In this document: one piece after another, positions 1-64,000 of the stretch | Layout: every line of letters starts with the position of its first letter | How positions within the stretch are numbered: position 1 is the stretch's first letter | The notes under the pieces: generated by a model | Databases searched by the model: none | Seen by the model: the letters and a program-made list of their open reading frames with translations, nothing else | Told to the model about the DNA's origin: nothing | Assembly (NCBI RefSeq): GCF_011602085.1 | Contig: NZ_JAAONY010000004.1 | Coordinates: forward strand, 93,472-157,471 | Source: Pseudoteredinibacter isoporae | GTDB taxonomy: Bacteria; Pseudomonadota; Gammaproteobacteria; Pseudomonadales; Cellvibrionaceae | Reading direction: 5' to 3' | DNA: 64,000 nucleotides | Translations under genes and position numbers: made by a program

Positions 1-1
1 T

Positions 2-694
2 CCCACACCTGAGCAGTTTGCCAAAACCAGCACGGTAGTTCAGGGCTTGTCAGCGGTTGAGTATTTATTGTTTGATCCTGCATTGCAGGACCAAAAGGTT
101 CCCGCGAATCGAATGTGTGCCTTGTTGAGCCTTCAAAGTGCTCAATTGCAGCTCAACAGCTCGTCCTTGTTACAGGATTGGCAAGGTAGCTATGGCAAAC
201 AACTGAACGCCTATGGGCCTGAGAATGTGGATTTCCCCGATGCGAAAACGGTCGTCGCCCAGCTTATTGACGGTCAATTGTCGTTGTTGGAATCAGCCAG
301 CAATAAAAAGCTGGCCGATGCTTTGGGGACTAAGCGTAAAAATGTGCGCATTAATCCTTACCTTTTGGAGTCCTGGCGTTCACAAAATTCCCGAAAAAAT
401 CTGCAAGCGAATCTGGCCAGTATTGATTTGTTGTTTCACCGTGCTGGCCTCAAACGCTATCTGGAGAAAAGCGGTGCCGGTGCCGTTGCTGAAGACATTG
501 AAAAGGCTTTGTTGAATGCCCAGGAAACACTGCGTGGCGACAATCAAAGCTTCTTTCAACGTTTACAGGAACACAATATCGAGAACGCTGAGGCCACTCA
601 GAAAGCGTTGAGCACACTCACCGGCTTGTATAAGAATCAGCTGCCGCAAGCGCTGGGTATACAATTGGGCTTTAACAATAATGACGGCGATTAA
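2..694 (+). CDS. Imelysin-like (EfeO/IrpA-type) periplasmic protein, 5'-truncated at window edge
   Basis: The open frame runs from base 2 with no stop, and the track's M at 47 is a TTG. The C-terminal region (RINPYLLESWRS...) resembles imelysin/peptidase M75-like proteins. It sits directly upstream of a DUF1513 gene, as in iron-regulated imelysin-DUF1513 clusters. The call rests on recollection of the family, not a search. Confidence 0.45.
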   Translation, partial: PTPEQFAKTSTVVQGLSAVEYLLFDPALQDQKVPANRMCALLSLQSAQLQLNSSSLLQDWQGSYGKQLNAYGPENVDFPDAKTVVAQLIDGQLSLLESASNKKLADALGTKRKNVRINPYLLESWRSQNSRKNLQANLASIDLLFHRAGLKRYLEKSGAGAVAEDIEKALLNAQETLRGDNQSFFQRLQEHNIENAEATQKALSTLTGLYKNQLPQALGIQLGFNNNDGD

Positions 695-1820
695 TCGACG
701 AGAATTTCTTCTCGGCAGTGTCGGTTTAAGTGTGGCAGCCATAGTTGGCTGTGCGTCAAAGCCAGGTAATGATTCCTTGCTGCTCAGTGGTTTTCAGCAT
801 CAAGGCGATAAAGGTCGCCGCTATGGTGTCGCGGGGATGGATTTACAGGGCAAGCTTCGTTTTAGCTTGTCATTGCCCCAGCGTTTGCATCAGGTAATGG
901 TCTTGCCGTCAGTGCCATCTTCCGATGCCATGAAAGGCCGGCGCGAATGCCTGGCCATTGCCCGGCGCCCGGGTACCGAGCTGTATCATATCGATGTCGA
1001 CAGCGGAGAACTTCTCAATAACATTCAATCGCCCGATAATCGCCATGTCTTTGGGCATGCCTGTATTATTGGGGAGGGTGATCATGTTCTGGTACCCCAA
1101 AATCATCTCGATGAGAAAGCCTCCAGTCTGGCGGTTTATGATCGTAAAGCCGGCTGGACGTTAATTGACGAAATTGCTCTGCCGAACGTGGGGCCTCATC
1201 AAGTTGAATGCCTGTCCGATGGTAAAACCCTGGCGGTGGCCATGGGAGGTATCCACACTCGCCCGGAAAGTGGGCGCCAGAAACTCAATATCGATACCAT
1301 GCAGTCCTCATTGTTGTACCTCGATAGCCACAGCGGCAAAGTGCTGGGGGAATACCGGCCAGAGGACCCTAAACTGAGTTTGCGTCATATGGCCGTCACG
1401 GCAGATGATCAGGTCATTATTGGTGCGCAATTCCAGGGTGATGCAAACTACGTTTTGCCATTGGCCTATAAGCACCGTGGCGAAAATGAACTGCAAGCTC
1501 TCACGGCCGGTAACGATGTTTGGCAAATGCACAGACAATACGTTGGCAGTGTCAGTGTCGATGACATGGCCCGCCAGGCGTATTTGAGTTCTCCGCGCGC
1601 AGGAATAGTCAGCCGCTGGGATTTGCAAAGTGGGACGTTTATTGAGCACCTGACGATTCGCGATGCCTGTGGTTTGGCCTATGCAAAAGAGCAACAAGGC
1701 TTTTATATCAGTAATGGTGCCGGGCAGATGGTAAATTCTGCCATCGACACGAGTCAGATCAAGGCATTCGCTTACCAACAAGGTATCATCTGGGATAATC
1801 ACTTGAGCTTTATCCGTTGA
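681..1820 (+). CDS. DUF1513-family Tat-secreted periplasmic protein
   Basis: ATG at 681 overlaps the upstream stop. The twin-arginine motif NRREFLLGSVGL is followed by a lipobox-like VGCAS. Length of about 379 aa and the partnership with an imelysin-like gene are typical of this family. Confidence 0.55.
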   Translation: MTAINRREFLLGSVGLSVAAIVGCASKPGNDSLLLSGFQHQGDKGRRYGVAGMDLQGKLRFSLSLPQRLHQVMVLPSVPSSDAMKGRRECLAIARRPGTELYHIDVDSGELLNNIQSPDNRHVFGHACIIGEGDHVLVPQNHLDEKASSLAVYDRKAGWTLIDEIALPNVGPHQVECLSDGKTLAVAMGGIHTRPESGRQKLNIDTMQSSLLYLDSHSGKVLGEYRPEDPKLSLRHMAVTADDQVIIGAQFQGDANYVLPLAYKHRGENELQALTAGNDVWQMHRQYVGSVSVDDMARQAYLSSPRAGIVSRWDLQSGTFIEHLTIRDACGLAYAKEQQGFYISNGAGQMVNSAIDTSQIKAFAYQQGIIWDNHLSFIR

Positions 1821-1894
1821 AGCTCGATCACACGACAAACATTATCTGGGTTGAAAGTCTCTGAATTCTTTCGCCTCAGTTCGGAAATACATTT

Positions 1895-3283
1895 ATGAAA
1901 CGTCGAGAGTTTCTATCGGCAGGTCTGTTAGGTACATTGGCATTGAGCGGCTGTATGCCCAAACTCAAGGTCGAGCAGCGTGGGGAGTATCGATACGAGA
2001 TCCGGTTGCAGGCTGCTGATTTTGAATTGATCCCGGGCACCCAAACTCCGGGCCTGGGTTTTAACGGCCAGTACCCTTCGCCGATTATTCGAGCGAAGCA
2101 GGGGCGCCCCGTCATTATTGATGTCATTAATGAGCTTGATGAGCCCACGACCATTCACTGGCATGGTATCCGTATTGATATTGCTATGGACGGCGTGCCG
2201 TTTCTGAGCCAGAAACCAATTATGCCCGGCGAGCATTTTCGCTATGAATTTATCCCTCCCGATGCGGGAACCTTCTGGTATCACCCGCATATGAATAGCG
2301 TGGTTCAGTTGGGTAAGGGTTTGGTTGGTTTATTGTTGGTTGAGGAAGCCGACAGCTCGCAGTTTTCACCTGAGGACTACGCTGCCGATTTGCCGCTGAT
2401 GTTAAAAAACTGGCATCTGAACGACGATGGATCCTTTAAACCGTTGAGTATTCCACGATATGCCGCGCGCATGGGCACTCCCGGAAACTACGAAACCATT
2501 AATGGTCTCAACCGCCCGGCGATGACGGTGCCCGCCAATGCCTGGGTCAGGTTGCGATTTGCCAATGTCGACAACACGGTCGTCTACAAATTACGGGTGA
2601 AGGATCGCCCGGCTTATATTGTCAGCATCGATGCCAATCCACTTTCCGAACCCAAGCCCCTGGAACATCATTCCATTGGTTCGGGTATGCGAGTCGATAT
2701 CGCCGTTAAAACGCCCGCCGCCGGTGAAGAGATCGTGATTGAAAACGGCAAGGGCCGTTTGTATTTTGAATTTATGCGTTTGCGAGCCGAAGATCGCCCG
2801 TTGAAAAAAGCGACGGCTACCACGGCTCCGATGCCTCTCCCCAATCCTCTGTCCGAGCCCGAGTTGGATAAGGCTGAGAAAAAATATTTTGTCTTTGAAT
2901 GGGAAGGCGCTGTTACGCCAGCAGATAAAGCCGGAAAGTCAAAGCATGCCTTTTGGACGATTAATCGTCGAGCCTGGGAAGGTATGGGGCCCAATAACAT
3001 TCCCGAACCCCTGGCCAAACTCGATCTGGGGAAAAGTTACATTTTTGATTTAAAAAACAACACTCCGCATATGCACCCGATTCATATGCATGGTGTGATG
3101 TTTAAAGTGATCAAATCCAACAAAAAGAACATTGAGCCATTTTTTACCGATACCGTGCTCATGGAAAAAAACGAGCGTGTGCAGATTGCGTTTGTAGCCG
3201 ACAATCCTGGCCGCTGGATGTACCATTGCCACGTGATCGAACATATGAAAACGGGATTGATGGGCTATATTGAAATTTCCTGA
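1895..3283 (+). CDS. Multicopper oxidase (CueO/laccase-like), Tat signal
   Basis: Begins MKRREFLSAGLLGTLALSGC (Tat motif plus lipobox). Copper-ligand motifs HWHGIRI, HPHM and C-terminal HCHVIEHMKTGLMG are present. 462 aa. Confidence 0.85.
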   Translation: MKRREFLSAGLLGTLALSGCMPKLKVEQRGEYRYEIRLQAADFELIPGTQTPGLGFNGQYPSPIIRAKQGRPVIIDVINELDEPTTIHWHGIRIDIAMDGVPFLSQKPIMPGEHFRYEFIPPDAGTFWYHPHMNSVVQLGKGLVGLLLVEEADSSQFSPEDYAADLPLMLKNWHLNDDGSFKPLSIPRYAARMGTPGNYETINGLNRPAMTVPANAWVRLRFANVDNTVVYKLRVKDRPAYIVSIDANPLSEPKPLEHHSIGSGMRVDIAVKTPAAGEEIVIENGKGRLYFEFMRLRAEDRPLKKATATTAPMPLPNPLSEPELDKAEKKYFVFEWEGAVTPADKAGKSKHAFWTINRRAWEGMGPNNIPEPLAKLDLGKSYIFDLKNNTPHMHPIHMHGVMFKVIKSNKKNIEPFFTDTVLMEKNERVQIAFVADNPGRWMYHCHVIEHMKTGLMGYIEIS

Positions 3284-3310
3284 TCCCCTTTTTTGACAGG
3301 AGCGTTCTGG

Positions 3311-4057
3311 ATGAATATTTGCGTAGCGCAATTACAGAGTATTGCCGGTGATCTGGAGGTTAACTTACAAAAGCATCTGGATCTGATTGCATTGGCCGCC
3401 AGGGAAAAAGTGGATCTGATCTGTTTTCCAGAGCTGTCTCTCAGTGCTTATGAGCCAACATTGGCAGCGGAGCTGGCGTTTGATGCAGACAAGGTCAACA
3501 TCCCGAGCATTCAGGAGCAAAGCGATCAGCACGGCATGTTGATCTGTCTTGGAATGCCGGTGCGATTCAGGAATGAACTTGGAGAAGCTGAGGTTCGGAT
3601 TTCCATGCTCTGCTTCCAACCTTTCAATCCGGTGCGCGTTTATTCAAAACAATTGCTGCACAGCAGTGAGTTGCCATTTTTTGCACCTGGTCATTGCCCC
3701 TTGTTTTTGGAGTACGGCAATGAGCGCATTGCGCCTGCCATTTGTTATGAGTCCAAACAATGCAGCCATAACGATGCGGCAATTGCCGCAGGTGCAAGTC
3801 TGTATATGGCGAGTGTCGCTAAAGATGAGTCAAGTTTGGCCGCCGTTACCAGTGGACTGTATTCCACATTGGCTAAGCGATCGGGTATGAAAATCATGAT
3901 GGCCAACAATCACGGCCCCAATCACGATTTTATCGGCCACGGTCAATCGGCCATTTGGGATGCTCAGGGAAATTGCGTTGCCCAGCTGGGGGTGGCAGGT
4001 GATGGGATTGTGGTATTCGACACCATCACTGGAAAAGGTTTTACAAAAACGCTGTAG
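3311..4057 (+). CDS. Carbon-nitrogen hydrolase (nitrilase superfamily) protein
   Basis: FPELSLSAYEP supplies the catalytic Glu and APAICYES the catalytic Cys. The track start at 3293 is a TTG; ATG 3311 is preceded by AGGAG. Confidence 0.75.
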   Translation: MNICVAQLQSIAGDLEVNLQKHLDLIALAAREKVDLICFPELSLSAYEPTLAAELAFDADKVNIPSIQEQSDQHGMLICLGMPVRFRNELGEAEVRISMLCFQPFNPVRVYSKQLLHSSELPFFAPGHCPLFLEYGNERIAPAICYESKQCSHNDAAIAAGASLYMASVAKDESSLAAVTSGLYSTLAKRSGMKIMMANNHGPNHDFIGHGQSAIWDAQGNCVAQLGVAGDGIVVFDTITGKGFTKTL

Positions 4058-4111
4058 TTCAGTTGTACAAAGCTCTCCCCGTGTGGAGAGAGCTTTGCGA
4101 CTCAGGCGGGC

Positions 4112-6328
4112 TTAGAAGCTAAAATCAGCACGCAGAGTAAAGTTACGGCCTGGCTCAGTGAAGCGAGTGATGCCGTTACCGCGAACACCAATACCTGGAC
4201 GCAGGTCATCACGACCTACAAAGCGAATGCTGTCCCAGATGTAGTATTCCTTGTCTGTAACGTTGAAGACACCGGCACGCAAAGTCAGTTGTTCTGTGAC
4301 CTTGTAGAATGCGGTGATATCCAGAACGGCAGAACTGTTGCTCAGGTAGTCACGCTCTACACGTTCGCCATCGGCGTTGGTCGAGTAGGCATCTTCGGCA
4401 TCTTTGGCTGAGGTATAGGTCAGGGTAGAGTTCACGCCCCAATCATCCTGATTGTAGCCAAAGCCCAGTTTTGCACTGAATGGCTGGATGCTGGTCAGTG
4501 GATCGCCATTTTCCTGCTCACCATCAGCATACGCAGAGCTTGCAAAAGCACTCATACCTTCGGGCGCGCCCAGAGCTTTGTGCAGATCAACACTGGCGCT
4601 GATTTCCAAACCTTTGGTATCGGCTTCGCCAACGTTGGCTGCTACAGAGTAGATGTCTTCTGCACCAGCCGCATTGATGCGGGTGCGGCTCTGAGACTCA
4701 ATGAAATCTTGATACTGATTGAAGAAACCAGTGATGCTGATACGACCGGCATCAAATTGAGTTTCGAAGGTCAGCTCGTAGTTAGTCGCAGTTTCAACAT
4801 CCAGATCCGGGTTAGGGCCGGTTCTCCAGTCATCAGCCGAGCCGCTGCGGGTATACAGGTTTTCAACCGTAGGAGCGCGGAAGGCACGACCAATCTTGGC
4901 GATAATCTTACTGTTGTCGTTGATTTTCTGAGTCAGGCCTAGAGCGCCACTGAAGAAGTCGAAGTCTTGTTTGTTCAGGCTGCCACCCAAGCGATCAGCG
5001 TAAAACTCGCTTGCTGTTGCATCGTATTCGTAATCGTCATAACGAATTCCCACTTCGAGCTGAGTCTCGTTGCTCAGGGTAATGCGATCCAGAACGAACA
5101 GGTTGTAGTTCTTGATTTCGGAATGCGGTACCAGCGCTTGACGAGTGCTTGGAATAACCTCGGTACTGCCTTCCGGAGTGAACAAACGCGTTTCTTCGTT
5201 ATCTACTTCTTTGTCAGAGTAGGCGAAACCGTAGAACAACTCATGCTCAACATCACCAGTTTGAATACGTTTGTTGAAGTCAAACTTGAATTGGGTCAGT
5301 TCCTGATCGAAAGAACGGTTGTCCACTCGGAAACCAACAACCGGAGGGCCAAAGAAGCCTGGAATATTTACACCTTGTGGTGTTTTGGCTTCAAAGTCGA
5401 TGTTCTGACGGTCGATACTCCACTCGATACGGTCAAACAAACCGGCATTCACTTCCATCTTGTGGAAGATACCTACACGCTGACGCTCGCTGGTGTCATC
5501 ACCCTGACGGTTGATGTACCAAGGGCCATTGTAGGAGCGGGCATCGGTTTTGATTTCCTGAGTGTAATCTTCAACAACCAAACCAATGGTGTTATTGCTG
5601 CTGATATCGTAGTTCAGCTTAAGCAAGATGCTGTCTGTATCGCGATCCTGAGGGTCTGGACGCTCACGCTGACTGCCGTCGATGTCGGGGCCAGCCGTAT
5701 GGTTTTCGGTTTCATGACCGCTGCGCTTGGTACCAATCAACAGGGCTTCAAACTGACCGGAACGACCCGCAAGAGCAAGACTGCCCATGGTGGATTCGCT
5801 GGCACTGTCGTAGGAGCTGCTGAAGTCCAGGCCGAAATCGTTGCCGCTTTCTTTCAGGAAATCGTCCGCATCTTTAGTGACGAAACGTACCGAACCACCC
5901 AGTGCACCGCTACCGGAAATGACTGAGTCGGCTCCTTTGGTGATGCTTACCTGCTTGACGGTTTCCAATTCCAAACCATTGCGACCACCTTTAAAGTAAC
6001 CGTAGGCCTGACCTCCTTCGTACTGGAGGGTCTCTCCTTGCTCAACACCGTCGATAGAAACAGCGATACGGTCATCGTCCACGCCGCGAATGTTGAAACC
6101 GGTACCACCCCAGCGGCCATCAGCGGCCTTGATAACAACACCAGGCAGGTCGCGAACCAGATCGTCCAGATTGTTGACCATGTTTTCTTCAATCTTCAGA
6201 TTGGAGATAACTTCCTGGTTTTCTTTGGTTTCGCCTTTTACTTTGGTCGTTTCCAGTTCCTGGACCTGAGCAAAGCTGTTGCTGCTGACCAGAGCGATGG
6301 CCAGCGCTAAAGTAGATTTTTTAAACAT
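4112..6328 (-). CDS. TonB-dependent outer-membrane receptor (last gene of 12-gene iron/TonB2 operon)
   Basis: Signal peptide MFKKSTLALAIALVSSNSFAQ, a plug domain, a long beta-barrel and the C-terminal aromatic ...RADFSF. ATG at 6328 follows a GGAG. The track start at 6349 is in-frame upstream but lacks the signal-peptide logic. Confidence 0.9.
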   Translation of the reverse strand: MFKKSTLALAIALVSSNSFAQVQELETTKVKGETKENQEVISNLKIEENMVNNLDDLVRDLPGVVIKAADGRWGGTGFNIRGVDDDRIAVSIDGVEQGETLQYEGGQAYGYFKGGRNGLELETVKQVSITKGADSVISGSGALGGSVRFVTKDADDFLKESGNDFGLDFSSSYDSASESTMGSLALAGRSGQFEALLIGTKRSGHETENHTAGPDIDGSQRERPDPQDRDTDSILLKLNYDISSNNTIGLVVEDYTQEIKTDARSYNGPWYINRQGDDTSERQRVGIFHKMEVNAGLFDRIEWSIDRQNIDFEAKTPQGVNIPGFFGPPVVGFRVDNRSFDQELTQFKFDFNKRIQTGDVEHELFYGFAYSDKEVDNEETRLFTPEGSTEVIPSTRQALVPHSEIKNYNLFVLDRITLSNETQLEVGIRYDDYEYDATASEFYADRLGGSLNKQDFDFFSGALGLTQKINDNSKIIAKIGRAFRAPTVENLYTRSGSADDWRTGPNPDLDVETATNYELTFETQFDAGRISITGFFNQYQDFIESQSRTRINAAGAEDIYSVAANVGEADTKGLEISASVDLHKALGAPEGMSAFASSAYADGEQENGDPLTSIQPFSAKLGFGYNQDDWGVNSTLTYTSAKDAEDAYSTNADGERVERDYLSNSSAVLDITAFYKVTEQLTLRAGVFNVTDKEYYIWDSIRFVGRDDLRPGIGVRGNGITRFTEPGRNFTLRADFSF

Positions 6329-6345
6329 TTGTGTCTCCCCATTAT

Positions 6346-7806
6346 TCAATTGGCCGCTATCTCAGCGTTGCCAACTAAAGGTGATCTCAACTCCAGCTCT
6401 ATATACTGGATTTCTTTTTGGCCTTTCTCGGTTTGTTTTATTGGCTTCCCTAGCTCAAATGGAATGCTTATTTTTTCGTGTCCACCATGTTCTCTGGCAG
6501 CTTCTATAATTAATTGGTATTGACCGGCCGCGACGGCCTTGCCGAAATCATCGCGTCCTGACCATTGCAGTTGATATTCACCGGCCCGGCGGGTAGGGCG
6601 AGCCATTACATCCAGCAGGGTAGGGGTTTTGCGGCCCTGACGGCGCCACCACACACTGTTTTCGCTCATCCAGCGTTCGCTGTCGCCCAGCAACAGCAAG
6701 TTCTTAACGACCTTACGTTTTTTATTTTCGATCCAAAGTGCGACATAGGGCTTGCGGTAGTTACCGCTGCGGATTTTAGGGAGAGCGAAGCGAATATTGG
6801 CCGAAGCCAATTCGGCTTTGCTGTCTTCATGATCGGATGAGTGCCAGGCGCTGCTGGCAAACTGACGGCCATCTTCGCTGATCAGCAGGGCTTCGACCTG
6901 TTTCGTTTGTTCAACCCAATCGAGAGCCTTGTCGACATCCATTGTGCTCAGGGCGGTTGCGATGGCATCGGCTTTGGTTGCCGTCGGCGCAATAACAACC
7001 ACGCTGTGCGGAAAATCTCTCGGCCAGCCATCGCGGGCCTGGAGAATGTGGCTGAACTGGCGGCGGCCAATTTTTCGGCTTCTCGCCTGATGACCACTGT
7101 AAGCGATGGCCTGATTATTCAGTTGGATGTTGCCAAGCGAGTTCTGCTGACTGTCGTCAAGTTGATTGGGGTTGGCAAGGCTTATTGCCCAGGCTTTGCT
7201 GCCGGGTTTTTGCCACTGTCGAATATCTCCGCCAATCTCTAAGGTGAGGGCATTCGCTGCAGGTGCGGCTTTGCGAGCTTGTGCAATCGCCTGGTCGATA
7301 ATGTAACCCTTGGCAATTGCCGAAAATTCCCAGCTGAAATCTTTGGGGATCTCTGCGTCGCTCAATGTGTATTCGGAATACAGGGCCTTGCGAGCGAGAG
7401 CACGAATGGCTTTACGATCCGGGCGCTCCTGTTTTTTTTCGGCTTCGTTCCACGCTTCAATGACCGAACCCAGACGGCAACTGAAGGCCATGGGCAACTC
7501 TTTTTGCCACTGTTGGCAAAGCGAAACCATGGTGTGCATTTCCGGAGACAGCGTGCTGATAACACCACGGCGTATCTGCATGAGTTCGCTCTCGCTGTCA
7601 TAGCTGCTGTAGATTTTTTCCAGGCGATGAATTTCAGCCAAGGCGGCCTGTTCAGCAAGTTTGGCTTCCTGATCGTTGGCGTCGATGCGTAAATGCATAG
7701 AGGTGCCCAAAACATTGTCGTTGTGGAAATCGACAATGCCTGCGGTCATCATTCCGCTGTTGAGTAGGCATCCGATGCTTAAAAGTGGCGTGAGAAACTG
7801 TTTCAC
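6346..7806 (-). CDS. apbE: FAD:protein FMN transferase (ApbE) fused to a C-terminal DUF2271 domain
   Basis: ApbE motifs are present: AKGYIIDQ, EIGGD, AYSGHQARSRKIGRRQFSHILQARDGWP and SVVVIAPTATKADAIATAL. The last ~130 aa (PYVALWIENKK...AAREHGGHEKISIPFELGK) is clearly paralogous to the free DUF2271 protein at 15460-15945. GTG start at 7806 gives lipoprotein-like KQFLTPLLSIGC. Confidence 0.75.
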   Translation of the reverse strand: MKQFLTPLLSIGCLLNSGMMTAGIVDFHNDNVLGTSMHLRIDANDQEAKLAEQAALAEIHRLEKIYSSYDSESELMQIRRGVISTLSPEMHTMVSLCQQWQKELPMAFSCRLGSVIEAWNEAEKKQERPDRKAIRALARKALYSEYTLSDAEIPKDFSWEFSAIAKGYIIDQAIAQARKAAPAANALTLEIGGDIRQWQKPGSKAWAISLANPNQLDDSQQNSLGNIQLNNQAIAYSGHQARSRKIGRRQFSHILQARDGWPRDFPHSVVVIAPTATKADAIATALSTMDVDKALDWVEQTKQVEALLISEDGRQFASSAWHSSDHEDSKAELASANIRFALPKIRSGNYRKPYVALWIENKKRKVVKNLLLLGDSERWMSENSVWWRRQGRKTPTLLDVMARPTRRAGEYQLQWSGRDDFGKAVAAGQYQLIIEAAREHGGHEKISIPFELGKPIKQTEKGQKEIQYIELELRSPLVGNAEIAAN

Positions 7807-7879
7807 TGATTTGGCTACTGTTTTGAAAAGGGAACAGGCGCCACGGTGTGGCGCCGTTGTGAGTGGTCTAGACCACGGC

Positions 7880-8908
7880 TTAGTAGCTGTCCGACTTGGC
7901 TGCTACCTTCTGGCTGGCGGCGATGTCGTCTGCTGAAATAACGCCATCCTGGTTTTTGTCCCAGCGATTAAAGATGCGTTTGCCGGAAATCTGCAGCTCA
8001 TCAAAGGTCATGCTCTTGTCCTTGTTATCGTCCAGAACATCAAAGCGAATATAGGTTTGTTTGATGGCCGCACGACGGGTTTTGGCGATAGCCGCGTCCA
8101 CGCGATCTTCGTACTCACCCAGATATTCGTTCAATACCAGATCGCCACTTTTATCCTGATCGGCAAGGTGAAAGACCGAGCGACGCTCGTTTACGAATTC
8201 ATCCTTGGTGATCTTGCCATCTTCGTTGGCGTCATAGATGGTGAACATACCTTTTTTACTGTGTGTGGTTGGCATGCGAATCATGGAGCGACGGCGAGCT
8301 TTTTTCTTGGCCTTTTTCTTATCGGCCTTGGCAACTTTTTCGCCTTTTTTCTTTTTCCACTTGTACTCGGGCTTTGGATCGTTTTCATCAATAACGTTAT
8401 CTTTATTGCCGTCCCAGCGAGCAAAGGTGCGCTCACCCGAAGCCTCGTATTCGGCCCAGGTCATCACTTCATTGTCGTCTTTATCGAGAGCCTTGAAGCG
8501 AACGATGGTTTGTTTTACCTGACCTTTGCGATCTTTTTCAATGCGGTCGTCCAGGCGGCCTTCATATTCGTAAACGTATTCTTCGGTGTCCAGAGTGCCG
8601 TTTTTGTTGCTATCGACACTGTCAAAGAACTTGCGACGGGAATCGTTGTACTCGCCCCAGCTGACTACGCTGTCTTTAGAGGCATCGTGATCTTCAAGAA
8701 TGCGGGCCAGACGTTCTTCTGTCATGGGCATTGGGCGGTGGCCGCGATCATCTTTCGCAGCTTTTGCCCGTTCAGTTTTGCTCAGGCCTTTGCTATCAGC
8801 CATGGCGGCTTTAGCATTGTTGGCCGAGCTTTGTTCGGCAACGGGTGTGGTCTGGGAGCAAGCGCTCAAGCTTGCAACCGCGATGGCAATCGGTAGTAAT
8901 TTTTTCAT
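7880..8908 (-). CDS. EF-hand calcium-binding lipoprotein
   Basis: MKKLLPIAIAVASLSACSQ is a lipoprotein signal. At least six EF-hand loops are present (DSNKNGTLDTEEY, DKDDNEVMTWAEY, DGNKDNVIDEND, DANEDGKITKDEF, DQDKSGDLVLNEY, DKNQDGVISADD), plus a KKKK-rich segment. ATG at 8908; the track M at 8920 is GTG. Confidence 0.8.
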   Translation of the reverse strand: MKKLLPIAIAVASLSACSQTTPVAEQSSANNAKAAMADSKGLSKTERAKAAKDDRGHRPMPMTEERLARILEDHDASKDSVVSWGEYNDSRRKFFDSVDSNKNGTLDTEEYVYEYEGRLDDRIEKDRKGQVKQTIVRFKALDKDDNEVMTWAEYEASGERTFARWDGNKDNVIDENDPKPEYKWKKKKGEKVAKADKKKAKKKARRRSMIRMPTTHSKKGMFTIYDANEDGKITKDEFVNERRSVFHLADQDKSGDLVLNEYLGEYEDRVDAAIAKTRRAAIKQTYIRFDVLDDNKDKSMTFDELQISGKRIFNRWDKNQDGVISADDIAASQKVAAKSDSY

Positions 8909-8920
8909 GGCTATTCTCAC

Positions 8921-9721
8921 TTAGATGTTTTCGAACACTTGCACACTCAGGGTGGTCGTGTGGCTGAAGGTAGGCACTTTCGAGCCTTCTGGTGCAGGTC
9001 CGCGATAGCGGGCGCGCAGCAAATATTTACCAGCCGGCAGAGTTAAAGCGGCAACGCCGTCTTTATTGGTGGCAAAGCTCATGGGCTTGCTCTTTTCTTG
9101 ATTGGCGCGGTAAGCCAGGATTTCCTGATCGGCCATGCCTTTGTTGTCCAACAGAATTTTCAGGGAGAACTCTTCGTCTGCGAACAACTCGGTCGGGTTG
9201 TCGATGGGAAGAATTTGCAAACCTTCTGCTTCAACTTTCAGTGCACCATTACTCGGAGCCTTGCGGCTGACATAGGTGTCGGCGCGAGTAATGGATTGGA
9301 AGTGAAACTTAACGTCGGCGCCTTCGGGTGCAGGTTCTTTAGGGTCCATAACCCGCTTCTCTTCGCCGTCCAAATCGTAAATCAGGAAGGTTGCGCCTTT
9401 GCGTGCGCCCGTAGTGATGCGGTAGGTGCCTTCGTCTTTCAGTTCATGTTCCAGAACCACACGGGTTTTCAGTTCGGCCATTGAATCAGGTTTGACGCTA
9501 TTGCCTTCTGGAGTGGTGACCATGAAGTGGCCCTTGTTAAAAGCGGCCTCAGGAATGAAGAATTCTTCCGCGAAGGAGGCATCAAAGCTGGCCATTTTTC
9601 CCATCACCGGCTCAAAGCTGGTTGGAGCGATATAAGGGGTATGGGCTGAACTCTGGGAAGCGGTAAAAGCTGCCAGAGAAGCCAGAAGCAATGCGTGGGG
9701 TTTACGAGGTAGGCCAAACAT
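8921..9721 (-). CDS. DUF4198-family periplasmic protein
   Basis: Signal peptide MFGLPRKPHALLLASLAAFTASQSSA followed by HTPYIAP. Beta-rich, about 265 aa. Typical partner of PepSY-TM and TonB-receptor genes. ATG 9721 has GGAG 10 nt upstream; the track start at 9736 is TTG. Confidence 0.55.
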   Translation of the reverse strand: MFGLPRKPHALLLASLAAFTASQSSAHTPYIAPTSFEPVMGKMASFDASFAEEFFIPEAAFNKGHFMVTTPEGNSVKPDSMAELKTRVVLEHELKDEGTYRITTGARKGATFLIYDLDGEEKRVMDPKEPAPEGADVKFHFQSITRADTYVSRKAPSNGALKVEAEGLQILPIDNPTELFADEEFSLKILLDNKGMADQEILAYRANQEKSKPMSFATNKDGVAALTLPAGKYLLRARYRGPAPEGSKVPTFSHTTTLSVQVFENI

Positions 9722-9874
9722 AGTCAGGTTCTCCAAGATTTAGCTGTGTTTACCGCCTGTTGCGACAAGGTGGGTCGACAAATCAGGCGAATGGTAATGC
9801 AAATAAAAATGATTCTCAATAATTATGAAGAAAAATCCACAATTCAACACGAAAATGAGGATCAGGTCGCCGGT

Positions 9875-10453
9875 TTAACTGGCGACCAGAGCAACGGTGC
9901 AAACCGCAGCAGTTAAAAAGCCCAGATACACAGCGGGCTTCAGGTATCGCCGATTGGGCAATAACAGAATTAAACCGCTGATGGAAAACAGTAAAATCAG
10001 CACCGAACTGACATCGAGCAGCAGCTTCCAGGCGAGGCCGGTATGACGCCCTTTATGCAAATCGTTCATCCAGGCCCAAACACCAAAATCACTGCGGCTG
10101 GCAGTCACCAAGCCACTTTCCAGTTCCAGTTCGCCACTGGCAAAACCACCGGGCATCTGCGCATCAAAAAACAGTACTTCCCCGTCATCTTCGATTTTTA
10201 GCTGACTGAAGTTCAGGCCTAAAGCCTGTTCAATCTGCCCAATCTGGTTTGGGCTGAACTGAGCGCCTTGTTCGGCTTTGTAGGCGTCCAGTTGAAATTC
10301 AATTTCCTGTTCCTGGGCTTCACCAACGAACCAGCTGGGGTGGTTCAGGGTAATGCCCGTGAAGGCGAAGAACAGCAGTAACAGCAACAGGGCAATCGCT
10401 GCGTAAATATGGAGCAATCGGGACCAGCGCCACAGAGTTTTGTTTACTTTCAT
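9875..10453 (-). CDS. PepSY-associated TM-helix protein (short, about 190 aa)
   Basis: Has the paired PepSY_TM signature WRWSRLLHIYAAIALLL...TGITL and NDLHKGRHTGLAWKLLLDVSSVLILLFSISGLILL. ATG at 10453. Confidence 0.6.
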   Translation of the reverse strand: MKVNKTLWRWSRLLHIYAAIALLLLLLFFAFTGITLNHPSWFVGEAQEQEIEFQLDAYKAEQGAQFSPNQIGQIEQALGLNFSQLKIEDDGEVLFFDAQMPGGFASGELELESGLVTASRSDFGVWAWMNDLHKGRHTGLAWKLLLDVSSVLILLFSISGLILLLPNRRYLKPAVYLGFLTAAVCTVALVAS

Positions 10454-10456
10454 GGT

Positions 10457-11836
10457 TTAGCGTGTGTTTTGTTGTCTTATCAGTCTCTGAAGAATGTCCA
10501 TATTTGCAATCAAGTCCCTGCGGCTCGGATCGAGCTTCAGTATGTTTTGTAAAAAGCCTTGCGCGGCCTTGTAGCGTTTTTGCAGGTAGGCCACCTGGGC
10601 ACGTTTCATCCAGGCCGCTTCGCGGCTGTTGTCCATGGAAGCCGCGCGACTCAAAAGGATGTCTGCACGGCTTAGCTGTCCTTGTTCGATACGCAATTGG
10701 GCGAGATCCAAAATGGCGTCGCCATTGGCCGGGTTGTGCTTGAGCGCTTGTTGCAGCAGGCTTGCCTGGCGTTTGCTTTGGCCTTTATTGGCCGCCAGCT
10801 TGGCACGCTGCAAACTCCAGTGACTCAGGTCTACAGAACGGTACTGTTTGCTTTGAGCTTTGCTGGCCTGAATCAGCGTGGCGAGATCATTCCAGTGACC
10901 GTGTGATGCCAACCACTCCAACATCGGGCCGAGGTAACCATAGTCTTTCAGCAGGCTGGGGCTTTGCTTGGCGATATGAACGGCACGAGAAATGTTTCCG
11001 GACTGCACATTAAGTTGCGCCAGCAGTTGCAGATTCTGCTTCTGTTTTTCGCCCAGGCGATACGCCATTTCCATCGCGGTCAGTGCGCGATTCTTTTGTT
11101 CAGCTGCGATTGCGGCATTGGCTTTGTGCAGCCAGAGTTCACGGTTGTTTGGATCATCCCGCAGCAGTTCATCAATCAAACTGTTAGCTTGCAAGTGCGA
11201 GCGCGATTGACTCAAGGCCATTAGCAAACCTTTCTGCCAGTGCTTGTTCTCGGGCGCAAGGGCGTAGGCTCTCTGATAGGCAGCGACAGAGCTGAATGCC
11301 GAATGTTCGCGCAAATTCAGGTAGCCCAGTTGACCGAACAGATCTGCGCTGGCACCGCCGAGCGCAATGGTTTGTGCGAGATACTGACGTGCCTTTCCCG
11401 CTTGATTTTGACTCAGTGCAAGCCCTGCCAGAGATTGGCTGGCCAACATATAATCGCCATGCAGTTTGATGGACTTCAGATAGTCTTTTTCAGCCTGCGA
11501 GTATTGTTTAAGTTGGGTGAGCACTTGCGCACGGACGTAAAGCAGTGCGGCGCTGGGTTCACTGGGCCAATGCTCTTTCAACTGGGTGTTGGCCCTGCTG
11601 TATTGTTTTTTATCCAGCAGTGGGCGTATGGCATCAATGATCGGAAATTCTTCGGTTTTCAACTTCGGATTGCTGCCCCCGCTGGCCAGCGGTTTGAAAC
11701 TCATGGCCCAATTGGGTTCAGGCAAAGAAATTTTGACATCCGCGCTTGCCGGCAGACTCAAAACCACTAAGCCCAGGCTGAAAACAAGGCCATTGAGGAA
11801 CTGCCGGGCTCGTATTGAGGTATTAAAAAATAGCAT
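10457..11836 (-). CDS. TPR-repeat protein (TtpD-like accessory of TonB2 systems), secreted
   Basis: Signal peptide MLFFNTSIRARQFLNGLVFSLGLVVLSLPASA, then multiple TPR-like helical repeats. ATG 11836 has GAGGT upstream; the track start at 11848 is TTG. Confidence 0.7.
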   Translation of the reverse strand: MLFFNTSIRARQFLNGLVFSLGLVVLSLPASADVKISLPEPNWAMSFKPLASGGSNPKLKTEEFPIIDAIRPLLDKKQYSRANTQLKEHWPSEPSAALLYVRAQVLTQLKQYSQAEKDYLKSIKLHGDYMLASQSLAGLALSQNQAGKARQYLAQTIALGGASADLFGQLGYLNLREHSAFSSVAAYQRAYALAPENKHWQKGLLMALSQSRSHLQANSLIDELLRDDPNNRELWLHKANAAIAAEQKNRALTAMEMAYRLGEKQKQNLQLLAQLNVQSGNISRAVHIAKQSPSLLKDYGYLGPMLEWLASHGHWNDLATLIQASKAQSKQYRSVDLSHWSLQRAKLAANKGQSKRQASLLQQALKHNPANGDAILDLAQLRIEQGQLSRADILLSRAASMDNSREAAWMKRAQVAYLQKRYKAAQGFLQNILKLDPSRRDLIANMDILQRLIRQQNTR

Positions 11837-11844
11837 AGGAGACC

Positions 11845-12528
11845 TCAACTGTGCTCCAGTTCTAGTGGCCAGATAAATTCGGCTTTTACCAACTTTCCAT
11901 CGACTTTGGGCGGCGTAAAGCGAGCTTGATTAATGGCTTGTTTTAAACTGGGTTTGAGTTCCGGATATTTTAATTGGGTGATTCTTTGCAAATGCACCTG
12001 GCCTTGCTCGTCGATCATCACCAGCAATTTGACCAGCGCTTTATTGACACCACGTTGGTACAGTCGGTGAGGAAAACTCACGCGAATCGGCGTCAGCAAT
12101 TGTGGTCGCTGGTCCAGCTGTTCCAGCCCAAAGGCCTGCCAATCGGGAGACCAATCAATGTTTAAATTAACCTGAGTCAAACTGTCGACAGGTGGTTTTT
12201 CGACTTTTATCTCGTTGACTTTGACCGGTTGTTTACTGACTTTCAAAGCTAAGCCCTGTGCTTGAAAGCTGAAATCCAGATCGGCAACCTGGCTGCTTTC
12301 CTGACTTTGTTCCTGGGCCGGTGGCGGTGGTGGGGGCGGCAGCGCAACACTGATCTGGCGCACGACCCAGTCTTTCTTTTCCGGTACCTTGTCGGATTTA
12401 CTCAGCTGCAGCAATGCCAATAAGGCGGCCAGGCTCAGACCGGCAAATAATATCGCCAGTGCCCGGCGGGCAAACGGTGAAAATGCTTGCGCTTTTGAAA
12501 GCTGTGAACTCATTGCACCCGTTGCCAT
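11845..12528 (-). CDS. tonB: Energy transducer TonB
   Basis: N-terminal TM anchor, proline-rich spacer PPPPPPPAQEQSQ and a TonB C-terminal domain. ATG 12528 has GGGAG upstream and abuts the exbD stop. Confidence 0.8.
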   Translation of the reverse strand: MATGAMSSQLSKAQAFSPFARRALAILFAGLSLAALLALLQLSKSDKVPEKKDWVVRQISVALPPPPPPPAQEQSQESSQVADLDFSFQAQGLALKVSKQPVKVNEIKVEKPPVDSLTQVNLNIDWSPDWQAFGLEQLDQRPQLLTPIRVSFPHRLYQRGVNKALVKLLVMIDEQGQVHLQRITQLKYPELKPSLKQAINQARFTPPKVDGKLVKAEFIWPLELEHS

Positions 12529-12530
12529 CG

Positions 12531-12941
12531 TTAGCTCCCTCGCTTGGTCGCGATATTGATTTGACTGGCGCCTGCCAGCTTGGCTTGGTCGATCACATCC
12601 ACCAGCAGTTGAGCCGAGGTGTTTTTATCCGCTTGAATCACCAAGGCTTTTTTCTGCTTGGCCAGGGCGTGGGCGATGGTTGCGCGCACGCCGGAGACAC
12701 CGATATTGGCACCGTCGTACATGACTTCGCCGCTGGCGCTGATGGCCAACAGAATCACATTGCGTTCCAGGCGTTCGCTCGAAACGGCTTTGGGTTTATC
12801 CACTTCAATACCGGTTTCTTTTACAAAAACCGTGGTCACGATAAAGAAGATCAGCAGAATAAAAACGACATCCAACAGCGGAGACAAGTCGATATTGTTG
12901 CCTTGTTCCTGTTCGATGCGCTGGCTGAGTCTGGATCTCAT
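12531..12941 (-). CDS. exbD: Biopolymer transport protein ExbD/TolR
   Basis: 136 aa with a single TM (LLDVVFILLIFFIVTT) and a periplasmic domain. ATG at 12941. Confidence 0.85.
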   Translation of the reverse strand: MRSRLSQRIEQEQGNNIDLSPLLDVVFILLIFFIVTTVFVKETGIEVDKPKAVSSERLERNVILLAISASGEVMYDGANIGVSGVRATIAHALAKQKKALVIQADKNTSAQLLVDVIDQAKLAGASQINIATKRGS

Positions 12942-12945
12942 ACGC

Positions 12946-13329
12946 CTAAGCCTCGCTCATGCCAGTGTCCGTCTCACCGTATTGGACAAGGCGGCTTTTA
13001 ATGTAGTGGTTGAGCAGGTAGCCGGGTACAGCCAGCAAAAGGCCAAGCTGTGTTGTGCCCAGAGCGGTGCCCACACCGCCAGCGATCAGGGTGTTGAAAT
13101 CCACATGGTCGGCGGCCATATCGGCAAAGGTTTGCAGCAAGCCCATAATGGTGCCGAGCAAACCCAACAGGGGCAGGGCCGCCAGGCAGGCGTCTGCGAG
13201 TTGACAGCGGGATTGCTTCTTTTCCAGGTCTGCGTTGGCATTTAGCAACGTATCAAACAGCAGGCTGTACGCGAGTAAGCCCACCAGCAGAATTGCCCAG
13301 AAAACCCACTGATCAAGATGCAAAATCAT
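12946..13329 (-). CDS. exbB: MotA/TolQ/ExbB proton-channel protein (short ExbB2-type)
   Basis: Core motif LPLLGLLGTIMGLLQTF...GGVGTALGTTQLGLLLAVPG. ATG at 13329 overlaps the upstream stop (ATGA). Confidence 0.75.
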   Translation of the reverse strand: MILHLDQWVFWAILLVGLLAYSLLFDTLLNANADLEKKQSRCQLADACLAALPLLGLLGTIMGLLQTFADMAADHVDFNTLIAGGVGTALGTTQLGLLLAVPGYLLNHYIKSRLVQYGETDTGMSEA

Positions 13330-14696
13330 GCGGCTCTCACCTCGGGTTTTTCAACGGGCCATTGCAATTGGCTCAGCTCGATAGCGAAAGCTTCGGCTTT
13401 ACTGTTTTGACGGCGTACCCAACGTTGCAAAAAGGCGTGCAGCAGCAGAGCAGGAATGGCGACCACCAAGCCCAATTCGGTAGTGACCAGAGCTTCAGAA
13501 ATACCGGACGATACGGCGCTGGCGTCACCCGAGCCAAAAATGGTCATCAGCTTAAAGGTTTCGATCATGCCGCTGACGGTTCCAAGCAGGCCCAACAAGG
13601 GGGCAACGGCGGCGATTACGGCGATTGTGCCTAACCATTTTTCGAGACGCTGCTTGTCGGCCATTAAACTGTTAAACAGGCGATCTTCCCTTGGTCCGAG
13701 TTGCTCTTCCGTCAAACAGATGTTGAGCAGTTGAGCTTGAATGCCCGGCTTTTTCTGTTGCTTAAACAGTGCTTGCAATTGCGCTCCCGCTTCGCGATCG
13801 CCACGCTGGAAGGCTGCGGCTGCACGACTGCCAAGCGCGGGAATCCATTTGGGAAGGCGCAACAGCTGTAGGCTCTTCAATAGGGCACATATCACGGCAA
13901 CGACACCGAAGAACAAAATCGGCAGGGCCCAAACACCGCCTTTAAAAATATGTTCACTCAGGCTTTCTTCTTGCTGTGCCAGTTTGATGGCGCGCTCCAG
14001 ACTGGGGTCAAAATGCAGTTCGCCTTGGCCTTGTTGGGCTTGTGCTTGCCAGCTGCGGCTTTGGGAATCAGAGGCCTGCAGAATAATTTCGGGAATGTCG
14101 TTGTCGTTTAACCAGCCTGCAATGGCTTGTGAATCTGGGGCTTTCGACACCGCCCAGCGAACCGGACCCAGACGGAGAACCTGGGCATCCTGAAGCTGGC
14201 CGTCAGTACTGATAATTTGCTGTGCTTTCCAGCTTGGCAGCAGGGCATCTTGCTGTTCTTGAGCCTGTTGTTCAAACAGGTTCAGCAGGGTATCACTGTT
14301 GTGGCTGTCGTCCAGATCTATCTTGTTGCCCAGATAATCGACCAGGGCATAAGCTTGATAGGCGTCTTGTTCCTGCCAGTTTTTCAGTCGGTCTTGCAGT
14401 TCTTGCAGGGCCAGAGTTTTTTCATCGGCCAGGCGCTGGATGGTGGCCGCCTTATCACGTAAGCCTTCAACTTGAATTTCTGCTTTATGAAGTCGAGTAG
14501 AAAAGGATTGTCTTTCAGCAGACTGCTTTTTCTGTAAAGCAAGAAGCTGACTTTGGGATTTTTTGATATCCCTCATCAGACCGGCTTCAAGCTGATTGTC
14601 GGCCCAACTTGCCGGGCTGAGCAGGGCGGCCGATAGCAGGGTGGTGCTAAGCAATGATCTCGAACGTTTACGTGCGAATCGTTTGAGTGTGATCAT
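13326..14696 (-). CDS. Long MotA/TolQ/ExbB-family protein with N-terminal periplasmic coiled-coil domain (TtpC-like)
   Basis: 456 aa. Signal peptide MITLKRFARKRSRSLLSTTLLSAALLSPASWA, a Gln/Leu-rich coiled coil, then the MotA/TolQ core (AVIAAVAPLLGLLGTVSGMIETF...SSGISEALVTTELGLVVAIP). Matches the TtpC component of Vibrio-type TonB2 systems. Confidence 0.75.
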   Translation of the reverse strand: MITLKRFARKRSRSLLSTTLLSAALLSPASWADNQLEAGLMRDIKKSQSQLLALQKKQSAERQSFSTRLHKAEIQVEGLRDKAATIQRLADEKTLALQELQDRLKNWQEQDAYQAYALVDYLGNKIDLDDSHNSDTLLNLFEQQAQEQQDALLPSWKAQQIISTDGQLQDAQVLRLGPVRWAVSKAPDSQAIAGWLNDNDIPEIILQASDSQSRSWQAQAQQGQGELHFDPSLERAIKLAQQEESLSEHIFKGGVWALPILFFGVVAVICALLKSLQLLRLPKWIPALGSRAAAAFQRGDREAGAQLQALFKQQKKPGIQAQLLNICLTEEQLGPREDRLFNSLMADKQRLEKWLGTIAVIAAVAPLLGLLGTVSGMIETFKLMTIFGSGDASAVSSGISEALVTTELGLVVAIPALLLHAFLQRWVRRQNSKAEAFAIELSQLQWPVEKPEVRAA

Positions 14697-15463
14697 ATGG
14701 CATCACCACTCAATGTTACGGTGATTGGCAACAGGGTGGCTTTTTCAGGCTGCTTGGCCGCTTTGATCAGGGCTTGCAGTTGATCGGCCAGTGCATTGTC
14801 GCTGTGCCACTGCCATTGATCACTCCCCGCTTCACCGTAGCCTGCGTATTGGCCATCCCGACTCAGGTACCAGCCTTTGGAAACACCGAGATAGAGCTGA
14901 TCTACCAATATTTCCTGCTCGCCCTCATCCGCGATTGGCATCAGCGCTTGATGCAGGGTGACTTTTTCTCGAAAGCGGTCAAAGCTTTTGTACATATCGA
15001 GATACAGATCCAGCCGCTTGCTGGGGTGATCCTCCAACAGAGCCAGCTTATTCAAATTTTCCTGCCAGTGTTTCGCCAGTGGTTCGGGTAGCCGAGGCAG
15101 CAGAGCGGTGACATGGCGACTGGCCGATTCCAGAGAGCCTTTGAGTTGCTGTTGGCGGGCCTCCAGAGCGTTTTGTTCGCTGGCCAGTTCTTCGCGTTTT
15201 TGCTGAGCTTTGGTTTTTAAACCGGAGTGTTTATCCAGGTGCTTTTTAAGCCCCGAGCTTTCGGCATTCAACAGCTCAAGGCGCTGTTGCAGAACCTGCT
15301 TTTCCTCTTGCCAGGATAAACGCATCTGTTCACGCTGTTGCTCGATGGCCAGCCATTGTTGCATGAGTCCTTCGAGACGGGAGGCGGGGGATTGTTGGGC
15401 GAGGCTGCCCGCTTGATAGCTCAAGCCCAGCGCCAATGAAGCTGTCAGAATCCAGCGTTTCAC
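14693..15463 (-). CDS. DUF3450-family periplasmic coiled-coil protein (TtpB-like)
   Basis: Signal peptide MKRWILTASLALGLSYQAGSLA and a coiled-coil-rich body. Its GTG start overlaps the stop of the upstream DUF2271 gene (GTGA coupling). It sits immediately 5' of the TtpC-like gene, as in TonB2 operons. Confidence 0.6.
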   Translation of the reverse strand: MKRWILTASLALGLSYQAGSLAQQSPASRLEGLMQQWLAIEQQREQMRLSWQEEKQVLQQRLELLNAESSGLKKHLDKHSGLKTKAQQKREELASEQNALEARQQQLKGSLESASRHVTALLPRLPEPLAKHWQENLNKLALLEDHPSKRLDLYLDMYKSFDRFREKVTLHQALMPIADEGEQEILVDQLYLGVSKGWYLSRDGQYAGYGEAGSDQWQWHSDNALADQLQALIKAAKQPEKATLLPITVTLSGDAI

Positions 15464-15945
15464 GACTTGGCCTCAATGCTCAGTTGGCTGAACTCTCCTT
15501 CCAGTTTGAGTTCACCTTTTTCAGTTAGCGGCCATTCGAACTTCAGACATTTGGCATTGTGGCCGCCGTGTTCCCGGGCGACTTCAGCGCAGAGCTTATA
15601 GGTGCCGGGCGCCAGTTCCTTTGCTTTGCCGTCCAATCCATCCCAAGTGAGGGTGTACACACCTGGCCCTTTTGTTGCACCGGTGACACCGTCGGCGGCA
15701 TGTTCGTTCTTGCGTAGAACGCGTCGCCAAAAGTACTTAAGATCCTTTAACCAGCGGTCATCTTCATACCACAGCTGAACCACACGCTGGGGTTTGTTTT
15801 TGCTGTTGGCAATCCAAACCGCCGCGTAGGGGCGCTCGTAATCCCCAACATTAAAGCTGGGTAACTCGATTTCAATTTGATAAGGGGCAGCCACAGTGCT
15901 GCCGACCCAGCATAGCAGGGCCATCGACAAGGTACTTCTGGACAT
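15460..15945 (-). CDS. DUF2271 domain protein, secreted; carries DGVTGAT flavinylation-type motif
   Basis: ATG at 15945. Signal peptide MSRSTLSMALLCWVGSTVAA. Paralogous to the C-terminus of the ApbE fusion (shared PYAAVWIAN... and AREHGGH). Contains NEHAADGVTGATKGPG, which matches the ApbE substrate consensus D-x-x-[ST]-G-A-[ST]. Confidence 0.7.
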   Translation of the reverse strand: MSRSTLSMALLCWVGSTVAAPYQIEIELPSFNVGDYERPYAAVWIANSKNKPQRVVQLWYEDDRWLKDLKYFWRRVLRKNEHAADGVTGATKGPGVYTLTWDGLDGKAKELAPGTYKLCAEVAREHGGHNAKCLKFEWPLTEKGELKLEGEFSQLSIEAKS

Positions 15946-15965
15946 AAATTAATAATAAGATGGCA

Positions 15966-15990
15966 AATGAGAATCGTTATTATAATTATT
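15966..15990 (-). promoter_or_regulatory. Candidate Fur box in promoter of the 12-gene iron/TonB2 operon
   Basis: aaatgagaatcgttattataattatt matches GATAATGATAATCATTATC at about 14 of 19 positions. It lies 20-45 bp upstream of the first ATG (15945) in an AT-rich intergenic region. Confidence 0.5.
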
Positions 15991-16148
15991 AAAATTAATA
16001 TGGCTAGAACTTTGTATTGAAATTGAGCGACGCGAGTAGGCTTGATCTGGCACTTATTTCCTTGGGCAAAGCACCGGAAATGGAAAAAGAGCCTTTAAAT
16101 CAAGGGGAATAGGTAGGATTTGGTGGGGGTAAAATGGAGCTGCAAGCT

Positions 16149-16186
16149 CTGGCCAGCCGTTGCCTTTTTGGCAACAGCTGGCCAGC
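16149..16186. terminator. Long GC-rich hairpin (16-bp stem, 1 mismatch, loop tttttg) downstream of the 630-aa membrane-protein gene
   Basis: ctggccagccgttgcc-tttttg-ggcaacagctggccag. It begins 13 nt after the stop at 16199 and lacks a clean U-tract on either strand. Possible terminator or insulator between the Fur-regulated promoter and the upstream gene. Confidence 0.4.
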
Positions 16187-16198
16187 TTTGACTGGGGT

Positions 16199-18091
16199 TT
16201 AAGGCTGTTCCGGCTTGTTCAGATCGTCTTCCTGTCGTAAATACCCGGCGGCTTCCTCATCCTGTCGAGTGAGTGCAGGGTTGCTTTGCATGGGAATGGC
16301 ACGGGACTGCTGATTGATGTCATGAATCTGGGAAGCATTGTGCAAATCGCGCTCGCTGGTAATAGCGGCGATGGATTCGCGATCCTTCAGGAAGCTGATC
16401 ACGTCCTGGCGAATACTGGCGAGTTCCTGATCGTTTTTATGCATTTCCAGAATGTAGCGCGGGTGCTCCAGATTGCGCATCCCGCTGGCGGCAAAGGTAC
16501 TGGAAACAATGCGGCTCACAATGACCCAGGGCGTAATGCTTGAACGAACCAGGGTGTTTTCAGAGCGGGTGGAATCGTGAATGCTGGTTCCCGTAGAGAT
16601 CTTGGATTCGGTGAAGGTGCCTTCCACTTTCACATAAATCAGGTGACTCTCAAACTGCATTTCGGCAAAGAACACATGGGCGGCGTTGCTCAGTATACGG
16701 GCAAAGGCGCGAATCAGAACCGCAGCCAGAAACACATGGATCACGGCGGCGGCCAGGCTCGACAGTTCTGCAATTTGCTCATCTGTCAGGGCCGAACCAA
16801 GGCGTTTAAATCCGATCTCGTTCATGTAGTTGTACAGATCGCCCACATTGAAGGCCAGCCAGACGGTCAGCAGGGAAGCGATCAGAAAGCCGACATTACC
16901 CGTAATCAGGCTGAGCATGCGGCTGCTGTTAAACGCGGCGCCGAGATCCATCGCTTTGAATTTGGGCTGCACTTCCTGGATCATTTCTCCGAAGAACTTG
17001 CCTTTGCCTTCCACCTGTTCTTCCAGATTGGGTTCCAGCTCCTGGTAAACCCGGTTCGGTACTTCCTTATAGCGGCGATTGGCCATTACCAAGTTATCAA
17101 GATTGATGAAAATTTCATTGGGGTGAACGGATTCCTGCCAGTTTTCACGCAGCTCAGAAACCTCGGCTTTCGGATCGCAGTAGCCCAGGCGCTTTTTCAG
17201 CATCATGCTGCAAATGACACTGACCACAACTGCGGCAATGCTGATGCCCAGAAGATAAAACAATGTATTGGGTGCCGGCAGCCAGGCCAGCACCTCTTCC
17301 AGCTTGAGAAGGCTCCAGCCGCTGGTTTTCAGAGTAAAGGACAGGGCCAGACCGATAATGACGGGCAGAAGAATTGCTCCAGCGACCACTTTGGTAAGCT
17401 CTTTGCCCCCAAGGCTGGAAATGCGTTTGTCGGCGGTTCGGTTAATGCCCTGGCCGGCGGCTCGCCAAACCAGAATCAGGTAAATCGTCAGCGCAACGGA
17501 GTAGGCCGGGAAGGCGAACTCACCGATCTCTCCGGCAAAACCTGCCAGGGAAACAAAGGCCGTTAATGCATAGGCGATCAGAGCGACAAGGGTTCTCACC
17601 CAGGCGCCAAACAAATGCTGAGCCATATTGCGCACCGGGTAAGGCATAAAGATCAGCTTGGGGAAGATGCTGTGCATAAAGCGGGCGACCAGGCCTTCGG
17701 GTTCAACAAAGGTGGAGTTTTTGCGCCCGACCAGCATTTCGGTCAGTCCCTGGCGGGTATAGGCGAGGTAATCGTATTCTTCCTTGGCGGTGCTGGCTTC
17801 GGAATGGCTGAAATTCTGGGCCAATGAGGTTGGGTGGTTACGGCCAACAAAAAAGCGCAGAGTCGCAATGATGCCACTGGCGCAAAATCGAATGCCGCTG
17901 GCCAGTAGAAACAGCCCAAAGAGAACCAATATCCAGCCCATACCGGCGTTCTCTTTTACGATCGAGGCAGCCTGGAATAACAGGAAAACACCCATTGCCA
18001 CTTCGGCGGCACCGCGCAGGGCTGTTACCGCCCCTTCTTTCTTAAAGGGGTTTCTTAGCCCCAGGTCTATCGAGCCGTAATCAAAAGCCAT
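16199..18091 (-). CDS. Uncharacterised polytopic inner-membrane protein (630 aa)
   Basis: ATG at 18091. At least 10 predicted TM helices in two blocks separated by a charged cytoplasmic loop, plus a 170-aa Ser/Thr-rich C-terminal tail. No motif I can assign to a known family. Confidence 0.6.
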   Translation of the reverse strand: MAFDYGSIDLGLRNPFKKEGAVTALRGAAEVAMGVFLLFQAASIVKENAGMGWILVLFGLFLLASGIRFCASGIIATLRFFVGRNHPTSLAQNFSHSEASTAKEEYDYLAYTRQGLTEMLVGRKNSTFVEPEGLVARFMHSIFPKLIFMPYPVRNMAQHLFGAWVRTLVALIAYALTAFVSLAGFAGEIGEFAFPAYSVALTIYLILVWRAAGQGINRTADKRISSLGGKELTKVVAGAILLPVIIGLALSFTLKTSGWSLLKLEEVLAWLPAPNTLFYLLGISIAAVVVSVICSMMLKKRLGYCDPKAEVSELRENWQESVHPNEIFINLDNLVMANRRYKEVPNRVYQELEPNLEEQVEGKGKFFGEMIQEVQPKFKAMDLGAAFNSSRMLSLITGNVGFLIASLLTVWLAFNVGDLYNYMNEIGFKRLGSALTDEQIAELSSLAAAVIHVFLAAVLIRAFARILSNAAHVFFAEMQFESHLIYVKVEGTFTESKISTGTSIHDSTRSENTLVRSSITPWVIVSRIVSSTFAASGMRNLEHPRYILEMHKNDQELASIRQDVISFLKDRESIAAITSERDLHNASQIHDINQQSRAIPMQSNPALTRQDEEAAGYLRQEDDLNKPEQP

Positions 18092-18429
18092 TTTGACGTC
18101 CTTAGCCTACTTAAGATAAATCGCGCTAAGTGTGCCTGACTCAATCGGGGGCAGCAAGCCCGTTTCAGAAGGGGCCGAGAGTGATCTGGCGCTGGTCTCC
18201 AGGCGGCGCAATATTCAGTTTTGGTTCAGTAACATCAAACGGACTGAACTGGTTAAAAAGTGTGGCTAGTCTTTTGTTGATCTAGTAATTTGTGGTCATT
18301 TCTGGCTGTGGGAGCTAGGGCTTCTACCCATGTGTGTTAACTTAGCCAAGACCGATAAGGGGCACGAATTTGATGGCTTAAACCCATACTGCTTCTTTCT
18401 GGTGTAATTGCTGTAAGGTCTGCCAGGAC

Positions 18430-20364
18430 ATGAGCCATAAAAAAAATCTAAGCGCGTTTATTCTCTGGGTACTGCTGATCGTGATGTCCGGCTTATCGCA
18501 GTCCTCGTTGGCGGAGTCCCTTCAAAGCCTGTTGCAGACATTGGATCAGAAGCATTTTCTGATGAGGTCGAATGCGGAAACCAAAGACAAGCTTGAGTCT
18601 CATCTGGATCACCTCGACGATTATCCGCCGCTGTTGCAAGCTCAGTTTTATTTGCATTATCAGGAAGCCCTGACGCACACCGAAAAGTTTGAGGATTCCA
18701 TAGAAGTCAGGAAGCAATTACTGGATATTGCGAAACGAGAATCGCTTCCCGCTTCCTATCTTCGCTACAGCAAGATGCTTTTGGGATTGTCTTATGCGAA
18801 TCTCTCCAGAGGCGAAGAATCGAAATCCACACTGGAGAGTGTGATTCAGGAGTCCATTGAAGCGGATGACTTTCAAGTCGCCTTTCACAGCTTCTTAACC
18901 CTTGGTGATGTGTACTCATTCCAGAAGAATTTCCCTCTGACTTTTTCCAGTTACAAGCGGGCGCAGTCGATTCTTATCCGGGAATTGTTGCCCGCAGAAA
19001 GTGGGAATCACGCCTTTTTCCTGCAAGCTGAGATGAACTACCGAATCGGGTATGTCTATCGGCATATGTGGCGCGATAAAGAGTCGATTTCGTATTTGAA
19101 GTCGGCATTAAAATTCGATCGTCTGATCAAAAACTCCAGAAACGTCAAATACGATTTGAATCAGATTGCAGACGCTTATTTTCGTTTGGGGGAGATACGT
19201 GAAGCGGAAAAGTACCTGCTAATGCTGGAGGCGGAGTTCAGAAAGGCCGGTGTGAATAACGATGGTCGACTGCTGGGCTTTGCCAGTTCAATGATCCGAC
19301 TGAAGGTTAAGCAGGGCGAACTTGAACAGGCCAGGAAGTACATCGAGATTGCCACTTCTGTTGAAAACGAGGTTCAGGCGGTTGCCAGCAAGCTGACGTA
19401 TTATCTGGCCTATGCGGATTACGCAAACGCTGATGGAAAATACGAAGAGGCCATAGCCAAATGTAAGTTAGTGGAGCTTGCGACCCGTGAGCAGGAATGG
19501 AGTGAATATCGTCATCTGGCGCTTAAACTGGATGCGGAAGCAAACTTTGCCCTGGGGCGTTACAAAGAGTCAGCGATCTCTTTCCAAAAGGTGCATCAGT
19601 CATACCTTAAGCGGAGTGATCATATACGCATGATGGCGGCCGAAGTTGAGCGTGCCAGATTTGATTTTGAATCTGAAGCGATGAAAGTCGAGCGCCTGAT
19701 ACAGGATAATCATATGACCGAGCTGGCACTGCAATCAGAGCGCGATAAACTCAGAGTGCTGGTTCTCATTATCAGCCTGTCGCTACTGTTGATTTGTTCT
19801 CTGGTCGCCATGGTGCTTTACGCCTCTCGAAATGGGAAGAAGCTCAAATTCCTGGCGAACTACGATGGTTTGACGGGGGTGCTGAATCGACGAGCGATTA
19901 TTGAGTACGGTGAAAAGATTGCCAGAACCCACGGTGGTCTTTCCCTGTTGTTGATTGATGTGGATCATTTCAAAAGCATCAACGACAATTTTGGTCATGC
20001 CAAGGGCGATCGAGTGTTGCAATATATCGCCCTGATGGCCTCTGAGTTTTGCAGCAACGAAGTGAACTTCGGACGCCTTGGTGGTGAAGAGTTTCTGTTT
20101 GTGATTCATGGAATGTCGATCAATGAAACACTCAAGCTTGCCGATACTTTTTCCAATAATTTGAAATCCAAGCCCATTGACGGGATTCCGGCTCCGACAG
20201 TCAGTATTGGCTATGCTCATCAGGAAGAGGGTGGTGAGTTCAATACATTGCTGGAAAGGGCCGATGAGGCTTTGTATCAAGCCAAGAGCGGCGGCCGGGA
20301 CTGTGTTGTACAGCATCGGCCGCAGCTGGAAGATCAGGAATCCAAGGTGCTGCTGAGAGCCTGA
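18430..20364 (+). CDS. Diguanylate cyclase: signal peptide, periplasmic TPR-like sensor, TM, GGDEF (GGEEF)
   Basis: ATG at 18430. Signal peptide MSHKKNLSAFILWVLLIVMSGLSQSSLA. TM LVLIISLSLLLICSLVAMVLY. GGDEF features YDGLTGVLNRRAI, DHFKSINDNFGHAKGD and the RLGGEEFLFVI active site. Confidence 0.85.
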   Translation: MSHKKNLSAFILWVLLIVMSGLSQSSLAESLQSLLQTLDQKHFLMRSNAETKDKLESHLDHLDDYPPLLQAQFYLHYQEALTHTEKFEDSIEVRKQLLDIAKRESLPASYLRYSKMLLGLSYANLSRGEESKSTLESVIQESIEADDFQVAFHSFLTLGDVYSFQKNFPLTFSSYKRAQSILIRELLPAESGNHAFFLQAEMNYRIGYVYRHMWRDKESISYLKSALKFDRLIKNSRNVKYDLNQIADAYFRLGEIREAEKYLLMLEAEFRKAGVNNDGRLLGFASSMIRLKVKQGELEQARKYIEIATSVENEVQAVASKLTYYLAYADYANADGKYEEAIAKCKLVELATREQEWSEYRHLALKLDAEANFALGRYKESAISFQKVHQSYLKRSDHIRMMAAEVERARFDFESEAMKVERLIQDNHMTELALQSERDKLRVLVLIISLSLLLICSLVAMVLYASRNGKKLKFLANYDGLTGVLNRRAIIEYGEKIARTHGGLSLLLIDVDHFKSINDNFGHAKGDRVLQYIALMASEFCSNEVNFGRLGGEEFLFVIHGMSINETLKLADTFSNNLKSKPIDGIPAPTVSIGYAHQEEGGEFNTLLERADEALYQAKSGGRDCVVQHRPQLEDQESKVLLRA

Positions 20365-21956
20365 GGGCTTTCAGTGCGTTGTTTGGCATTTGCTCTCTGT
20401 GTGGAAGTTGCCGCGTCGGGCCGTTGCTTTAATGCCATGAGACAAAAGGCAGTAACGAATACGCAAGCTACGAGGTCAACCCAGATACTGTGATCACCAT
20501 GATTCCAACCCAATAAACCCAGTGCCGACAGCAGACTGGCAAGCGGGATCAAAGCCGTTACGGCGGCACAGAAATACAACAGGTTTCGCGCATTCTTTTT
20601 AGCGTCGCTCCGCTTCAAAAATGCCCAGACTACACAGACAAAGAACAGCAGATAATACAAGCCGTTGTACTGTGCCGGTACGTTCATGATCGCGCCCGGT
20701 GCCAGCTTGGCCATGGCGACAACCGCTGAAATGCCCGCGATACAACCGAGGCTCACGCCCACGCTTAATTGATAGAGAAAGTGATCAGAGCGAAAGCCAC
20801 TCTTCTTGCGATTCTGTTTCCGTTTGGCTTCAATCCATAACAGATTGCCGCTGTAGAACAGGAAGGCACCGGCCAGACCGAGAAAGAAATACAGCCATTG
20901 GGTAATGGCGCCGCCATAGTTACCAAAATGCAAGGCGAAGAAGCTGCTGACGGTTGCTTGTAACACTTCTTGCTGCCCGGGCATGTATTCAGTTGAAAGA
21001 ATCTCTCCGGTATAAGCGTCGAGGCTGACTAAACCGTGGCGCGGGCGACTGGCGTGATGCTTTGGATCTTTACCCATAACAAACAACATTTGCTTGGGCT
21101 TGGGGCCACGGGTTTGGCGGTAGTTCAGAATGTCGGGGCTGAATTCCGGTGCAGAGCTTTCCAGTTTGCCGATCAGTTTTTCGACCGGGTAGAAGGGCGC
21201 ATTCTCGCTGGGAGGGCTGACGGCTGGAGGCCCCTCAAGGGGCACTTTCTTATCGGCGTGTATGCTGACCATCTGGGTACCGTAGAATGGATCGTGCAGT
21301 GCGAAGACGACAGCCGTCAGAGCCATGATGATATGAAAGGGCAGGCTGAAAACCCCCAGCAGGTTATGCACATCCAGCCACATACGTTTTACTTTTCCAC
21401 CCAAGCGAAGCGCGAACAAATCTTTTACCAGAGTTGGCAGTAAAATAATGACACCGGAGACAAGGGCAATCGCATAAAGCGCCGAAACGATGCCTGTGAT
21501 GGGCATGGCCAACTCATGGTCAATCAGAATGCCGACTTGCTGGTGCAGAGTGTCGATCAGTTGTGCTACCGGGGAAGCTTGCTCCTTGCGGATCAGCAGC
21601 TCACCTTCGGTACTCAGGTCGGCGTAAAAATGCGTTGGCAATGCGTGATCATCGGCACCCGGCTCGCGTTCCTCCCAGTGCATTCTTCCCGGTCTGTCAG
21701 GGCTGCTTTGCAGAACAATATTGAAATTTCTTCCAGCCGAAGGATGCTCGGTAATCACCCGGTCGATTAAGGTTTGGGTTTTTTCTATGGGGGTGATATG
21801 TGACGGTTTCAAAGGTGGCGAGGCCCAGCGCTGAATGCTTTCTTCAAACATGGACAGCGCCCCGGCATAAAAGGCGATAAACAAAAACAGGCCACAGAGT
21901 ATGCCCACCCAGCTGTGCACTTCACGGTATACACGAACGATATCGTTGCGAATCAT
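20334..21956 (-). CDS. PepSY-associated TM-helix protein, FoxB/FpvG-like putative ferri-siderophore reductase
   Basis: 540 aa. YREVHSWVGILCGLFLFIAFYAGA... plus repeated DVHNLLGVF-type motifs. ATG at 21956. Last gene of the receptor-DUF3649-DUF3325-PepSY operon. Its 3' end overlaps the convergent GGDEF gene by 31 bp. Confidence 0.8.
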   Translation of the reverse strand: MIRNDIVRVYREVHSWVGILCGLFLFIAFYAGALSMFEESIQRWASPPLKPSHITPIEKTQTLIDRVITEHPSAGRNFNIVLQSSPDRPGRMHWEEREPGADDHALPTHFYADLSTEGELLIRKEQASPVAQLIDTLHQQVGILIDHELAMPITGIVSALYAIALVSGVIILLPTLVKDLFALRLGGKVKRMWLDVHNLLGVFSLPFHIIMALTAVVFALHDPFYGTQMVSIHADKKVPLEGPPAVSPPSENAPFYPVEKLIGKLESSAPEFSPDILNYRQTRGPKPKQMLFVMGKDPKHHASRPRHGLVSLDAYTGEILSTEYMPGQQEVLQATVSSFFALHFGNYGGAITQWLYFFLGLAGAFLFYSGNLLWIEAKRKQNRKKSGFRSDHFLYQLSVGVSLGCIAGISAVVAMAKLAPGAIMNVPAQYNGLYYLLFFVCVVWAFLKRSDAKKNARNLLYFCAAVTALIPLASLLSALGLLGWNHGDHSIWVDLVACVFVTAFCLMALKQRPDAATSTQRANAKQRTESPQALSSTLDS

Positions 21957-21990
21957 TGTTTTATCTTTTTAATGTTGATTTGGGAAATAC

Positions 21991-22290
21991 TTACCAAGGC
22001 CAAATGATCGGCCAGATCAGAAAATTGGCAGCGCCCAGATATAACCAGGCCTGCAAACCACTGCGAAAAACGAAACAACTGCTGAGAATCAGCACCCATA
22101 TCGGGGCAATGATCCACATAAGAAACTGCCCCTGGACGGAAAAGACCGCGACGGGACCAAAGACAAACTCCATCAGTAAGCCGGTTAGGGCAATCGTGAG
22201 GGTAAATCCCAAAATAATGGCGGCACTGAGCTTGGCCAGCCATTGTTTATTGCTGTAGCGAAACTTCACCAGGCTTTTTTGTTCACTCAT
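21991..22290 (-). CDS. DUF3325-family small membrane protein
   Basis: 99 aa with 3 TM. ATG at 22290. Sits in the conserved position between the DUF3649 and PepSY genes. Confidence 0.55.
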   Translation of the reverse strand: MSEQKSLVKFRYSNKQWLAKLSAAIILGFTLTIALTGLLMEFVFGPVAVFSVQGQFLMWIIAPIWVLILSSCFVFRSGLQAWLYLGAANFLIWPIIWPW

Positions 22291-22293
22291 GTG

Positions 22294-22563
22294 TCATCCC
22301 TCTCGCTTTAGGTAGGCGATCAGTAACGGTCCCAATGTGAGAACGAACATCATCAGGGTCAGCAGCAGAAAAATAGCCGCCGGCGTACCCATAAACTGCA
22401 ACAGACTGATCAGTGCCAGAATCGACAGAAGCAGGCCGGAAACGTTCAAGCCGCGTGTGGACACAGCGTGTTTTCTCAGCTGCTGGTTCGGGCTGGCAAG
22501 GTAGAAACAAAAACCTGCCAGCAGGCATAACCCGCTGGCAGTAAGGAGGAGAATCAAATTCAT
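22294..22563 (-). CDS. DUF3649-family small membrane protein
   Basis: 89 aa with 3 TM (MNLILLLTASGLCLLAGFCFYLASP...). ATG at 22563. Immediately follows the TonB-dependent receptor. Confidence 0.55.
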   Translation of the reverse strand: MNLILLLTASGLCLLAGFCFYLASPNQQLRKHAVSTRGLNVSGLLLSILALISLLQFMGTPAAIFLLLTLMMFVLTLGPLLIAYLKREG

Positions 22564-22571
22564 AGTGTGCG

Positions 22572-24632
22572 CTATTTAAAGTTATAGGTCAGCGAGACTC
22601 CGACATTTCGAGGCTGAACAACCGCGACATAACCTTCAGGGTAGCGTCGGCTTGCGGGTTCGGCCGAGGTGAAGGCTTGTTTGTCAAAAACATTGTTAAC
22701 AAATGCGGCGATGGTCGAGTTATTCAATTCATAACTGGCGTTCACACGGGCCAGACCATAGTTGCCCGCCTTGCGCGCTTCGGTATTTTCAATATCACCA
22801 AAGTACTCGGCTACGTATTTGTAGGAAGCGCCGACATTGAAGTTGTCGCCAAACCAGTATTTTGCAGAAACATTTGCACTGATGTCCGGAGCAGAATTCA
22901 GTTCGTTTCCAGTTGCGGATGCGTACTGAGCGCCAGCATCCTTGATCTCGGTTTTCAGCAGGCCAATGCCGGCTTTTAATTCGAGATCCGTCACTGGACG
23001 GAATAGGGCTTCCAATTCGGCGCCGTAGGTTACGGCCTGATCCATGTTCACAATAAACCGGGAAGAGCTTAGTGCCTGATAACCGTCGTAGTCGTTGTAG
23101 AACAGGTTGGCGGTCAGGTTGGCACGGCCATCCTCCGTGGAACTGCGCAGGCTCAATTCATAACTGTTAACGGTTTCTTCATCGTAGTAATAGTATTCCT
23201 GGGCACGGAAATTCAAGGCACCACCGGCAGCGTTGTAACCGCGACGAGCGCTGAAGGACAAGGTACTGTTGTTGCTCAGGTCATACTGCAAGGCCAGTTT
23301 TGGCAAAAAGATGGTTTTGTTGGTATCCAGCTTGGCAACAATTGGCAGGTAGGTGAAGTCACGTGTCTGAGATTCTCTTTCCAGTCGACCACCGAGGGTC
23401 AGACGGAAGCCATCGCTGATGGCAAAATCCACTTCACCGTACACGGAAGCAGAATCACTTTCGTCATCACCGAAATAGGCGAAGGCACCGGCGCTCAGAA
23501 TATCCTGTTCGCGTTCAAAGTACGCCAGGCCAATAAAACCGTTGATGTCATCGTTGTTGTTGCCGAAGTTCAACTTGGCATCGACGCTGAGGCTATTTTG
23601 ATCAAAGCTCAGCTGCTGCTGGCGAGCTGGATTCGCTTCATAGGAATCAAATCCCCATTGATAATCCATATAGGCGATCAGCACATCGAAGCTCATGCTG
23701 TCATTGATGCGCGCGTCAAATTTGAGGCTGGTGGTATCGGAATCGGTTTCGATATCACGGAAGAAAATTCGCTTGTATTCCCAGGGATTGATCGCCGAGT
23801 AAAATGCACGACCGGTATCACCCTGTTCGTTATTGCTGGAGTGCGTCAGCATGACACTGACATCCTCACTCATCTGCCACAATAATTTACCCTTGAGACG
23901 AGTGGTGTCGATCTCATTGAGTTTGTAGGGTGGTGGGTTGCTGGCAAAGCCGGCGGTGTCGGTGATGGTTTCCGCATCCAGTTTTTGGGCGGTGAGGCGA
24001 AAGGCCAGAACATCGTCCACAATCGGGCCGGAAATCATGGCCGATGTATCGATGTAGTTCTCCTCGTTGCGGTAGCCTACACGGGCAGCACCTTCCCAAT
24101 CAAAACTCGGGTCAGCGGTTTTGATATAGATCGAGCCGCCAATACTGTTGCGGCCATTGGTGGTGGATTGTGGGCCCCGGTAAACCTCAATCTGCTCGAT
24201 ATCCCAGATACCGGAGTCGCCGGTCAGGTCTGCCACAAAGGGTTCAGCCACACCGTCGATCAAGGTGGAAACCCGAGCTTTCGCTCCACCTGAAATCGAG
24301 TTAAAACCACCAGCGGCTCCATTCCCTTTTACGCCGCGAATATCCGGTACGGCACCGGTCAGGGCGACAACATTGGCGACATCCGAAACCGCGTCGCTGA
24401 CAGTGAAGTACTTCATGCTGTTCAGCTCATCCTGGCTAATGACCGAAACCGAAGAGGTAGTCTCTTTCAGCGATTGTGTTTTTTTCTCACCGATAACCGT
24501 GATTTCTTCAAGCCAGCGTTCACCTTCGACCGGACGGTCGAGTGCTTCTTCGGCGTATGTGGCGTTAATTGTGAGGCTTAAGCTGAGCGCGGCGAGCGAG
24601 GTACAGCTGCGGATAGGGCGGATTTTACTCAT
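22572..24632 (-). CDS. TonB-dependent siderophore receptor
   Basis: ATG at 24632 (MSKIRPIRSCTSLAALSLSLTINATYAEE signal). Plug motifs, barrel, and C-terminal LTYNFK. The track ORF extends 84 codons further upstream (to 24884) across the promoter region and is rejected. Confidence 0.9.
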   Translation of the reverse strand: MSKIRPIRSCTSLAALSLSLTINATYAEEALDRPVEGERWLEEITVIGEKKTQSLKETTSSVSVISQDELNSMKYFTVSDAVSDVANVVALTGAVPDIRGVKGNGAAGGFNSISGGAKARVSTLIDGVAEPFVADLTGDSGIWDIEQIEVYRGPQSTTNGRNSIGGSIYIKTADPSFDWEGAARVGYRNEENYIDTSAMISGPIVDDVLAFRLTAQKLDAETITDTAGFASNPPPYKLNEIDTTRLKGKLLWQMSEDVSVMLTHSSNNEQGDTGRAFYSAINPWEYKRIFFRDIETDSDTTSLKFDARINDSMSFDVLIAYMDYQWGFDSYEANPARQQQLSFDQNSLSVDAKLNFGNNNDDINGFIGLAYFEREQDILSAGAFAYFGDDESDSASVYGEVDFAISDGFRLTLGGRLERESQTRDFTYLPIVAKLDTNKTIFLPKLALQYDLSNNSTLSFSARRGYNAAGGALNFRAQEYYYYDEETVNSYELSLRSSTEDGRANLTANLFYNDYDGYQALSSSRFIVNMDQAVTYGAELEALFRPVTDLELKAGIGLLKTEIKDAGAQYASATGNELNSAPDISANVSAKYWFGDNFNVGASYKYVAEYFGDIENTEARKAGNYGLARVNASYELNNSTIAAFVNNVFDKQAFTSAEPASRRYPEGYVAVVQPRNVGVSLTYNFK

Positions 24633-24670
24633 AACAGGGTCTTTTAATGGTATTGGACGATAGGGCGCAT

Positions 24671-24700
24671 CGATATAATGGGTATGAATAATGCGACTGA
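24671..24700. promoter_or_regulatory. Possible Fur-box-like GATAAT hexamer repeats in receptor/AraC divergent promoter
   Basis: cgatataatgggtatgaataatgcgac contains two GATAAT-like hexamers. It lies 40-70 bp upstream of the receptor ATG. Weak match. Confidence 0.3.
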
Positions 24701-24811
24701 TTCGTATTTGCGTAATTTGCTCGGCGGGCAGTATAATTTGCGTGGATGCGCAATTCCTTTGCGCAACAATCAAATGCCTTTGCTTAGCGAGCAATTTGCC
24801 AGGAGAGAACA

Positions 24812-25885
24812 TTGCCGGTATGTGAGCCCTCTTTGTCTTCCTATGTGAAGCAGCGTGAATCGACCTGGATGCAGTCACTGCCATGCCAGGAGGCTGACCG
24901 TGGTTCCAATGAGGAAGTGAAGATCCGGGTCAAGGATTTCCAGAAGCGCAACGGTGTGTCTGTGACTCTGGAGGATGACCGTGTTGGCCCGGAAGACACA
25001 TTGATCCGGGGCAAGTTTTTCAATAGCGATTTACGTACAGGCCTCAACCTGCGCTGCAGTAATACCCGCGAAGAACACGCCTTTACCTCGGATGCACAGC
25101 AGGGTTCGGGGCTGTCCTGTATCTTCTTTTTGCGCGGTTCGGTAGAGGTTGAGATTGGGGATTGTCAGTTTGACCTCAAGCCTAATCCCGGTTTTGGCGG
25201 AATCAGCGCGACCGGTGTTTTAAAGCGCGAGCCGCAGCCCTTTAAGCGCGTAACCAAGCAAGCTCAGTATGTTCGCCATCTGGTGGTTTCGGCCAGTCCG
25301 GATTGGTTGTCCAGCAGTGGTTTTGAGCAACGTCTTGGGCCACGTTTGCAGCAGATTTTGAAGCAACAAAATATGGCGTCCAATCAATGGCAGCCAAGCC
25401 ATCGTTTGAATCATTTGATCAATGATATTTTCAGCCCCTCCCTGGTTTTGCCGGAGTTGTTGGATTTGCATTTGGAAGCGCGGACCATAGATATTGTCAG
25501 TGAGACTCTAACAGCAATGCTGTTGTCCTCTGGGGATGTATCGTCGGAACTGAGTCTTGGGCGTCACGATAATATCCGTCTACAGCGAGCCCGTGAATTT
25601 ATTCTCGCCGATCCATCATGTGAGCTGAGTGTTGAACTGATTGCGCGTGAGGCCGGTGTGAGTGCCAGTGGTCTGCAACGGCTTTTCCAGCGGGTTGAAA
25701 GTTGCAGTGTATTTGATTACGTGCGCCGGGTGCGATTGGATATGGCCCATGATCGATTGCAACGTGGCCACTGCAGTGTGCAGGAAGCCAGCATGATGGC
25801 CGGCTATAAAAGTGCGGCCAATTTCGCCACGGCTTTCAAGCGCCGTTTCGGTAAAACCCCCAGACAAATTCTGCATAAGGCCTGA
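24812..25885 (+). CDS. AraC-family transcriptional regulator (PchR/siderophore-responsive type), divergent from receptor
   Basis: C-terminal AraC HTH (ELSVELIAREAGVSASGLQRLFQ...AGYKSAANFATAFKRRFGKTPRQ). TTG at 24812 has AGGAGA 5 nt upstream; an alternative ATG lies at 24869. Confidence 0.8.
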   Translation: MPVCEPSLSSYVKQRESTWMQSLPCQEADRGSNEEVKIRVKDFQKRNGVSVTLEDDRVGPEDTLIRGKFFNSDLRTGLNLRCSNTREEHAFTSDAQQGSGLSCIFFLRGSVEVEIGDCQFDLKPNPGFGGISATGVLKREPQPFKRVTKQAQYVRHLVVSASPDWLSSSGFEQRLGPRLQQILKQQNMASNQWQPSHRLNHLINDIFSPSLVLPELLDLHLEARTIDIVSETLTAMLLSSGDVSSELSLGRHDNIRLQRAREFILADPSCELSVELIAREAGVSASGLQRLFQRVESCSVFDYVRRVRLDMAHDRLQRGHCSVQEASMMAGYKSAANFATAFKRRFGKTPRQILHKA

Positions 25886-25920
25886 TTTTTTGCGACTGAG
25901 GGCTTGAGGTGAGTGGGGGG

Positions 25921-26745
25921 TTATTCACCCGGCTGCTGATAGCTGACCAATACTGATCCCAGGCGATACTTAAGTTGCGGGTTCACGAAAAACAGCACCT
26001 TTAACCACCAGAGCAATTTGCTGCCGTCATCAAACAGATTTTGAACCTTCTGGATATCGGCGTCAGGAAGATAACTCTGAATACTTTTTCTCGGATTGCG
26101 CATGCCATGGCGAAATGGGCTGTTGGCGCCAACAGCTTTCACTGAAGGGTGCACCTTGCCTTTGGCCTGGTCGCCAATCACTTCAATACAGGCTTGGTGT
26201 TTGGGGAAGTGTGCACTGAATGCTTTCAGGAAATTCTCCACAACCGTTTCTTCAAAGTACATGAAGGTACCTTCACTGATCAACAGCAACGATTGTTCCG
26301 GGTGAAGTTTAATTTGCTCGAACCAACTGAAGTCATCAATGCCGCCAATCAGCTCGTGACTGTTTTCCTTTGCTTCCAGAAAATCCCGGCGCAGGCTGTG
26401 GGTGTCCTTAACGTCAACATTATACCAACTGACTTTATGGTCACCGAGACGGTAGCTGCGGTAATCCAGGCCGCAGCCTAAATTGATAATGACCGGGTAA
26501 TCATGCTTTGCAATAAAGGTTTTGATTTCCTCATCGAACAACCGTGTGCGCGTTGCGACTCCATGGAACATCATGCTTTGATAGCTCAGGGGCATCTTGT
26601 CCAGATCGGCAAAATCCACACTTTCATCAAGTAGGAGTTTGGCCGCAAAAGTATCCTGACACTCTTCAATATTATTAACGGTTGCGTGACCGCGTGCCCA
26701 AAGAGGAATGAGCAAGGTCTTGGGTATATCGTTAAGCGTTTGCAT
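25921..26745 (-). CDS. Class I SAM-dependent methyltransferase (TcmP/LCM-like O-methyltransferase family)
   Basis: LLIPLWARG, INLGCGLDYRSY and NVDVKDT motifs. ATG 26745 has AAGGAG upstream. Downstream partner of fumC. Confidence 0.65.
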   Translation of the reverse strand: MQTLNDIPKTLLIPLWARGHATVNNIEECQDTFAAKLLLDESVDFADLDKMPLSYQSMMFHGVATRTRLFDEEIKTFIAKHDYPVIINLGCGLDYRSYRLGDHKVSWYNVDVKDTHSLRRDFLEAKENSHELIGGIDDFSWFEQIKLHPEQSLLLISEGTFMYFEETVVENFLKAFSAHFPKHQACIEVIGDQAKGKVHPSVKAVGANSPFRHGMRNPRKSIQSYLPDADIQKVQNLFDDGSKLLWWLKVLFFVNPQLKYRLGSVLVSYQQPGE

Positions 26746-26809
26746 GATGTTGGCTCCTTTTGAAGGATGAAGCCCCATACCCAATAGACTGGGTGCAGGG
26801 CCATAGGGT

Positions 26810-28183
26810 TTAAGCCAGAGTGAGTTTCGCCGGGTCTAATAAATCCAGCAGTTCCTCTCGGCTCAGATCGGTGTTTTCTTCCGCGACATCAATCACCGGG
26901 CGACCTTCTTTATAGGCTTGCTTGGCAATATCGGCGGCTTTGAGATAACCGATGATTGGGTTCAGCGCGGTCACCAGAATCGGGTTGCGTGACAGGGCTT
27001 CTTGCAGTTTGGCGTCGTTTACTTTGAAGCTGCTGATCGCTTTGTCAGCCAGCAAGCGGCTGCTGTTGCTCAGCAGGGTCAAACTTTGCAACAGGTTTTG
27101 AGCAACCAGTGGCAACATGACGTTCAGCTCAAAATTACCCGACTGGCCCGCCACGGTAATGGCGGCATCATTGCCGATAACCTGTGCTGCAACCATAGCC
27201 GTTGCCTCGGGAATTACGGGGTTAACCTTGCCTGGCATGATGGAAGAACCCGGTTGCAAGGCCTCCAGTTCGATTTCTCCCAATCCTGCTAGTGGCCCAG
27301 AGTTCATCCAGCGCAAATCGTTGGCGATTTTCAGCAGCGAAACGGCGGTTGTTTTCAGCTGCCCTGACAGCGCGACCGCGATATCCTGTGAGCCGATATG
27401 AGCAAAAAAGTTTTCGGCTGGTGTAAATTTAATGTCCAGGCGGGCACTTAATTCCTTCGCAAAAGTGTCGGCGAATTCCGGATGGGCATTGATGCCGGTG
27501 CCAACCGCTGTGCCGCCTTGGGCGAGGCTTTGAAGCTGTATTTGTTGAGCTTTTAATTGCGCAATGTTCTGTTCAATCTGAGTGGCCCAACTGTTCAGGC
27601 TTTGGCTCATGCGAACGGGCATGGCGTCCATCAAGTGGGTACGGCCGGTTTTAACGTGCTCGTGAACCTGCTCTGCCTTTATGCGAGTGATGCTCGCCAA
27701 ATAATCCAGAGCGGGTATTAGTTCTTCGTGAAGACTGACAGCGGCACTGATATGAATCGTTGATGGAATAATGTCATTACTGCTTTGGCCGTAGTTCACA
27801 TGATCGTTTGGCGACACTTCCTCACCGCAAAGCTTGCTGGCGATGGTGGCCAGCACTTCGTTGGCGTTCATGTTGGAGCTGGTTCCCGAACCGGTTTGAA
27901 AAACATCAACGGGAAAGTGCTTCATAAGGTCACTGCTTATCAGCAATTGATCGGCGGCTTTAACGATGGCATCTGCGTGAGCATCACTGACAACACCCAG
28001 CTTTTTGTTGGCGAGTGCAGCGGCGGCTTTGGCGTTCAGCAGGGCGCGAATAAAATTTTCCGGCATGGCCTGGCCACTGATGGGAAAGTTGTTGATGGCC
28101 CTTTGGGTCTGGGCGCGGTACAGGGCTTCTTCCGGTACTTCCAGTTCGCCCATGCTGTCGCGTTCGATGCGGATGCTGCTCAT
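26810..28183 (-). CDS. fumC: Class II fumarate hydratase (FumC) / aspartase-fumarase superfamily
   Basis: GSSIMPGKVNP signature. N-terminus SIRIERDSMGELEVPEEALYRAQTQRAINNF is FumC-like. 457 aa. ATG 28183 has AGAGGA upstream. Confidence 0.75.
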   Translation of the reverse strand: MSSIRIERDSMGELEVPEEALYRAQTQRAINNFPISGQAMPENFIRALLNAKAAAALANKKLGVVSDAHADAIVKAADQLLISSDLMKHFPVDVFQTGSGTSSNMNANEVLATIASKLCGEEVSPNDHVNYGQSSNDIIPSTIHISAAVSLHEELIPALDYLASITRIKAEQVHEHVKTGRTHLMDAMPVRMSQSLNSWATQIEQNIAQLKAQQIQLQSLAQGGTAVGTGINAHPEFADTFAKELSARLDIKFTPAENFFAHIGSQDIAVALSGQLKTTAVSLLKIANDLRWMNSGPLAGLGEIELEALQPGSSIMPGKVNPVIPEATAMVAAQVIGNDAAITVAGQSGNFELNVMLPLVAQNLLQSLTLLSNSSRLLADKAISSFKVNDAKLQEALSRNPILVTALNPIIGYLKAADIAKQAYKEGRPVIDVAEENTDLSREELLDLLDPAKLTLA

Positions 28184-28196
28184 AATTTTCCTCTAA

Positions 28197-28589
28197 TCAT
28201 CGGGGTTGATTTAAACCGGCTGCAACATAGTGGCTGCAAACGGATAGTTCGTGGCGCAACTGCAGCCAGTGTGCTCGATCTTGTTCGTTTTCAATCAATT
28301 GGTGCAGGGTGTGCAAAGGACGATAGATGTAATCCAGGCACAAGCAGCGCCATTGAGGATCAATCAATTCGTCACTAATGGTATCGAGCAATAGATAAAA
28401 CTGTTGCTCAAAATGATTCTGTTGTCGTTCTTTGCTGCATCTCTGGCAAGGTTCCATTCCGCGGCGGTTTATGCAACAGCTTTCGGTGTGAAGCCACTTT
28501 TGAATCAGGTAGGGCGAATCCGGTGAGCTGCCTGAGCGTATAAGCTGGCGCAATTCCACGAGTTCAGGGTCCTGGGCAGGGATGTTCAT
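28197..28589 (-). CDS. Small Cys-rich protein, possible FagA-like (Fur-associated) protein upstream of fumC
   Basis: 130 aa, multiple Cys, ATG at 28589. Gene order (small protein, fumC, third gene behind a Fur-box-like site) mirrors the Pseudomonas fagA-fumC1 operon. Identity is inferred from context only. Confidence 0.35.
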   Translation of the reverse strand: MNIPAQDPELVELRQLIRSGSSPDSPYLIQKWLHTESCCINRRGMEPCQRCSKERQQNHFEQQFYLLLDTISDELIDPQWRCLCLDYIYRPLHTLHQLIENEQDRAHWLQLRHELSVCSHYVAAGLNQPR

Positions 28590-28622
28590 TGATGTTTCTC
28601 TGTGCGAATCTAAATGCGAACA

Positions 28623-28637
28623 ATTATCATTATAATG
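28623..28637 (-). promoter_or_regulatory. Candidate Fur box upstream of fagA-like/fumC operon
   Basis: gcgaacaattatcattataatgttg contains ATCATTAT (the Fur-box core). It lies 35-50 bp upstream of ATG 28589. Confidence 0.45.
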
Positions 28638-28855
28638 TTGTGATGGGGTAATGCAAGAGTTCTGAATCTGCCTCTGGGGCCGCTTTCATGGTATGGACAT
28701 ATGCCGATATTAAGCTCTGTGTCTCCCTGTTTCAGTGCGGCTCTGTGGTTGCGGATGGGTGGCCTTGGCGGGTGTGGGTTTTGACGACATGTTTTCAACT
28801 GTTTGTTTTTAATAGGTTTTCCGGGTTTCAATTCATTTGATTAAGGGCTTATTAA

Positions 28856-28903
28856 TTATTACATGTAATAGCGTTGACATATCACATGTAACAGAATATA
28901 TTT
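28856..28903 (+). promoter_or_regulatory. Sigma70 promoter (TTGACA-N17-TATATT) overlapped by palindromic TTACATGTAA / CACATGTAAC operator-like repeats
   Basis: attaTTACATGTAAtagcgTTGACAtatCACATGTAACagaaTATATTtt. The -35 and -10 hexamers are consensus or near-consensus. TTACATGTAA is a perfect 10-bp palindrome, repeated as CACATGTAAC between -35 and -10. Confidence 0.55.
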
Positions 28904-28908
28904 TATCC

Positions 28909-29538
28909 ATGAAAGCGAAATCTTCAGCACATTATCAACGCGAATACCGCCGCCGCTTGCGAGAGCAGGGTTTGGTGAAGAAAGAGGTGTGGATTCTTCC
29001 TGAGAATGCCAAGCAGCTTGCTGATATTGAAAAGCAGTTGCGCTTGCCTGGGAGCGGGGTTCGATCTAAAGGAGTGATGAGTATGACAGATAAAGTGGAA
29101 CGTTGGACGACGAGCAGTTTGTTCGAGGCTCTGGCAGAAACTGAACTTTTTGCCAGCGGGCAGGCGACCCTGGAATTAATCGACGGAATTGAGCCAACCC
29201 TGCACATTGTGATGACTGAGTACGGTGATTTGCCGGTTTTCCTGACGGTGAGTGGCGAGCAAATTATCGTTGAGTCTGTACTTTGGTCAGTTGCTGAGGT
29301 CAGCAATGTCGATGCATTTAATAAAACGGTGTTACAAACGCACAAATATTTTCCGCTTTCGACGATCAGTCTGGATGCAAGAGTCGATGGAAGCGATTAC
29401 TATCACATGTTTGGCGCATTGAGTGCGTCGTCCATTCTTCCCAATATTGTGTTTGAAATTGAAGTGTTGGCAAGCAATGTGATTCAGGCCACAGAGGCCT
29501 ACAGTGAGTTTTTATCCATTCCAGTTGAAGCGAGCTAA
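28909..29538 (+). CDS. YjfI-like DUF2170 protein (possibly two products: leaderless small N-terminal ORF plus DUF2170 from ATG 29089)
   Basis: C-terminal 150 aa (MTDKVERWTT...YHMFGALSASSILPNIVFEIEVLASN...) resembles the DUF2170/YjfI family that precedes PspA-like YjfJ in E. coli. AAAGGAG lies 8 nt before ATG 29089. ATG 28909 sits only about 6 nt after the -10, so it would be leaderless. Confidence 0.5.
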   Translation: MKAKSSAHYQREYRRRLREQGLVKKEVWILPENAKQLADIEKQLRLPGSGVRSKGVMSMTDKVERWTTSSLFEALAETELFASGQATLELIDGIEPTLHIVMTEYGDLPVFLTVSGEQIIVESVLWSVAEVSNVDAFNKTVLQTHKYFPLSTISLDARVDGSDYYHMFGALSASSILPNIVFEIEVLASNVIQATEAYSEFLSIPVEAS

Positions 29539-29552
29539 GCAAGGAGCAGGTG

Positions 29553-30239
29553 ATGAATATTTGGTCAAAAATGATGACAGCCCTGCGTGGTGGCGTTAAT
29601 GAAGCGGGTGAGGCTATTGTCGATAGCCAGGCATTGAGAATTCTGGATCAGGAAGTTCGGGATGCCTCCGAGGAGTTAAAACAATCCAAAGGCAGCTTGG
29701 CGGAAATCATGGCCAGACAGAAGCTGGCCGAAGAAAAAGTTGCGCAGCTTCAAAAGCAAATCGATGAGCATGAGGGTTATGCAATCAAAGCCTTGGAAAA
29801 GGGCGATGAAAACCTGGCCCGCGAAGTGGCTGAAAAAATTGCCAGCCTTGAAAATCAGCAGTCTCAGGAAAAGGAGTCCGCTGCTGGCTTTTCTGAAAGC
29901 GTTAGCAAGTTGCGCACGGCCATTCAACAGAGCGAGCGCAACATCAAGCGGCTTAAGCAACAGGTGGATACCGTTAAGGCCACGGAAAACGTTCAGAGGG
30001 CCCAAGCTGCAGTTGCTGAGCGACACAGCGGTTCTAATTCCAAGATGCGTACAGCCATGGATTCCCTGGAGCGTATCAAGGAGAAGCAGGCCTTGAAAGA
30101 AGCACAAATGTCGGCAGCCAGTGAGTTGGCAGAATCCGATGTTGACGTTTCCCTGCAAACCAAGCTGGAAGAAGCCGGCATTGCCAGCACTGGAAACAGT
30201 GCCGACGACATTCTTGAGAGACTGAAGAAAAAATCCTAA
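29553..30239 (+). CDS. PspA/IM30-family protein (YjfJ-like; ESCRT-III-like fold family)
   Basis: MNIWSKMMTALRGGVNEAGEAIVDSQALRILDQEVRDA... is the typical PspA N-terminus, followed by long coiled coils. 228 aa. AAGGAG lies 6 nt before the ATG. Confidence 0.85.
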   Translation: MNIWSKMMTALRGGVNEAGEAIVDSQALRILDQEVRDASEELKQSKGSLAEIMARQKLAEEKVAQLQKQIDEHEGYAIKALEKGDENLAREVAEKIASLENQQSQEKESAAGFSESVSKLRTAIQQSERNIKRLKQQVDTVKATENVQRAQAAVAERHSGSNSKMRTAMDSLERIKEKQALKEAQMSAASELAESDVDVSLQTKLEEAGIASTGNSADDILERLKKKS

Positions 30240-30288
30240 CGATACAAAAGCAACATAATACAAACGCAAGGAATAAGGAGGTGTGGGA

Positions 30289-30987
30289 ATGTTTGCAATT
30301 TTACTCAGTGAAGGTATGAATCCCTTTTACCAAAATATTGCTTCGTTCCCCACCGTTTTTTTTACTTTCTTTCTTGCCATTACCGTATTGTATTGGTTGG
30401 TAGCGGTTCTCGGCTTTGTGGATATTGATATTCTCGATTTCGATATCCCGGATGCCGATGGCAGTATGGACGTAAACCCGGACAATGGATTGTCCACCCC
30501 TGATGTGCTCGCCGGCTTTATGCTCCGTTATGGATTAGCAGGGGTGCCGGTCACCATCATTGTTTCCCTGATCGCATTATTCGGCTGGTTGGCTTGCTAT
30601 TACATTGTTCACTTCCTGTTTGGCATTATTCCTGATGGTCTAATGCGATACCTCGCTGGCATCCCTGTATTGCTGGTTTCATTATACCTGGCCGTGCACA
30701 TTACAGCGGTGTTGATTAAACCGCTGAGACCTCTGTTTCAGAAAGCTCAGCAACAAACGGTCAAACATATTCTTGGTCAAACCGCTATTGTTCGTACGTC
30801 CAAAGTTGACAAGGACTTTGGTGAGGTCGTTATGGAAGATGGTGGGGCAGGCTTAATCCTGAAAGCTCGTGCAGCGGGCGATGCGGTTTACACCAAAGGC
30901 AATCGGGTGGTGCTTTTGGAGCATTTAAAAGAAGACAACCTTTATCGAGTGGTATCTGAAGAAGAATTTTCAGGTCCCCAGCAGTAA
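30289..30987 (+). CDS. YqiJ-like (DUF1449/NfeD-like) inner-membrane protein, flotillin partner
   Basis: N-terminal TM helices, an acidic loop DIDILDFDIPDADGSMD, and a C-terminal soluble beta domain (QTAIVRTSKVDKDFGEVVMEDGGAGLILKARAAG). AAGGAGG lies 7 nt before the ATG. Immediately precedes the flotillin gene, as in E. coli yqiJK. Confidence 0.6.
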   Translation: MFAILLSEGMNPFYQNIASFPTVFFTFFLAITVLYWLVAVLGFVDIDILDFDIPDADGSMDVNPDNGLSTPDVLAGFMLRYGLAGVPVTIIVSLIALFGWLACYYIVHFLFGIIPDGLMRYLAGIPVLLVSLYLAVHITAVLIKPLRPLFQKAQQQTVKHILGQTAIVRTSKVDKDFGEVVMEDGGAGLILKARAAGDAVYTKGNRVVLLEHLKEDNLYRVVSEEEFSGPQQ

Positions 30988-31027
30988 CAAACTCAGAATC
31001 TAAAAACATGGACATGGAGTAAGCACA

Positions 31028-32974
31028 ATGGCTGACTTATCTGTACTTATGCCAATCGTAACCGGTGTAGGCATATTTTTTATCGTACTCATGGGCCTGG
31101 CGGCTCTATTCAAAGCCTTCTATGTGAAAGTTGAACAGGGGACAGCGTTGATTGTTAACGACATGAGTTCCAGCCCCAAGGTGCATTTTACCGGCGCTCT
31201 GGTTTACCCGATCATCTATAAGAAGGAACTGATGAAAATCTCCTTGATCACTCTGGAGGTAGATCGTCGGGGTAAAGATGGGCTCATCTGTGCAGACAAT
31301 ATGCGAGCCGATATTACCGTAGCGTTTTATCTACGCGTGAATGAAACCGCCGAAGATGTATTGAAAGTCGCCAAGTCCATTGGTGCAGGTCGTGCTTCGG
31401 ATAAGGAAGCCGTTAACCAGCTATTTAACGCCAAGTTTTCTGAAGCCCTGAAAACCGTTGGTAAGCAGATTGAGTTTGTTGCTCTGTTTGAAAATCGCCA
31501 GGAATTCCGTGAAAAAATTATCCAGGTGATTGGTGATGATTTGAACGGTTATGTTCTGGAAGATGTGGCCATTGATTATCTGGAGCAGACTCCGAAGGGC
31601 TCTCTGGATCCAAGTAACATCTTGGATGCGGAAGGCATTAAAAAGATTACCGAGTTAACCGCTGAGCAAAACGTACGCACGAATATTCTAGAGCGTGACG
31701 AAGAGCTGGCGATCAAGAAGAAAAATGTCGAAACCGTAGAGGCTATGCTTGAGCTGGAACGTCAGCAAGCCGATGCAGAGGCTAAGCAACAGCGTGAAGT
31801 TGCCACCATTCAGGCCCGCGAAGAAGCTGAGACCAAAAAGGTTCAGGAAGAAGAGCGCCGTAAGGCCGAAGCCACAACCATTCAGGTTGAGCAGGATCTG
31901 GCCGTGCAAACCGAAAACCAGAAGCGTGAAATTGAAGTGGCTGAACAAAACCGTCAGCGCGCGGTGGCCATCGAAGAAGAAAAGGTGACCCGAGCAAGGG
32001 ACCTTGAGATTGTTTCCCGTGAACGTGAAGTTGAGATCCAGAAAATCGAAGCGGATAAGGCCATTGAAGTCGAGAAGAAAGAAATTGCCAATGTGATTCG
32101 TGAGCGTGTTGCGGTTGATAAAACGGTTGCGATCGAGGAAGAGCGAATCAAGGAGGTTCGCGAGGTATCGGAAGCGGATCGCGCCAAGCAGACTCAGGTA
32201 CTGGCCGCCGAGGCGGTTGCCGAAGAAGAGAAAGTGAAGCAGGTGAAAGCGGCCGAGGCAGAAGAGCTGTCAGCCAAGCACAAGTCTGTTGAGATTACGA
32301 CGTTGGCTCAGGCTGAGTTGGATGCCGCTGCAAAAGAAGCCGATGCCAAGAAAAAACTGGCCGAAGGTGTTCAAGCCGAAGAGGCAGCGTCTGGTCTGGC
32401 TGAAGCTAAGGTTCAGTCCGCAAAAGCGGATGCCCTTGAGAAGGAAGGTGTTGCTGAAGCTCATGTTATTAAGGCGAAAGGTGATGCCGAGGCTGATGCC
32501 TTGCTGGGTACCGGTAAAGCCCAGGCCGATGTGACTGCTGCGCAGGGTGATGCAGAAGCACAGTCTGCTCGCGAAATTGGTTTGGCAAATGCCGAGGTAA
32601 CTCGTGAACAGTTCAAGGCTGAAGCCGACGGTTTGGTCGATAAGTTCCAGGCGATGAACAGCATGAGTGAAGATGCCCGTTCCCACGAAGAATATCGCAT
32701 GGGTCTTGAGACTGCGCTTAAAGAGGCCCTGGCTTCCATCGAAGCAGGTAAAGACATCGCCCGTGAAAATGCCGAAGTACTGGCGGTGGCCTTGCAGAAA
32801 GCGAAGATCGATATTGTGGGTGGTGAAGATCACTTCTTTGATAATTTCGCCAAATCTCTTTCAATCGGTAAGGCCGTTGACGGTCTGGCGGACAAGAGCG
32901 GGACCATTCAGGCGCTTTTGCACCGAGTGATTGAAGGCAAACCTGAAACATCCAAAACTGCTGAGGACGCTTAA
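31028..32974 (+). CDS. Flotillin-family SPFH/band-7 protein (YqiK-like)
   Basis: N-terminal TM, an SPFH domain (YVKVEQGTALIVNDMSS...ITLEVDRRGKDGLICADNMRADITVAFYLRV), then about 300 aa of Ala/Glu/Lys-rich coiled coil. 648 aa. Confidence 0.85.
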   Translation: MADLSVLMPIVTGVGIFFIVLMGLAALFKAFYVKVEQGTALIVNDMSSSPKVHFTGALVYPIIYKKELMKISLITLEVDRRGKDGLICADNMRADITVAFYLRVNETAEDVLKVAKSIGAGRASDKEAVNQLFNAKFSEALKTVGKQIEFVALFENRQEFREKIIQVIGDDLNGYVLEDVAIDYLEQTPKGSLDPSNILDAEGIKKITELTAEQNVRTNILERDEELAIKKKNVETVEAMLELERQQADAEAKQQREVATIQAREEAETKKVQEEERRKAEATTIQVEQDLAVQTENQKREIEVAEQNRQRAVAIEEEKVTRARDLEIVSREREVEIQKIEADKAIEVEKKEIANVIRERVAVDKTVAIEEERIKEVREVSEADRAKQTQVLAAEAVAEEEKVKQVKAAEAEELSAKHKSVEITTLAQAELDAAAKEADAKKKLAEGVQAEEAASGLAEAKVQSAKADALEKEGVAEAHVIKAKGDAEADALLGTGKAQADVTAAQGDAEAQSAREIGLANAEVTREQFKAEADGLVDKFQAMNSMSEDARSHEEYRMGLETALKEALASIEAGKDIARENAEVLAVALQKAKIDIVGGEDHFFDNFAKSLSIGKAVDGLADKSGTIQALLHRVIEGKPETSKTAEDA

Positions 32975-33034
32975 GCGGTATTGTCGAAGGCAATATAACG
33001 CCCAGCGTTAAGTAGGCAGGGGCAGCATGCCCCT

Positions 33035-33055
33035 TGGATAGACTGCCCGAGTGCT
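33035..33055 (+). terminator. Weak hairpin between flotillin and giant gene (possible partial terminator or RNA-processing site)
   Basis: caggggcagcatgcccctt, with a 6-8 bp GC stem and no U-tract. Weak. Confidence 0.2.
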
Positions 33056-33082
33056 GGTTCACTCCGGGCGGTGGTTTAGGCC

Positions 33083-36000
33083 ATGCAGAAGGAAAACCAG
33101 ATGGTAGAGCAGGTGCAATCTACAGATCTTGTCGACAATGCAGTCGCGGAAGGCGGCGCTTACGAAATCATTAAAAAGCGCTTGCTGGAGCAGGGTAAGC
33201 AACTCGACGCCAAAATCCAGACACTGAATCAATCCAGACTGGAAGAGTTTGGCAGCTCGGATATGAACGTCGCTGCACGGGTTCGAGTGCGCACCGAAAA
33301 CAATTGCATCGCGCGTGATATTGTTCAGATTGGCGATCATTTATTGTTTGCCTATAACGTCTTTATTGGGCTTAAAAAAGAAACCAAGGTCGAGGACGTC
33401 TTTGCGCTTTTTGATGTCAAAGAGGGGACGGATGGCGTCGAAATGACCCCTGTGTCTCTGGAAGGCAGCTTTCTGAAAGAAGCCTCTTTCCTGAGTGATT
33501 TTGAAGAGCTGTATCGTTATTACAAACACACCAAACTCATCCAGCTAATTATTAAAGATGGCAAATTGTTGGCTGGATTCCAGATTGGTGAGCGTCTGGA
33601 AGATATCCGAGTGTTTCGCTGGTCGGTATCACACGACGGGAAAACCGTTCAGTACATCGACAATCGTGGCGAGCGTGATATTCAGTTACCTCCGTCCTAC
33701 GACTTTGAATGGATCGAAACCGATCGTGAAAATGCCGTTCACGGCCGTCATCCACACATTAATATTCTCGATACGGTGTTTGTGGAGACCGTTGGTGGCG
33801 ACCTGACCATCAAGATCGAGAACAACACCGAAGACGGCCTGGGCATTTATCGCGAAACCGTAGAAGATAAGACTCAATCTCTGGATGATGCTGAGATCGC
33901 CTATGCAGCGGTTGGCAGTCTGATTCTGATTAAAGTGCGGCCTTATCGTGAAGATAATCGGCGCTACTTTATTTACAACACCCTCACCGAAGAAGTCCTC
34001 AGGGTCGATGCGATTGGTGAATCCTGTGTTCAACTTCCGGAAGACCATGGGCTTATCTTCCCGGGTGGGTATTATCTGCAAACGGGTGAATTCAAACATT
34101 TCGATGAAGAAACCGAAGGGCTGAAGTTCAAACGCAAGATCCGTTCGCCCAATGGCGAAGATATGCTGTACGTGTTTTATCAGCCTGAAGATGGGGTGGT
34201 AGGCCTGTTCTCCTATAATCTGATTGAGAAGGCATTGCAGAACCCGATTTACGGCCACGGATATGCCTTGGCCGAAAATGGCCGACTGGTGATTTTCTCG
34301 GCCGAGGTGGAGCCGACACGTGTACATCCTATGCAAATATGGGAAACGCCCTTTGAAAGTGCAGAATACGCTAGCAAGGCACCTGCCAGTCAGAGTTTTT
34401 TGGGGCGTATCGGTAATGCTGAATTGGTTCGAGGGGTGTCCGATCTCTACAGCATTTGCCGAATGATCAACAATCAAAGTGTTTCTGCCCGGTTATATGA
34501 AGAACTGGAAAAGTCGGCCAAGAAAATATTCGATGATCACTATTGGATCGAAGAGTCTGAAACCCAGGACATCGCGGCGGTTTTGAAGGAAATATCATCT
34601 ACATCAGAGTTGGTGATTGATGAGTTTGAAAAAGTCCAGAGCATTCAACAGCAATCTGCCAGGAGTATGCTGGAAGCGGAACAGCAACAGGAGGCACTGT
34701 TGCAATCGGTTCGCCCGGAAAACTGGGACAATGCCGAAGAATATGTGAACGCATTGGCTCAGCTGCGCCGTCAGCGTGGACATTTGGTGACCATGCGCAG
34801 TTTGCGCTATATCGATCTGGAAAAAATAGGCAAGCTTGATGAAGAGCTGCAATCGGTCGAGGAGAATCTCACCGAACGTACCGTCGAGTTCCTCTCGGAT
34901 GAGCAGGCGCTGGAACCGTATTTACATAAAATCGATGACTTGAACAAGCAGGTTGACGGGGCGGAGACCATTGCCGTTTTGGAGCCATTGATTGAAACCA
35001 TCGAAAGTACCGCCGAAGGTCTGGATCTTCTATCAGAGTTGATTGGCACGCTGAAGGTGGATGATGCGACGATAAGAACTCGTATTATCGATTCCATTTC
35101 GATGGTGTATTCAAAGCTGAATCAGAGTAAGGCGAGTGCCAAACATAAACAAAAATCTTTGGGTTCATCCGAAGCAATTGCGCAGTTTTCTGCGCAGTTC
35201 AAATTGTTTTCACAAAGTATTACTAATGCTTTGGGCGTTTCCAGCACTCCGGAGAAATGTGATGAACAGCTTTCACGCTTGCTGGTGCAGTTAGAAGAGC
35301 TGGAAAGCCAGTACAGCGAATACGATCAGTTCCTTGCGGATATCATGGATAAGCGCGAGGAGATTTACGAATCGTTCGAAGGTCACAAGCAACAATTGCT
35401 GGATGCTCGGCAGCGCAAGGCGCAATCGGTTTCCGATGCGGCCTCCCGCATTCTGGGCAGCATTGAAAAACGTTCATTGAAATTCACAGAAGCGGATGAG
35501 CTGAATACCTATTTTGCGTCCGATGCCCTGGTGATGAAAATCCGCGAGCAGGTTGAACAACTGCGTGAGCTGGATGCCGCTGTGAAGGCGGATGATGTGG
35601 AAGCAAAACTGAAAGCCATTCAAGAGCAGGCCTTGCGTTCCCTGCGCGACAAAACCGATATCTATGAAGATGGCGGCAATGTCATTAAGTTGGGGCCGCG
35701 CCATAAGTTCTCGGTAAACACTCAAGAGTTGGATCTCACGATCATTCCCCGGGACGGTCATTTGAATGTCCACCTTACCGGTACCGATTATTACGAGGTG
35801 ATTGAGCATCCCGAGTTGATGGCGCTCAGAGAGTTTTGGGGCATGGGATTGGAATCTGAAACTCCTGAGGTGTATCGAGCTGAATACCTGGCTTCCTTGA
35901 TTCTTGATGCGGCGAAACATCAGCAGCATGATTTGTCGATGCCAATACTGAAGGCAGCCTTGAACAAAGAAGGTGAGCTTGATCGTGTCGTTCGCGAATT

Positions 36001-38461
36001 CGCCGGACCGCGTTACAAAGAGGGTTATGAAAAGGGCGTTCACGACCACGATGCAGCCTTGTTACTGCGCACCTTGATTCCGGCGTTTGATAGCGCTGAT
36101 CTGCTGGTGTTCGACCCATTGAGTCGAGCACTGGCCCAGGTCTTTTGGGCCAACATCAAAGGTTTGAGTCGCAACAATCGCCAGAACGGGCGAAAGGAAG
36201 AACGAAAGGAGCAGCAAAAGCAGGCGGCCATTTCCTACACCAGCTGGCCCGAGCGTGCGCAATCGGCGTTGCAGATGGCATCCATATTCCGAAGTCGTGA
36301 AGCCATGGAGCTGCTGTCAGAAGAGGTGGCCAACTCCATGCGCGATTTTGTTGAGCAGCATCCTTTGCCGGTCAGTGAGCTGGATATGCGTCGCGCTGCG
36401 GATTACCTGGTAGCCGAGTTGGGGCGTGAACAAATCGAATTTATTGGCAGCAAATACGCCGTACAGTTGGCCGAAGAGCTCAAACGTTCGATGAATGATG
36501 AAACCTGGCGTCGTTATCAGATGGCGCTGGAAAAGATGATCGGCTGGCCGGCCGAGCGTTGGAATTTAACCGCCGCTTGGTTGCAGGCGCTGGTAGATGA
36601 AAAACAGTTATCGTCTTTGGAGAGTTATATTCCTGAAGCTGTTGCATTGATTAATGCTGATGAGCGTTTGGATCGCCGTTTAAGTGAAGTGGATCTGGAA
36701 CTCAAGATTGAAGGCTTGATGGGAGATCATGCCATCATCGAAGATCGAAGCCTGTCTTTCGGCCTGGATGCTTTTCTTTTGAAGCTGGAGCGTCATCGCT
36801 TTGAGGTCGTACCAGCCTATCACCGTTACCTGGATCTGCGGCAGGATATCATTCGCAGTGAGCGGGATATGTTGCGCTTGGAAGAGTTTAAGGCGCGCCC
36901 ATTAAGCTCGTTTGTGCGCAACCGTTTAATCAATGAATCTTATTTGCCACTGATTGGTGATAACCTTGCCAAGCAGATGGGTACGGTGGGCGACAGTAAG
37001 CGCACCGATCTTATGGGATTGTTGATGATGATCTCTCCTCCAGGTTACGGTAAAACCACCTTGATGGAATATGTGGCCAACCGTTTGGGTTTGATTTTCA
37101 TGAAGATCAATTGTCCCTCACTTGGTCATGAAGTGGTTTCGCTGGACCCGGAACAAGCCCCCAATGCCACGGCACGCAAAGAGTTGGAGAAACTCAATCT
37201 CGGCTTGGAAATGGGCAATAATGTCATGTTGTATCTCGATGATATTCAGCATACCGATCCGGAATTTCTCCAGAAGTTTATCTCACTGTGTGACGGCACT
37301 CGTAGGGTTGACGGCGTGTGGAAGGGTAAAACCAAAACCTACGATATGCGAGGACGCAAGTTCTGTGTGGTGATGGCGGGTAACCCGTATACCGAATCCG
37401 GTGAAGCGTTTAAGATTCCTGATATGCTTGCGAACCGTGCGGATATCTACAACCTCGGTGATATTCTTGGGGGGATGGACGAACAATTTGCGCTCAGCTA
37501 TATCGAAAACTCCCTGACCTCCAATCCGGTTCTGGCGCCGCTGGCTGTGCGGGATATGGATGATGTTTACAAGCTCATTGATCTGGCCAAGGGAGCCAAT
37601 GTCCCCACTACGGATCTGAGTCATCAATACAGTGGTGCTGAAATCAATGAAATCACCGAAGTCTTCAAGAAGATGATGGTGATTCAGGATGTTGTGCTCA
37701 AAATCAACAAGCAGTACATCGCGTCGGCAGCTCAAAATGATAAGTACCGTACTGAGCCGGCGTTCAAACTGCAGGGAAGCTACCGAAACATGAACAAGAT
37801 GACCGAAAAGCTATCGGCGGTCATGAACGAGAAGGAACTGATGCAGCTGATAGCGGATCACTATCTGGGTGAAGCCCAGCTGTTGACCACCGGCGCTGAA
37901 GACAACCTTTTGAAGTTGGCGGAGTTGCGCGGCAATATCACGGAAACACAGAGTGCCCGTTGGGAGCAGATCAAAAAGGACTACATGCGCAATAAATCCA
38001 TGGGCGGCGATGATGCCGATACCGGCGCCCGAGTCGTTGCGCAATTGTCAGACCTGGTTGAAAGCGTTCAGGGCTTATCACAACATGCCGCTGAAAACGG
38101 GGCTAAGGCAGAGTCAAAGCCTGAATCTAAACCTAAGCCAGAGCCTGAACTGAAGCCTCAGAACGACAACAGCGAAAAGCTCATGCAGCTTATGGAGGAA
38201 CTCACCGAAGCCGTAAGGCAGTCGAAGCCATCTGTTCAGGTGGTCAATGAGCCAGTGCCGGGAATCAACAAGCTTTTGTCGGCCCTTGCGCAGACCATTG
38301 AACACAGCATTTCGCCGCTGGTGCGCAGTATGGATAAAAAACTGGATATCGATTTGCGAACCCATGACAAAATGCGTGATATTTCCGAGCAGTTGCGCAA
38401 TCTGGAGTCAGAATTTTCAGGCAAAGCTGAGTCGGCCAATCCGGATGATCCGGTTGTTTAA
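33083..38461 (+). CDS. Giant (1792 aa) soluble protein with single classical AAA ATPase module; N-terminal beta-rich domain, long helical/coiled-coil middle, acidic KPE-repeat tail; family not recognised
   Basis: Uninterrupted 5.4-kb ORF with ATG at 33083. Walker A PPGYGKTT (37037-37060). Walker B VMLYLDDIQH (Asp-Asp at 37238-37243). Sensor-1 VVMAGNPY (Asn at 37382-37384). Arg-finger-like IPDMLANRADIY. No signal peptide or TM. C-terminal AESKPESKPKPEPELKPQ low-complexity stretch. Intrinsic terminator directly downstream. Confidence 0.8.
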   Translation: MQKENQMVEQVQSTDLVDNAVAEGGAYEIIKKRLLEQGKQLDAKIQTLNQSRLEEFGSSDMNVAARVRVRTENNCIARDIVQIGDHLLFAYNVFIGLKKETKVEDVFALFDVKEGTDGVEMTPVSLEGSFLKEASFLSDFEELYRYYKHTKLIQLIIKDGKLLAGFQIGERLEDIRVFRWSVSHDGKTVQYIDNRGERDIQLPPSYDFEWIETDRENAVHGRHPHINILDTVFVETVGGDLTIKIENNTEDGLGIYRETVEDKTQSLDDAEIAYAAVGSLILIKVRPYREDNRRYFIYNTLTEEVLRVDAIGESCVQLPEDHGLIFPGGYYLQTGEFKHFDEETEGLKFKRKIRSPNGEDMLYVFYQPEDGVVGLFSYNLIEKALQNPIYGHGYALAENGRLVIFSAEVEPTRVHPMQIWETPFESAEYASKAPASQSFLGRIGNAELVRGVSDLYSICRMINNQSVSARLYEELEKSAKKIFDDHYWIEESETQDIAAVLKEISSTSELVIDEFEKVQSIQQQSARSMLEAEQQQEALLQSVRPENWDNAEEYVNALAQLRRQRGHLVTMRSLRYIDLEKIGKLDEELQSVEENLTERTVEFLSDEQALEPYLHKIDDLNKQVDGAETIAVLEPLIETIESTAEGLDLLSELIGTLKVDDATIRTRIIDSISMVYSKLNQSKASAKHKQKSLGSSEAIAQFSAQFKLFSQSITNALGVSSTPEKCDEQLSRLLVQLEELESQYSEYDQFLADIMDKREEIYESFEGHKQQLLDARQRKAQSVSDAASRILGSIEKRSLKFTEADELNTYFASDALVMKIREQVEQLRELDAAVKADDVEAKLKAIQEQALRSLRDKTDIYEDGGNVIKLGPRHKFSVNTQELDLTIIPRDGHLNVHLTGTDYYEVIEHPELMALREFWGMGLESETPEVYRAEYLASLILDAAKHQQHDLSMPILKAALNKEGELDRVVREFAGPRYKEGYEKGVHDHDAALLLRTLIPAFDSADLLVFDPLSRALAQVFWANIKGLSRNNRQNGRKEERKEQQKQAAISYTSWPERAQSALQMASIFRSREAMELLSEEVANSMRDFVEQHPLPVSELDMRRAADYLVAELGREQIEFIGSKYAVQLAEELKRSMNDETWRRYQMALEKMIGWPAERWNLTAAWLQALVDEKQLSSLESYIPEAVALINADERLDRRLSEVDLELKIEGLMGDHAIIEDRSLSFGLDAFLLKLERHRFEVVPAYHRYLDLRQDIIRSERDMLRLEEFKARPLSSFVRNRLINESYLPLIGDNLAKQMGTVGDSKRTDLMGLLMMISPPGYGKTTLMEYVANRLGLIFMKINCPSLGHEVVSLDPEQAPNATARKELEKLNLGLEMGNNVMLYLDDIQHTDPEFLQKFISLCDGTRRVDGVWKGKTKTYDMRGRKFCVVMAGNPYTESGEAFKIPDMLANRADIYNLGDILGGMDEQFALSYIENSLTSNPVLAPLAVRDMDDVYKLIDLAKGANVPTTDLSHQYSGAEINEITEVFKKMMVIQDVVLKINKQYIASAAQNDKYRTEPAFKLQGSYRNMNKMTEKLSAVMNEKELMQLIADHYLGEAQLLTTGAEDNLLKLAELRGNITETQSARWEQIKKDYMRNKSMGGDDADTGARVVAQLSDLVESVQGLSQHAAENGAKAESKPESKPKPEPELKPQNDNSEKLMQLMEELTEAVRQSKPSVQVVNEPVPGINKLLSALAQTIEHSISPLVRSMDKKLDIDLRTHDKMRDISEQLRNLESEFSGKAESANPDDPVV

Positions 38462-38493
38462 TCTGTTTTCTTTAGCGTTTATCTGGCACAAGT

Positions 38494-38524
38494 AGAAAGA
38501 GGGCATGTCCCTCTTTCTTTATTT
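38494..38524 (+). terminator. Rho-independent terminator after giant AAA gene
   Basis: gaaagaggg-catgt-ccctctttc followed by tttattt, 33 nt after the stop. Confidence 0.8.
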
Positions 38525-38722
38525 GGCGCATTGGATACTTGATCGGCTGAATTTGTATCCCAAAATATGATGATTTTGTATTTTGTTGACGGATATTTTC
38601 TACCCCCTCACACTCATTAGTGCGCACTCAAGCGGTGTTTCATCGCCTGTAAGTCGTGAGCAAAAAGCGAATACTTTTAATAAATACACTATAAAAATAG
38701 CACTGCAAAAGGGGGCAGAGTC

Positions 38723-39478
38723 GTGGGTTTCATTATTCCAAAAAAACGATCCGCTGTTATTGTTTTCTGCATATTCTTTCTCAACGCCTGTTCTGAATCC
38801 TGGGATGGAAAATCAACCGCTGAAGAAATGTACCGCATTTATTTTGAGGGTTTTCCAGGTACGGTGAAAGCCTATGAAGCACATCCGGAGGAAAAGGCTC
38901 GACTTCTGGAGCGCAGTGGGCTCGCTTATGAAAGTGGCGGGCAGGGTGCGGCGGACAGTGCCTTTTTGGAAGAGTTCTGGCGCTTTTTCAGCACACAAAC
39001 CAGATTGAGTATACTGCGTGCTCCGGATGCTGATGTGATTCAGTATGCGCTGGCTCTGGCGAACTGGTTGGATTTCCTCGCCGATAAGTACGGCGCCTCT
39101 TGTCACGATATTGCGCTGAGCGGAAGTGATTTATTGCGATTGGGCTTGGTGTTGGAACACAGCAATACCCAGGGTTTTATCAGCGCCGGTGATAATTTGA
39201 TGTTGAAAGCCGGGCCCAGTAATCGAACACGAGCTTTGGCCAGGGACATGAAGCGACAGTTTGAAAACCTTAAACGGCATCTTCCTGTCGCGATGAACCG
39301 TAAACCCTATGAGATGAAGTTTGTTCTCGATCCATTTACTGCCGAAACCAAAGAGGAAAAACTCCAGGCCTGCCGAAGCTTATCTGCCAGCCTGTATTAC
39401 TTCAGTGCGCCAGAACGCAATAAGGCAACATCGGCAGCTTTTTTACGGAGCTATTTGCAGGGTGAGAATAACCCCTAG
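38723..39478 (+). CDS. Hypothetical lipoprotein
   Basis: GTG start preceded by GGGGG. Signal peptide plus lipobox MGFIIPKKRSAVIVFCIFFLNAC. 251 aa with no recognised domain. Confidence 0.45.
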   Translation: MGFIIPKKRSAVIVFCIFFLNACSESWDGKSTAEEMYRIYFEGFPGTVKAYEAHPEEKARLLERSGLAYESGGQGAADSAFLEEFWRFFSTQTRLSILRAPDADVIQYALALANWLDFLADKYGASCHDIALSGSDLLRLGLVLEHSNTQGFISAGDNLMLKAGPSNRTRALARDMKRQFENLKRHLPVAMNRKPYEMKFVLDPFTAETKEEKLQACRSLSASLYYFSAPERNKATSAAFLRSYLQGENNP

Positions 39479-39507
39479 AATGCCAGCCAATCAAGGCACG
39501 TGGTGGT

Positions 39508-40806
39508 TCAAAACCTACGGTGATCAATCAAGCGTTTGGCTTTTCCCTCGGAGCGAGGAATACTGCATTCCTCGCCGACATTGATTTCGGCGCTGATGCC
39601 AACGATAGCTTTAATGCGTTGTTGTAATTGTTGGGCGCTTTGCTCTCTCACTGCCTGTGGACATTTTGTTGCCAATTCCACTGAGACTTTGACAGCATCA
39701 AGATTGCCTTGTCGGAAAACTTCGATTTGGTAGTGTGGGGCCAGCTCGGGTTGCGCGAGAATTTGTTCTTCAATTTGGCTGGGGAATACGTTTACCCCTC
39801 GAACGATAAACATGTCGTCAGAACGGCCAGTGATTTTGTCCATCCGGCGCATGGTTCTGGCGGTTCCTGGAAGCAAGCGGCTCAAATCCCTTGTGCGATA
39901 ACGAATGATGGGCATGGCCTCTTTGGTAAGGCTGGTGAAGACCAGTTCACCTGAAGCGCCATCGTCTTGTACTCGCCCACTTTCCGGGTGAATAATTTCG
40001 GGATAAAAATGATCTTCCCAAATGGTAGGGCCATCTTTGGTTTCAGAGCATTCCTGGGCAACACCGCCCCCGATGATTTCAGAAAGGCCGTAGATATCCA
40101 GAGCCTGAATTTGCAAACGCTGCTCGATGTTATTGCGCATGGCCTCGGTCCAGGGTTCCGCACCAAAAATGCCAAGTCGCAAATTGAGTTGTTGAACGTT
40201 CGCACCCTGGCGTTCCAGTTCATCAGCAATATTCTGCATGTAGGACGGAGTGACCATAATAATGTCGGGATTAAAGTCCTGAATCAACGTAGCTTGCTTT
40301 TCGGTTTGGCCGCCCGACATGGGAATGACGGTGCAGCCAAGCTTTTCTGCGCCATAGTGTGCGCCGAGGCCGCCGGTAAACAATCCGTAACCATAGGCAA
40401 CATGGATCATATCACCGGGACGGCCACCCGCTGCATAGATAGAGCGCGCCATGATATCAGCCCACATGTCTATATCCGCTTTGGAGTAGCAAACGACAGT
40501 AGGTTTACCCGTCGTGCCACTGGAGGCGTGAACCCGTTGCACTTTGTCTCGCGCAATGGCCAGCATGCCAAAAGGGTAGTTATCCCGCAGATCCGACTTT
40601 TCGGTAAAAGGAAATTTCTGTAAATCCTCCAGATGTTGAAAATCCTGGGGATGCACACCGTGCTGATCAAACTTATCGCGGTAGAAACGGCTGTTCTCAT
40701 AGGCGTGCCATAGGGTATGTGACAGCCGTTGAGTTTGTAAGGCTGTTAACTCGTCCCGGCTTGCAGATTCAACGTCGCTCCACCCGATACCCGATGCTTT
40801 TTTCAT
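39508..40806 (-). CDS. Phenylacetate-CoA ligase (PaaK) / coenzyme F390 synthetase-family adenylating enzyme
   Basis: SSGTTGKPTVV AMP-binding motif, YGLSE, and the typical PaaK N-terminus (WSDVESASRDELTALQTQRL). 432 aa. ATG at 40806. Confidence 0.8.
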   Translation of the reverse strand: MKKASGIGWSDVESASRDELTALQTQRLSHTLWHAYENSRFYRDKFDQHGVHPQDFQHLEDLQKFPFTEKSDLRDNYPFGMLAIARDKVQRVHASSGTTGKPTVVCYSKADIDMWADIMARSIYAAGGRPGDMIHVAYGYGLFTGGLGAHYGAEKLGCTVIPMSGGQTEKQATLIQDFNPDIIMVTPSYMQNIADELERQGANVQQLNLRLGIFGAEPWTEAMRNNIEQRLQIQALDIYGLSEIIGGGVAQECSETKDGPTIWEDHFYPEIIHPESGRVQDDGASGELVFTSLTKEAMPIIRYRTRDLSRLLPGTARTMRRMDKITGRSDDMFIVRGVNVFPSQIEEQILAQPELAPHYQIEVFRQGNLDAVKVSVELATKCPQAVREQSAQQLQQRIKAIVGISAEINVGEECSIPRSEGKAKRLIDHRRF

Positions 40807-40874
40807 AAGTGCTCCTGATCGCTAAAGGCTATCAATCAATCCCCGTACCTGACTCTTGAGCCTTGAGCTGACTC

Positions 40875-41162
40875 CTAAACCGGATCGACTTTGTGCATAT
40901 CCACCGATTGAATCATGCCCTCTGTGGTAGCCAGATAAGCTGCCATATGATCGGAGTTGGCGTGGGCAAGAAACGCGGTTTTGTCCTTATAGCATTCCTG
41001 CACATAGAACATATGGGGTACTTTACGATCCTGGTAAAACTGATAGCGAATACAGCCGGCTTCCTGATGTGTCAGGGCCTGGGCCTTACGCATTTCAGCC
41101 TTGAGTTCTTCAATGTGTTCTTCCTTCGCGCTGACGCGCACCAATAGGTTAACTTCGCTCAT
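40875..41162 (-). CDS. Antibiotic-biosynthesis-monooxygenase (ABM) family protein (YgiN-like)
   Basis: About 95 aa from an internal ATG (MSEVNLLVRV...), with an ABM ferredoxin-like fold pattern. The track ORF begins at an upstream TTG. Exact start is uncertain by a few bases. Confidence 0.6.
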   Translation of the reverse strand: MSEVNLLVRVSAKEEHIEELKAEMRKAQALTHQEAGCIRYQFYQDRKVPHMFYVQECYKDKTAFLAHANSDHMAAYLATTEGMIQSVDMHKVDPV

Positions 41163-41588
41163 GGTCTTCTCTCTTGCTCCTTTCTGTTGCTTCTCTTTCT
41201 GGGCCCTCTCTTGGGCATAAACAGTGGTATTTATATTATTGATCGATCGTTCGATCAATAATATGGTTTGCTTGAATCAATAGCAAGTCCTGGAAATAGG
41301 CGCACCCTGTGGGTGGCTCGTTTGATGGGGTGAGATGACAAGAGAGTTTTGATGGCTGTCGCAAATCCGATTTGATATTTCACGGCAAGTACGACTTTAG
41401 GCTTAACTGAAATCAGGATTACTGATAACCTACGCCCCTAAAAACTATTTAGCCTGATGTAAAAGGTGGTCAGCTGTTTAAGCGGGCCACTACTGAAATT
41501 TCAAAACTGCTGCACTGTCGCCACATAGGTACAAGCCGTAATGTGGGTGAGAGGCAAATGCAGTACGTAATAACAGGTTAAATAGCGC

Positions 41589-42275
41589 ATGAACCCTCCA
41601 AATATTCTGATTGTAGAAGATGACAAAAATCTGAATTGTCAGTTATCGGAATTGCTTTCCAGTAAAGGTTATTCAACAGAGCAATGCTTCGACGGCGACG
41701 ATGGATTGCTGCGTGCTGTGTCTGGTGGTCACCAGCTTATCTTGTTGGATGTCATGCTGCCTAAGCGAGATGGCTTTTCGTTTATGGATATTCTTCGCGA
41801 GTATTGTCAGACCCCTGTCATCATGTTGACGGCCTGCGGTGCGGAAGAAGAGCGAATTCGAGGTTTTAACCATGGTGTGGATGACTATCTCTCGAAACCG
41901 TTTAACACCACTGAATTGATTCTAAGAATTGAGGCGTTGCTGAGGCGATGCCTTGGGGAAACAGCGCCTAAAAGCCGGGATAAACTCTCTCTTGATGGAT
42001 TGCTATTGTCGAGAACCGAGCAGTTGGCGAGCGTGAACGGCTCCGAGCTGGATCTGACACAGGCACAGTTTAATTTGCTTTGGAGTCTGCTGCTTCACAA
42101 GGACCAGGTTCTCAGTAAACCCTATCTCTATCAAATTGTTTTAAAACGCAGCTTTGGAGCACATGATCGCAGTTTGGATATGCACCTAAGTCGGCTTAGA
42201 AGAAAGCTGGACAATGCCGGTTGGTGTGGTGACAGACTCAGTTCCGTGCAGGGCCAAGGTTATTATCTCTCATGA
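41589..42275 (+). CDS. OmpR-family response regulator
   Basis: ILIVEDD...LILLDVMLPKRDGFSF receiver domain plus a winged-helix C-terminus. ATG at 41589. Confidence 0.9.
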   Translation: MNPPNILIVEDDKNLNCQLSELLSSKGYSTEQCFDGDDGLLRAVSGGHQLILLDVMLPKRDGFSFMDILREYCQTPVIMLTACGAEEERIRGFNHGVDDYLSKPFNTTELILRIEALLRRCLGETAPKSRDKLSLDGLLLSRTEQLASVNGSELDLTQAQFNLLWSLLLHKDQVLSKPYLYQIVLKRSFGAHDRSLDMHLSRLRRKLDNAGWCGDRLSSVQGQGYYLS

Positions 42276-43627
42276 ATCGTCGTTTATTCTGGAAGCTGTG
42301 TCTGATCATCGTTACGGGCACTGTAGCGTTTTTCTATGCGATTTATATGCTCACGTCTCGTACTGAGGAGGGCATGAGTTATCTCGCTGAAAATGATCAG
42401 GAGCAACTTATCGCTTGGGGTCGGGAAGCGGAAGCATTGTACTTCGCTGGCGATCAGGAAGCATTGATTGCCTGGCTTGACACTTTGATGGAGCGGGAAA
42501 ATACCTGGGCAGCGGTGGTGGAGTCGAAGCTTCATTCAATCGCCAATCATCCTGATGATCAACGATATTATAAATCTTTCAGGCTGGGCCGCAGCGTTCG
42601 TTGGAAGATCCATTTGTACTTTAAAACCAATCCGGTGATGGAAGTAACTTTCAAGAACCGCAGTACGCATTTTCTAATCAGGTTGCCCCAAAGAATGCGG
42701 CCTGGTGTCTACTGGGGGCAAGCCAGAATTATCTTGCAAATTGTTGTACCGATGCTGCTTCTGGCGATCGTCGCCATCATTCTCTATCGGCACATTATGG
42801 GCCCATTACGACAATTACAGCTTGCTACTCGATCTTTTTCCCAAGGACAATTTGATGTGCAGGTGAGTCAGCGGCTTGGCAATCGAAAGGACGAGCTGGC
42901 GGAGTTGGCTAACACCTTCGACCAGATGGCAAGTCGAATTGGGGAGATGATTATCAGTCAGCGTCAACTGATTGCCGATATGTCGCATGAGCTGCGTACG
43001 CCACTTGCTCGCCTGGATGTTGCGGTGGAAATGCTCAGATGTGATCCTGCCAATGAAAGCTGTATTGATCGAGTAGAACACGAATCGCAACAAATCCGGA
43101 AGTTGATGGAAGATACCCTGACTCTGGCCTGGCTCGACAATGAGAGACCGAGTTTGAATCAGGAGGATCTGGATTTGGTTGATCTTTTGGATGTTGTTAT
43201 TCGGGATGCACGCTTTGAATTTCCAGATCGTGAAATAGCGGCGAACTTCCCAGAATATGCACCTCTAGAGAAATCCAACAATCGATCACTGGGGCAGGCG
43301 TTGGAAAATATCATTCGTAACGCCATGCGTTTTACGCCTCCCGGACGCTGTGTGAATGTCTCCATTCAACAGCACTCGCGGGAGTATCAGATTAATGTTG
43401 CGGATGAAGGGCCAGGTGTCGCTGAGGATTTGCTCGATAAAATCTTTCGGCCTTTTTTCCGTGAAGATCGAGCACGTTCCAGTTCCCATAATAGCTTTGG
43501 CTTAGGCTTGGCACTGGCAAAGCGCCAGATTGAGGCTGTTGGTGGTCAGGTGCTGGCGCGTAATCGTGACGTTGGTGGTCTGCAGGTAGAAATCTATTTA
43601 CCCATTCAGCAAGCTTCCAGTGAGTAA
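42272..43627 (+). CDS. Sensor histidine kinase (periplasmic sensor, HAMP, HisKA, HATPase_c), partner of RR
   Basis: ATG overlaps the RR stop (ATGA). Two TM helices flank a periplasmic domain of about 130 aa. H-box MSHELRTPLARL. G-boxes DEGPGV and GLGLALAKRQ. Confidence 0.9.
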   Translation: MNRRLFWKLCLIIVTGTVAFFYAIYMLTSRTEEGMSYLAENDQEQLIAWGREAEALYFAGDQEALIAWLDTLMERENTWAAVVESKLHSIANHPDDQRYYKSFRLGRSVRWKIHLYFKTNPVMEVTFKNRSTHFLIRLPQRMRPGVYWGQARIILQIVVPMLLLAIVAIILYRHIMGPLRQLQLATRSFSQGQFDVQVSQRLGNRKDELAELANTFDQMASRIGEMIISQRQLIADMSHELRTPLARLDVAVEMLRCDPANESCIDRVEHESQQIRKLMEDTLTLAWLDNERPSLNQEDLDLVDLLDVVIRDARFEFPDREIAANFPEYAPLEKSNNRSLGQALENIIRNAMRFTPPGRCVNVSIQQHSREYQINVADEGPGVAEDLLDKIFRPFFREDRARSSSHNSFGLGLALAKRQIEAVGGQVLARNRDVGGLQVEIYLPIQQASSE

Positions 43628-43927
43628 TAGCAAGCTTGCAATGATCATAACAATCAGTGCTCGGGGCTGATAACTGAGTGCTATGGAGATCAACAGACTC
43701 GCAAAGGTAATGCTCGCAACATAATACACCGTACCTAAGGCGATGCCGTGAGCGGCGAATACAAAGTAGCCCGAGAAAACCAAACAGGGCCAAGCGAGCA
43801 GCTTGTACCATCCGCCGCGAACATCTATCTGGAAATTGAAATTGGCATAAACCTGTTTTTGGTGACGCTTATCGACCATAGATAAGGCAATCAGCCCCAG
43901 TAGCATAAACAGAAAAGCAAGCATCAT
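43598..43927 (-). CDS. DUF3325-family small membrane protein (second copy)
   Basis: 109 aa with 3 TM. Its ATG overlaps the PepSY gene stop (ATGA). Its 3' end overlaps the convergent HK gene by 30 bp. Confidence 0.5.
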   Translation of the reverse strand: MMLAFLFMLLGLIALSMVDKRHQKQVYANFNFQIDVRGGWYKLLAWPCLVFSGYFVFAAHGIALGTVYYVASITFASLLISIALSYQPRALIVMIIASLLLLTGSLLNG

Positions 43928-45510
43928 GGTGATGTACTACCTTGGGAGGTTACCAGTGAATAATTCTGTTCTTTCTGAATGGGGACTTTGAGGCTGGCGA
44001 GAGCAAAACATACTCCAAACATTAACATCGCGATATCGAACCCAGCTAATACCCAATCTCCATGAGAGACGGCATTGAATAAGTGATTATCGGAACTCGC
44101 AAAGTTCAGAACCGGAATAAAAATATAGGCCGCACTGGCGATTTTCAACTGCAGTGTCCATGATGCGTTCAGTGATTTGTTTCGGTTTAGGAAGGGTTGC
44201 AACAAGGTGATAAACCATACGATAAACAAGCTGTTAGCCTCCCAGTTGGCACGATCTGAAATGCCGACTGGCAAGAGACGATTACTCCAGAAGTAGGCGG
44301 CTATTGCAATTGGTAAACCGATAATGACGCCAACATTCAAGCGTTCAATAATGGTGAGAACCTTGTCATTTCCGTTGTTTTTCATTGGGTCACTGCGTTC
44401 TTTCCGCGTCCAGAGAAGTGCGCCCGTTGCGACCATGCCAGCACCCATAATACCGCTCAGGAAATAAAGCCATCGTAATAGCGGGCCGGCAAACAAGCCT
44501 TCATGGAGGTGTTCCATGGTATGGTAGAAGCCCTGGGTTGGTGTATGTTGATGCTGTATTTCCGACGCCAAGGGCTTTCCATTGTGGGCGTCGAAAGCTA
44601 CTGGACTGAAGGTGTCCAAACCGCTTTTGGAAGGCGTGCCAAACTCGACAAAGGCATCACGGTCACCTGGGTGATGTATGTTGATAAAACTGATTGGGTC
44701 GTTACCCATTGCTTCCTTTGCGCTGTTGTACATCGTGGACAGCGGAATATTACTGGCTTTAATTCCGGAGGCTTCCCTTAATGGTGGTTCGGAAAAAAAA
44801 CGATCATAAGCTGAGCGCAACTCCGGTCCTGTACCGTACTGAGCGACCGGAATAGCGATCATTGTGCTGAACATTAATAGCATCAGCCCACTGTAGGTAA
44901 TCATCAAATAGAAGGGCAGGGGCAGTACACCGAGAATATTGTGCATATCACGCCAGGCCCTTTTTTCATTACCCCGTCGAAAACTGAAAAAGTCTTTGAA
45001 TATACGGCGGTGAATAACAATGCCACTTATCAAGGCGAGGAACATCAGCATCGCCCCCAGGCTGGTAATCCAATGGCCCAGGCTCTTGGGGATATAATGC
45101 AAGATATAGTGCATTCGATAAAGCAATTCCCCACCACCGGTCTCTCGAAATTCGATGGTCTTGCCGGTATTCGGGTCAAGTAATTCACTGTGCCAGCCAG
45201 GTTTAATTCCTGTGCTAACGTCCTTGGGGTTGTGCCACCACAAAGCAAAAAATGGATATCGAGATAGGGGAAATTCTATGTATATCTGGTCGGCTTCAGT
45301 AGCAACTTTCTGTAGTCGCTCTTCGGCTTTGGGAAGTAAGGAGCGAGTATCAAATGTTCCTTGTTGAACGGGTATCTCAGGTTTCATCCAGCGGTCAATT
45401 TCATGATCAAAATACCCCGCAGACCCTGTTATAAACATAAAATACAATAGCCAGCACAATACCAATCCAGACCATGTGTGCAGCCAATTCATCGATTGAC
45501 GAAACTTCAT
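43924..45510 (-). CDS. PepSY-associated TM-helix protein, FoxB/FpvG-like (second copy)
   Basis: Begins MKFRQSMNWLHTWSGLVLCWLLYF... at ATG 45510, which overlaps the DUF3649 stop (ATGA). Repeated RxxHxxLG motifs. The track ORF extends 69 codons upstream into the DUF3649 gene and is rejected. Confidence 0.8.
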   Translation of the reverse strand: MKFRQSMNWLHTWSGLVLCWLLYFMFITGSAGYFDHEIDRWMKPEIPVQQGTFDTRSLLPKAEERLQKVATEADQIYIEFPLSRYPFFALWWHNPKDVSTGIKPGWHSELLDPNTGKTIEFRETGGGELLYRMHYILHYIPKSLGHWITSLGAMLMFLALISGIVIHRRIFKDFFSFRRGNEKRAWRDMHNILGVLPLPFYLMITYSGLMLLMFSTMIAIPVAQYGTGPELRSAYDRFFSEPPLREASGIKASNIPLSTMYNSAKEAMGNDPISFINIHHPGDRDAFVEFGTPSKSGLDTFSPVAFDAHNGKPLASEIQHQHTPTQGFYHTMEHLHEGLFAGPLLRWLYFLSGIMGAGMVATGALLWTRKERSDPMKNNGNDKVLTIIERLNVGVIIGLPIAIAAYFWSNRLLPVGISDRANWEANSLFIVWFITLLQPFLNRNKSLNASWTLQLKIASAAYIFIPVLNFASSDNHLFNAVSHGDWVLAGFDIAMLMFGVCFALASLKVPIQKEQNYSLVTSQGSTSP

Positions 45511-45791
45511 GCGGCAGACTCCAGAAATTGACTTCCGACGACAATCACAAGTGATATCAACGCTGCGATTAGTAATCCAAGGCTGGCAGATTTCAAAGTG
45601 CTTGTTGAAAATACCCAGATGATAGCCGCCGTATAAAATAAAAAACTGCAAGCCATTGCGAGTGCTACACTTTCGTCCATAGATATGGGAAGGATTTTGC
45701 TCAATGCAATCGCACATAAATTAGCGACCAGATAACCGCCAAGGCAGGCCAGTAAAATGCGGTACTTGATAAATGTTGGTGCGTATTTCAT
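45507..45791 (-). CDS. DUF3649-family small membrane protein (second copy)
   Basis: MKYAPTFIKYRILLACLGGYLVANLCAIAL..., about 94 aa, 3 TM. ATG 45791 has GAGGAAAG upstream. Confidence 0.5.
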   Translation of the reverse strand: MKYAPTFIKYRILLACLGGYLVANLCAIALSKILPISMDESVALAMACSFLFYTAAIIWVFSTSTLKSASLGLLIAALISLVIVVGSQFLESAA

Positions 45792-45906
45792 GACTTTCCT
45801 CGAAAGCACTCAATGAACAGAACTGGAGATTTGAGCGAGCGACAATCTAACGTGAGGAAATATCTAAAGCAAATGTAACAGTTGTAACAACCCTGTGAAG
45901 CGTTTC

Positions 45907-45931
45907 AAAAATGAGGATAATTCTCATTTAT
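45907..45931. promoter_or_regulatory. Fur box in divergent promoter between DUF3649-PepSY-DUF3325 operon and TonB-dependent receptor
   Basis: aaaatgaggataattctcatttatt is a strong match to GATAATGATAATCATTATC (GATAAT...TCATT core). It lies 30 bp upstream of receptor ATG 45961. Confidence 0.6.
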
Positions 45932-45960
45932 TCAAACTGACAGAAACAGGTTCAACTGAC

Positions 45961-48006
45961 ATGAAATCCAACTTTCAGAAAAAATCATTGGCTGTTTTTA
46001 TAGCTGCTGCGAGTGGATCGGTATTCGGCATTGCTGCGCAGGCAGAAGATAAAAAAGCCGATCAGCCGCTTTTGGAAACCATCGTTGTGGTAGGGGAGGC
46101 AACGAATGCTCTGATTACCACTCAGGAGCTGGAAGCGTATCAGGCCAATGATTTGGAAGATGTCTTTAAACTGACCCCGTCGATTTCTGTTGGTGGTGGC
46201 GCGAGCGGCATTACGCAAAAAGTATATGTTCGTGGTCTCGAAGATGCTCTGATTAACGTCACCGTAGATGGCTCTCCTCAAACGTCGACCTTGTTCCATC
46301 ACATTGGACGGGTCACCATCGACCCGGATCTGCTGAAAGAAGTTGAAGTGCAATCCGGTGCGGGTGAAGCAACCAGTGGCGCAGGCGCAATCGGTGGTTC
46401 CATTCGATTCAAAACCAAAGATGCCAACGATCTTCTGGCCGAAGGTGAATCCTTCGGCGGAAAGGTGAAAGCCGGTTATTTCAGTAATGATGGCCACCAA
46501 TATAGTGCCAGCCTGTATGGTCGTTTGACGGATACTTGGGGGGTGTTGGCTTACCACAGCAACACCGACCGTGACAGTGCTGAAGCGGGCGATGGCACTG
46601 TGCTGCCAGGCTCCCAGGCCGAACAAACTCTGAACTTCTTCAAAGTCAGTGGTGAAATCAACGACAATCAACATCTGTCCCTCAGCTATGAAGAGCGAGA
46701 TGAAGAAGGGGCTTTCCCGCGTCAGCCAAACTGGGCACCGGCGCAAACCGCCCCCTTGTATACCGGTAAAGGCGAGCGACAAACATTTGCTGCGAACTAC
46801 ACACTCACCGGTGAGGAACTGTTAAACCTTGAAGTATCGGCTTATCACACCCAATCCTCGTTCCAGCGAGAACTGTTTACCTATAAAACAGAAATCACCA
46901 GTTACGGTTTTGATATCCGTAATACCAGCGAGCTGGGTGCGCATCGTTTCACCTATGGTGTGGATTTGCGCGAAGATGAAGTTGAAAGCGGTTTGATTGC
47001 TGAGCCCGTTTCCGCCAATGAAGAAGGGCGTGTTCTGGGGGCTTATGTCCAGGTGCATTCCCAAGTGACGGATGACTTATTGCTTAGCTATGGTGCACGT
47101 TTCGATGATTATGAATTTGAGCAAAAGCTGCCTAATCGCTTTGGCAATCCATTACAGGACTTTGACAGCTCTGATGTGAGTCTTAACGCCGGCTTTGAAT
47201 ACAAGTTTAACGATGAATGGCAGATCAGTGCTGGATACGCGGAAGCGACTCGCGGCAAGGAAATTGGTGACGGCTTTACCATTGATTCCGCCTTTACCCC
47301 GGCTGATTTGAAGGCAGAAAGCGTTAAAAATATCGAAACAGCCATTGAGTACACAACACCGGACCTCTACGCGAAGGTTGCTGTATTCCGATCTGAAATC
47401 GACGATGTTATTTATGATCAACTGGGTGGTGCCAGAACTCAGCCTATTCTTTTCGAGAATATCGGAACGGTTGAAACCGATGGCTACGAATTGGAGGTGG
47501 CTTATCGTTTCAATGATGATCTTGAGGCGAAGCTTGGATTCTCCAGTGTTGACGCCGTTCTGGATCCTGCCGCAGACCTGTTTTCTATTCCCCGTGGGAA
47601 AATCGATTTGATGGGCTATGAGTATAATGGTTTGGGTAATTCCCGTGGTGATACCTGGAATTTAAACCTGAACTACGCGATCAGCTCGACTGTAAAAATT
47701 GGCTGGAACTATAGTCGCGTAGAAGATCTGAATAATATTGAAGTGCTGCAACGTGCCGTTCAACTTGGTTGGATTGGTTCTGTTCAAACTGTTGATAAAC
47801 CCGGATACGATATTCACGATTTCTATGCAGAATGGACCCCGAGTAAAAACCTCAAGTTGAATCTGGCGATTATTAATGCCTTCGATGAGGATTATCGTGA
47901 CCACTCGAGTGTCGCGGATTATTCTCATATTCCGGGTTGGGGCGTGGTAAATGGCTATAAAGAGCCGGGACAGGATGTCAGAGCCTCGTTGACTTTCTCG
48001 TTCTAA
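45961..48006 (+). CDS. TonB-dependent outer-membrane receptor
   Basis: Signal peptide MKSNFQKKSLAVFIAAASGSVFGIAAQA, a plug, a barrel and C-terminal SLTFSF. The track start (GTG 45895) would span the Fur box and is rejected. Confidence 0.85.
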   Translation: MKSNFQKKSLAVFIAAASGSVFGIAAQAEDKKADQPLLETIVVVGEATNALITTQELEAYQANDLEDVFKLTPSISVGGGASGITQKVYVRGLEDALINVTVDGSPQTSTLFHHIGRVTIDPDLLKEVEVQSGAGEATSGAGAIGGSIRFKTKDANDLLAEGESFGGKVKAGYFSNDGHQYSASLYGRLTDTWGVLAYHSNTDRDSAEAGDGTVLPGSQAEQTLNFFKVSGEINDNQHLSLSYEERDEEGAFPRQPNWAPAQTAPLYTGKGERQTFAANYTLTGEELLNLEVSAYHTQSSFQRELFTYKTEITSYGFDIRNTSELGAHRFTYGVDLREDEVESGLIAEPVSANEEGRVLGAYVQVHSQVTDDLLLSYGARFDDYEFEQKLPNRFGNPLQDFDSSDVSLNAGFEYKFNDEWQISAGYAEATRGKEIGDGFTIDSAFTPADLKAESVKNIETAIEYTTPDLYAKVAVFRSEIDDVIYDQLGGARTQPILFENIGTVETDGYELEVAYRFNDDLEAKLGFSSVDAVLDPAADLFSIPRGKIDLMGYEYNGLGNSRGDTWNLNLNYAISSTVKIGWNYSRVEDLNNIEVLQRAVQLGWIGSVQTVDKPGYDIHDFYAEWTPSKNLKLNLAIINAFDEDYRDHSSVADYSHIPGWGVVNGYKEPGQDVRASLTFSF

Positions 48007-48352
48007 ACCTAAAATAGGCCATTGGCTGATATATTGGCTTTTCGATACTGATGTATCAGTCAGGGCTCTTGTCGCGTTCCTCTGCCGTAGCCCGATGTAT
48101 TCGGCATTGTATCTCATTCCCCTGATTTCAAATCTTGTCGTTCCTCGGTTTATTTGTGCGAGTTGAATTGTAAACTCCCTATTTTGTCAATGGCTGGCTT
48201 TTCTCGAGAATTGCAGCTTTTACCTCGCCTGTGTTACATTGAAACGCTACCAGTAGTCGCGTATTGCAAAGTGTGACCTCTGAAGTTAAAAATAATAATA
48301 GATACCGGCGCGTTTCAATCTCCCCTCAAGCGCCAAGCACTGGGAATCCTGA

Positions 48353-48952
48353 ATGAGTATCGACAAGTTTTTTGAAGATGAAAAATGCCACTTCGATGGG
48401 CTGGCAGAGTATTTGGATAATTTGGAGCAGGCGCAGAGAATCTACGAATCGACTAATTTGAGCGCCAAGCAACAACAGTTACTGTGGGATGCGGCAGAAG
48501 GTTCGGAGCGATTGACCATGGATTATTTCGTACCTGAGTCTGTAGATCCTTTGAAGCCGGTGATTCATTGGGGGAAGAATTCGCTTCCTGCGTTCACTAA
48601 GTTTCAAAAAGTTATGTGTCGGACTTCCACCCCAGGGGAGTTTTCGGGTTACAACGTTTATGCCCTTAAATCACTTATCGGGGATGGGTATTTTGTCGCA
48701 AGGGGCACCTCTTCTGATGAGGCTGATGATCACGGTGTGGTTATCGATTACACCCGAGTGCCAGAGGAAAAGGCAACAGCTTGGCCTGAGATTCATTGTA
48801 ACGAGCGTAGGCTTGGCCGATTTTTCTATTCTGGCAACTACGACTACATGCGTCGGGTCAGTTGCCATGTCTCCATCGGCCGCGCCAAGAAGGCCAAGGC
48901 GGCGCATTCCAAATGGATGCCAAACTGGTTTGTCTTGTGCCGGGAAGATTGA
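48353..48952 (+). CDS. Hypothetical cytoplasmic protein (199 aa, several Cys/His)
   Basis: ATG at 48353. No recognised motifs. Flanked by long AT-rich intergenic regions. Confidence 0.45.
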   Translation: MSIDKFFEDEKCHFDGLAEYLDNLEQAQRIYESTNLSAKQQQLLWDAAEGSERLTMDYFVPESVDPLKPVIHWGKNSLPAFTKFQKVMCRTSTPGEFSGYNVYALKSLIGDGYFVARGTSSDEADDHGVVIDYTRVPEEKATAWPEIHCNERRLGRFFYSGNYDYMRRVSCHVSIGRAKKAKAAHSKWMPNWFVLCRED

Positions 48953-49278
48953 AACTGAAGCCGGAGTCAGCTTAATGTTATCTATATTGTTAAGCAGATC
49001 TTCAAGAGTTTGGCATAGCCTTCAAAATACCTTAAAACCTTTCTATTTGTAGTGTTTCTCAAAAAGATATTTAAATCTGCCAATTTTGCACGGTGTTGTT
49101 TTTGGAAAGACGCTTTCGAAATCTCCCAATTCCTAAATTTGGCAATAAGTACAAATAATGTCGTGGTATCACACATGTTTTGTGCCCTACTGCTAAAGTA
49201 ATAAGTTGTCGGGTCGACAATTTTACTAGTCTTGCCATGTCTAATGGCTTGCCAGTGGAGATATATCGGAGGGAACCA

Positions 49279-49839
49279 ATGATTTTAACGAGGAATGGTG
49301 GTCTCAAAATTCAGCTCAGGAACAGTGAAGTTGAGTTGGCTGAAGATGATCTGATTGTCAGTAAGACCGATGTTACCGGTCGAATTACCTACATCAACCG
49401 CACCTTTATGCGAATTTCCGGCTTTTTGGAAAAAGAGCTTATTGGTGTCCAGCATAATGTCATTCGACATCCGGATATGCCCCGCGGAGTCTTCCGCAAG
49501 ATGTGGGCTGACCTTAAAGAGAACAATGAATTTTTCGGCTATGTGAAAAATCTTTGCCGCGATGGTTCTTACTATTGGGTATTTGCGAACGTTACGCCAG
49601 ACTATGACGAATCCGGCAATCTGCGTGGTTATTACTCGGTACGACGCAAGCCCGGTCGTGAGGCAATTAAACTCGTTGAAGACTTCTACGCAAAAATGCG
49701 TGAGGAAGAAAAAATCGGCGATAAGAAATCGGCACCCGATAGATCCTGGAAAATCATTGATGAGTTTCTGGAAGGCAATAGCACCACATACAATCGCTTT
49801 ATGGTGGAACTGGATGCAGATCGGGGGCAATCGCTATGA
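49279..49839 (+). CDS. PAS-domain protein (Aer-N-terminal-like sensing module), translationally coupled to downstream MCP
   Basis: PAS fold ([70 protein letters not shown]). GGAGGG lies 6 nt before ATG 49279. Its stop overlaps the MCP ATG (ATGA). Confidence 0.7.
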
Positions 49840-51341
49840 GTATCGCGGCAACAACAGGTAAATCCAACAAGAACTCGGTGAGTTCACAGATACCGTTTCT
49901 GCAAACAAAAGCGCAATTTACTCTCTGGGGTGTGGCGCTGGTTATGTTTGCCAACAATGCATTTTTCTTTTTCTTCTACGACCCGGCAATGTGGTTGCTG
50001 ATTGCACCTGTGGCCACTTGTATTCTGGCCATTATCGGACATCGCATTGTCACCCGGGTTTTTACAACCATCGATCAGGTTTTCTGTACGATTCGATCCG
50101 CGAACAAAGGTGGTTTTAACAAGCGTGTTGTGGATACGGTTGGTATGGGTGAGCTGGGCATGGTCGCTTGGGAACTGAATGACTTTCTGGATTATATTGA
50201 ATCTTATTTTAAGGAAGTTAACAGCTGCTTTACCCACGTTGCTCGAGGTTCCTATGAGCGCACTGCTTTGTATCGCGGGCTTCCGGGACAATTGGGTAAA
50301 TCTTTGTGTTCGATTAATGTATCGATTGAACGCATGAAAGATGGCATGGATCTGTTGGCAGCCAATGAATTGCATTCTGAACTGCACAGTTTGAATACCA
50401 CCAATTTGATTAAAAACCTGAAAGTCAGCCAGGTGGATCTGAATCGCATTAACAATGAAGTGAAATCTGTTGAGGAAATCGCCCACCACAATGGCAAGGC
50501 CGCCAAGGACAGTCACGTTGAGGTGAACGCTATGTCGACTCGCCTTGAAGAGATCAACGTGAGTATTCAAGATGTTGCTCGTGTGGTTGCAGAGCTGGGT
50601 CAAGACAGTAAGAACGTATCGGAATCTCTGTCGATTATTGAGGAAATTGCCGATCAAACCAGCTTGCTGGCCTTGAACGCTGCCATTGAAGCTGCTCGTG
50701 CAGGAGAGCAGGGCAGAGGCTTTGCGGTAGTGGCTGAAGAGGTTAAGAGTCTTTCAAATCGTACCAAGGAATCCGCTTCGGGCGTGGCGTCAATTATTGG
50801 TGGTTTCAGTCATCGTGTACAAGAAATGGTCAAGAAGGCTGAAACTTCCAGTTCTGCAGCCGCTGAGATGAATGATCAGGTTGAATCTTTCAAAAAGCGA
50901 TTTGTGGAATTTTCCGAATCGGCTGAAAAAACCAATAACTACGTGCTGAGCGCAAAAGATCTGACCTTCGGTGCCTTGATGAAGATTGATCATGTGATCT
51001 TAAAGCAGAGTGGCTATTTGGCTTTGGGTGATGGAGATAATGACATTCCTGAAGAGCTGACGATTGATCACACCGATTGTGAGATGGGCGGGTGGTACTA
51101 CAAAGGTGAAGGTTCTACTCATTATTCCCATCTGCCTTCCTATAAAGGTCTGGAAGATCCACATCGTCAACTGCACGATTACCTTAAATCAGCCGTGTCT
51201 TACCGAGACAAGAACTGGCGCAATAATAAGGACATTCGTGAGACGATTATTTCTGATATGCGTCGAGCGGAGGACTCCAGTGAACTGTTCCTCAGCAGCA
51301 TCGATCAGTTAATGCAGGAAAAAAACCTGAAGACTGGCTAA
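49836..51341 (+). CDS. Methyl-accepting chemotaxis protein with C-terminal chemoreceptor zinc-binding (CZB) domain
   Basis: Two N-terminal TM, HAMP-like region, the highly conserved signalling motif [35 protein letters not shown], and a C-terminal H-x3-C...H CZB-like motif ([11 protein letters not shown]...HRQLHDY). Confidence 0.85.
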
Positions 51342-51558
51342 GTCGCCCTGTAAGCACTCAACGGTAACAACGGGCCTCACCGCCCGTTTTATTGTGCGCC
51401 CTGGCATCCGGGTTCAGGTTTCTTGTATGCCTGTCCATATCGGGACAGTGTTTTGGCTCTCTGGTATTCTTGAAAAAGTTCGCTAGAATAATCTTTGTGG
51501 CATCTATAATCGCGTGCCTGCTTCGAATCACATTAGCCTTATAAGAAATGTGGATGTT

Positions 51559-52542
51559 ATGAGCGAGTTAAAGCGTTGCTTCCGAAATTACCCTCCTGAA
51601 GCGCTGGATTTAGATCAGTGGCAAACAACGGTAGATCTGATCTCTCGAATCTACGGTACCGCCTGCGGTGCTATTGTTCAGTTTAATGGCGATGAATTTA
51701 CTGCGCTTTCAAGCAGCAGTAACGACGATAACTTTATCGGCCCTGGCGATACCTGGGCTTGGGAAGTAAAAAGTTTCTGTCGCCGGGTGGTTGAAACCCG
51801 CAATCAGCTATATGTGAATAATGCGGTGGGACAGAAAGAATGGTCTGATGCGCCTCCGGTGTGCAGTGGGCCAGTGCGCTCTTATCTGGGCTTCCCCATT
51901 TTCTGGCCTGACGGTGAAATCTTCGGAACCATCTGTTCAATTGACACCAAAGCCACCGAATATGAAGAAAGCTTTGTTGATCTGATGGCTCAACTGAGAG
52001 ATCTGGTCAGTGGTGAGCTTCAGCACCTTTGGGATATTGAAAAGCTGCAACAAGTGGCGATAACCGATTCCCTGACCGGCTTATACAATGTTCGGGGTAT
52101 TAGAAGCCTTGGCCAGCAGCGCATTAATGATCAGCAACGGTTTGGTCTTGAACTGGGCTTGATTTACTTTGATGTCGATAATCTTAAATTGCTCAATGAT
52201 AACTTCGGTCACCACAAAGGTGACGAATGTCTGGTTGCGGTTTCAGACGCGTTGAAAAACAGTTTTCGAAAGACCGATATTATCGCCCGGGTCGGTGGTG
52301 ACGAGTTCGTGGTGATTGCTTTGTGTCAGGCCGGATCAGAATCTGAACTCAGGCAGAGTTGCCACGATGCCTGCGAGGCTTTTCAACGTGAGTTTTCCCA
52401 TCAGTATGTGGGCATCAATCTCGATGTGAGTTTTGGTTTGAAGTGTTTTTCAAAGGTAGATTCTTCAGACTTGGATACCATGATCACTGAGGTTGACAGC
52501 CTGATGTATCAGGAGAAAAAGAACAGAGCCGTGAACGAGTAA
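51559..52542 (+). CDS. GAF-like sensor diguanylate cyclase (GGDEF)
   Basis: RVGGDEFVVIA active site and LTGLYNVRGI. N-terminal GAF-like domain of about 170 aa. ATG at 51559; the track start at 51514 is GTG. Confidence 0.8.
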   Translation: MSELKRCFRNYPPEALDLDQWQTTVDLISRIYGTACGAIVQFNGDEFTALSSSSNDDNFIGPGDTWAWEVKSFCRRVVETRNQLYVNNAVGQKEWSDAPPVCSGPVRSYLGFPIFWPDGEIFGTICSIDTKATEYEESFVDLMAQLRDLVSGELQHLWDIEKLQQVAITDSLTGLYNVRGIRSLGQQRINDQQRFGLELGLIYFDVDNLKLLNDNFGHHKGDECLVAVSDALKNSFRKTDIIARVGGDEFVVIALCQAGSESELRQSCHDACEAFQREFSHQYVGINLDVSFGLKCFSKVDSSDLDTMITEVDSLMYQEKKNRAVNE

Positions 52543-52544
52543 AC

Positions 52545-55500
52545 TCAGCTTTTCGGGTTGAGTCGTTTGGCGCTGATGTAGCTTGAAACTTCGGTGGCGG
52601 GGAGGGGTTTACAATAGTGAAATCCCTGAACATTGTTACAGCCATTTTGCAATAAAAAGCTTTCTTGATTTTCAGTTTCTACGCCTTCAGCAATCACATC
52701 CAGACTGAGCCTTTCTGACATGGCAATAATGGCTTCCGTGATCGCATTGTCATCGCCATTATTCCCGATGTCGTTAATAAATGACTTGTCGATTTTCAGT
52801 TTATGAATAGGTAACTTCTTCAAATAGCTGAGTGACGAATAGCCTGTGCCAAAATCATCGATAGCGATTGTTGCCCCAAGCTTTTTCAGCTGATGGAGTT
52901 GTTGTACGGCGAACTCAGGGTTTTCCAAGAGCATGCTTTCAGTAATCTCAAGCTCCAGATGAGAGGCACCGAGTTCGCTTTCATCCAGAATGGTCTTTAC
53001 CAACTCAGGGAAGTTGCCTTTCTGCAGCTGCCGGTTGGAAACATTGACAGCCAGTGTTTGAATGGTAAGACCGCCTGCTTGCCATCGCTTAAACTGAGCG
53101 CAAGCTTCTCGTAATACCCAGGTCCCAATATCCTCAATAAGACCAATTTCTTCAGCCAGTGGAATAAACTTATCGGGAGAAACCGGGCCAAGTTTTGGGT
53201 GAAACCACCGTAAAAGGGCCTCGACAGCGACAACTCTTCCCTGTTTGATATCGATTTGTGGCTGGTAGTGGATATGCAGTTCATTGTTGCTGATTGCATC
53301 GTGTAAGTCCGCTTCAAGGGACATACGCTCAATGGCATTCTTGGTCAATTCCTCAGTATAAAACTGGAAGTTCATTTTGCCCGAGGATTTGGCTCGATAC
53401 ATGGCCGCATCGGCGTTGCGAATCAACGTGGATTTATCTTCGCCATCGTTGGGGTAAACGGCAACCCCCATGCTGGCGGAAACCCGAACGTTCTGGTCGC
53501 CGATGGTCACCTTTGAGTTGATTTTGTTGAGCAGTTTTTCAGCGACATAGCCAACGTTTTCCGGGTTTTCAATATCACCCAGTACCAGCAGGAATTCGTC
53601 GCCGCCAATGCGTGCAACGGTATCGTCGGCTCGAACCGTTTCACTCAGTATTTCGGCCACCTGTTTCAACAACTTGTCACCCACGGCATGCCCCATGCCA
53701 TCGTTGACGAATTTGAAGTTGTCCAAGTCCACAAAGATTACCGCCACATGTCGATTACGACGGAGCGCGTACCTCATTGCTTGTTCCAATCGTTCGTTGA
53801 GCAAAAGGCGATTGGGCAAGCCTGTCAGAGTATCGTGGTGGGCAAGCTGATAAAGCATCTCCTCAGACTTCTTGATTTGACTGATATCGGTCATCAAGCC
53901 CACGTAGTGGGTCAGCTCGTCACCATCATAAACACAGCTAATGGTTAGCCAGCTGGGGCGTTTGCTTCGATCTTTATGATGATTCCATATCTCGCCCTGC
54001 CACTGTTTGAAGTTCTTCAGGCCGGACCAAACACTGCTATAGCTGGAGCGATGTTTCTTTTCCGATGAGAACATCTCCGGTCGGGACCCGACAACTTCTG
54101 ACTTCTTGAAACCCAGGATTTTTTCAAACGCATTATTGACGTCCATGATGACGCCTTGCTTGTTGAGAATCATCACTCCCTCAGCTGAGTTCTCATAGAC
54201 ACTGGCGACCAGCCTCAGGCGTTCATCCAAAAGGCGGCGTTCGGTTATATCAAACTCCGAGCCCGCCATGCGAAGCACATTACCTTCGGAATCAAATTCG
54301 GCAACGCCGCGATCAGCCACCCATTTCACATCACCGTTTTTACAAATGATGCGATAATCTTCCTGGAACACCTCCGTTTTACCTTCGAAGTGGTCTTGTA
54401 CAGCTTGCAGGATTCTGGGAGCGTCGTCGGGATGGATGCCTTTGATCCACTCTTCTTGGGAGTCCGATATTTCATCCTGCCGGTATCCCCTTAGCTCGCA
54501 CCAGTTTTTGGAAAAGTAGACATTTTTCTCTACGACATTCCAATCCCATATGGCTCCGTAGGAACCTTGCACCACCAATTCGTAACGCAAAAGGGTTTCT
54601 TTCAGCTTTTTGTCAATTCGCCGTTGTTCAGTCATATCTGTCAAACTGACGGGGACAAGGTAGAATTCACGATCACCTTTGGGTATTTGAATTTTTAGCT
54701 CAACAATAATAATTTCGCCTTCGGCATTCACAAAATTGAATTCTGATTTGAAAGAATCATCGGAATTCCAGAAGGCGGCAATCTCCTTTTTGAAAACGGC
54801 AATGGCACCCGGACCTAGGAGGTTTTTGGATATACCATCGAATGCCTCTTCACTGTCAACTTTGAACAATTTCAAGCAAGCTCGATTGATTTTGACGATG
54901 GGCATTCTTACCAGCAGCTCATAGATTTCCCGGCTATTGTTCGCCAGGTACTCCTCAATATCCTGAACACCCTGCTTTCTCAGGTCCTTTAAATAATCGT
55001 TCAACTCACTGAGATCTTCACACCACATTGGGGTTTCAGAGTTTTCAAACAATAAGCTTTTGTTCTTCAGGCGTTGCAGAGTGCAGGCATTTTTCTCAAA
55101 CTCATTGGCCAGCAGCGAGAAATAGAAAACGTCGGTTTCATCGAATGTTGATTCGGGGTCGGCATAATTGATCCCCAGCAACATGGGCTCACCCGTTTTG
55201 ATCTCGATCTTGGTCATGATCTGTTGGGAGGGGCCGGAAAAATCTTGACTTGGAATGCCAATGGCAGAAGGGGTGATGTACTGGGAGGAAAAGCAAGCCC
55301 CAACATACTTGGATAAGCGCTCAGAATTCGGGATAACTTCAGCGAGCGGCACATCTCGTATATTGATGTCGGCCCCGGGGTGGGGAGATACGAGGTAAGA
55401 GCGTACCAGTCTCACGTCATCACAAAAAGGCGTAATGAGCCAAGCGTAATCAACGTCTGAGTATGAGCCAATGATTTCCAAGGCCTGCTTGAAATACTCA

Positions 55501-55658
55501 TCGGCATCGGAAGCATTCACAAAAGCCTGATACATAAGCTGAATTGCTTGAGAATTAAAAATTTCCCTTTGCTTATTTAGCTTTAGCTCATTTAGCTCGT
55601 GTTCCAGCTCTTTTATGTACTCATCTGAAACTGTATTTTTAGGACTTTCTATTAACAA
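52545..55658 (-). CDS. Multidomain c-di-GMP protein: N-terminal GAF-like, PAS, PAS, GGDEF, EAL
   Basis: [11 protein letters not shown] (GGDEF), [12 protein letters not shown] and [27 protein letters not shown] (EAL), and PAS motifs. 1037 aa from a TTG at 55658 (GGAAGA upstream); first in-frame ATG at 55535. Start is uncertain. Confidence 0.85.
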   Translation of the reverse strand: [1037 protein letters not shown]

Positions 55659-56083
55659 AACACATCTTCCACGTCAGATTTGTTAAATAGCCACTTTTTA
55701 TAGGTATTTATAGCTGCGATTTGAAGCAAGCCAGTGTTAATTTCGTTGGCGATAATGGAGTATAGATATAACTTGGCAATTGCGCTAATTGGCGAGTCCG
55801 GATAAGCAAAATTGATCATTTACCCCTAAGAAGAAGGGTTTTTCTTCATTCAATCTTGTTTAAGAGAAAGTGGACGGTGTTCTAGTCTAGAGAATCAGTC
55901 TTAATATGAGGGTAAAGGCGTGACCAATTATTCTAGGACAGTTTATAGGGGAATTAATTTCATTTATGTTTATCAGAGTTACGGATATGAGGACCGGCGC
56001 ATGTTTTATCCTCACTGAGCTTGTCTGTATTAAAACTGCTTGATAAAAGTAGTTTCGCGTATTTACTTTACAAGGAATGAAAT

Positions 56084-56416
56084 ATGGGAATCTTAATGAA
56101 AATGCGCGAAAACCGCGCGATTAAGAGTATAGCCAGAAACCTGCCTCCATTTTTAGTTTCAGGGTATGGGGGCCATGAAGTCTACACACCCGGCCAGGTT
56201 GCAAAGGCCATGGAAGAAATAGGTTGTGATACAAGCTTTATTGATTACGCCTATGCGATGTTTTGTTCCGAAGAAGATTTTGAGACAGTCAGTGAGGGGG
56301 ATTACCAATCTCTTCAATCCGAATTTAATGAAGTCTGTTCTGAGGGCGGAGGTTTGTTTTCCTCATCTGATGCGTCAATAGGTGATGCTGGCGGTGATTC
56401 AGGTGGTGGGGATTAG
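56084..56416 (+). CDS. Small hypothetical protein with Gly/Asp/Ser-rich tail
   Basis: AAGGAA RBS and ATG at 56084. 110 aa ending SSSDASIGDAGGDSGGGD. Lies in an AT-rich islet. Confidence 0.35.
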   Translation: MGILMKMRENRAIKSIARNLPPFLVSGYGGHEVYTPGQVAKAMEEIGCDTSFIDYAYAMFCSEEDFETVSEGDYQSLQSEFNEVCSEGGGLFSSSDASIGDAGGDSGGGD

Positions 56417-56531
56417 TCAAATCAGTCAGAATGCTACCTTACGGAAATTCTTACAGGGTTCTGGTGTGAATGGGCTCCTATCCAATTATCTGGAGTCCTC
56501 CAAATTAGGCGTGTTAAGCTTTTGATCAACT

Positions 56532-56852
56532 ATGTTTAGAAGAAAATGCCCAGAATGCGGAATGAAAAGTATAAAAATTCCGCTCCTGAATTACGATTTT
56601 ATATGCTATGACTGCATATCCAGATTCAAATTGAGAAAGTGGGTTAAAACGGTTGAACATTCCATTGTATGCATTATTGGGGCTTTCGCTGTTATCGTAG
56701 GTATATACACTGAGAGTTGGCTGGTTTTTTTATTTTTAATGTTTGGCGTACCGGTTATTGCGGATCAGGTGGTGAGATTTAAAGGGCCTCTTGTTTTAGG
56801 AGGTGTTAAAGCTAGAGTTCGGGATAAAAGAACTACAGAATATAAAAACTAA
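56532..56852 (+). CDS. Small membrane protein with N-terminal Cys4 zinc-ribbon-like motif
   Basis: CPECG...CYDC motif followed by 2 TM helices. 106 aa. Followed directly by a bidirectional terminator. Confidence 0.35.
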   Translation: MFRRKCPECGMKSIKIPLLNYDFICYDCISRFKLRKWVKTVEHSIVCIIGAFAVIVGIYTESWLVFLFLMFGVPVIADQVVRFKGPLVLGGVKARVRDKRTTEYKN

Positions 56853-56879
56853 AACAGGGCTTCTAAAGGCCCTGTTTTC
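56853..56879. terminator. Bidirectional Rho-independent terminator
   Basis: aaaacagggc-ttctaaag-gccctgtttt. Lies between convergent genes 56532-56852 (+) and 56924-57583 (-). Confidence 0.75.
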
Positions 56880-56923
56880 AAGAGCCATAAGTGCATTTCT
56901 GTAAATTTCGATCCCTTCACATA

Positions 56924-57583
56924 CTATCTTGCAAAACAAGCGTTAATCCACGCACCAATATCTTGAATCTGCTCCATTACAACCTGATGCTCCATCGGGT
57001 AGGTTTTCCACTGGGTTGAATAGCCCAAGGTATTTAGCGTTTCAACCGCTTGTTCACCCAGGTTTACGGCCACCACTGGGTCTCGGGTACCGTGACTGGC
57101 AAAGAAAGGGGTATTCTGGTTGGCTTCACTGCGCTCCTCCGGCAGCTGCTCCGCAAACAGCATATAGGTCGACATGGTTAACACCCCGGCAAGTTTGTGC
57201 TGGGTGCGCAGGGCTGCGTAGTAACTGATGGCTCCGCCTTGGGAGAAACCTGCCAAAATAATATTTTCGGCAGGTATGCCTTGTGCGATTTGCTCTTCTA
57301 TCAGTTTCTCTACAGCGGCATACGATTCTTCAACGCCCGCCCGATCCTGCTTTTCTTCGATGCTCATACCTTTGATGTCGTACCAACCCGGCATCCTCAT
57401 GCCACCATTGATCGTAATCGGGCGGTCAGGTGCCTGAGGGAACACAAAGCGAATGGCGGGGGTGGGGTTTAAACCCAGATGCGGAACAACCGGTGGAAAA
57501 TCATCGCATGAAGCGCCTAGCCCATGCAGCCAAATAATGGCATGGCTGGGAGTGCCGGTTCCGTGGGTCAATTCAATGGCCAT
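56924..57583 (-). CDS. Alpha/beta-hydrolase carboxylesterase / phospholipase-esterase family
   Basis: GFSQGGA nucleophile elbow and HGLGAS. 219 aa. ATG at 57583. Confidence 0.8.
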   Translation of the reverse strand: MAIELTHGTGTPSHAIIWLHGLGASCDDFPPVVPHLGLNPTPAIRFVFPQAPDRPITINGGMRMPGWYDIKGMSIEEKQDRAGVEESYAAVEKLIEEQIAQGIPAENIILAGFSQGGAISYYAALRTQHKLAGVLTMSTYMLFAEQLPEERSEANQNTPFFASHGTRDPVVAVNLGEQAVETLNTLGYSTQWKTYPMEHQVVMEQIQDIGAWINACFAR

Positions 57584-57820
57584 AAAATCAATATCCTGTT
57601 CAGTTCTTGTTGCTACAGAGCATTACAGCGTATGCCTGTACATCTTGAATGACTCGAGCCTGTTAGCGGATTTAACCTTCTTAACGGGCTCACTTCACAC
57701 ACCCGTTTTTATAAATCCGGGTGTAAATATTTTTGGCTAGTATAAGCGTTGAGAGACCTCGTATTCAAAGCTGATCGGCGGGCTCGATTGACCATAGTCT
57801 TTCGACGGGCTGAAAACAAA

Positions 57821-57850
57821 AAATCCGATGTTATTGCTAACATCGGATTT
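57821..57850 (-). terminator. Rho-independent terminator downstream of gcvP
   Basis: aaaaaatccgatgtt-attgct-aacatcggattttt has a perfect 11-bp stem flanked by A- and T-tracts. It lies 50 nt after the gcvP stop. Confidence 0.8.
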
Positions 57851-57898
57851 TTATTACAAGACGTTTTCTTTCGTTTATTTAGAGAAAGTAGACCAAGC

Positions 57899-60778
57899 CT
57901 AGTCCATATACTCCTCAATACTCGGGCAGGAACACACCAGGTTCCGATCCCCGTACACGTTGTCGATACGATTCACCGTTGGCCATACTTTGTGTTGTTT
58001 CAACCACGAGGCAGGGCGGGCGGCGATTTCTCGGCTGTAAGGGCGATCCCACTCATCGCTCATCACATCGTCTTGAGTGTGCGGGGCGTTGTGCAGTGGG
58101 TTGTTGTCTTTTGGATACTCGCCGGATTCTACTTGGGCGATTTCCTTACGGATGGTCACCATGGCTTCGATAAAGCGATCCAGTTCTTCTTTGGATTCGG
58201 ATTCCGTTGGCTCGATCATCAGGGTGCCGGCAACCGGGAAGCTCATGGTTGGGGCGTGATAACCGAAGTCGTTCAAGCGCTTGGCGATATCTTCTTCGGT
58301 GATGCCGCTGGCTTCTTTTAATGGACGCAAATCCAACAGGCATTCGTGCGCGACAAAACCATTTTTGCCTTTAAACAAAATCGGGTAGTGCTCGCCCAGT
58401 TTTTTGGCCATGTAGTTGGCGTTCAACATCGCGAACTGGCTGGCTTGTTTCATGCCCTGGCGGCCCATCATCTTAATGTACATATACGAGATTGGCAGAA
58501 TGGAGGCGCTGCCCCAAGGTGCGGCAGAAACGACGCCGTTGCTGACGTCGGTTTCAGGTACAGGCTGTACCGGGTGACCCGCAACGAACGGAGCCAGATG
58601 CTCTTTAACACCGATGGGACCCATGCCCGGGCCACCACCACCGTGAGGAATACAGAAGGTTTTGTGCAGGTTCAAGTGAGATACATCACCACCGAAGCTG
58701 CCTGGGCCAGCGATGCCCACCAGGGCATTCATATTGGCGCCATCGACATACACCTGACCGCCAACGGAGTGAATCAGATCGCACAATTCTACGATCTCTT
58801 CTTCAAATACACCGTGGGTAGATGGGTAGGTCACCATAATGCAGGAAATGCGCTGACCGTATTCTTCAACCTTCGCGCGGATGTCATCCATGCAAACGTT
58901 ACCGTTGGCATCGCATTTGGTCACAACCACTTTCATGCCGGCCATTTGTGCCGAAGCCGGGTTGGTGCCGTGTGCTGAGGATGGAATCAAGCAAATGTCG
59001 CGATCGAATTCGCCTTTGCTGTGGTGGTACTTTTTGATTGCCAGTAGGCCAGCGTATTCGCCCTGGGCACCTGAGTTAGGTTGTAAGCTTACCGCATCGT
59101 AACCGGTACATTCCTGCAACATTTTTTGCAGTTCAGTAAACAGCTGCTTGTAACCTTCAGCTTGATCAATCGGTGCGAAGGGGTGAATGCGACCGAACTC
59201 AGGCCAGGTGACTGGGATCATTTCAGAGGTGGCGTTCAGCTTCATGGTACAGCTGCCCAGTGGAATCATGGAATGATTCAGGGCAATGTCTTTGCTTTCC
59301 AAGCGCTTCAGGTAGCGCAGCATTTCGGTTTCGCTGTGATAGCGATTGAAAACCGGGTGGCTCAGGATATCGTCGGTGCGCAACAGTTCGGCAGGAATAC
59401 CTTCGCTGGTGGCCAGCTCGGCTTCAATTGTTGTGGCGTCGATAGCCTGGCCGGTAATCACTTCCAGCAGCTCGCTGACGTCGTCCAGTTTGGTGGTTTC
59501 GTTCAAGCTGAGGGTAATGTGCTCTTCACCCAGCTGACGCAAATTGATTTCTTTGGCGGTGGCGCGCGCCAGAATGTCGGCGGTGCTGTCGCTTTCAATC
59601 GCCAGAGTATCGAAGAAGGTGTTGTGAACCAGTTTTACGCCAGCTTGCTCCAGACCTTGAGCCAATACAGCCGTTAAACGGTGAATACGGTGAGCGATGC
59701 GACGCAGGCCATCCGGCCCGTGGTAAACGGCGTAGAAAGAGCTCATTAATGCCAGCAATACCTGGGAGGTACAGATGTTGGAGTTGGCTTTCTCGCGGCG
59801 GATATGCTGCTCGCGCGTTTGCATGGCCATGCGATACGCCTGCTTGCCGCGGGCATCGATGGAAACACCGATAATACGACCCGGTGCAGAACGCTTGTAC
59901 TTTTCACGGAAGGCGAAGAAAGCCGCGTGTGGACCACCAAAACCCATCGGCACACCAAAACGCTGATTGGTGCCTACGACAACATCTGCACCCATGCTGC
60001 CCGGGGATTTCAGGAGGATGAGGCTCATGATGTCGGCGGCAACAGTCACCAGCGCATCCGCAGCGTGGGCCTGATCAATGATGGCCGTCAGGTCTTTGAT
60101 TTCACCGCTGGTGCCCGGGTATTGCAGTAGCACGCCGAAATATTCCAGGCCTTCCAGATCGGTTTCCGGGTTGCCGATTTTGATGTCAAAACCAAAGTGC
60201 TCAGCGCGGGTTTCAATAACGGCAATAGTTTGTGGATGTGTGGCGGCATCAATAAAGAAGGTATTGGATTTGTTCTTCTTCATTTGGCGCTTACACATGG
60301 CCATGGCTTCGGCGGCAGCGGTACCTTCATCCAGCATCGAGGCGTTGGCGATCTCCATGCCGGTGAGATCCATAGCCATCTGCTGGAAGTTGATCAAACC
60401 TTCCAGGCGACCTTGTGCGATTTCTGGCTGGTAGGGGGTATAGGCGGTGTACCAGCCCGGGTTTTCCAGCACATTGCGCAGAATGACGTTCGGTACATAG
60501 GTGTCGTGGTAGCCCATGCCGATGTAGCTTTTGAAAACCTTGTTTTTCTGGGCGATCTCGCGGATTTCCGCCAGGGCGGTTTGCTCGCTCACCGCTTCAG
60601 CCAAGTCCAGCTCATCTTTCTTCAAGATGCCGTTGGGTACGGTTTTCTCAATCAGCTCTTCAACGGTGTTAACACCCAGTTCGGCCAACATAGCCTCAAC
60701 TTGGGCGGAGTTTGGGCCAATATGGCGGCTGATAAATTCATCGTTATGGGCCAGGGTCTGATACGGTGTAACGGACAT
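57899..60778 (-). CDS. gcvP: Glycine dehydrogenase (decarboxylating), single-chain P-protein GcvP
   Basis: N-terminus [22 protein letters not shown] is the typical GcvP start, and a PLP-dependent fold runs throughout. About 959 aa. ATG 60778 has AAAGG 7 nt upstream; an alternative ATG lies at 60784. Confidence 0.95.
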
Positions 60779-60931
60779 AGACATACCTTTGTACGGCCGC
60801 TTCAGCGGCAAAAGCTTTCTTGGAAAGATCTTGCAGCAAGCAGCAATTCTCGCCCAGGCCAGTACTGGCGGGCGTTTGGGTGCATGGGGCCAAAATGGCG
60901 ATTAAAAAGTGGCGCAATTTTAGCAAACGGG

Positions 60932-60966
60932 TTTCCTATAGGGCAATGGAAATTTCCTATAGGAAA
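60932..60966. promoter_or_regulatory. Direct repeat of palindromic TTTCCTATAGG(AAA) motif upstream of gcvP (candidate operator)
   Basis: gTTTCCTATAGGgcaatggaaaTTTCCTATAGGAAAc shows two copies 21 bp apart. The second is a perfect 14-bp palindrome. It lies 155-190 bp upstream of the gcvP ATG. Confidence 0.4.
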
Positions 60967-61198
60967 CAGCTTGTACAAGAAGCGGGCAGGGTACACACTT
61001 TGACTATTTAGATGCCAGTCAAATATCGACATAGCCCTCGGGAATACTAATAATTGCTTAAGCTATAGTCACACCGGGCGATACATTCTAAAGCCTCTGA
61101 AAAATCAGAGATTTAAAGGCTCAGAAAGCAACTGAGCCGCCAGCATTTGCCATTGGAGGGTGTTAGAACCAGGGTGATTGCGGATTTTGGAAAAAGAT

Positions 61199-64000
61199 AT
61201 GGCCCTTAGACAAAACCTGTGCGGTATGCCTCGATCTGGCTTGGTCAGATGGCTGCTTTGCGCCTGTGTTTTGTGCTTTTCCATCGTGAGCCAAGGGGCG
61301 GAAGATGGAATGCTGATGGGTAGCGTTTCCCCGGCATCGAGTAACAGCTCCAATCTTGATGTGGTCGAACTGCCTGAAACCACCGCCGCGATGTCCCATC
61401 AATTCCTCGATTTGGGGCTGCGCGAAGCGTCGACCTTATTGGTCGGAGCCGTGGTTGCCTCCATTGCCTTGTTGGTTTCTGTACTGGTTCTGGCTTTTAT
61501 TAACCTGCGCACTCGTGGGCAATGGCTGTCACTGGCGTTTATCCTGACAACATTGCTGGGGTTGGAGCTGTGGCTGGAAAGCTACATCAGCTATCGCCAT
61601 GAGCAGGATGATCGAGCCCATATTGCCCGACGCCTGAGCATGGTTCGGGCCAACCTTGAAAGTATCCTCAATAATAATCTCTCGCTGATTAAAGGTATGG
61701 GTATTGCCATTGCCGCGAACCCCGATCTGAGCAAGCGCGAGTTCAATCTGTACGCCCGGGAAATTTTGCGCACAGAAACTCTCCTGTTGAATTTTGCCGC
61801 TGCCCCCGATTACGTTGTTAAGTACGTTTATCCGGAAAAGGGCAATGAAGCGGTCATCGGCTTGGAGTATATGTCGACGCCCGGTCAGCGTGAGGATGTG
61901 CTGCGAGTCAAAAACATGCGCCGGATGTTGGTGGCGGGGCCGGTCAATATCGTGCAGGGGGGTTGGGCCTTTATTGGTCGAGCACCGGTTTACTACGCGG
62001 ATCCAGTTACCGGTGATGAGATGTTCTGGGGCATTATCTCTTCACCGATGATCGTGGATGAAGTCTATAAAGCCGCAGGTGTTCATGACTTAGCCAAGGA
62101 CCAGGGCATTGCAATTCGCAAAAAAGGTTTGAACGGCGAAAAGCGTTCGGTGTTTTTTGGTGATGATCAGGTGTTTGAACAAAACCCTGTGATCAGCGAA
62201 ATGTTGATCGGCGCAGAAATGTGGCAGTTGGCCTCGATACCCAATAAACAACCGGATGGATTGGCATCAGCGTTAAACGGTTTACGCCTTGGTTTTTTAT
62301 TGTTGTTATTGGCGGGTGCATTTTTTCTTCATGTGCGCATTCGCCAGGGCAATGAACGAAAAAAACTCATATCGGCGTTGCGTTATCGTGAGCGTATGTT
62401 GGCCCAAGTTGGGCGCATTGCCAGCGTTGGCGGTTTTGAATATGAGGTTGATAGGGGTTTTATCTATTGGTCCCGGGAAGTGTTCAAAATTTTGGGGGTG
62501 CCGTTCAGCCGTGGGCCGCTCCATGATGTTGATTTTATACAATTGATCGAGCCTGCCTGCCGTGAAAAAGTCAGGGATGCGCTCCATACCTTGTCTGAAT
62601 CAGCCAGCGAAACCTCATTGGAACTCGAACTGCAACTGGATGATGGACGTCACAAATGGGTCGCGATACAGGCCTATTCAGAAATCAGTGATGAAGGCCA
62701 TGTGAAAATCAAAGGTGCTATTCAAAATATTACCGAGCGCAAAAAATCCGAGCTGACGATTTTGCGTCAGGCGAACTACGATACCTTAACCCAGTTACCA
62801 AACCGCAGTCTGTTTGATAATCGTTTGATTTCAGCGGTGGCGAGTGCCAATCGCAGTGGTGAAAAGTTCGCCTTGCTGTTTATTGATCTGGATCGATTTA
62901 AATCGGTAAACGATTCTCTGGGGCACGCGGTTGGGGATCAATTGCTGCAAACTGTAGCTGAACGCTTAAGCACCTGTACCCGTGAGTCGGATACATTGTC
63001 TCGCCGAAGTGGCGATGAATTTACGTTAATTGCCACGCAAATAAAAAGCGCTAAATGTGTTGAAACCGTCGCGCGTAAAATTATTGAAGAGCTGAAGCTG
63101 CCCATTTGTATCAGCGGGAATCAGATTTATGTCACCGCCAGTATCGGTATCACCTTGTTCCCGGATGATGCCAGCAACGCTGAAACCCTGCTGAAAAATG
63201 CGGACCAAGCGATGTATGCAGCAAAAGAACTGGGTCGAAACCGTTTCCGTTTTTATACGACCATGATGCAAAACGATGCCGATGAGCGCCTGCGTATGCA
63301 CATGGATTTGATCGATGCCATCGAGCACAAACAGTTGAAAGTGTTCTATCAACCTATTTTGGATCTGAAAAGTGGCGACGTCTGTGAGGTAGAGGCGCTG
63401 CTGCGTTGGCAGCATCCGAAGCAGGGCTTTATCCCGCCGGATAAATTTATTCCCTTAGCCGAAGATGTGGGTTTGATCTCCCAGCTGGGCGAGATCTCGA
63501 TGAAAACCGCTATCGCGGATATTCTCGAGGTGAATAAAGATTTTGGCCTGAATATTGGCCTGTCGTTGAACAAATCTTACCGGGAGTTTTTCGGCTCTGT
63601 GGATGATGGCGATGAGCCCTGGCTGAATACCTTATTGTCGCCTGCGGAGCGCCCGCCTATAACCATTGAAATTACCGAATCCATTCTGATGGAAGATGAT
63701 CAGGTTTATCAAATTCTCGACAAACTGCGCAAAGCAGGAATCAAGATCGCCATCGACGATTTTGGTACGGGGTATTCCTCCTTGAGTTATCTGAGACGCT
63801 TTCCGGTGGATTGGCTCAAGATTGACCGTTCCTTCGTTCGTGATATTGAGGACGATCACGAGGATCTGGCCTTGGTGGAAAGTATTCTTGCAATGGCTCA
63901 TAAGTTGAGCCTGGCTGTAGTGGCTGAAGGCTTGGAAACCGAAGAGCAGCTGCGGTTATTGCAAATGCATCAGTGCGACATGGCCCAGGGCTTTTTCCTG
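61199..64000 (+). CDS. CHASE-domain sensor, TM, PAS, degenerate GGDEF (RSGDEF), EAL protein; 3' end beyond window
   Basis: Hand translation of frame 2 from ATG 61199 gives a TM helix, a CHASE-like periplasmic domain ([64 protein letters not shown]...), a second TM, PAS, then a GGDEF region ([26 protein letters not shown]) and EAL ([51 protein letters not shown]). No stop occurs before 64000. The ORF is absent from the track because it is open-ended. Confidence 0.8.
   Translation, partial: [934 protein letters not shown]

What the first reader, a model, noticed from the sequence alone, without database searches (positions are those of the whole stretch)
4112..15990. 12-gene Fur-box-headed operon fusing a TonB2/TtpC energizer with an extracytoplasmic flavinylation (ApbE-DUF2271-DUF4198-PepSY) module, an EF-hand lipoprotein and a TonB-dependent receptor
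All twelve genes are co-directional, with 0-20 nt gaps or overlapping start/stop codons, from ATG 15945 down to 4112. TonB2 systems (TtpB/TtpC/ExbB2/ExbD2/TonB2/TtpD) are established in Vibrio and marine gammaproteobacteria. ApbE plus PepSY-TM genes are established components of extracytoplasmic flavin-based electron transfer and iron-reduction systems. Here they are welded into one transcription unit with a receptor and a calcium-binding EF-hand lipoprotein. That composition implies a self-contained import-and-reduce device for a ferric substrate. I do not recall it described as a unit.
Basis: partly seen in the sequence, partly recalled or inferred. Interest (0 to 1): 0.65.

Follow-up and report, generated by a model that had tools for sequence, protein, structure and literature searches.

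The report
Fur-controlled iron uptake-and-reduction gene cluster
This is an iron-starvation locus of the marine bacterium Pseudoteredinibacter isoporae that places three already known modules side by side (an outer-membrane receptor with helper proteins, its TonB2-type motor, and a periplasmic flavin-based iron reductase); it looks like two iron-regulated units, not one 12-gene operon, and is a lineage-specific arrangement, not a new kind of system.

Summary
The twelve co-directional genes are real, and the domain calls are correct. The window comes from Pseudoteredinibacter isoporae.

The "0-20 nt gaps, one operon" claim fails at two junctions:
- The 153-nt PepSY/DUF4198 gap holds a second sigma-70 promoter with a Fur box. 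It is conserved in six related loci.
- The 73-nt EF-hand/ApbE gap holds a hairpin whose structure is conserved.

The locus therefore reads as two Fur-box-headed units:
- DUF2271, the six-gene TonB2 cassette and PepSY.
- DUF4198, EF-hand, ApbE-DUF2271 and the receptor.

The second block is a widespread module in its own right. Among 80 species with an ApbE-DUF2271 fusion, 54 have the EF-hand gene nearby, 55 DUF4198 and 51 a receptor. Counterparts are experimentally iron- and Fur-regulated in Caulobacter (CC2193-94, CC3059-63) and Alteromonas (MASE_18630-18645). PepSY/ApbE/DUF2271/DUF4198 clusters with TonB genes were catalogued in 2021.

The exact 12-gene order occurs only in the Pseudoteredinibacter clade. 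The receptor belongs to the haemoglobin/transferrin/lactoferrin family, not the siderophore family.

Only the stand-alone DUF2271 carries the flavinylation motif. All 85 ApbE-fused DUF2271 domains examined lack it.

Verdict: a new variant of a known kind, of modest interest.

The parts
15961..16006 (-). Promoter 1 with Fur-box-like operator: -35 TAGCCA at 16006-16001, -10 TATAAT at 15984-15979, invariant block TATAATAACGATTCTCATTTGCCA at 15984-15961.
   Evidence: Promoter scan. Five overlapping matches of at least 13/19 to the Fur consensus. The block is invariant in 5 orthologous loci with diverged flanks. Zur consensus matches are only at background level.
15460..15945 (-). Gene 1: secreted stand-alone DUF2271 with the canonical flavinylation motif DGVTGAT (acceptor Thr91). 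It is the predicted ApbE substrate.
   Evidence: Pfam, E = 4e-38. Motif. The motif's role was shown in another species (PMC8238504).
14693..15463 (-). TtpB-like protein (DUF3450, 256 aa, signal peptide).
   Evidence: Pfam, E = 4e-26. Same length and domain as V. vulnificus TtpB2 (PMC6957404).
13326..14696 (-). TtpC-like protein: a long N-terminal extension plus a C-terminal MotA/ExbB channel domain.
   Evidence: Pfam MotA_ExbB at residues 339-435 of 456. NCBIfam exbB2 scores below its cut-off.
12946..13329 (-). Short ExbB (127 aa).
   Evidence: Pfam.
12531..12941 (-). ExbD.
   Evidence: Pfam, E = 7.5e-30.
11845..12528 (-). TonB-like protein: N-terminal TM helix, poly-proline tract, divergent C-terminal domain.
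   Evidence: Sequence. TonB_C scores 21.2 bits, below the gathering score of 24.6.
10457..11848 (-). TtpD-like TPR protein (463 aa, signal peptide).
   Evidence: Multiple TPR Pfam hits. TtpD2 is a 425-aa TPR protein (PMC6957404).
9875..10453 (-). PepSY-like membrane protein (PF16357): 3 predicted TM segments and His15/His38/His133 conserved in 96-100% of 55 homologues. It is the presumed haem-binding transmembrane electron conduit.
   Evidence: Pfam, E = 5e-37. Conservation and hydropathy. Haem/His model from FoxB (bioRxiv 10.1101/2024.03.13.584918).
9791..9823 (-). Internal promoter 2 with Fur-box-like operator in the PepSY/DUF4198 gap: -35 TTGAGA at 9819-9814, -10 TACCAT at 9796-9791.
   Evidence: Promoter scan. 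Fur matches. The block is conserved in 6 loci, including a distant Spongiibacteraceae MAG where it approaches the consensus. 50% of 54 DUF4198 upstream regions have a Fur match of at least 13/19, against 5.5% of random segments.
8921..9721 (-). Periplasmic DUF4198 protein. The likely start is ATG 9721. The mature N-terminus is predicted to be His (SSA|HTPY).
   Evidence: Pfam, E = 1e-31. The N-terminal His is conserved in 44/44 homologues. The family profile hits Zcp 9MHI at E = 1.8e-16. DUF4198 proteins bind metals: Zn (PMC12663993) and Ni through the N-terminal His (PMC12537917).
7880..8908 (-). Lipoprotein with eight EF-hand loops in two 4-EF-hand halves, and an invariant MPTTHS motif between the halves. 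The likely start is ATG 8908.
   Evidence: Pfam. Loops and lipobox. Alignment. AF2 model, pLDDT 84.5. Only generic EF-hand fold matches.
7837..7855 (-). GC-rich hairpin (GGCGCCAC-ACC-GTGGCGCC, then TGTTCCCTTT) in the EF-hand/ApbE gap. It is a candidate attenuator or mRNA-stabilising element.
   Evidence: Terminator scan. A hairpin is present at the same place, with different stem sequences, in L008, L009 and L001.
6346..7806 (-). ApbE (FAD:protein FMN transferase) fused to a C-terminal DUF2271 domain. That domain has ARPT(405)R in place of the TGAT motif. The GTG 7806 start is needed to include the conserved N-terminus.
   Evidence: Pfam, ApbE 2.6e-48 and DUF2271 1.5e-38. Invariant ApbE-type motifs. 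Motif comparison.
4112..6328 (-). TonB-dependent receptor of the haemoglobin/transferrin/lactoferrin family. The likely start is ATG 6328.
   Evidence: Pfam. NCBIfam TIGR01786 scores 468 bits (cut-off 323.75). Siderophore family TIGR01783 scores 111 bits (cut-off 223.5). Orthologues accompany the module in other gammaproteobacteria.
4068..4097 (-). Strong hairpin after the receptor stop codon, facing a convergent gene. It marks the end of the cluster.
   Evidence: Sequence. Fold -26.8 kcal/mol, z = -3.9.

Best explanation
This is a Fur-repressed iron-acquisition locus of Pseudoteredinibacter isoporae. Three known modules lie head to tail and are read from two iron-regulated promoters.

**Unit 1 (15945-9875)** encodes:
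- a secreted DUF2271 protein with the canonical flavinylation site;
- a six-gene TonB2-type energiser (TtpB, TtpC, ExbB, ExbD, TonB, TtpD);
- a PepSY-like membrane protein.

**Unit 2 (9721-4112)** encodes:
- a DUF4198 periplasmic metal-binding protein;
- an eight-EF-hand calcium-binding lipoprotein;
- an ApbE flavin transferase fused to a motif-less DUF2271 domain;
- a TonB-dependent receptor of the haemoglobin/transferrin/lactoferrin family.

**Proposed working**
1. Under iron limitation Fur leaves both operators.
2. The receptor, powered by the TonB2-type complex, brings a ferric species that is probably not a classical siderophore into the periplasm.
3. ApbE attaches FMN to Thr91 of the stand-alone DUF2271.
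4. The PepSY-like protein passes electrons across the inner membrane to this flavoprotein.
5. The flavoprotein reduces Fe(III).
6. DUF4198 captures the released metal ion through its N-terminal histidine.
7. The iron enters the cell through a transporter encoded elsewhere.

The EF-hand lipoprotein is a conserved partner of DUF4198 whose role is unknown. A hairpin after its gene probably lowers expression of ApbE and the receptor relative to the two periplasmic proteins.

**Shown here:** gene content, motifs, conserved operators, synteny.
**Shown elsewhere:** flavinylation of DUF2271; Fur and iron control of homologous units; metal binding by DUF4198 proteins.
**Inferred:** substrate, electron path, roles of DUF4198 and the EF-hand protein, and coupling to this TonB.
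For: - Domains.
- Two promoter-plus-Fur-box footprints are conserved in 5-6 orthologous loci with diverged flanks.
- Fur-consensus matches are enriched 9-fold upstream of DUF4198 genes across 54 loci.
- Other Fur-like boxes in the window sit at iron-type genes (TBDR/PepSY_TM pairs, FumC), so the consensus works in this genome.
- The DUF4198-EF-hand-ApbE/DUF2271-receptor block recurs as a free-standing module. Of 80 fusion-bearing species, 54 have the EF-hand gene, 55 DUF4198 and 51 a receptor within 10 kb.
- Energiser genes lie nearby in 25 of 80 loci. TonB2-type cassettes lie nearby in 7 of 80, in four different arrangements and lineages including Opitutales.
- The stand-alone DUF2271 carries DG.TGAT.
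- ApbE-type motifs are invariant in the fusion.
- PepSY His15, His38 and His133 are conserved.
- The N-terminal His of DUF4198 is conserved in 44/44 homologues, and the profile hits Zcp.
- Published: DUF2271 flavinylation, the PepSY-like iron-reduction model and 231 clusters with TonB.
- Published: Caulobacter CC2193 (EF hand+DUF4198, next to the CC2194 receptor) and CC3059-63 are derepressed in a fur mutant and bound by Fur.
- Published: the Caulobacter PepSY-like locus is needed for fitness in EDTA.
- Published: Alteromonas MASE_18630-18645 (ApbE, calcium-binding protein, DUF4198, receptor) is induced 34- to 124-fold under iron limitation.
Against: - There are no expression or binding data for this organism.
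- Individual Fur matches (13-14 of 19) are no better than about 13 chance hits per window. The case rests on position and conservation.
- No clear conserved terminator separates unit 1 from unit 2, so read-through giving a 12-gene transcript is possible.
- The cluster encodes no cytoplasmic electron donor and no inner-membrane iron transporter.
- Characterised DUF4198 proteins bind Zn or Ni, not iron.
- The TonB C-terminal domain and the ExbB/ExbD genes score below curated family cut-offs.
- Nothing explains why an ApbE is fused to a DUF2271 without the motif.
- Nothing explains what eight calcium sites do.
Confidence: 0.6

Rival explanations
1. The twelve genes form a single operon with one promoter upstream of gene 1, and the long gaps are only spacers.
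For: - All genes are co-directional, and nine junctions are overlaps or gaps of 17 nt or less.
- The 12-gene order is kept in five loci of the Pseudoteredinibacter clade.
- No conserved terminator follows the PepSY gene.
Against: - A sigma-70-like promoter with a Fur box lies in the PepSY/DUF4198 gap. It is conserved in six loci, including one that lacks the TonB2 cassette.
- DUF4198-led blocks stand alone elsewhere and are commonly Fur-box-headed.
- In Caulobacter the DUF4198/EF-hand unit has its own validated Fur-controlled promoter.
- A structure-conserved hairpin lies in the EF-hand/ApbE gap.
Confidence: 0.15
2. The TonB2-type cassette is the cell's general-purpose energiser for many receptors. 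It is parked next to this module but is not dedicated to it. Under this reading the locus is a co-regulated neighbourhood and not a self-contained device.
For: - In Vibrio the six-gene TonB2 system serves several receptors (PMC6957404).
- The same window holds two more receptor/PepSY_TM pairs with no energiser genes of their own.
- 55 of 80 related loci have no energiser within 10 kb.
Against: - TonB2-type or ExbB/ExbD genes sit next to this module in at least five different arrangements across gamma- and alphaproteobacteria and Opitutales. That is more than chance parking would give.
- In the window the cassette is inserted between DUF2271 and PepSY, which are adjacent in relatives (L003). 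It is translationally coupled to DUF2271 by a 4-nt overlap.
Confidence: 0.35
3. The system handles something other than ferric iron. The cargo could be haem, as the receptor family might suggest. It could be a divalent metal such as Zn, Ni or Co, as characterised DUF4198 proteins suggest.
For: - The receptor passes the haemoglobin/transferrin/lactoferrin family cut-off and carries FRAP and NPDL motifs.
- Zcp binds Zn and IsDUF4198 binds Ni.
- The Caulobacter neighbour receptor is annotated as a hemin receptor.
Against: - The operators match Fur, not Zur. The Zur consensus matches only at background level.
- Homologous units respond to iron and Fur.
- No haem oxygenase, haem-binding protein or haem ABC transporter is in the cluster.
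- There is no His between FRAP and NPDL.
- The receptor is below the cut-off of the haem-specific family TIGR01785 (282.5 bits against 316.85).
- A flavin reductase has an obvious use for Fe(III) and none for Zn or Ni.
Confidence: 0.12
4. The flavin module is not an iron reductase. It instead supplies electrons for another periplasmic task under iron starvation, such as protection against oxidants or repair of periplasmic proteins.
For: - Flavinylated extracytosolic systems serve many functions (PMC8238504).
- The Caulobacter EF-hand/DUF4198 operon includes a glutathione-peroxidase-like gene.
- No direct iron-reductase assay exists for any DUF2271 protein in the papers read.
Against: - The module is consistently linked to receptors and Fur boxes.
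- The PepSY-like homologue VciB has reported ferric reductase activity (cited).
- The Caulobacter locus is needed under chelation stress.
Confidence: 0.05

Closest known systems
PepSY-like flavinylation-associated electron transfer systems (Meheust et al. 2021, eLife, PMC8238504), e.g. Caulobacter CC3059-63 / CCNA_03155-03159
   Same: - PF16357 PepSY-like membrane protein, ApbE, DUF2271 with the [S/T]GA[S/T] motif, and secreted DUF4198.
- Fur control.
- The proposed role is periplasmic Fe(III) reduction.
- 231 such clusters also carry a TonB gene.
   Different: - There is no NAD(P)H/flavodoxin-type reductase gene.
- ApbE is fused to a second, motif-less DUF2271.
- DUF2271 is separated from PepSY by a six-gene TonB2 cassette.
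- An EF-hand lipoprotein and a receptor are included.
Caulobacter CC2193-CC2194 (EF hand protein + DUF4198 next to a 'hemin receptor' TBDR) and Alteromonas macleodii MASE_18630-18645
   Same: - The same quartet or trio of DUF4198, a calcium-binding EF-hand protein, (ApbE-DUF2271) and a TonB-dependent receptor.
- These are among the most strongly iron-limitation-induced genes.
- The Caulobacter promoter is directly Fur-bound.
   Different: - Those loci have no TonB2 cassette or PepSY gene in the same string.
- The Caulobacter EF-hand protein is the short (4-loop) alphaproteobacterial type.
- Homology to the window proteins is inferred from annotation and from my synteny survey. It was not tested by direct alignment.
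TonB2/TonB3 six-gene systems of Vibrio and Teredinibacter (TtpB-TtpC-ExbB-ExbD-TonB-TtpD)
   Same: - Same six genes in the same order.
- DUF3450 TtpB of about 255 aa, a long TtpC and a TPR TtpD.
- A Fur box upstream in the Vibrio TonB2 system.
   Different: - A DUF2271 gene precedes ttpB and a PepSY gene follows ttpD.
- ExbB, ExbD and TonB score below the NCBIfam and Pfam cut-offs, so the cassette is divergent.
- Whether it is closer to TonB2 or TonB3 was not determined.
DUF4198 metal-binding proteins Zcp (N. gonorrhoeae, Zn) and IsDUF4198 (Ideonella, Ni)
   Same: - Secreted proteins of the same Pfam family, with profile-level similarity to Zcp.
- A mature N-terminal His, as in the Ni protein.
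   Different: - Here the protein is under Fur-type, not Zur- or NikR-type, signals.
- Conserved positions other than His1 are mostly Glu and Tyr, not the three His of Zcp.
- The window protein has Asn at a position that is His in 84% of relatives.
VciB / FoxB-type PepSY membrane ferric reductases
   Same: Membrane proteins with conserved histidines, linked to TonB-dependent receptors and iron reduction.
   Different: - The window protein is the short three-helix PF16357 type that partners with a flavinylated DUF2271.
- The longer PF03929 type also occurs twice elsewhere in the window.

Membership tests
TonB2-type six-component energiser (TtpB-TtpC-ExbB-ExbD-TonB-TtpD) | Six genes in the order ttpB, ttpC, exbB, exbD, tonB, ttpD. 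| tested here: met
   Order 14693-15463 through 10457-11848. Matches the description in PMC6957404 and PMC10734418.
TonB2-type six-component energiser (TtpB-TtpC-ExbB-ExbD-TonB-TtpD) | TtpB is a DUF3450 protein of about 255 aa. TtpD is a TPR protein of about 425 aa. TtpC is a long MotA/ExbB protein. | tested here: met
   DUF3450, 256 aa. TPR, 463 aa. MotA_ExbB confined to residues 339-435 of 456 (literature).
TonB2-type six-component energiser (TtpB-TtpC-ExbB-ExbD-TonB-TtpD) | Equivalog-level similarity to exbB2 (TIGR02805), ExbD_2 (TIGR02804) and the TonB C-terminal domain. | tested here: not met
   exbB2 scores 31-54 bits against a cut-off of 135. ExbD_2 scores 42.6 against 123. TonB_C scores 21.2 against 24.6. 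This is a divergent relative, not an equivalog.
TonB2-type six-component energiser (TtpB-TtpC-ExbB-ExbD-TonB-TtpD) | All six proteins are needed to energise receptor-mediated uptake. | not testable with these tools
   This needs deletion mutants and uptake assays.
PepSY-like flavinylation-associated electron transfer system (Meheust et al. 2021) | A PepSY-like membrane protein (PF03929/PF16357) with conserved histidines. | tested here: met
   PF16357, E = 5e-37. His15, His38 and His133 are conserved in 96-100% of 55 homologues.
PepSY-like flavinylation-associated electron transfer system (Meheust et al. 2021) | An extracytosolic ApbE flavin transferase. | tested here: met
   ApbE domain, E = 2.6e-48, with an N-terminal signal/lipobox-like sequence. 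Invariant KG, GGD, SG and ADA..T positions across 20 fusions. Activity itself is not testable here.
PepSY-like flavinylation-associated electron transfer system (Meheust et al. 2021) | A DUF2271 substrate carrying the [S/T]GA[S/T] flavinylation motif. | tested here: met
   The stand-alone DUF2271 (gene 1) has DGVTGAT, residues 88-91.
PepSY-like flavinylation-associated electron transfer system (Meheust et al. 2021) | The same motif in the DUF2271 domain fused to ApbE. | tested here: not met
   The fusion has ARPT(405)R at the aligned position. 0 of 85 fusions carry [ST]GA[ST]; 81 have [RKE][PAE][TS]R.
PepSY-like flavinylation-associated electron transfer system (Meheust et al. 2021) | A cytosolic NAD(P)H/flavin donor, fused or adjacent (present in many but not all clusters). 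| tested here: not met
   None of the 12 genes encodes one. Relatives have a flavodoxin (L003) or a flavodoxin/NAD-binding reductase (L006).
Fur regulon | A Fur-box operator overlapping the promoter. | tested here: met
   Two sites at 15961-15999 and 9791-9823 overlap -10/-35 elements and are conserved in orthologous loci. The Zur consensus matches at background level.
Fur regulon | Fur binding and iron-dependent expression. | not testable with these tools
   This is shown only for homologous units in Caulobacter (EMSA, lacZ) and Alteromonas (RNA-seq).
TonB-dependent siderophore receptor (TIGR01783) | A score at or above the curated family cut-off. | tested here: not met
   111.2 bits against a cut-off of 223.5.
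TonB-dependent haemoglobin/transferrin/lactoferrin family receptor (TIGR01786) | A score at or above the curated family cut-off. | tested here: met
   468 bits against a cut-off of 323.75, full-length match. The haem-specific TIGR01785 (282.5 against 316.85) and transferrin-specific TIGR01776 (330.9 against 468.8) are not met.
DUF4198 periplasmic metal-binding proteins (Zcp / IsDUF4198) | The Pfam DUF4198 domain, a secretion signal and a mature N-terminal histidine. | tested here: met
   E = 1.2e-31. A|HTxY is conserved in 44/44 homologues. The profile hits 9MHI at E = 1.8e-16.
DUF4198 periplasmic metal-binding proteins (Zcp / IsDUF4198) | The three-histidine metal site of Zcp. | tested here: inconclusive
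   The profile alignment to Zcp covers only the C-terminal half. Few His residues are conserved besides His1, and the window protein has Asn180 where 84% of relatives have His.
EF-hand calcium-binding proteins | Canonical 12-residue loops D-x-[DNS]-x-[DNSG]-x6-[ED], in pairs. | tested here: met
   Eight loops. EF-hand Pfam families score above their cut-offs. The AF2 model has paired helix-loop-helix units. Calcium binding itself is not testable here.
Lanmodulin (lanthanide-binding EF-hand protein) | The NCBIfam LanM equivalog score, and Pro at loop position 2. | tested here: not met
   49 bits against a cut-off of 135. No loop of the window protein has Pro at position 2. The fold similarity is only that of a generic four-EF-hand unit (TMt about 0.6).

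The most novel reading that the evidence does not exclude
The block of DUF4198, EF-hand lipoprotein, ApbE-DUF2271 and a transferrin/haemoglobin-family receptor is a distinct and widespread TonB-dependent pathway for non-siderophore iron. It has not been functionally characterised. In this reading, a calcium-loaded EF-hand protein and an N-terminal-His DUF4198 form a periplasmic metal relay. The ApbE-fused DUF2271 is then one of two things. It may be flavinylated at a non-canonical [R/K]-P-[T/S]-R site. Or it may be a pseudo-substrate docking domain that recruits the real substrate, the stand-alone DUF2271, which the Pseudoteredinibacter lineage has brought into the same locus together with its own TonB2 motor.
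Probability: 0.2. Interest if true: 0.6.

Novelty: new variant of a known kind. Interest (0 to 1): 0.35.

Why it matters
The value of the locus is as a compact natural assembly. One 12-kb stretch gathers the receptor, its probable motor, the flavin transferase, the flavinylation substrate, the membrane electron conduit and two periplasmic metal or calcium binders. That makes Pseudoteredinibacter, or its cloned cluster, a convenient system for testing the still unproven model that flavinylated DUF2271 reduces imported Fe(III).

It could also show what DUF4198 and the EF-hand protein do. Both rank among the most iron-induced genes in Caulobacter and Alteromonas and still have no assigned function.

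The receptor family points to iron sources other than classical siderophores. That bears on how marine heterotrophs obtain iron.

The finding that all ApbE-fused DUF2271 domains lack the accepted flavinylation motif is a specific, testable point for the flavinylation field.

Tried and rejected
- Exact-sequence look-up of the window's PepSY protein found nothing. The organism was identified from 100%-identical database proteins instead.
- PDB sequence searches with DUF4198 and PepSY as single sequences gave no hits. The EF-hand protein gave only weak calsenilin-type hits.
- A profile of DUF4198 did reach Zcp.
- The fold search of the EF-hand model returned only generic EF-hand proteins, none below E = 0.001. 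The lanmodulin idea was rejected.
- Rfam found no RNA family in the window.
- The Zur-box alternative was rejected.
- A terminator between PepSY and DUF4198 was looked for. A hairpin over the stop codon exists in the window and in L009, but not in L008 or L001, so the result is inconclusive.
- Literature searches for "EF-hand" with ApbE, DUF4198 or TonB found nothing. The spelling "EF hand" retrieved the Caulobacter paper.
- The Meheust supplements held as text do not mention EF-hand or DUF3450.
- Alice & Crosa 2012 on the V. vulnificus TonB3 operon is not held. I therefore could not check whether TonB3 clusters carry similar accessory genes.
- I did not resolve whether the cassette is closer to TonB2 or TonB3.

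Full report
**What is there.** The region holds twelve minus-strand ORFs from 15945 down to 4112. Pfam assigns them in order:
- DUF2271 (161 aa)
- DUF3450 (256 aa)
- a 456-aa protein whose last 100 residues are a MotA/ExbB channel
- a short ExbB
- ExbD
- a TonB-like protein with a TM helix, a poly-Pro tract and a weak TonB_C domain at 21 bits
- a 463-aa TPR protein
- PepSY_TM_like_2
- DUF4198
- an EF-hand protein
- an ApbE+DUF2271 fusion
- a Plug plus barrel TonB-dependent receptor

Database proteins 100% identical to three of these come from Pseudoteredinibacter isoporae.

**Likely start codons.** These are ATG 9721 for DUF4198, ATG 8908 for the EF-hand protein and ATG 6328 for the receptor. 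For the fusion it is GTG 7806. The 450-aa database version starts after the family-conserved FHxDNVLGTS segment.

**Transcription architecture.** Nine of the eleven junctions are 4-nt overlaps or gaps of 17 nt or less. Two are long: 153 nt between PepSY and DUF4198, and 73 nt between the EF-hand gene and ApbE.

- *Upstream of gene 1.* A TAGCCA-16-TATAAT promoter overlaps an AT-rich tract with five overlapping matches of at least 13/19 to the Fur consensus. A 24-nt block, TATAATAACGATTCTCATT(T/C)GCCA, is invariant in five orthologous loci whose flanks are almost unalignable.
- *The 153-nt gap.* It contains TTGAGA-17-TACCAT overlapping a second Fur-like site. This block is conserved in six loci, including a Spongiibacteraceae MAG that lacks the TonB2 cassette. 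There the site approaches the consensus, at 18/19 in the same contig.
- *Across related loci.* Half of 54 DUF4198 genes have a Fur match of at least 13/19 within -200..+60 of the start. Only 5.5% of random segments of the same loci do.
- *Zur.* The Zur consensus matches only at background level.
- *The 73-nt gap.* It holds a GC-rich hairpin followed by a T-rich tail. A hairpin occupies the same gap in three orthologous loci with different stem sequences. This suggests a retained attenuator or stabiliser.
- *After the PepSY gene.* No terminator is consistently conserved here, so read-through from unit 1 cannot be excluded.
- *After the receptor.* A strong hairpin closes the cluster.

On sequence evidence the locus is two Fur-box-headed units, or an operon with a strong internal iron-regulated promoter. 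It is not a single welded unit.

**Comparative genomics.** I anchored on the ApbE-DUF2271 fusion, fetched 80 species-representative loci and annotated them with profiles built from the window proteins.

- The exact 12-gene order occurs only in the Pseudoteredinibacter clade: a second P. isoporae strain, two related MAGs and a metagenome contig.
- A Spongiibacteraceae MAG has receptor <- -> TonB-ExbB-ExbD-flavodoxin-DUF2271-PepSY-DUF4198-EF-hand-ApbE/DUF2271. There DUF2271 directly precedes PepSY. In the window the TonB2 cassette sits between these two genes.
- Psychrosphaera and Thalassotalea carry a TonB2-type cassette divergent from EF-hand-ApbE-receptor. Parahaliea has TtpC-TtpB divergent from DUF4198-EF-hand-ApbE-receptor. 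An Opitutales MAG has the cassette upstream of receptor-ApbE-PepSY-DUF4198-EF-hand.
- About twenty Xanthomonadales genomes carry just DUF4198-EF-hand-ApbE/DUF2271-receptor.
- Many alphaproteobacteria have EF-hand-DUF4198 divergent from ApbE-PepSY, with ExbB-ExbD-ExbD and a receptor nearby.

Counts over the 80 loci, within 10 kb of the fusion:

| Feature | Loci |
|---|---|
| EF-hand gene | 54 |
| DUF4198 | 55 |
| Receptor | 51 |
| PepSY | 54 |
| Any ExbB/ExbD energiser | 25 |
| TonB2-type cassette | 7 |
| Stand-alone DUF2271 | 6 |

The gammaproteobacterial receptors next to the fusion are orthologues of the window receptor, at 300-640 bits.

**Protein details.**
- The stand-alone DUF2271 carries DGVTGAT, the motif shown to be flavinylated by ApbE in Amantichitinum.
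- The DUF2271 domain fused to ApbE aligns without gaps but reads DVMARPTR. None of 85 fusions has [ST]GA[ST]; 81 have [RKE][PAE][TS]R, so the acceptor Thr/Ser is kept but the Gly-Ala is lost.
- ApbE-type motifs are invariant in the fusion.
- The PepSY-like protein has three hydrophobic segments and three near-invariant histidines. This fits the haem-binding model drawn from FoxB.
- DUF4198 has an invariant His as its first mature residue, in 44/44 homologues. The crystallised Ni-binding family member also has this feature. The family profile reaches the Zn-binding Zcp structure.
- The EF-hand protein has a lipobox, eight canonical loops in two 4-loop halves, a Lys-rich linker and an invariant MPTTHS motif. 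It models confidently, with pLDDT 84.5. Its fold matches only generic EF-hand proteins. Alphaproteobacterial and verrucomicrobial versions have one 4-loop unit.
- The receptor exceeds the NCBIfam cut-off for the haemoglobin/transferrin/lactoferrin family (468 bits against 323.75). It is far below the siderophore-receptor cut-off (111 against 223.5).

**What is already known.**
- Meheust et al. 2021 defined PepSY-like flavinylation clusters. They counted 3220 clusters, 2833 with DUF2271 and 1500 with DUF4198. They noted Fur repression and counted 231 clusters with a TonB gene.
- In Caulobacter, CC3059-63 (PepSY-type protein, DUF2271, DUF4198, ApbE, flavoprotein reductase) and CC2193 (EF hand protein plus DUF4198, next to the CC2194 "hemin receptor") are among the most derepressed genes in low iron and in a fur mutant. 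Promoter fusions and Fur gel shifts support this. The PepSY-like locus is needed for fitness in EDTA.
- In Alteromonas macleodii, four consecutive genes are induced under iron limitation. They are MASE_18630 (ApbE-DUF2271), 18635 (calcium-binding protein), 18640 (DUF4198) and 18645 (receptor). Their log2 fold changes are 5.7, 5.3, 5.1 and 7.0. The authors did not class this receptor as a siderophore transporter.
- The six-gene TonB2 cassette is established in Vibrio and Teredinibacter, and all six genes are required in V. vulnificus.

Each module, and the pairwise associations between them, has been seen before. What I did not find described is the consolidation of all three into one string. 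I also found no functional account of the EF-hand partner or of the motif-less fused DUF2271.

**Most likely working.**
1. Iron limitation derepresses both promoters.
2. The receptor, energised by the TonB2-type complex, imports a ferric species.
3. ApbE flavinylates the stand-alone DUF2271.
4. The PepSY-like protein feeds it electrons across the membrane.
5. Fe(III) is reduced.
6. DUF4198 takes up the released ion.
7. An importer encoded elsewhere completes uptake.

Only the sequence features and their conservation are shown here. Regulation, flavinylation and metal binding are shown for homologues. The substrate, the electron path and the roles of DUF4198 and the EF-hand protein are inferred. 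I put about 0.6 on this overall picture.

**Rivals.**
- A strictly single-promoter operon: 0.15.
- A general-purpose energiser not dedicated to this receptor: 0.35. This is compatible with the main picture.
- A non-iron or haem cargo: 0.12.
- A non-reductase redox role: 0.05.

**Verdict.** This is a lineage-specific arrangement of known Fur-regulon modules, so I class it as a new variant of a known kind and give it modest interest (0.35). The most useful leads are the conserved EF-hand partner, the receptor family and the motif-less ApbE-fused DUF2271.

Noticed in passing
window 6346-6810 (C-terminal domain of the fusion); loci L008-L087: All 85 ApbE-DUF2271 fusions examined lack the accepted [S/T]GA[S/T] flavinylation motif in the fused DUF2271. 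81 have [RKE][PAE][TS]R at the aligned position, which keeps only the acceptor Thr/Ser. Only 6 of 80 such loci have a canonical stand-alone DUF2271 within 10 kb. In most genomes the substrate of these ApbEs is therefore unclear.
   Followed up: partly
window 20334-25885 and 43924-48006: There are two further pairs of a TonB-dependent receptor and a long PepSY_TM (PF03929) protein. The first is PepSY_TM 20334-21956(-) with receptor 22572-24884(-); this receptor has a roughly 138-aa N-terminal extension before the plug. The second is PepSY_TM 43924-45717(-), divergent from receptor 45895-48006(+), with a Fur-like box at 45907-45925. The window is an iron-uptake island.
   Followed up: partly
window 26810-28183 (-), boxes at 28172-28190 and 28616-28634: A class II fumarase (FumC-type) gene has Fur-consensus matches (13-14 of 19) at and upstream of its start. 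This fits the usual iron-sparing switch.
   Followed up: no
window 16199-18091 (-): A 630-aa multi-pass membrane protein with no Pfam match lies directly upstream of the cluster's promoter on the same strand. It is not present at this position in the metagenomic orthologous locus L001.
   Followed up: no
window 7700-7806: The database version of the ApbE-DUF2271 protein (P0121, 450 aa) starts at Met37. It omits the signal/lipobox-like N-terminus and the family-conserved FHxDNVLGTS segment. The GTG at 7806 is the better start.
   Followed up: yes
window 7880-8908; alignment A5: The EF-hand family has an invariant MPTTHS motif between its two 4-EF-hand halves. A related RGH/ASH histidine motif lies ahead of the first half. 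These are conserved histidines outside the calcium loops, with no known role.
   Followed up: no
window 8921-9721, residue 180 of the ORF: The window's DUF4198 has Asn at a position that is His in 84% of 44 relatives, next to an invariant Pro. Other conserved positions are mostly Glu and Tyr. This hints at a harder ligand set than the three-His zinc site of Zcp.
   Followed up: no
L003 8621-9166 / L011; L006 13228-14637: Relatives supply what the window lacks. A flavodoxin gene lies just upstream of DUF2271 in the Spongiibacteraceae MAG. A flavodoxin/NAD-binding reductase follows ApbE in Hydrogenophaga. Both are candidate cytoplasmic electron donors.
   Followed up: no
L005 10614-11111 (Shewanella sp. 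FJAT-52076): The stand-alone DUF2271 of the minimal PepSY-DUF2271-DUF4198 triad reads DGVSSAT, with Ser in place of Gly. This is a near-canonical variant of the flavinylation motif.
   Followed up: no
window 1895-4057 (+): A three-domain multicopper oxidase (1895-3283) and a carbon-nitrogen hydrolase (3293-4057) converge on the end of the cluster. A multicopper oxidase beside an iron-uptake locus could be a ferroxidase.
   Followed up: no

What the first reader, a model, noticed from the sequence alone, without database searches (positions are those of the whole stretch)
15460..15945. Free DUF2271 protein carries a canonical ApbE flavinylation motif (DGVTGAT); the ApbE-fused paralogue has lost it
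The sequence NEHAADGVTGATKGPG (about nt 15675-15695) fits the D-[AG]-x-[ST]-G-A-[ST] motif. In NqrC/RnfG-type proteins ApbE attaches FMN to the final Thr of that motif. The paralogous position in the ApbE-DUF2271 fusion (6346-7806) reads DVMARPTRRAGEY, so the motif is absent. This suggests division of labour. The fused copy may dock the flavin transferase, while the free secreted DUF2271 is the flavinylated electron carrier that may hand electrons to the PepSY-TM and DUF4198 proteins.
Basis: partly seen in the sequence, partly recalled or inferred. Interest (0 to 1): 0.6.

Follow-up and report, generated by a model that had tools for sequence, protein, structure and literature searches.

The report
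Flavin-carrier DUF2271 pair in iron operon
The small secreted DUF2271 protein does carry the known attachment site for a covalent flavin, which is an already published feature of this iron-reduction system. The copy fused to the flavin-attaching enzyme has a rewritten site that still keeps the acceptor residue, a pattern shared by well over a hundred related fusions.

Summary
The free DUF2271 (15460-15945, minus strand) carries DGVTGAT, the only such motif in the window. The DUF2271 domain of the ApbE fusion (6346-7806) reads DVMARPT at the homologous position.

Méheust et al. 2021 showed experimentally that DUF2271 is flavinylated by ApbE at [S/T]GA[S/T], and they described PepSY-like/ApbE/DUF2271/DUF4198 iron clusters.

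"Lost the motif" is too simple.
- Among 143 ApbE-DUF2271 fusions with an intact ApbE catalytic signature, none has [ST]GA[ST].
- All 143 keep Ser/Thr at the acceptor position, and 141 keep Arg at the next position. The loop consensus is x-[RK]-[PA]-[ST]-R.
- Fusions that do keep SGAT/SGAS have a degenerate ApbE-like domain.

The division-of-labour idea does not generalise. Of 28 fusion loci with at least 8 kb on both sides, only 2 also encode a free DUF2271. In the rest the fused domain is the only DUF2271, next to PepSY-like and DUF4198 genes.

The free copy is very probably an FMN-Thr91 periplasmic electron carrier in a 12-gene TonB2-type iron-uptake operon that may be Fur-regulated. Sequence alone cannot say whether the fused domain flavinylates itself at Thr405 or is a flavin-free adaptor. 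Novelty is modest: a new variant of a known system.

The parts
15460..15945 (-). Free secreted DUF2271 protein (161 aa). It is the first gene of the operon, with an N-terminal signal-like segment MSRSTLSMALLCWVGSTVAA|PYQ.
   Evidence: Pfam PF10029 E=4e-38. Identical to P. isoporae P0121. AF2 model pLDDT 91.2, beta-sandwich fold.
15673..15693 (-). Canonical ApbE flavinylation motif D85-G-V-T-G-A-T91. Thr91 (codon 15675-15673) is the predicted FMN acceptor.
   Evidence: Ala90 and Thr91 are invariant in 71 free homologues. Experimental precedent in PMC8238504.
15963..16006 (-). Promoter-like site (TAGCCA-16-TATAAT, 16006-15979) overlapping a Fur-box-like 19-mer (15963-15981, 14 of 19 matches to GATAATGATAATCATTATC).
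   Evidence: These are consensus matches only. The Fur-like site is one of the three best in the window.
14693..15463 (-). TtpB-like protein (DUF3450). Its start overlaps the DUF2271 stop by 4 nt.
   Evidence: Pfam PF11932 E=4e-26. Junctions. Vibrio TonB2 operon in PMC6957404.
13326..14696 (-). TtpC-like long MotA/ExbB protein (456 aa).
   Evidence: Pfam PF01618 E=3.8e-28.
12946..13329 (-). ExbB-like protein (127 aa).
   Evidence: ORF. Homologues are annotated MotA_ExbB in L004. phmmer matches in related loci.
12531..12941 (-). ExbD-like protein (136 aa).
   Evidence: ORF. The homologue in L004 is PF02472 ExbD.
11845..12528 (-). TonB (227 aa) with a Pro-rich linker.
   Evidence: Pfam TonB_C E=4e-4, below the gathering score. 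The position in the operon fits.
10457..11848 (-). TtpD-like TPR protein (463 aa).
   Evidence: Pfam TPR families. It is the last gene of the TonB2-type block.
9875..10453 (-). PepSY_TM_like_2 membrane protein (192 aa), the presumed transmembrane electron conduit.
   Evidence: Pfam PF16357 E=5e-37. Adjacent to the fusion in 60 related loci.
8921..9736 (-). Secreted DUF4198 protein (271 aa).
   Evidence: Pfam PF10670 E=1.2e-31. Present in 52 related loci.
7880..8920 (-). Multi-EF-hand protein (346 aa) with a lipoprotein-like N-terminus.
   Evidence: Pfam EF-hand families. Present in 41 related loci.
6346..7806 (-). ApbE-DUF2271 fusion (486 aa). The ApbE domain is 7710-6883 and the DUF2271 domain is 6798-6406. 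Catalytic His253 (7050-7048), Asp280 (6969-6967) and Thr284 (6957-6955) are present.
   Evidence: AF2 pLDDT 92.4 and pTM 0.90. The ApbE part matches Ftp/FmnB/ApbE crystal structures with TM 0.77-0.85.
6574..6612 (-). Rewritten loop D399-VMARPT405-RRAGEY of the fused DUF2271. Thr405 (codon 6594-6592) is homologous to the flavinylated Thr.
4112..6349 (-). TonB-dependent outer-membrane receptor (745 aa), the last gene. It overlaps the fusion gene by 4 nt.
   Evidence: Pfam Plug and TonB_dep_Rec. Junction.

Best explanation
The window comes from Pseudoteredinibacter isoporae. It carries a 12-gene minus-strand operon (15945 to 4112), possibly Fur-controlled, that joins two known units. One is a Vibrio-type TonB2 energy module (TtpB-TtpC-ExbB-ExbD-TonB-TtpD). 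The other is a 'PepSY-like' flavinylation-associated ferric-iron reduction module (PepSY_TM_like_2, DUF4198, an EF-hand protein, ApbE-DUF2271 and a TonB-dependent receptor).

The first gene encodes a free, secreted DUF2271. After export, an ApbE flavin transferase attaches FMN through a phosphoester bond to Thr91 of its DGVTGAT loop. The co-operonic fused ApbE is the obvious candidate, but a housekeeping ApbE elsewhere in the genome is not excluded. The FMN-DUF2271 then acts as a periplasmic one- or two-electron carrier. It receives electrons that the PepSY-like membrane protein brings across the inner membrane and passes them to Fe(III) or Fe(III)-chelate imported by the receptor, possibly held by DUF4198.

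The DUF2271 domain fused to ApbE belongs to a large separate clade. Its flavinylation loop has been rewritten to x-[RK]-[PA]-[ST]-R, but the acceptor hydroxyl and the whole DUF2271 core are kept. It is therefore not a decayed copy. I favour, without proof, that it is flavinylated in cis at Thr405.

Shown here: domain identities, motif presence and absence, conservation statistics and gene neighbourhoods. Inferred: covalent FMN on Thr91, which enzyme attaches it, the direction of electron flow, the iron substrate, Fur control and the state of Thr405.
For: - Domains and operon: (4-nt overlaps or gaps of 4 nt or less at 9 of 11 junctions).
- Organism: (100% identity to P. isoporae proteins).
- Motif: unique in the window and far above chance. 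It is kept in orthologues: 13 of 15 close free copies, and 71 of 88 free representatives have the strict or [ST][SA]A[ST] form, with the acceptor Thr in 88 of 88.
- Experimental precedent: DUF2271 is flavinylated by its cognate ApbE and Thr-to-Ala abolishes it. PepSY-like clusters carry ApbE, DUF2271 (2833 clusters), DUF4198 (1500) and TonB components (231) (PMC8238504).
- Iron link: DUF2271/DUF4198 genes, including a COG1477(ApbE)-DUF2271 fusion, are induced by iron limitation in Alteromonas (PMC7190382). The Caulobacter PepSY/DUF2271/DUF4198 locus is a Fur target needed under EDTA stress (PMC12004947).
- Promoter region: a Fur-box-like site overlaps a promoter-like site upstream of the first gene.
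- ApbE domain: catalytic His/Asp/Thr are present and nearly invariant. The fold matches solved ApbEs.
- Module conservation: the same module with both DUF2271 copies recurs in the nearest relatives (L005, L085; L008, L009 and L016 in a variant order).
Against: - No biochemical data exist for this protein.
- The Fur box matches only 14 of 19 positions, and the promoter scan found no more sites than shuffled sequence gives.
- No cytoplasmic electron donor is encoded in the operon.
- The PepSY_TM_like_2 protein is the short three-helix type, and haem binding has not been shown for that type.
- Whether the fused ApbE can act in trans on the free copy is unknown.
- The window contains no other ApbE, but the rest of the genome was not available.
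Confidence: 0.8

Rival explanations
1. Both copies carry flavin. The fused ApbE flavinylates its own DUF2271 domain at Thr405, in cis, through the non-canonical x-[RK]-P-[ST]-R loop. The covalent tether replaces the need for the small Gly-Ala pair. The free copy is a lineage-specific extra carrier.
For: - Ser/Thr at the acceptor position in 143 of 143 fusions with an intact ApbE signature. Thr and Ser interchange (115 and 28), but nothing else appears. The next residue is Arg in 141 of 143.
- All DUF2271 core residues (P39, W44, E121, R124, E125, G127, E151 equivalents) are kept at 99% or more in fused copies.
- In 26 of 28 fully flanked loci the fused domain is the only DUF2271. It sits beside PepSY-like and DUF4198 genes, exactly where the free DUF2271 sits in classical triads. 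No neighbour family has a motif, so a catalytically intact ApbE would otherwise have no local substrate.
- Active-looking fusions show a graded series: SGAT (P0248), AGAT, SAAT, SSAT, [ST][RK]AT, ARPT.
- Single G-to-A or A-to-V changes leave about 50% flavinylation (PMC12052999).
- In Trypanosoma FRD, cis-flavinylation by a fused ApbE domain is at least 5 times more efficient than trans (bioRxiv 10.1101/2020.12.30.424822).
Against: - No ApbE substrate with Arg/Lys at -2 and Pro at -1 has ever been shown.
- The trypanosomatid cis case keeps a consensus motif.
- The Thr-Arg pair is also conserved in free copies and could be structural.
- Substrates elsewhere in those genomes were not excluded.
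Confidence: 0.45
2. The fused DUF2271 is flavin-free and works as an adaptor or pseudo-substrate that docks ApbE to the free DUF2271 or to the PepSY/DUF4198 complex. Only the free copy carries FMN.
For: - 0 of 143 fusions with an intact ApbE signature have [ST]GA[ST].
- The bulky Arg/Lys/Glu at -2 and Pro at -1 are selected rather than random (R 85, K 34; P 110).
- Fusions that keep SGAT/SGAS have a dead ApbE-like domain. This could mean an active ApbE and a canonical substrate loop are avoided in one chain.
- Free and fused copies are conserved together in the window's nearest relatives.
- The fused loop is modelled as more ordered, with an extra helix before it.
Against: - Most fusion loci have no free DUF2271 to dock (26 of 28).
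- Acceptor Ser/Thr invariance is unexplained if the site is unused.
- After de-replication the anticorrelation is only modest (Fisher p=0.04, 55 representatives).
- There are exceptions: P0228 and P0253 have AGAT with an intact ApbE, and P0248 has SGAT with a good ApbE C-terminal half.
Confidence: 0.3
3. The free DUF2271 is flavinylated by a housekeeping ApbE (for example the one serving Nqr) encoded elsewhere. The fused ApbE serves only its own module, so the two copies are functionally unlinked.
For: - The free copy has a fully canonical motif that any ApbE should accept (review PMC12052999).
- In the window it heads the TonB2 block, 7.6 kb from the fusion gene.
- More distant free homologues occur in loci with no apbE within the fetched flanks (up to 10 kb): L001 and L087.
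Against: - Both genes are in one tightly packed operon.
- In relatives the free copy directly precedes PepSY-DUF4198-EFhand-ApbE-DUF2271 (L085).
- No second ApbE is visible in the 64 kb window.
Confidence: 0.2
4. The DGVTGAT match is coincidental and the protein is a flavin-free periplasmic beta-sandwich, for example a metal or ligand binder.
Against: - The chance expectation is 1.5e-4.
- The motif sits at the family-invariant Ala-Thr position.
- Flavinylation of a homologue at this position is experimentally proven.
Confidence: 0.03

Closest known systems
ApbE-flavinylated DUF2271 of PepSY-like systems (Méheust et al., eLife 2021, PMC8238504; AlphaFold view in mSystems 2024, PMC11334425)
   Same: Same Pfam family, same [S/T]GA[S/T] loop, signal peptide and co-clustered apbE, PepSY_TM_like_2, DUF4198 and TonB components. 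That paper already notes ApbE-DUF2271 single-gene fusions.
   Different: Here there are two DUF2271 copies in one operon. The fused one belongs to a clade whose loop is x-[RK]-P-[ST]-R instead of the published logo. Neither paper comments on this.
Alteromonas macleodii iron-limitation-induced DUF2271/DUF4198 gene pairs (Manck et al. 2020, PMC7190382)
   Same: A marine gammaproteobacterium with DUF2271 fused to COG1477 (ApbE) or to pfam16357, next to iron-responsive TonB-dependent receptors and induced by low iron.
   Different: That work is expression data only, with no analysis of flavinylation sites. The gene order and the embedded TonB2 block differ.
Trypanosomatid glycosomal fumarate reductase with an N-terminal ApbE domain (bioRxiv 10.1101/2020.12.30.424822)
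   Same: ApbE is fused to a protein that carries an acceptor Ser/Thr. Cis-flavinylation is shown and is at least 5 times more efficient than trans.
   Different: The substrate motif there is consensus (DGRSSAS) and lies N-terminal to ApbE. The substrate fold and the biology are unrelated.
Vibrio vulnificus TonB2 system TtpB2-TtpC2-ExbB2-ExbD2-TonB2-TtpD2 (PMC6957404)
   Same: The same six-gene order, with a DUF3450 protein first and a TPR protein last, iron-regulated and with a Fur box upstream.
   Different: In the window a DUF2271 gene precedes ttpB, and the reductase module plus the receptor follow ttpD in the same operon.
FoxB / VciB PepSY-type membrane ferric reductases (PDB 7ABW as cited in PMC11334425; VciB as cited in PMC8238504)
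   Same: PepSY-associated transmembrane proteins proposed or shown to deliver electrons for periplasmic Fe(III)/siderophore reduction.
   Different: The operon's protein is the short PF16357 type (192 aa). Two full-length PF03929 genes lie elsewhere in the window. VciB is not associated with flavinylation components.

Membership tests
ApbE-flavinylated DUF2271 (free copy, 15460-15945) | Matches Pfam PF10029 above the gathering score | tested here: met
   130.7 bits against a cutoff of 27.3.
ApbE-flavinylated DUF2271 (free copy, 15460-15945) | [S/T]GA[S/T] (D-x-x-[ST]-G-A-[ST]) at the family's conserved loop | tested here: met
   DGVTGAT at residues 85-91. It aligns with the invariant Ala-Thr of 71 free homologues.
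ApbE-flavinylated DUF2271 (free copy, 15460-15945) | Extracytosolic location (signal peptide) | tested here: inconclusive
   The N-terminus MSRSTLSMALLCWVGSTVAA|PYQ looks like a Sec signal by inspection, and the AF2 pLDDT is low for residues 1-20. No signal-peptide predictor was available.
ApbE-flavinylated DUF2271 (free copy, 15460-15945) | apbE in the same gene cluster | tested here: met
   An ApbE domain is encoded at 6883-7710 in the same operon.
ApbE-flavinylated DUF2271 (free copy, 15460-15945) | Covalent FMN on the motif's last Thr | not testable with these tools
   This needs in-gel fluorescence or mass spectrometry.
ApbE-flavinylated DUF2271 (fused copy, residues 337-467 of 6346-7806) | [S/T]GA[S/T] motif | tested here: not met
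   The loop is A-R-P-T. 0 of 143 related fusions with an intact ApbE signature have the motif. The acceptor Thr405 is retained.
FAD:protein FMN transferase ApbE (N-domain of the fusion) | ApbE fold, plus the catalytic His (V. cholerae His257 equivalent) and the Mg-binding Asp/Thr (T. pallidum Asp284 equivalent) | tested here: met
   Pfam 165 bits. H253 lies in 'SHIL', and A279-D280-A-I-A-T284 aligns to solved ApbEs. The signature is intact in 143 of 174 fusions. Foldseek TM 0.77-0.85 to 4xdt, 7esa and 1vrm.
PepSY-like flavinylation-associated system (Méheust 2021 definition) | [quoted passage not shown] | tested here: met
   PF16357 E=5e-37 at 9875-10453, inside the operon.
TonB2-type (Ttp) energy transduction system | Six-gene order: DUF3450(TtpB)-TtpC-ExbB-ExbD-TonB-TPR(TtpD) | tested here: met
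   compared with PMC6957404. The TonB_C match is below the Pfam cutoff.
Cis-flavinylating ApbE-substrate fusions (trypanosomatid FRD type) | A consensus flavinylation motif in the same polypeptide as an active ApbE domain | tested here: not met
   There is no consensus motif anywhere in the 486-aa fusion. It may still work like one, and that is untested.
Fur regulon member | A Fur box overlapping the promoter | tested here: inconclusive
   A 14 of 19 match at 15963-15981 overlaps the -10 region of a promoter-like site. These are consensus matches only.

The most novel reading that the evidence does not exclude
Catalytically intact ApbE-DUF2271 fusions flavinylate themselves at a non-canonical x-[RK]-[PA]-[ST]-R site. 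These fusions number hundreds of sequences across alpha-, beta- and gammaproteobacteria, including Acinetobacter. If true, ApbE's accepted substrate motif is broader than D-x-x-[ST]-G-A-[ST] when the substrate is tethered, and motif-based censuses of flavinylated proteins miss this whole class. The mirror-image class, a dead ApbE-like domain fused to a canonical SGAT DUF2271, would then be substrates that depend on a trans-acting ApbE.
Probability: 0.4. Interest if true: 0.6.

Novelty: new variant of a known kind. Interest (0 to 1): 0.4.

Why it matters
The headline of the finding, that DUF2271 has an ApbE site, is textbook since 2021 and does not matter on its own.

What could matter to people working on extracytosolic flavinylation and bacterial iron reduction is the family-wide pattern found while checking it. 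When DUF2271 is fused to an active ApbE, the Gly-Ala of the site is replaced (mostly by Arg/Lys-Pro) but the acceptor Ser/Thr is never lost. When the fused ApbE-like domain is dead, the canonical site is kept.

Two outcomes are possible:
- ApbE has an unrecognised, tether-dependent substrate motif. This is relevant to flavin-tag engineering and to bioinformatic counts of flavoproteins.
- The fused domain is a pseudo-substrate adaptor, which would be a new way of targeting a modifying enzyme to its complex.

One SDS-PAGE fluorescence experiment with a T405A control would decide between them.

Tried and rejected
1. I ran the search for related loci on genome contigs with the single fusion protein instead of an alignment. 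As a result I could not check whether genomes with fusion-only loci encode a free DUF2271 or another ApbE elsewhere.
2. I predicted the fusion structure hoping to measure the distance from Thr405 to the ApbE active site. The tool returns no coordinates or PAE, so the geometry remains untested.
4. I looked for an alternative ApbE substrate in the neighbourhood (PepSY-like, DUF4198, EF-hand, receptor) across 84 loci. None carries a motif.
5. I considered that the fused protein is a lipoprotein because of LSIGC in the window sequence. Only 8 of 96 homologues have a lipobox-like string, so it is more likely an ordinary signal peptide.
6. I considered the fused copy a recent decayed duplicate of the free one and rejected this. 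The two are 37% identical and fall in different clades of a neighbour-joining tree.
7. The word-indexed homologue search with the free copy gave only 15 hits. The exhaustive profile search was needed to see the family.
Full report
**1. Observation**

The minus-strand ORF at 15460-15945 encodes a 161-aa protein that matches Pfam DUF2271 (PF10029, E=4e-38). It contains NEHAADGVTGATKGPG. The seven-residue motif D85-G-V-T-G-A-T91 is encoded at 15693-15673.

The pattern D[AGS]x[ST][GAS]A[ST] occurs only this once in all six-frame ORFs of 100 aa or more in the 64-kb window (34,198 aa). From the operon's amino-acid composition, the strict motif is expected 1.5e-4 times in a protein of this size.

The ORF at 6346-7806 (486 aa) is an ApbE (residues 33-308) plus DUF2271 (residues 337-467) fusion. 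The two DUF2271 copies are 37% identical and align without gaps across the loop. D85-GVTGA-T91 corresponds to D399-VMARP-T405.

The fused copy lacks the canonical Gly-Ala context but still has the first Asp and the acceptor Thr.

**2. What is already known**

Méheust et al. (eLife 2021, PMC8238504) identified DUF2271 as an ApbE substrate.
- They found the conserved [S/T]GA[S/T] motif.
- They showed that Amantichitinum ursilacus DUF2271 is flavinylated by its cognate ApbE, and that the Thr-to-Ala mutant is not.
- They noted that some genomes encode ApbE and DUF2271 in one protein.
- They defined 'PepSY-like' systems (PF03929/PF16357 with ApbE, DUF2271 and DUF4198, sometimes with TonB components) with a proposed role in periplasmic Fe(III) reduction.

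Other relevant papers:
- Manck et al. (PMC7190382) saw DUF2271 fused to COG1477 (ApbE) or to pfam16357, induced by iron limitation, in Alteromonas.
- In Caulobacter the equivalent locus is a Fur target and is needed under EDTA stress (PMC12004947).

**3. Genomic context**

The window is from Pseudoteredinibacter isoporae (100% identity of both proteins). Twelve minus-strand genes run from 15945 to 4112. Nine of the eleven junctions are 4-nt overlaps or gaps of 4 nt or less. The order is:
- DUF2271
- TtpB (DUF3450), TtpC, ExbB, ExbD, TonB, TtpD (TPR)
- PepSY_TM_like_2, DUF4198, an EF-hand protein
- ApbE-DUF2271
- a TonB-dependent receptor

(Domain assignments.) The six middle genes reproduce the Vibrio TonB2 operon (PMC6957404).

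Upstream of the first gene there is a promoter-like site (16006-15979, 10 of 12 matches). It overlaps a 14 of 19 match to the Fur box at 15963-15981, one of the three best in the window. These are only consensus matches.

**4. Is the motif conserved only in free copies?**

The free copy's close homologues keep DG[VA]TGAT[RK]GPG in 13 of 15 cases.

An exhaustive profile search found 2140 DUF2271 representatives. Among the 88 short (230 aa or less) proteins I recovered:
- 50 have strict [ST]GA[ST]
- 21 have [ST][SA]A[ST]
- 4 have xGA[ST]
- 13 have something else, and several of these look like fragments of fusions
- the acceptor is Thr in 88 of 88

For the fusion, all 120 best homologues (33-100% identity; gamma-, alpha- and betaproteobacteria, including Acinetobacter, Phenylobacterium, Henriciella and Chitinimonas) lack [ST]GA[ST] in the DUF2271 domain.

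I pooled 174 full-length fusions and scored the ApbE catalytic signature: GGD, plus His253, Asp280 and Thr284. These are the residues that align with the catalytic His and the Mg-binding Asp/Thr of solved ApbEs. The Asp is essential in T. pallidum and T. brucei. 143 fusions are intact. Of these 143:

| Position | Result |
|---|---|
| strict [ST]GA[ST] motif | 0 |
| SSAT | 2 |
| -2 | R 85, K 34, E 10, G 4 |
| -1 | P 110, A 27 |
| acceptor | T 115, S 28 (100% hydroxyl) |
| +1 | R 141, K 2 |

**5. An unexpected mirror image**

The fusions that keep a strict site (P0180 and P0183 with SGAT, P0219 with SGAS) have ApbE-like domains in which every catalytic residue is replaced. Their Pfam ApbE scores are 32-52 bits or absent. 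Several with an AGAT loop (P0149, P0152, P0234, P0266) are degenerate in the same way.

A further group has Asp280 replaced by Gly, Asn or His. It shows SSAT, TSAT, TGAT, GSAT, ASAT or T[RK]AT loops.

The anticorrelation is only modest after de-replication to 50%-identity representatives: 2 of 26 intact against 9 of 29 non-intact have [ST][GS]A[ST] (Fisher p=0.04). It also has exceptions. P0228 and P0253 have AGAT with an intact ApbE. The truncated P0248 has SGAT with a good ApbE C-terminal half.

**6. Does the fused domain dock the free copy?**

I examined 83 fusion loci, 3 from genomes and 80 from metagenomes.
- Of the 28 with at least 8 kb on both sides, only L005 and L009 contain a second, free DUF2271. 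Among the partial loci only L008 and L016 do.
- The common core is DUF4198 / ApbE-DUF2271 / PepSY_TM_like_2, often with the EF-hand protein, a receptor and a TonB2-type block. The fused domain thus occupies the place of the free DUF2271 of classical PepSY-DUF2271-DUF4198 triads (such as L001, L087).
- No PepSY-like, DUF4198, EF-hand or receptor ORF in any locus has a flavinylation motif.

The nearest relatives of the window do conserve both copies. L005 has the same order as the window. L085 has DUF2271-PepSY-DUF4198-EFhand-ApbE-DUF2271. L086 has DUF2271-TtpB-TtpC. Coexistence is therefore a trait of this subclade and not a general property of the fusions.

In a neighbour-joining tree of DUF2271 domains the free copy groups with free TGAT proteins, and the fused copy lies inside the ARPTR clade. 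The two are old paralogues.

**7. State of the fused domain**

The family's invariant core (P39, W44, E121, R124, E125, G127 and E151 in free-copy numbering) is kept at 99% or more in fused copies. Systematic differences are confined to loop positions -6, -2 and -1, plus W59 and D68.

Several points make self-flavinylation at Thr405 plausible:
- the invariant acceptor hydroxyl
- the lack of any other local substrate for an intact ApbE
- the tolerance of ApbE to single G-to-A and A-to-V changes (about 50% flavinylation; PMC12052999)
- the demonstrated cis-flavinylation by a fused ApbE domain in trypanosomes, at least 5 times more efficient than trans

Against it:
- no substrate with Arg/Lys-Pro before the acceptor is known
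- the trypanosome case keeps a consensus motif
- the Thr-Arg pair could be structural
- substrates elsewhere in the genomes were not excluded

AF2 gives a confident two-domain model (pLDDT 92.4, pTM 0.90). Its ApbE part superposes on Ftp, FmnB and ApbE crystal structures (TM 0.77-0.85). In the fused model the loop is well ordered (pLDDT 91-92) and preceded by an extra helix (residues 396-401). The free copy's loop is the least confident internal segment of its model (pLDDT 80).

**8. Mechanism proposed**

Shown here: domain content, motif, conservation and neighbourhoods.

Inferred:
- After Sec export, Thr91 of the free DUF2271 receives FMN from FAD through an ApbE. The co-operonic ApbE is the most likely enzyme.
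- The flavoprotein accepts electrons delivered across the inner membrane by the PepSY-like protein. It then reduces Fe(III) or an Fe(III)-chelate imported by the operon's receptor, which is powered by the operon's own TonB2 machinery.
- DUF4198 and the EF-hand protein are conserved partners of unknown role.

For the fused domain I give about 0.45 to cis-flavinylation at Thr405 and about 0.3 to a flavin-free adaptor or pseudo-substrate role.

**9. Verdict**

The main claim is already known. The rewritten but acceptor-retaining loop of ApbE-fused DUF2271, and its mirror-image class with a dead ApbE-like domain, appear undescribed in the searched literature: only two papers in the library mention DUF2271 together with ApbE. 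They make a cheap, decisive experiment possible. Interest is moderate (0.4), and this is a new variant of a known kind.

Noticed in passing
window 7698-7806 (N-terminus of the fusion gene): Database gene models of this protein and of its two closest relatives (P0001-P0003, 450 aa) start at Met37 (MHLRID...). This removes the signal peptide and the first ApbE strand. More distant homologues all have a signal peptide followed by F(E/H)HxNVLGTS, so the GTG at 7806 (486 aa) is the better start.
   Followed up: partly
window 7837-7855 (minus strand): A GC-rich stem-loop (8 pairs, 7 of them G-C) with a weak T tail lies in the 73-nt gap between the EF-hand gene and the ApbE-DUF2271 gene. It may be an internal attenuator or an RNA-processing or stability element within the operon.
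   Followed up: no
window 7880-8920 (minus strand), and 41 related loci: A 346-aa multi-EF-hand protein with a lysine-rich linker and a lipoprotein-like N-terminus is a recurrent neighbour of the ApbE-DUF2271 fusion. It was detected in 41 of the 85 loci searched (the window, 83 other fusion loci and L001). It is not part of the published description of PepSY-like systems, and its role (calcium? metal?) is unknown.
   Followed up: partly
P0180, P0183, P0219, P0149, P0152, P0234, P0266 (representative proteins, not in the window): A class of fusions in which the ApbE-like domain has lost all catalytic residues, while the attached DUF2271 keeps a canonical or near-canonical SGAT/SGAS/AGAT site. 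They are presumably substrates of a separate ApbE that carry a 'pseudo-ApbE' domain.
   Followed up: partly
window 20334-21956 (-), 22572-24884 (-), 43924-45717 (-), 45895-48006 (+): Two further full-length PepSY_TM (FoxB-like) genes each sit beside a TonB-dependent receptor gene. The window is therefore an iron-uptake island with three PepSY-type/receptor pairs.
   Followed up: no
window 16199-18091 (minus strand): A 630-aa predicted multi-pass membrane protein directly upstream of the operon's promoter region has no Pfam family at E<=1e-5.
   Followed up: no
window 1895-3283 (+): A three-domain multicopper oxidase gene lies about 800 nt beyond the 3' end of the operon's receptor gene, on the opposite strand. 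It may be a ferroxidase or cuproxidase, which would fit the metal theme.
   Followed up: no
P0204 (363 aa, representative protein): A PepSY_TM_like_2-DUF2271 fusion with a canonical TGATR site. The membrane conduit and the flavin carrier are in one chain, as reported for Alteromonas MASE_17435.
   Followed up: no
L002 12207-13691; L085 9377-9922: Flavodoxin_1-domain proteins are encoded next to the module in Acinetobacter shaoyimingii and in a close relative of the window. They are candidate cytoplasmic electron donors. The window's operon has no such gene.
   Followed up: no

Follow-up and report, generated by a model that had tools for sequence, protein, structure and literature searches.

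The closest described system is the bacABCDEF operon of Pseudomonas aeruginosa (PA3732-PA3727; PMC2587700, PMC10948618), whose fourth product is a ~70-kDa coiled-coil membrane protein and whose bacE gene (PA3728) carries an ATPase annotation. RT-PCR in strain PA14 revealed a single operon in which the flotillin gene bacD is joined to the next gene, and in a bacA mutant all of the operon products were increased 6- to 13-fold (PMC10948618). Osmotic shock induces the PspA-like product PA3731, which is required for biofilm formation, swarming and virulence. The same neighbourhood class, comprising CesT/Tir-PspA, band-7/flotillin, YqiJ and AAA+ proteins, is described by Ravi et al. (2024), whose account is purely comparative and gives no mechanism (PMC11237479). 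In Escherichia coli, the corresponding genes form two separate pairs, yjfIJ and yqiJK, and no giant ATPase gene follows yqiK.

The locus considered here lies in a 64-kb window (64,000 nucleotides of a Pseudoteredinibacter isoporae contig, the whole stretch of DNA that was analyzed) and is the P. isoporae orthologue of bacABCDE, i.e., a described operon rather than a new system. Orthology is assigned because BacA scores above its equivalog cutoff and matches the crystal structure 8q8o, because the gene order is identical and because PA3728 is annotated as an ATPase. The initial annotation had listed five co-directional genes of this content, which the open reading frames and family assignments bear out, and had stated that no characterized system of this composition was known. 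The latter statement does not stand, as the locus matches both bacABCDE(F) (PMC2587700, PMC10948618) and the neighbourhood of Ravi et al., in which all four partner families adjoin the AAA+ gene, as here (PMC11237479). Taken jointly, orthology to bacA-bacE without bacF, the membrane-scaffold mechanism proposed below and control by BacA constitute our main reading, to which we assign a probability of roughly 60%. The products are, in order, BacA/DUF2170, PspA/IM30, a YqiJ-like protein, a YqiK-type flotillin and a ~1790-aa ATPase (DUF3686, DUF7902 and AAA+). The first open reading frame was listed as 28837-29538, and the other four are as given in the following list, together with the hairpin that ends the unit.

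28909 to 29538, + strand: bacA, 209 aa (NCBIfam BacA equivalog; DUF2170/CesT-like domain at residues 66-202)
29550 to 30239, + strand: bacB, PspA/IM30 (YjfJ-type) ESCRT-III-fold protein (Pfam PspA_IM30)
30283 to 30987, + strand: bacC, YqiJ-like multi-pass membrane protein (hhalign against E. coli YqiJ, synteny)
31028 to 32974, + strand: bacD, YqiK-type flotillin (BLASTP and hhalign against E. coli YqiK)
33083 to 38461, + strand: bacE-like giant ATPase, 1792 aa, probably 1786 aa from 33101 (Pfam, homologue alignment)
38494 to 38518, + strand: terminator-like intrinsic hairpin closing the unit

The product of gene 1 matches Pfam DUF2170 (4e-51) and the NCBIfam BacA equivalog NF050185 (317.7 bits, with a cutoff of 300), and the top Foldseek match of its AlphaFold model is the crystal structure of PA14_16140 (8q8o; 50% identity, TM 0.95-0.97). 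In the product of gene 2, the PspA_IM30 domain is full-length (residues 3-227, 3.4e-52), and the protein falls below the equivalog for PspA proper (TIGR02977, 24 bits, with a cutoff of 243). Gene 3 matches Pfam YqiJ_N at 0.009, below the cutoff, and E. coli YqiJ by BLASTP at 6e-4; these values and the comparison of a 22-homologue profile with E. coli YqiJ (hhalign 90.4%, E = 1e-6, 142 columns) weakly support the YqiJ-like assignment. For gene 4, no Pfam family, Band_7/flotillin included, was matched at E <= 0.01 (only noise was seen at E <= 1), and neither the single sequence nor a 20-sequence profile gave a useful match to PDB sequences. Its identity as a flotillin was settled by direct comparison with E. 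coli YqiK (BLASTP, 31% identity over 480 aa, E = 2e-46; hhalign, 99.9% over 408 columns), and its layout is that of an N-terminal TM helix, an SPFH-like region and a Glu/Ala-rich coiled coil. With respect to E. coli, the flotillin is thus homologous to YqiK and the membrane protein is distantly like YqiJ, with the DUF2170 and PspA-like proteins corresponding to YjfI and YjfJ. The two modules that are separate in E. coli are joined here, as had initially been noted.

The order and families of bacA-bacE are shared with P. aeruginosa, and the same five-gene order was found at locus L040 of P. paraeruginosa and in 51 more loci (about 50 genomes). Identities to the P. paraeruginosa proteins are 53% for BacA (by tblastn), 58% for PspA, 43% for the YqiJ-like protein, 65% for the flotillin and 57% for the giant ATPase. 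Among the related loci with adequate flank, the yqiJ-flotillin pair precedes the ATPase gene in 69/69, and as the arrangement recurs in all of them, it is far beyond chance. The BacA-PspA pair is found in 53/69, with the other 16 still carrying the ATPase gene, which makes the flotillin module, and not PspA, the constant partner of the ATPase. The synteny of the giant gene with flotillin and PspA genes in other genomes, which had been put forward as the point to be checked, is accordingly present at these two frequencies. The evolutionary core consists of three genes, namely the yqiJ-like gene, the yqiK-type flotillin gene and the giant ATPase gene, ahead of which the BacA-PspA pair was added in about three quarters of the loci. 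Abbreviated operons lacking the PspA pair, as well as an optional PLD gene, are also recorded by Ravi et al. (PMC11237479), and both are seen here.

The locus is laid out with short gaps, one promoter and one terminator, the latter being the hairpin at 38494-38518, in agreement with the terminator initially reported after the giant gene. The largest gap separates the flotillin gene from the giant gene and had been given as 108 bp, which holds if the giant gene begins at 33083. A start at ATG 33101 is, however, more likely (the NCBI annotation has 1786 aa, M7 occupies an invariant column and AGGAA is found upstream), and the gap is then up to 126 nt. It is very unlikely that the giant gene is transcribed on its own and simply adjoins the PspA/flotillin operon, even though the gap of 108-126 nt, depending on the start, and a GC-rich hairpin within it (33019-33033) are compatible with such an arrangement. 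The hairpin lacks a T-tract, a scan of the + strand of the gap gave no promoter-like site, and the flotillin and giant ATPase genes are adjacent in 77 of 80 loci, the remaining three ending at a contig edge. Moreover, RT-PCR in P. aeruginosa crosses the equivalent junction, and the proteins are co-regulated in the bacA mutant (PMC10948618). A functional link between the five genes is supported by the invariant yqiJ-flotillin synteny and by this RT-PCR product.

The unit is flanked by housekeeping genes, namely those for fumarase, a phenylacetate-CoA-ligase-like protein and a two-component system, and the GC content of the locus is similar to that of its surroundings. Both observations argue against the locus being an anti-phage or abortive-infection system built around the large ATPase, a role that had been entertained initially and to which the occurrence of large ATPases with accessory membrane proteins in defence systems, as well as a PLD/HKD gene after the ATPase gene in 23 related loci, could be taken to point. 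PADLOC (PADLOC-DB of 2023) yielded only weak coiled-coil matches of PspA to JetC/LmuB and none for the other four proteins. Across related taxa, identity drops step-wise: a sister strain shares 89%, and Pseudomonas and Lysobacter share 52-58%, a pattern suggestive of vertical inheritance. Abortive defence thus finds no support, and we regard it as scarcely probable. The bac operon ends in a sixth gene, bacF (PLD/HKD-like), which is absent here, where bacE is followed by the terminator and then by an unrelated ORF; in P. paraeruginosa, the ATPase gene is followed by a PLD-like gene (PLDc_2, 1e-29) and then by recJ. Downstream accessory genes in other genomes encode rhomboid (28 loci), PLD (23) and Zn-ribbon (16) proteins, which were counted as fitting the membrane theme.

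The giant protein comprises the following parts, where the AlphaFold model took in residues 600-1792.

33203 to 34543, + strand: DUF3686 domain, residues 41-487 (Pfam, 1.3e-206)
34880 to 35660, + strand: long coiled-coil/helical-bundle region, ~residues 600-860, including DUF7902 (residues 608-692)
35747 to 36889, + strand: middle domain, ~residues 889-1269, mostly helical with a few short strands (AlphaFold, pLDDT mostly >90)
36980 to 37582, + strand: AAA+ module, ~residues 1300-1500, the only one found by Pfam (Pfam, alignment, AlphaFold, Foldseek)
38255 to 38422, + strand: conserved C-terminal helical hairpin after a Pro/Lys/Glu-rich linker (alignment, AlphaFold)

More than 6,000 homologues were found at E <= 1e-10; its N-terminal region has matches in 829 representative clusters, and those representatives that are full-length span 1.6-1.9 kaa. 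According to Ravi et al., the ATPase has an N-terminal β-propeller, the repeats of which are placed in the DUF3686 region, and a coiled coil (PMC11237479); here, AlphaFold models the coiled coil and Pfam assigns DUF3686. The C-terminal hairpin is a possible docking element. Its association with the PspA pair (42/11 against 5/11) is confounded by phylogeny, and in some loci the giant ATPase lacks this tail although the pair is present.

The Pfam description of DUF3686 reads "ATPase involved in DNA repair", and "DNA repair ATPase" is the name given to many database entries. We found no mention of DUF3686 in the literature searched, and the likelihood that the giant protein acts in DNA repair, as these names imply, is in our view close to negligible. 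There are weak RuvB_N matches and RuvB fold matches, but this likeness spans 44 aligned columns and does not extend beyond the generic AAA+ core. The genes that constantly adjoin the ATPase gene encode membrane proteins, and the operon has no conserved DNA-metabolism gene; in Pseudomonas, recJ lies beyond the PLD gene, and it is not conserved in other genomes.

Within the AAA+ module, the P-loop SPPGYGKT (1318-1325), Walker B LYLDD (1383-1387), sensor-1 N1434 and R1452 all fall in invariant columns, Walker B being DD (D1386/D1387) and not DE. In the motif reading of the initial annotation, the P-loop, Walker B and Asn sensor-1 are hence upheld; of the SRH-like arginines, R1452 is the only invariant one in the conserved stretch after sensor-1, and a two-arginine SRH is not seen there. 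Pfam AAA_5 scores 26.6 bits (cutoff 22) over profile positions 2-125 of 139, and matches 45/45 homologues tested, through sensor-1, with a best value of 5.7e-9. PF00004 also scores above its cutoff but aligns only over positions 2-49 to 2-68 of 131, ending at Walker B, and the likeness to the PDB sequences of p97, NVL and Rix7 covers only ~35 residues around the P-loop, corresponding to the P-loop, α1 and β2. Confidence in the AlphaFold model of this module is moderate to low, with β1 and β5 having failed to form. Between α3 and β4, the model contains a predicted β-hairpin before sensor-1 (strands 1408-1413 and 1416-1421, pLDDT ~67-85), a feature foreign to the classical clade. Its Foldseek matches were weak (RuvB, NorQ/CbbQ at E ~1e-2, dynein, MCM and ClpA), and no Vps4, katanin or p97 structure was among the best 50. 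Comparisons by hhalign with single E. coli sequences (RuvB 95% over 44 columns, FtsH 89% over 34 columns and the bona fide MoxR ATPase RavA 7%) were local and non-discriminating. Judging from alignment and model, the giant ATPase is probably not a Vps4-type AAA, and its initial description as a classical AAA outside the AAA_5/MoxR pattern is unsupported.

These results bear on the Vps4-like model, in which a giant ATPase of the classical AAA clade would recycle polymers of PspA (ESCRT-III-fold), its main substrate. We consider this model unlikely, given the 16/69 loci that carry the ATPase without adjoining PspA, the extent of AAA_5 relative to PF00004, the modelled hairpin, the composition of the best Foldseek matches and the single invariant arginine. 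This is so despite the PspA_IM30 protein in the same operon, the segment resembling p97, NVL and Rix7, the PF00004 score and the ESCRT-like roles that Ravi et al. propose for PspA-linked AAA+ proteins generally (PMC11237479). The Vps4-for-PspA analogy drawn initially is likewise weakened, as flotillin and YqiJ are missing from none of the loci that lack the PspA-BacA pair. The likeness to Vps4/ESCRT-III and HflK/C-FtsH is conceptual, in that an AAA+ protein is encoded with an ESCRT-III-fold protein and an SPFH-family scaffold; relative to FtsH and Vps4, Pfam found no protease domain in the giant ATPase, a specific MIT domain did not emerge and the classical-clade features are unconfirmed. At ~1,790 aa, with DUF3686 and a coiled coil, the giant ATPase is unlike the Vps4 or HflK/C-FtsH machines. 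Sequence inspection revealed no aromatic-hydrophobic-Gly pore-loop motif after β2 of the AAA+ module, and a threading unfoldase mechanism is therefore not evident.

The region upstream of bacA contains three elements.

28859 to 28868, unstranded: distal palindrome TTACATGTAA, putative BacA operator immediately upstream of the -35 element (motif scan)
28874 to 28902, + strand: σ70-type promoter TTGACA-17-TATATT (11/12 consensus positions)
28882 to 28891, unstranded: proximal palindrome TCACATGTAA, putative operator within the promoter spacer (motif scan)

The single strong promoter of the initial annotation is thus retained, while the gene boundary given with it is not, as the promoter sits inside the listed TTG ORF and the true start of bacA is the ATG at 28909, giving 209 aa. 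The two palindromes are the only matches at <=1 mismatch in the window. Across related loci (1.82 Mb scanned), 91 of 99 matches lie within 160 bp upstream of bacA, a ~2,500-fold enrichment, with the proximal palindrome beginning 26-28 nt before the ATG and the two being spaced 21-26 bp apart, each in 37/41 loci. The -10 element ends 6 nt before the ATG here, a TANNNT hexamer ends 6-7 nt before it in 41/51 loci, and a Shine-Dalgarno-like motif precedes it in 0/51. This layout is also conserved in Pseudomonas loci. A σ54 (-24/-12) promoter has been proposed for the bac operon, and the published P. aeruginosa model is one of σ54 and protein-protein control (PMC10948618); here, the promoter is of the σ70 type with putative operators, and no TGGCAC-N5-TTGCW site was found at <=2 mismatches between 26301 and 29006. 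The bacA mRNA is probably leaderless and, as palindromes flank the -35 element, the -10 element lies 6-7 nt from the ATG and no Shine-Dalgarno motif is present, the sequence points to an operon that is leaderless and autorepressed by BacA, at variance with the published σ54 model.

The protein that would act at these sites carries an N-terminal extension (residues 1-46, ~45 aa) that is conserved across genera and is missing from the 8q8o structure. The extension matches MazE-like, UrfF and RepC families weakly, in all cases sub-threshold, and is modelled by AlphaFold at medium confidence (pLDDT 56-77); from these matches and the model, it is a putative DNA-binding domain. YjfI, at about 133 aa, would be too short for the ~65-residue N-terminal region of BacA. 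One related locus (L064) has a BacA without the extension and, upstream of it, no palindromes. The extension, the palindromes and the leaderless promoter may together be a new side result. No relevant report of the TTACATGTAA motif was found in the literature searched, and neither the extension and the palindromic sites nor the rhomboid accessory gene appears in the available part of the text of Ravi et al. (PMC11237479).

In the mechanism that forms part of our main reading, the flotillin and YqiJ-like proteins would form an SPFH scaffold at the inner membrane, on its cytoplasmic side, and the PspA-type protein would polymerize on stressed membrane. The giant protein, with its DUF3686, ~260 residues of modelled coiled coil, helical middle domain, AAA+ module and tethered C-terminal hairpin, would be an ATP-driven scaffold or remodeller that assembles, reorganizes or takes apart membrane-bound polymers in envelope or osmotic stress. 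Contact of BacE with flotillin, YqiJ or PspA is inferred from gene linkage only. BacA would regulate the operon, with its CesT-like domain serving as a partner-binding module, a role that is in part shown and in part presumed. The extension would probably bind the two palindromes bracketing the -35 element and so repress the σ70-type promoter, whose transcript would start at or beside the ATG.

Most bacterial PspA/Vipp1 polymers and flotillin scaffolds are not known to have an ATPase partner that would disassemble or recycle them, and on genomic grounds the bac-type operon family is the clearest candidate to supply one. The P. aeruginosa version of the operon affects biofilm formation and virulence, although these phenotypes, like that of rhamnolipid, may not transfer to a marine Cellvibrionaceae host. 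The P. isoporae locus adds little by itself, as it is the orthologue of a described operon in a genome that was already annotated. A bolder joint proposal, which we find rather doubtful, is that BacE-type ATPases are the missing energy source of membrane-scaffold dynamics, docking on YqiK-flotillin/YqiJ assemblies and, in loci that encode them, on PspA-type ESCRT-III polymers, with BacA as sensor-repressor on a leaderless σ70 promoter. If true, BacE would be a functional counterpart of Vps4 from a different AAA+ lineage that remodels or disassembles membrane scaffolds, and a one-protein sensor-repressor, combining a DNA-binding extension with a CesT-like partner-binding domain, would replace the published σ54 model. 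Conserved palindromes on a leaderless promoter seem to be where BacA controls the operon, with the likely responsible domain being the one absent from the crystallized BacA, and it is to the flotillin/YqiJ pair, not to PspA, that the comparative results tie the ATPase.

The five co-directional ORFs that the initial annotation placed at 28837-38530 are present there, and the proposed families (DUF2170, PspA/IM30, YqiJ-like, flotillin and an ATPase) were all recovered, the third weakly and the fourth by way of YqiK. A protein with 100% identity identifies the organism as Pseudoteredinibacter isoporae. [quoted passage not shown] The second matches PspA_IM30 (Pfam, 3e-52), while failing the equivalog for PspA proper (24 bits, cutoff 243). 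YqiJ likeness of the third is weak: YqiJ_N is matched below the Pfam cutoff (0.009) and E. coli YqiJ by BLASTP at 6e-4, with a 22-sequence profile aligning to the latter at 90.4% in hhalign (E = 1.4e-6, 142 columns). The fourth yielded no match in Pfam or the PDB by sequence, profile query included, and aligns to YqiK of E. coli, which carries a flotillin-family annotation (31% identity across 480 residues, E = 2e-46; hhalign 99.9%). A terminator-like hairpin is present where a terminator had been proposed.

Features of the locus (window coordinates, or residues of the giant protein)
28874-28902, near-consensus σ70 promoter, TTGACA-17-TATATT
28909-29046, N-terminal extension of BacA, residues 1-46
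38494-38518, terminator-like hairpin
Residues 41-487, DUF3686 (Pfam, 1e-206)
Residues 608-692, DUF7902 (Pfam)
Around residues 1300-1500, AAA+ module, single copy (Pfam)

The giant ORF opens with two in-frame ATGs (33083-33103). Its start is probably the second, at 33101, since the protein has 1786 aa in the NCBI annotation, M7 (this ATG) is the first invariant residue of the alignment, and an AGGAA Shine-Dalgarno motif precedes it. In the gap after the flotillin gene lies a GC-rich hairpin (GGGGCA-GCA-TGCCCC, 33019-33033) without a T-tract, which may act in processing or stability, or have no role. Past the terminator, a 251-aa ORF (38723-39478) begins with a hydrophobic segment and then Cys (FFLNAC), resembling the signal of a lipoprotein. 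This ORF gave no significant match in a Pfam search, is shared with the sister strain (L001) alone and bears no relation to the genes that usually follow the operon.

The statement that no characterised system has this composition is wrong: comparative genomics has already described the system, and an orthologue of it has been studied by experiment. In 2008, PA3729-PA3732 of P. aeruginosa received the name biofilm-associated cluster (bac); osmotic shock induces the PspA-like PA3731, which is required for biofilm, swarming, rhamnolipid production and virulence (PMC2587700). In 2024 the same group defined by RT-PCR a six-gene operon, bacA-F, found that mutating bacA raises all operon products 6- to 13-fold, the two downstream ones included, and solved the BacA structure, of 139 residues (PMC10948618). 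Transcription of the giant gene independently of its upstream neighbours thus finds little support. Ravi et al. (2024) describe exactly this neighbourhood, with a PLD gene sometimes present and with abbreviated versions without the PspA pair (PMC11237479). PA3728 is listed as an ATPase with recurrent mutations in isolates from cystic fibrosis (PMC8190622). The abortive defence suggested initially, or the locus being a defence system at all, likewise has little support.

Which genes belong together was examined in one genome per species, which gave 80 loci with a giant protein 52-89% identical to that of the window, from Cellvibrionaceae, Pseudomonas (P. paraeruginosa included), Lysobacter, Xenorhabdus, Gilliamella, Lampropedia, a zetaproteobacterium and Longimicrobium. 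Neighbours were counted only where the upstream flank reaches 4.6 kb or more, which leaves 69 loci. The proposed synteny held in all 69 for the yqiJ-like and flotillin genes, which lie directly upstream of the giant gene on the same strand, but for PspA in only 53, BacA being nearly always alongside. In the other 16 the BacA-PspA pair is not adjacent and the upstream genes vary. The ATPase thus has its constant partners in the flotillin and YqiJ-like proteins.

Loci without an adjacent BacA-PspA pair
L004, L018, L026, L046-L050, L056, L063, L065, L067, L069, L070, L077, L078

The best supported reading is a membrane-stress operon built on three core genes (YqiJ-like protein, flotillin, giant ATPase), to which PspA and BacA, a CesT-like partner and regulator, are a frequent add-on. 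The genes of P. paraeruginosa (L040) run BacA, PspA, YqiJ-like, flotillin, giant, PLD-like and then recJ, so that by position BacE is the giant ATPase and BacF the PLD-like protein. Accessory genes follow the ATPase gene elsewhere (a rhomboid protease in 28 loci, a PLD/HKD gene, the counterpart of BacF, in 23, a Zn-ribbon gene in 16; example ORFs are L005:15329-15883, L040:15216-15923 and L005:16630-17163); none of the three is found in the window, and the accessible parts of the operon's literature do not mention a rhomboid link. A search with the N-terminal 594 residues of the giant protein found 829 representative clusters, 280 of them at E <= 1e-30; full-length members run to 1.6-1.9 kaa, and the architecture is thus a stable one.

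The giant protein had been assigned to the classical AAA clade, as opposed to AAA_5. The motifs behind this (SPPGYGKT, LYLDD, N1434 and R1452) are present and invariant, but the clade assignment did not hold. PF00004 is matched only up to position 49-68 of its 131, whereas AAA_5 is matched above cutoff over positions 2-125 of 139 in all 45 homologues tested, all of which also match RuvB_N. Against the PDB, the module profile finds p97, NVL, Rix7 and Cdc48 over ~35 residues, from β1 to β2 only (E about 2e-4), and single E. coli sequences give local alignments only (hhalign: RuvB 95%, FtsH 89%, RavA 7%). That the protein is a DNA-repair ATPase has little support. The AlphaFold model of residues 600-1792 (mean pLDDT 75.6) contains long coiled coils, with the AAA+ core at lower confidence, and predicts a β-hairpin at 1408-1421, between α3 and β4; a β-hairpin before sensor-1 marks the pre-sensor-1-insert clades, not the classical one. 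Foldseek matches to the model are weak (dynein, RuvB, NorQ/CbbQ, MCM, ClpA), with no Vps4, katanin or p97 structure in the top 50. We read the module as a divergent AAA+, with a classical or RuvB-like P-loop segment and an AAA_5- or RuvB-like second half. The partial PF00004 match, the predicted hairpin and the Foldseek result do not support a Vps4-type identity, and a Vps4-like giant ATPase is accordingly improbable, less likely than the best supported reading. Most likely, the ATPase would be an ATP-driven scaffold or remodeller of the operon's membrane-bound polymers, a role drawn from gene linkage only.

Two other regions of the protein are conspicuous. The middle domain (residues 889-1269; 35747-36889) is mostly helical, with AlphaFold pLDDT mostly above 90. 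It belongs to no Pfam family, and the whole-model searches yielded no specific fold match that could be separated out for it. A conserved C-terminal helical hairpin (residues 1725-1780; 38255-38422) is tethered by a Pro/Lys/Glu-rich linker. It was detected in 42 of the 53 loci with the BacA-PspA pair vs 5 of the 16 without, a comparison confounded by phylogeny; some giant proteins stop at about 1,630-1,645 aa, without this tail.

The strong promoter proposed for the locus is a near-consensus σ70 site, but one lying inside the ORF originally listed from a TTG; bacA starts at the ATG at 28909, the start shared by the NCBIfam BacA model and every homologue. BacA homologues in the operons share a conserved N-terminal extension of about 45 residues (KSSAHYQREYRRRLREQGLVKKEVWILPENA...EK.LR), followed by a variable linker. 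Crystallised P. aeruginosa BacA (138-139 aa, 8q8o) lacks it, and our BacA model matches that structure in the C-terminal domain only (TM 0.95, 50% identity). Upstream of bacA, two (sometimes three) TTACATGTAA palindromes bracket a -35-like TTGAC. Within 1.82 Mb of loci, 91 of 99 YYACATGTRR matches fall no more than 160 bp upstream of bacA, and the palindromes at 28859-28868 and 28882-28891 are the sole matches with at most one mismatch in the 64-kb window. In the related locus L064, where BacA has no extension, there are no palindromes upstream either. The extension, a candidate DNA-binding domain that would recognise the palindromes, matches MazE-like antitoxins, UrfF (a plasmid repressor) and RepC below threshold.

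In 37 of 41 loci having at least two palindromes, the start of the proximal one lies 26-28 nt ahead of the ATG. A TANNNT hexamer, the -10 element, ends 6-7 nt before the ATG in 41 of 51 loci, and a Shine-Dalgarno-like motif precedes it in 0 of 51. This layout (28859-28911 in the window) is conserved in Cellvibrionaceae, Pseudomonas, Lysobacter, Gilliamella and Lampropedia. Together with the absence of a σ54 site upstream of bacA in the window, these conserved sequences point to a leaderless σ70 transcript that BacA would repress. Such autorepression fits the negative control by BacA published for P. aeruginosa, whereas a σ70 promoter disagrees with the σ54 promoter proposed there, which, given the short gene annotation, would fall inside the coding sequence of the extension.

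Overall, the gene content and synteny initially observed are confirmed, and the interpretation was partly right, erring on the novelty of the system and on the ATPase clade. The interest of the locus is modest, and rests on the role of the ATPase and on the regulatory architecture noticed here.
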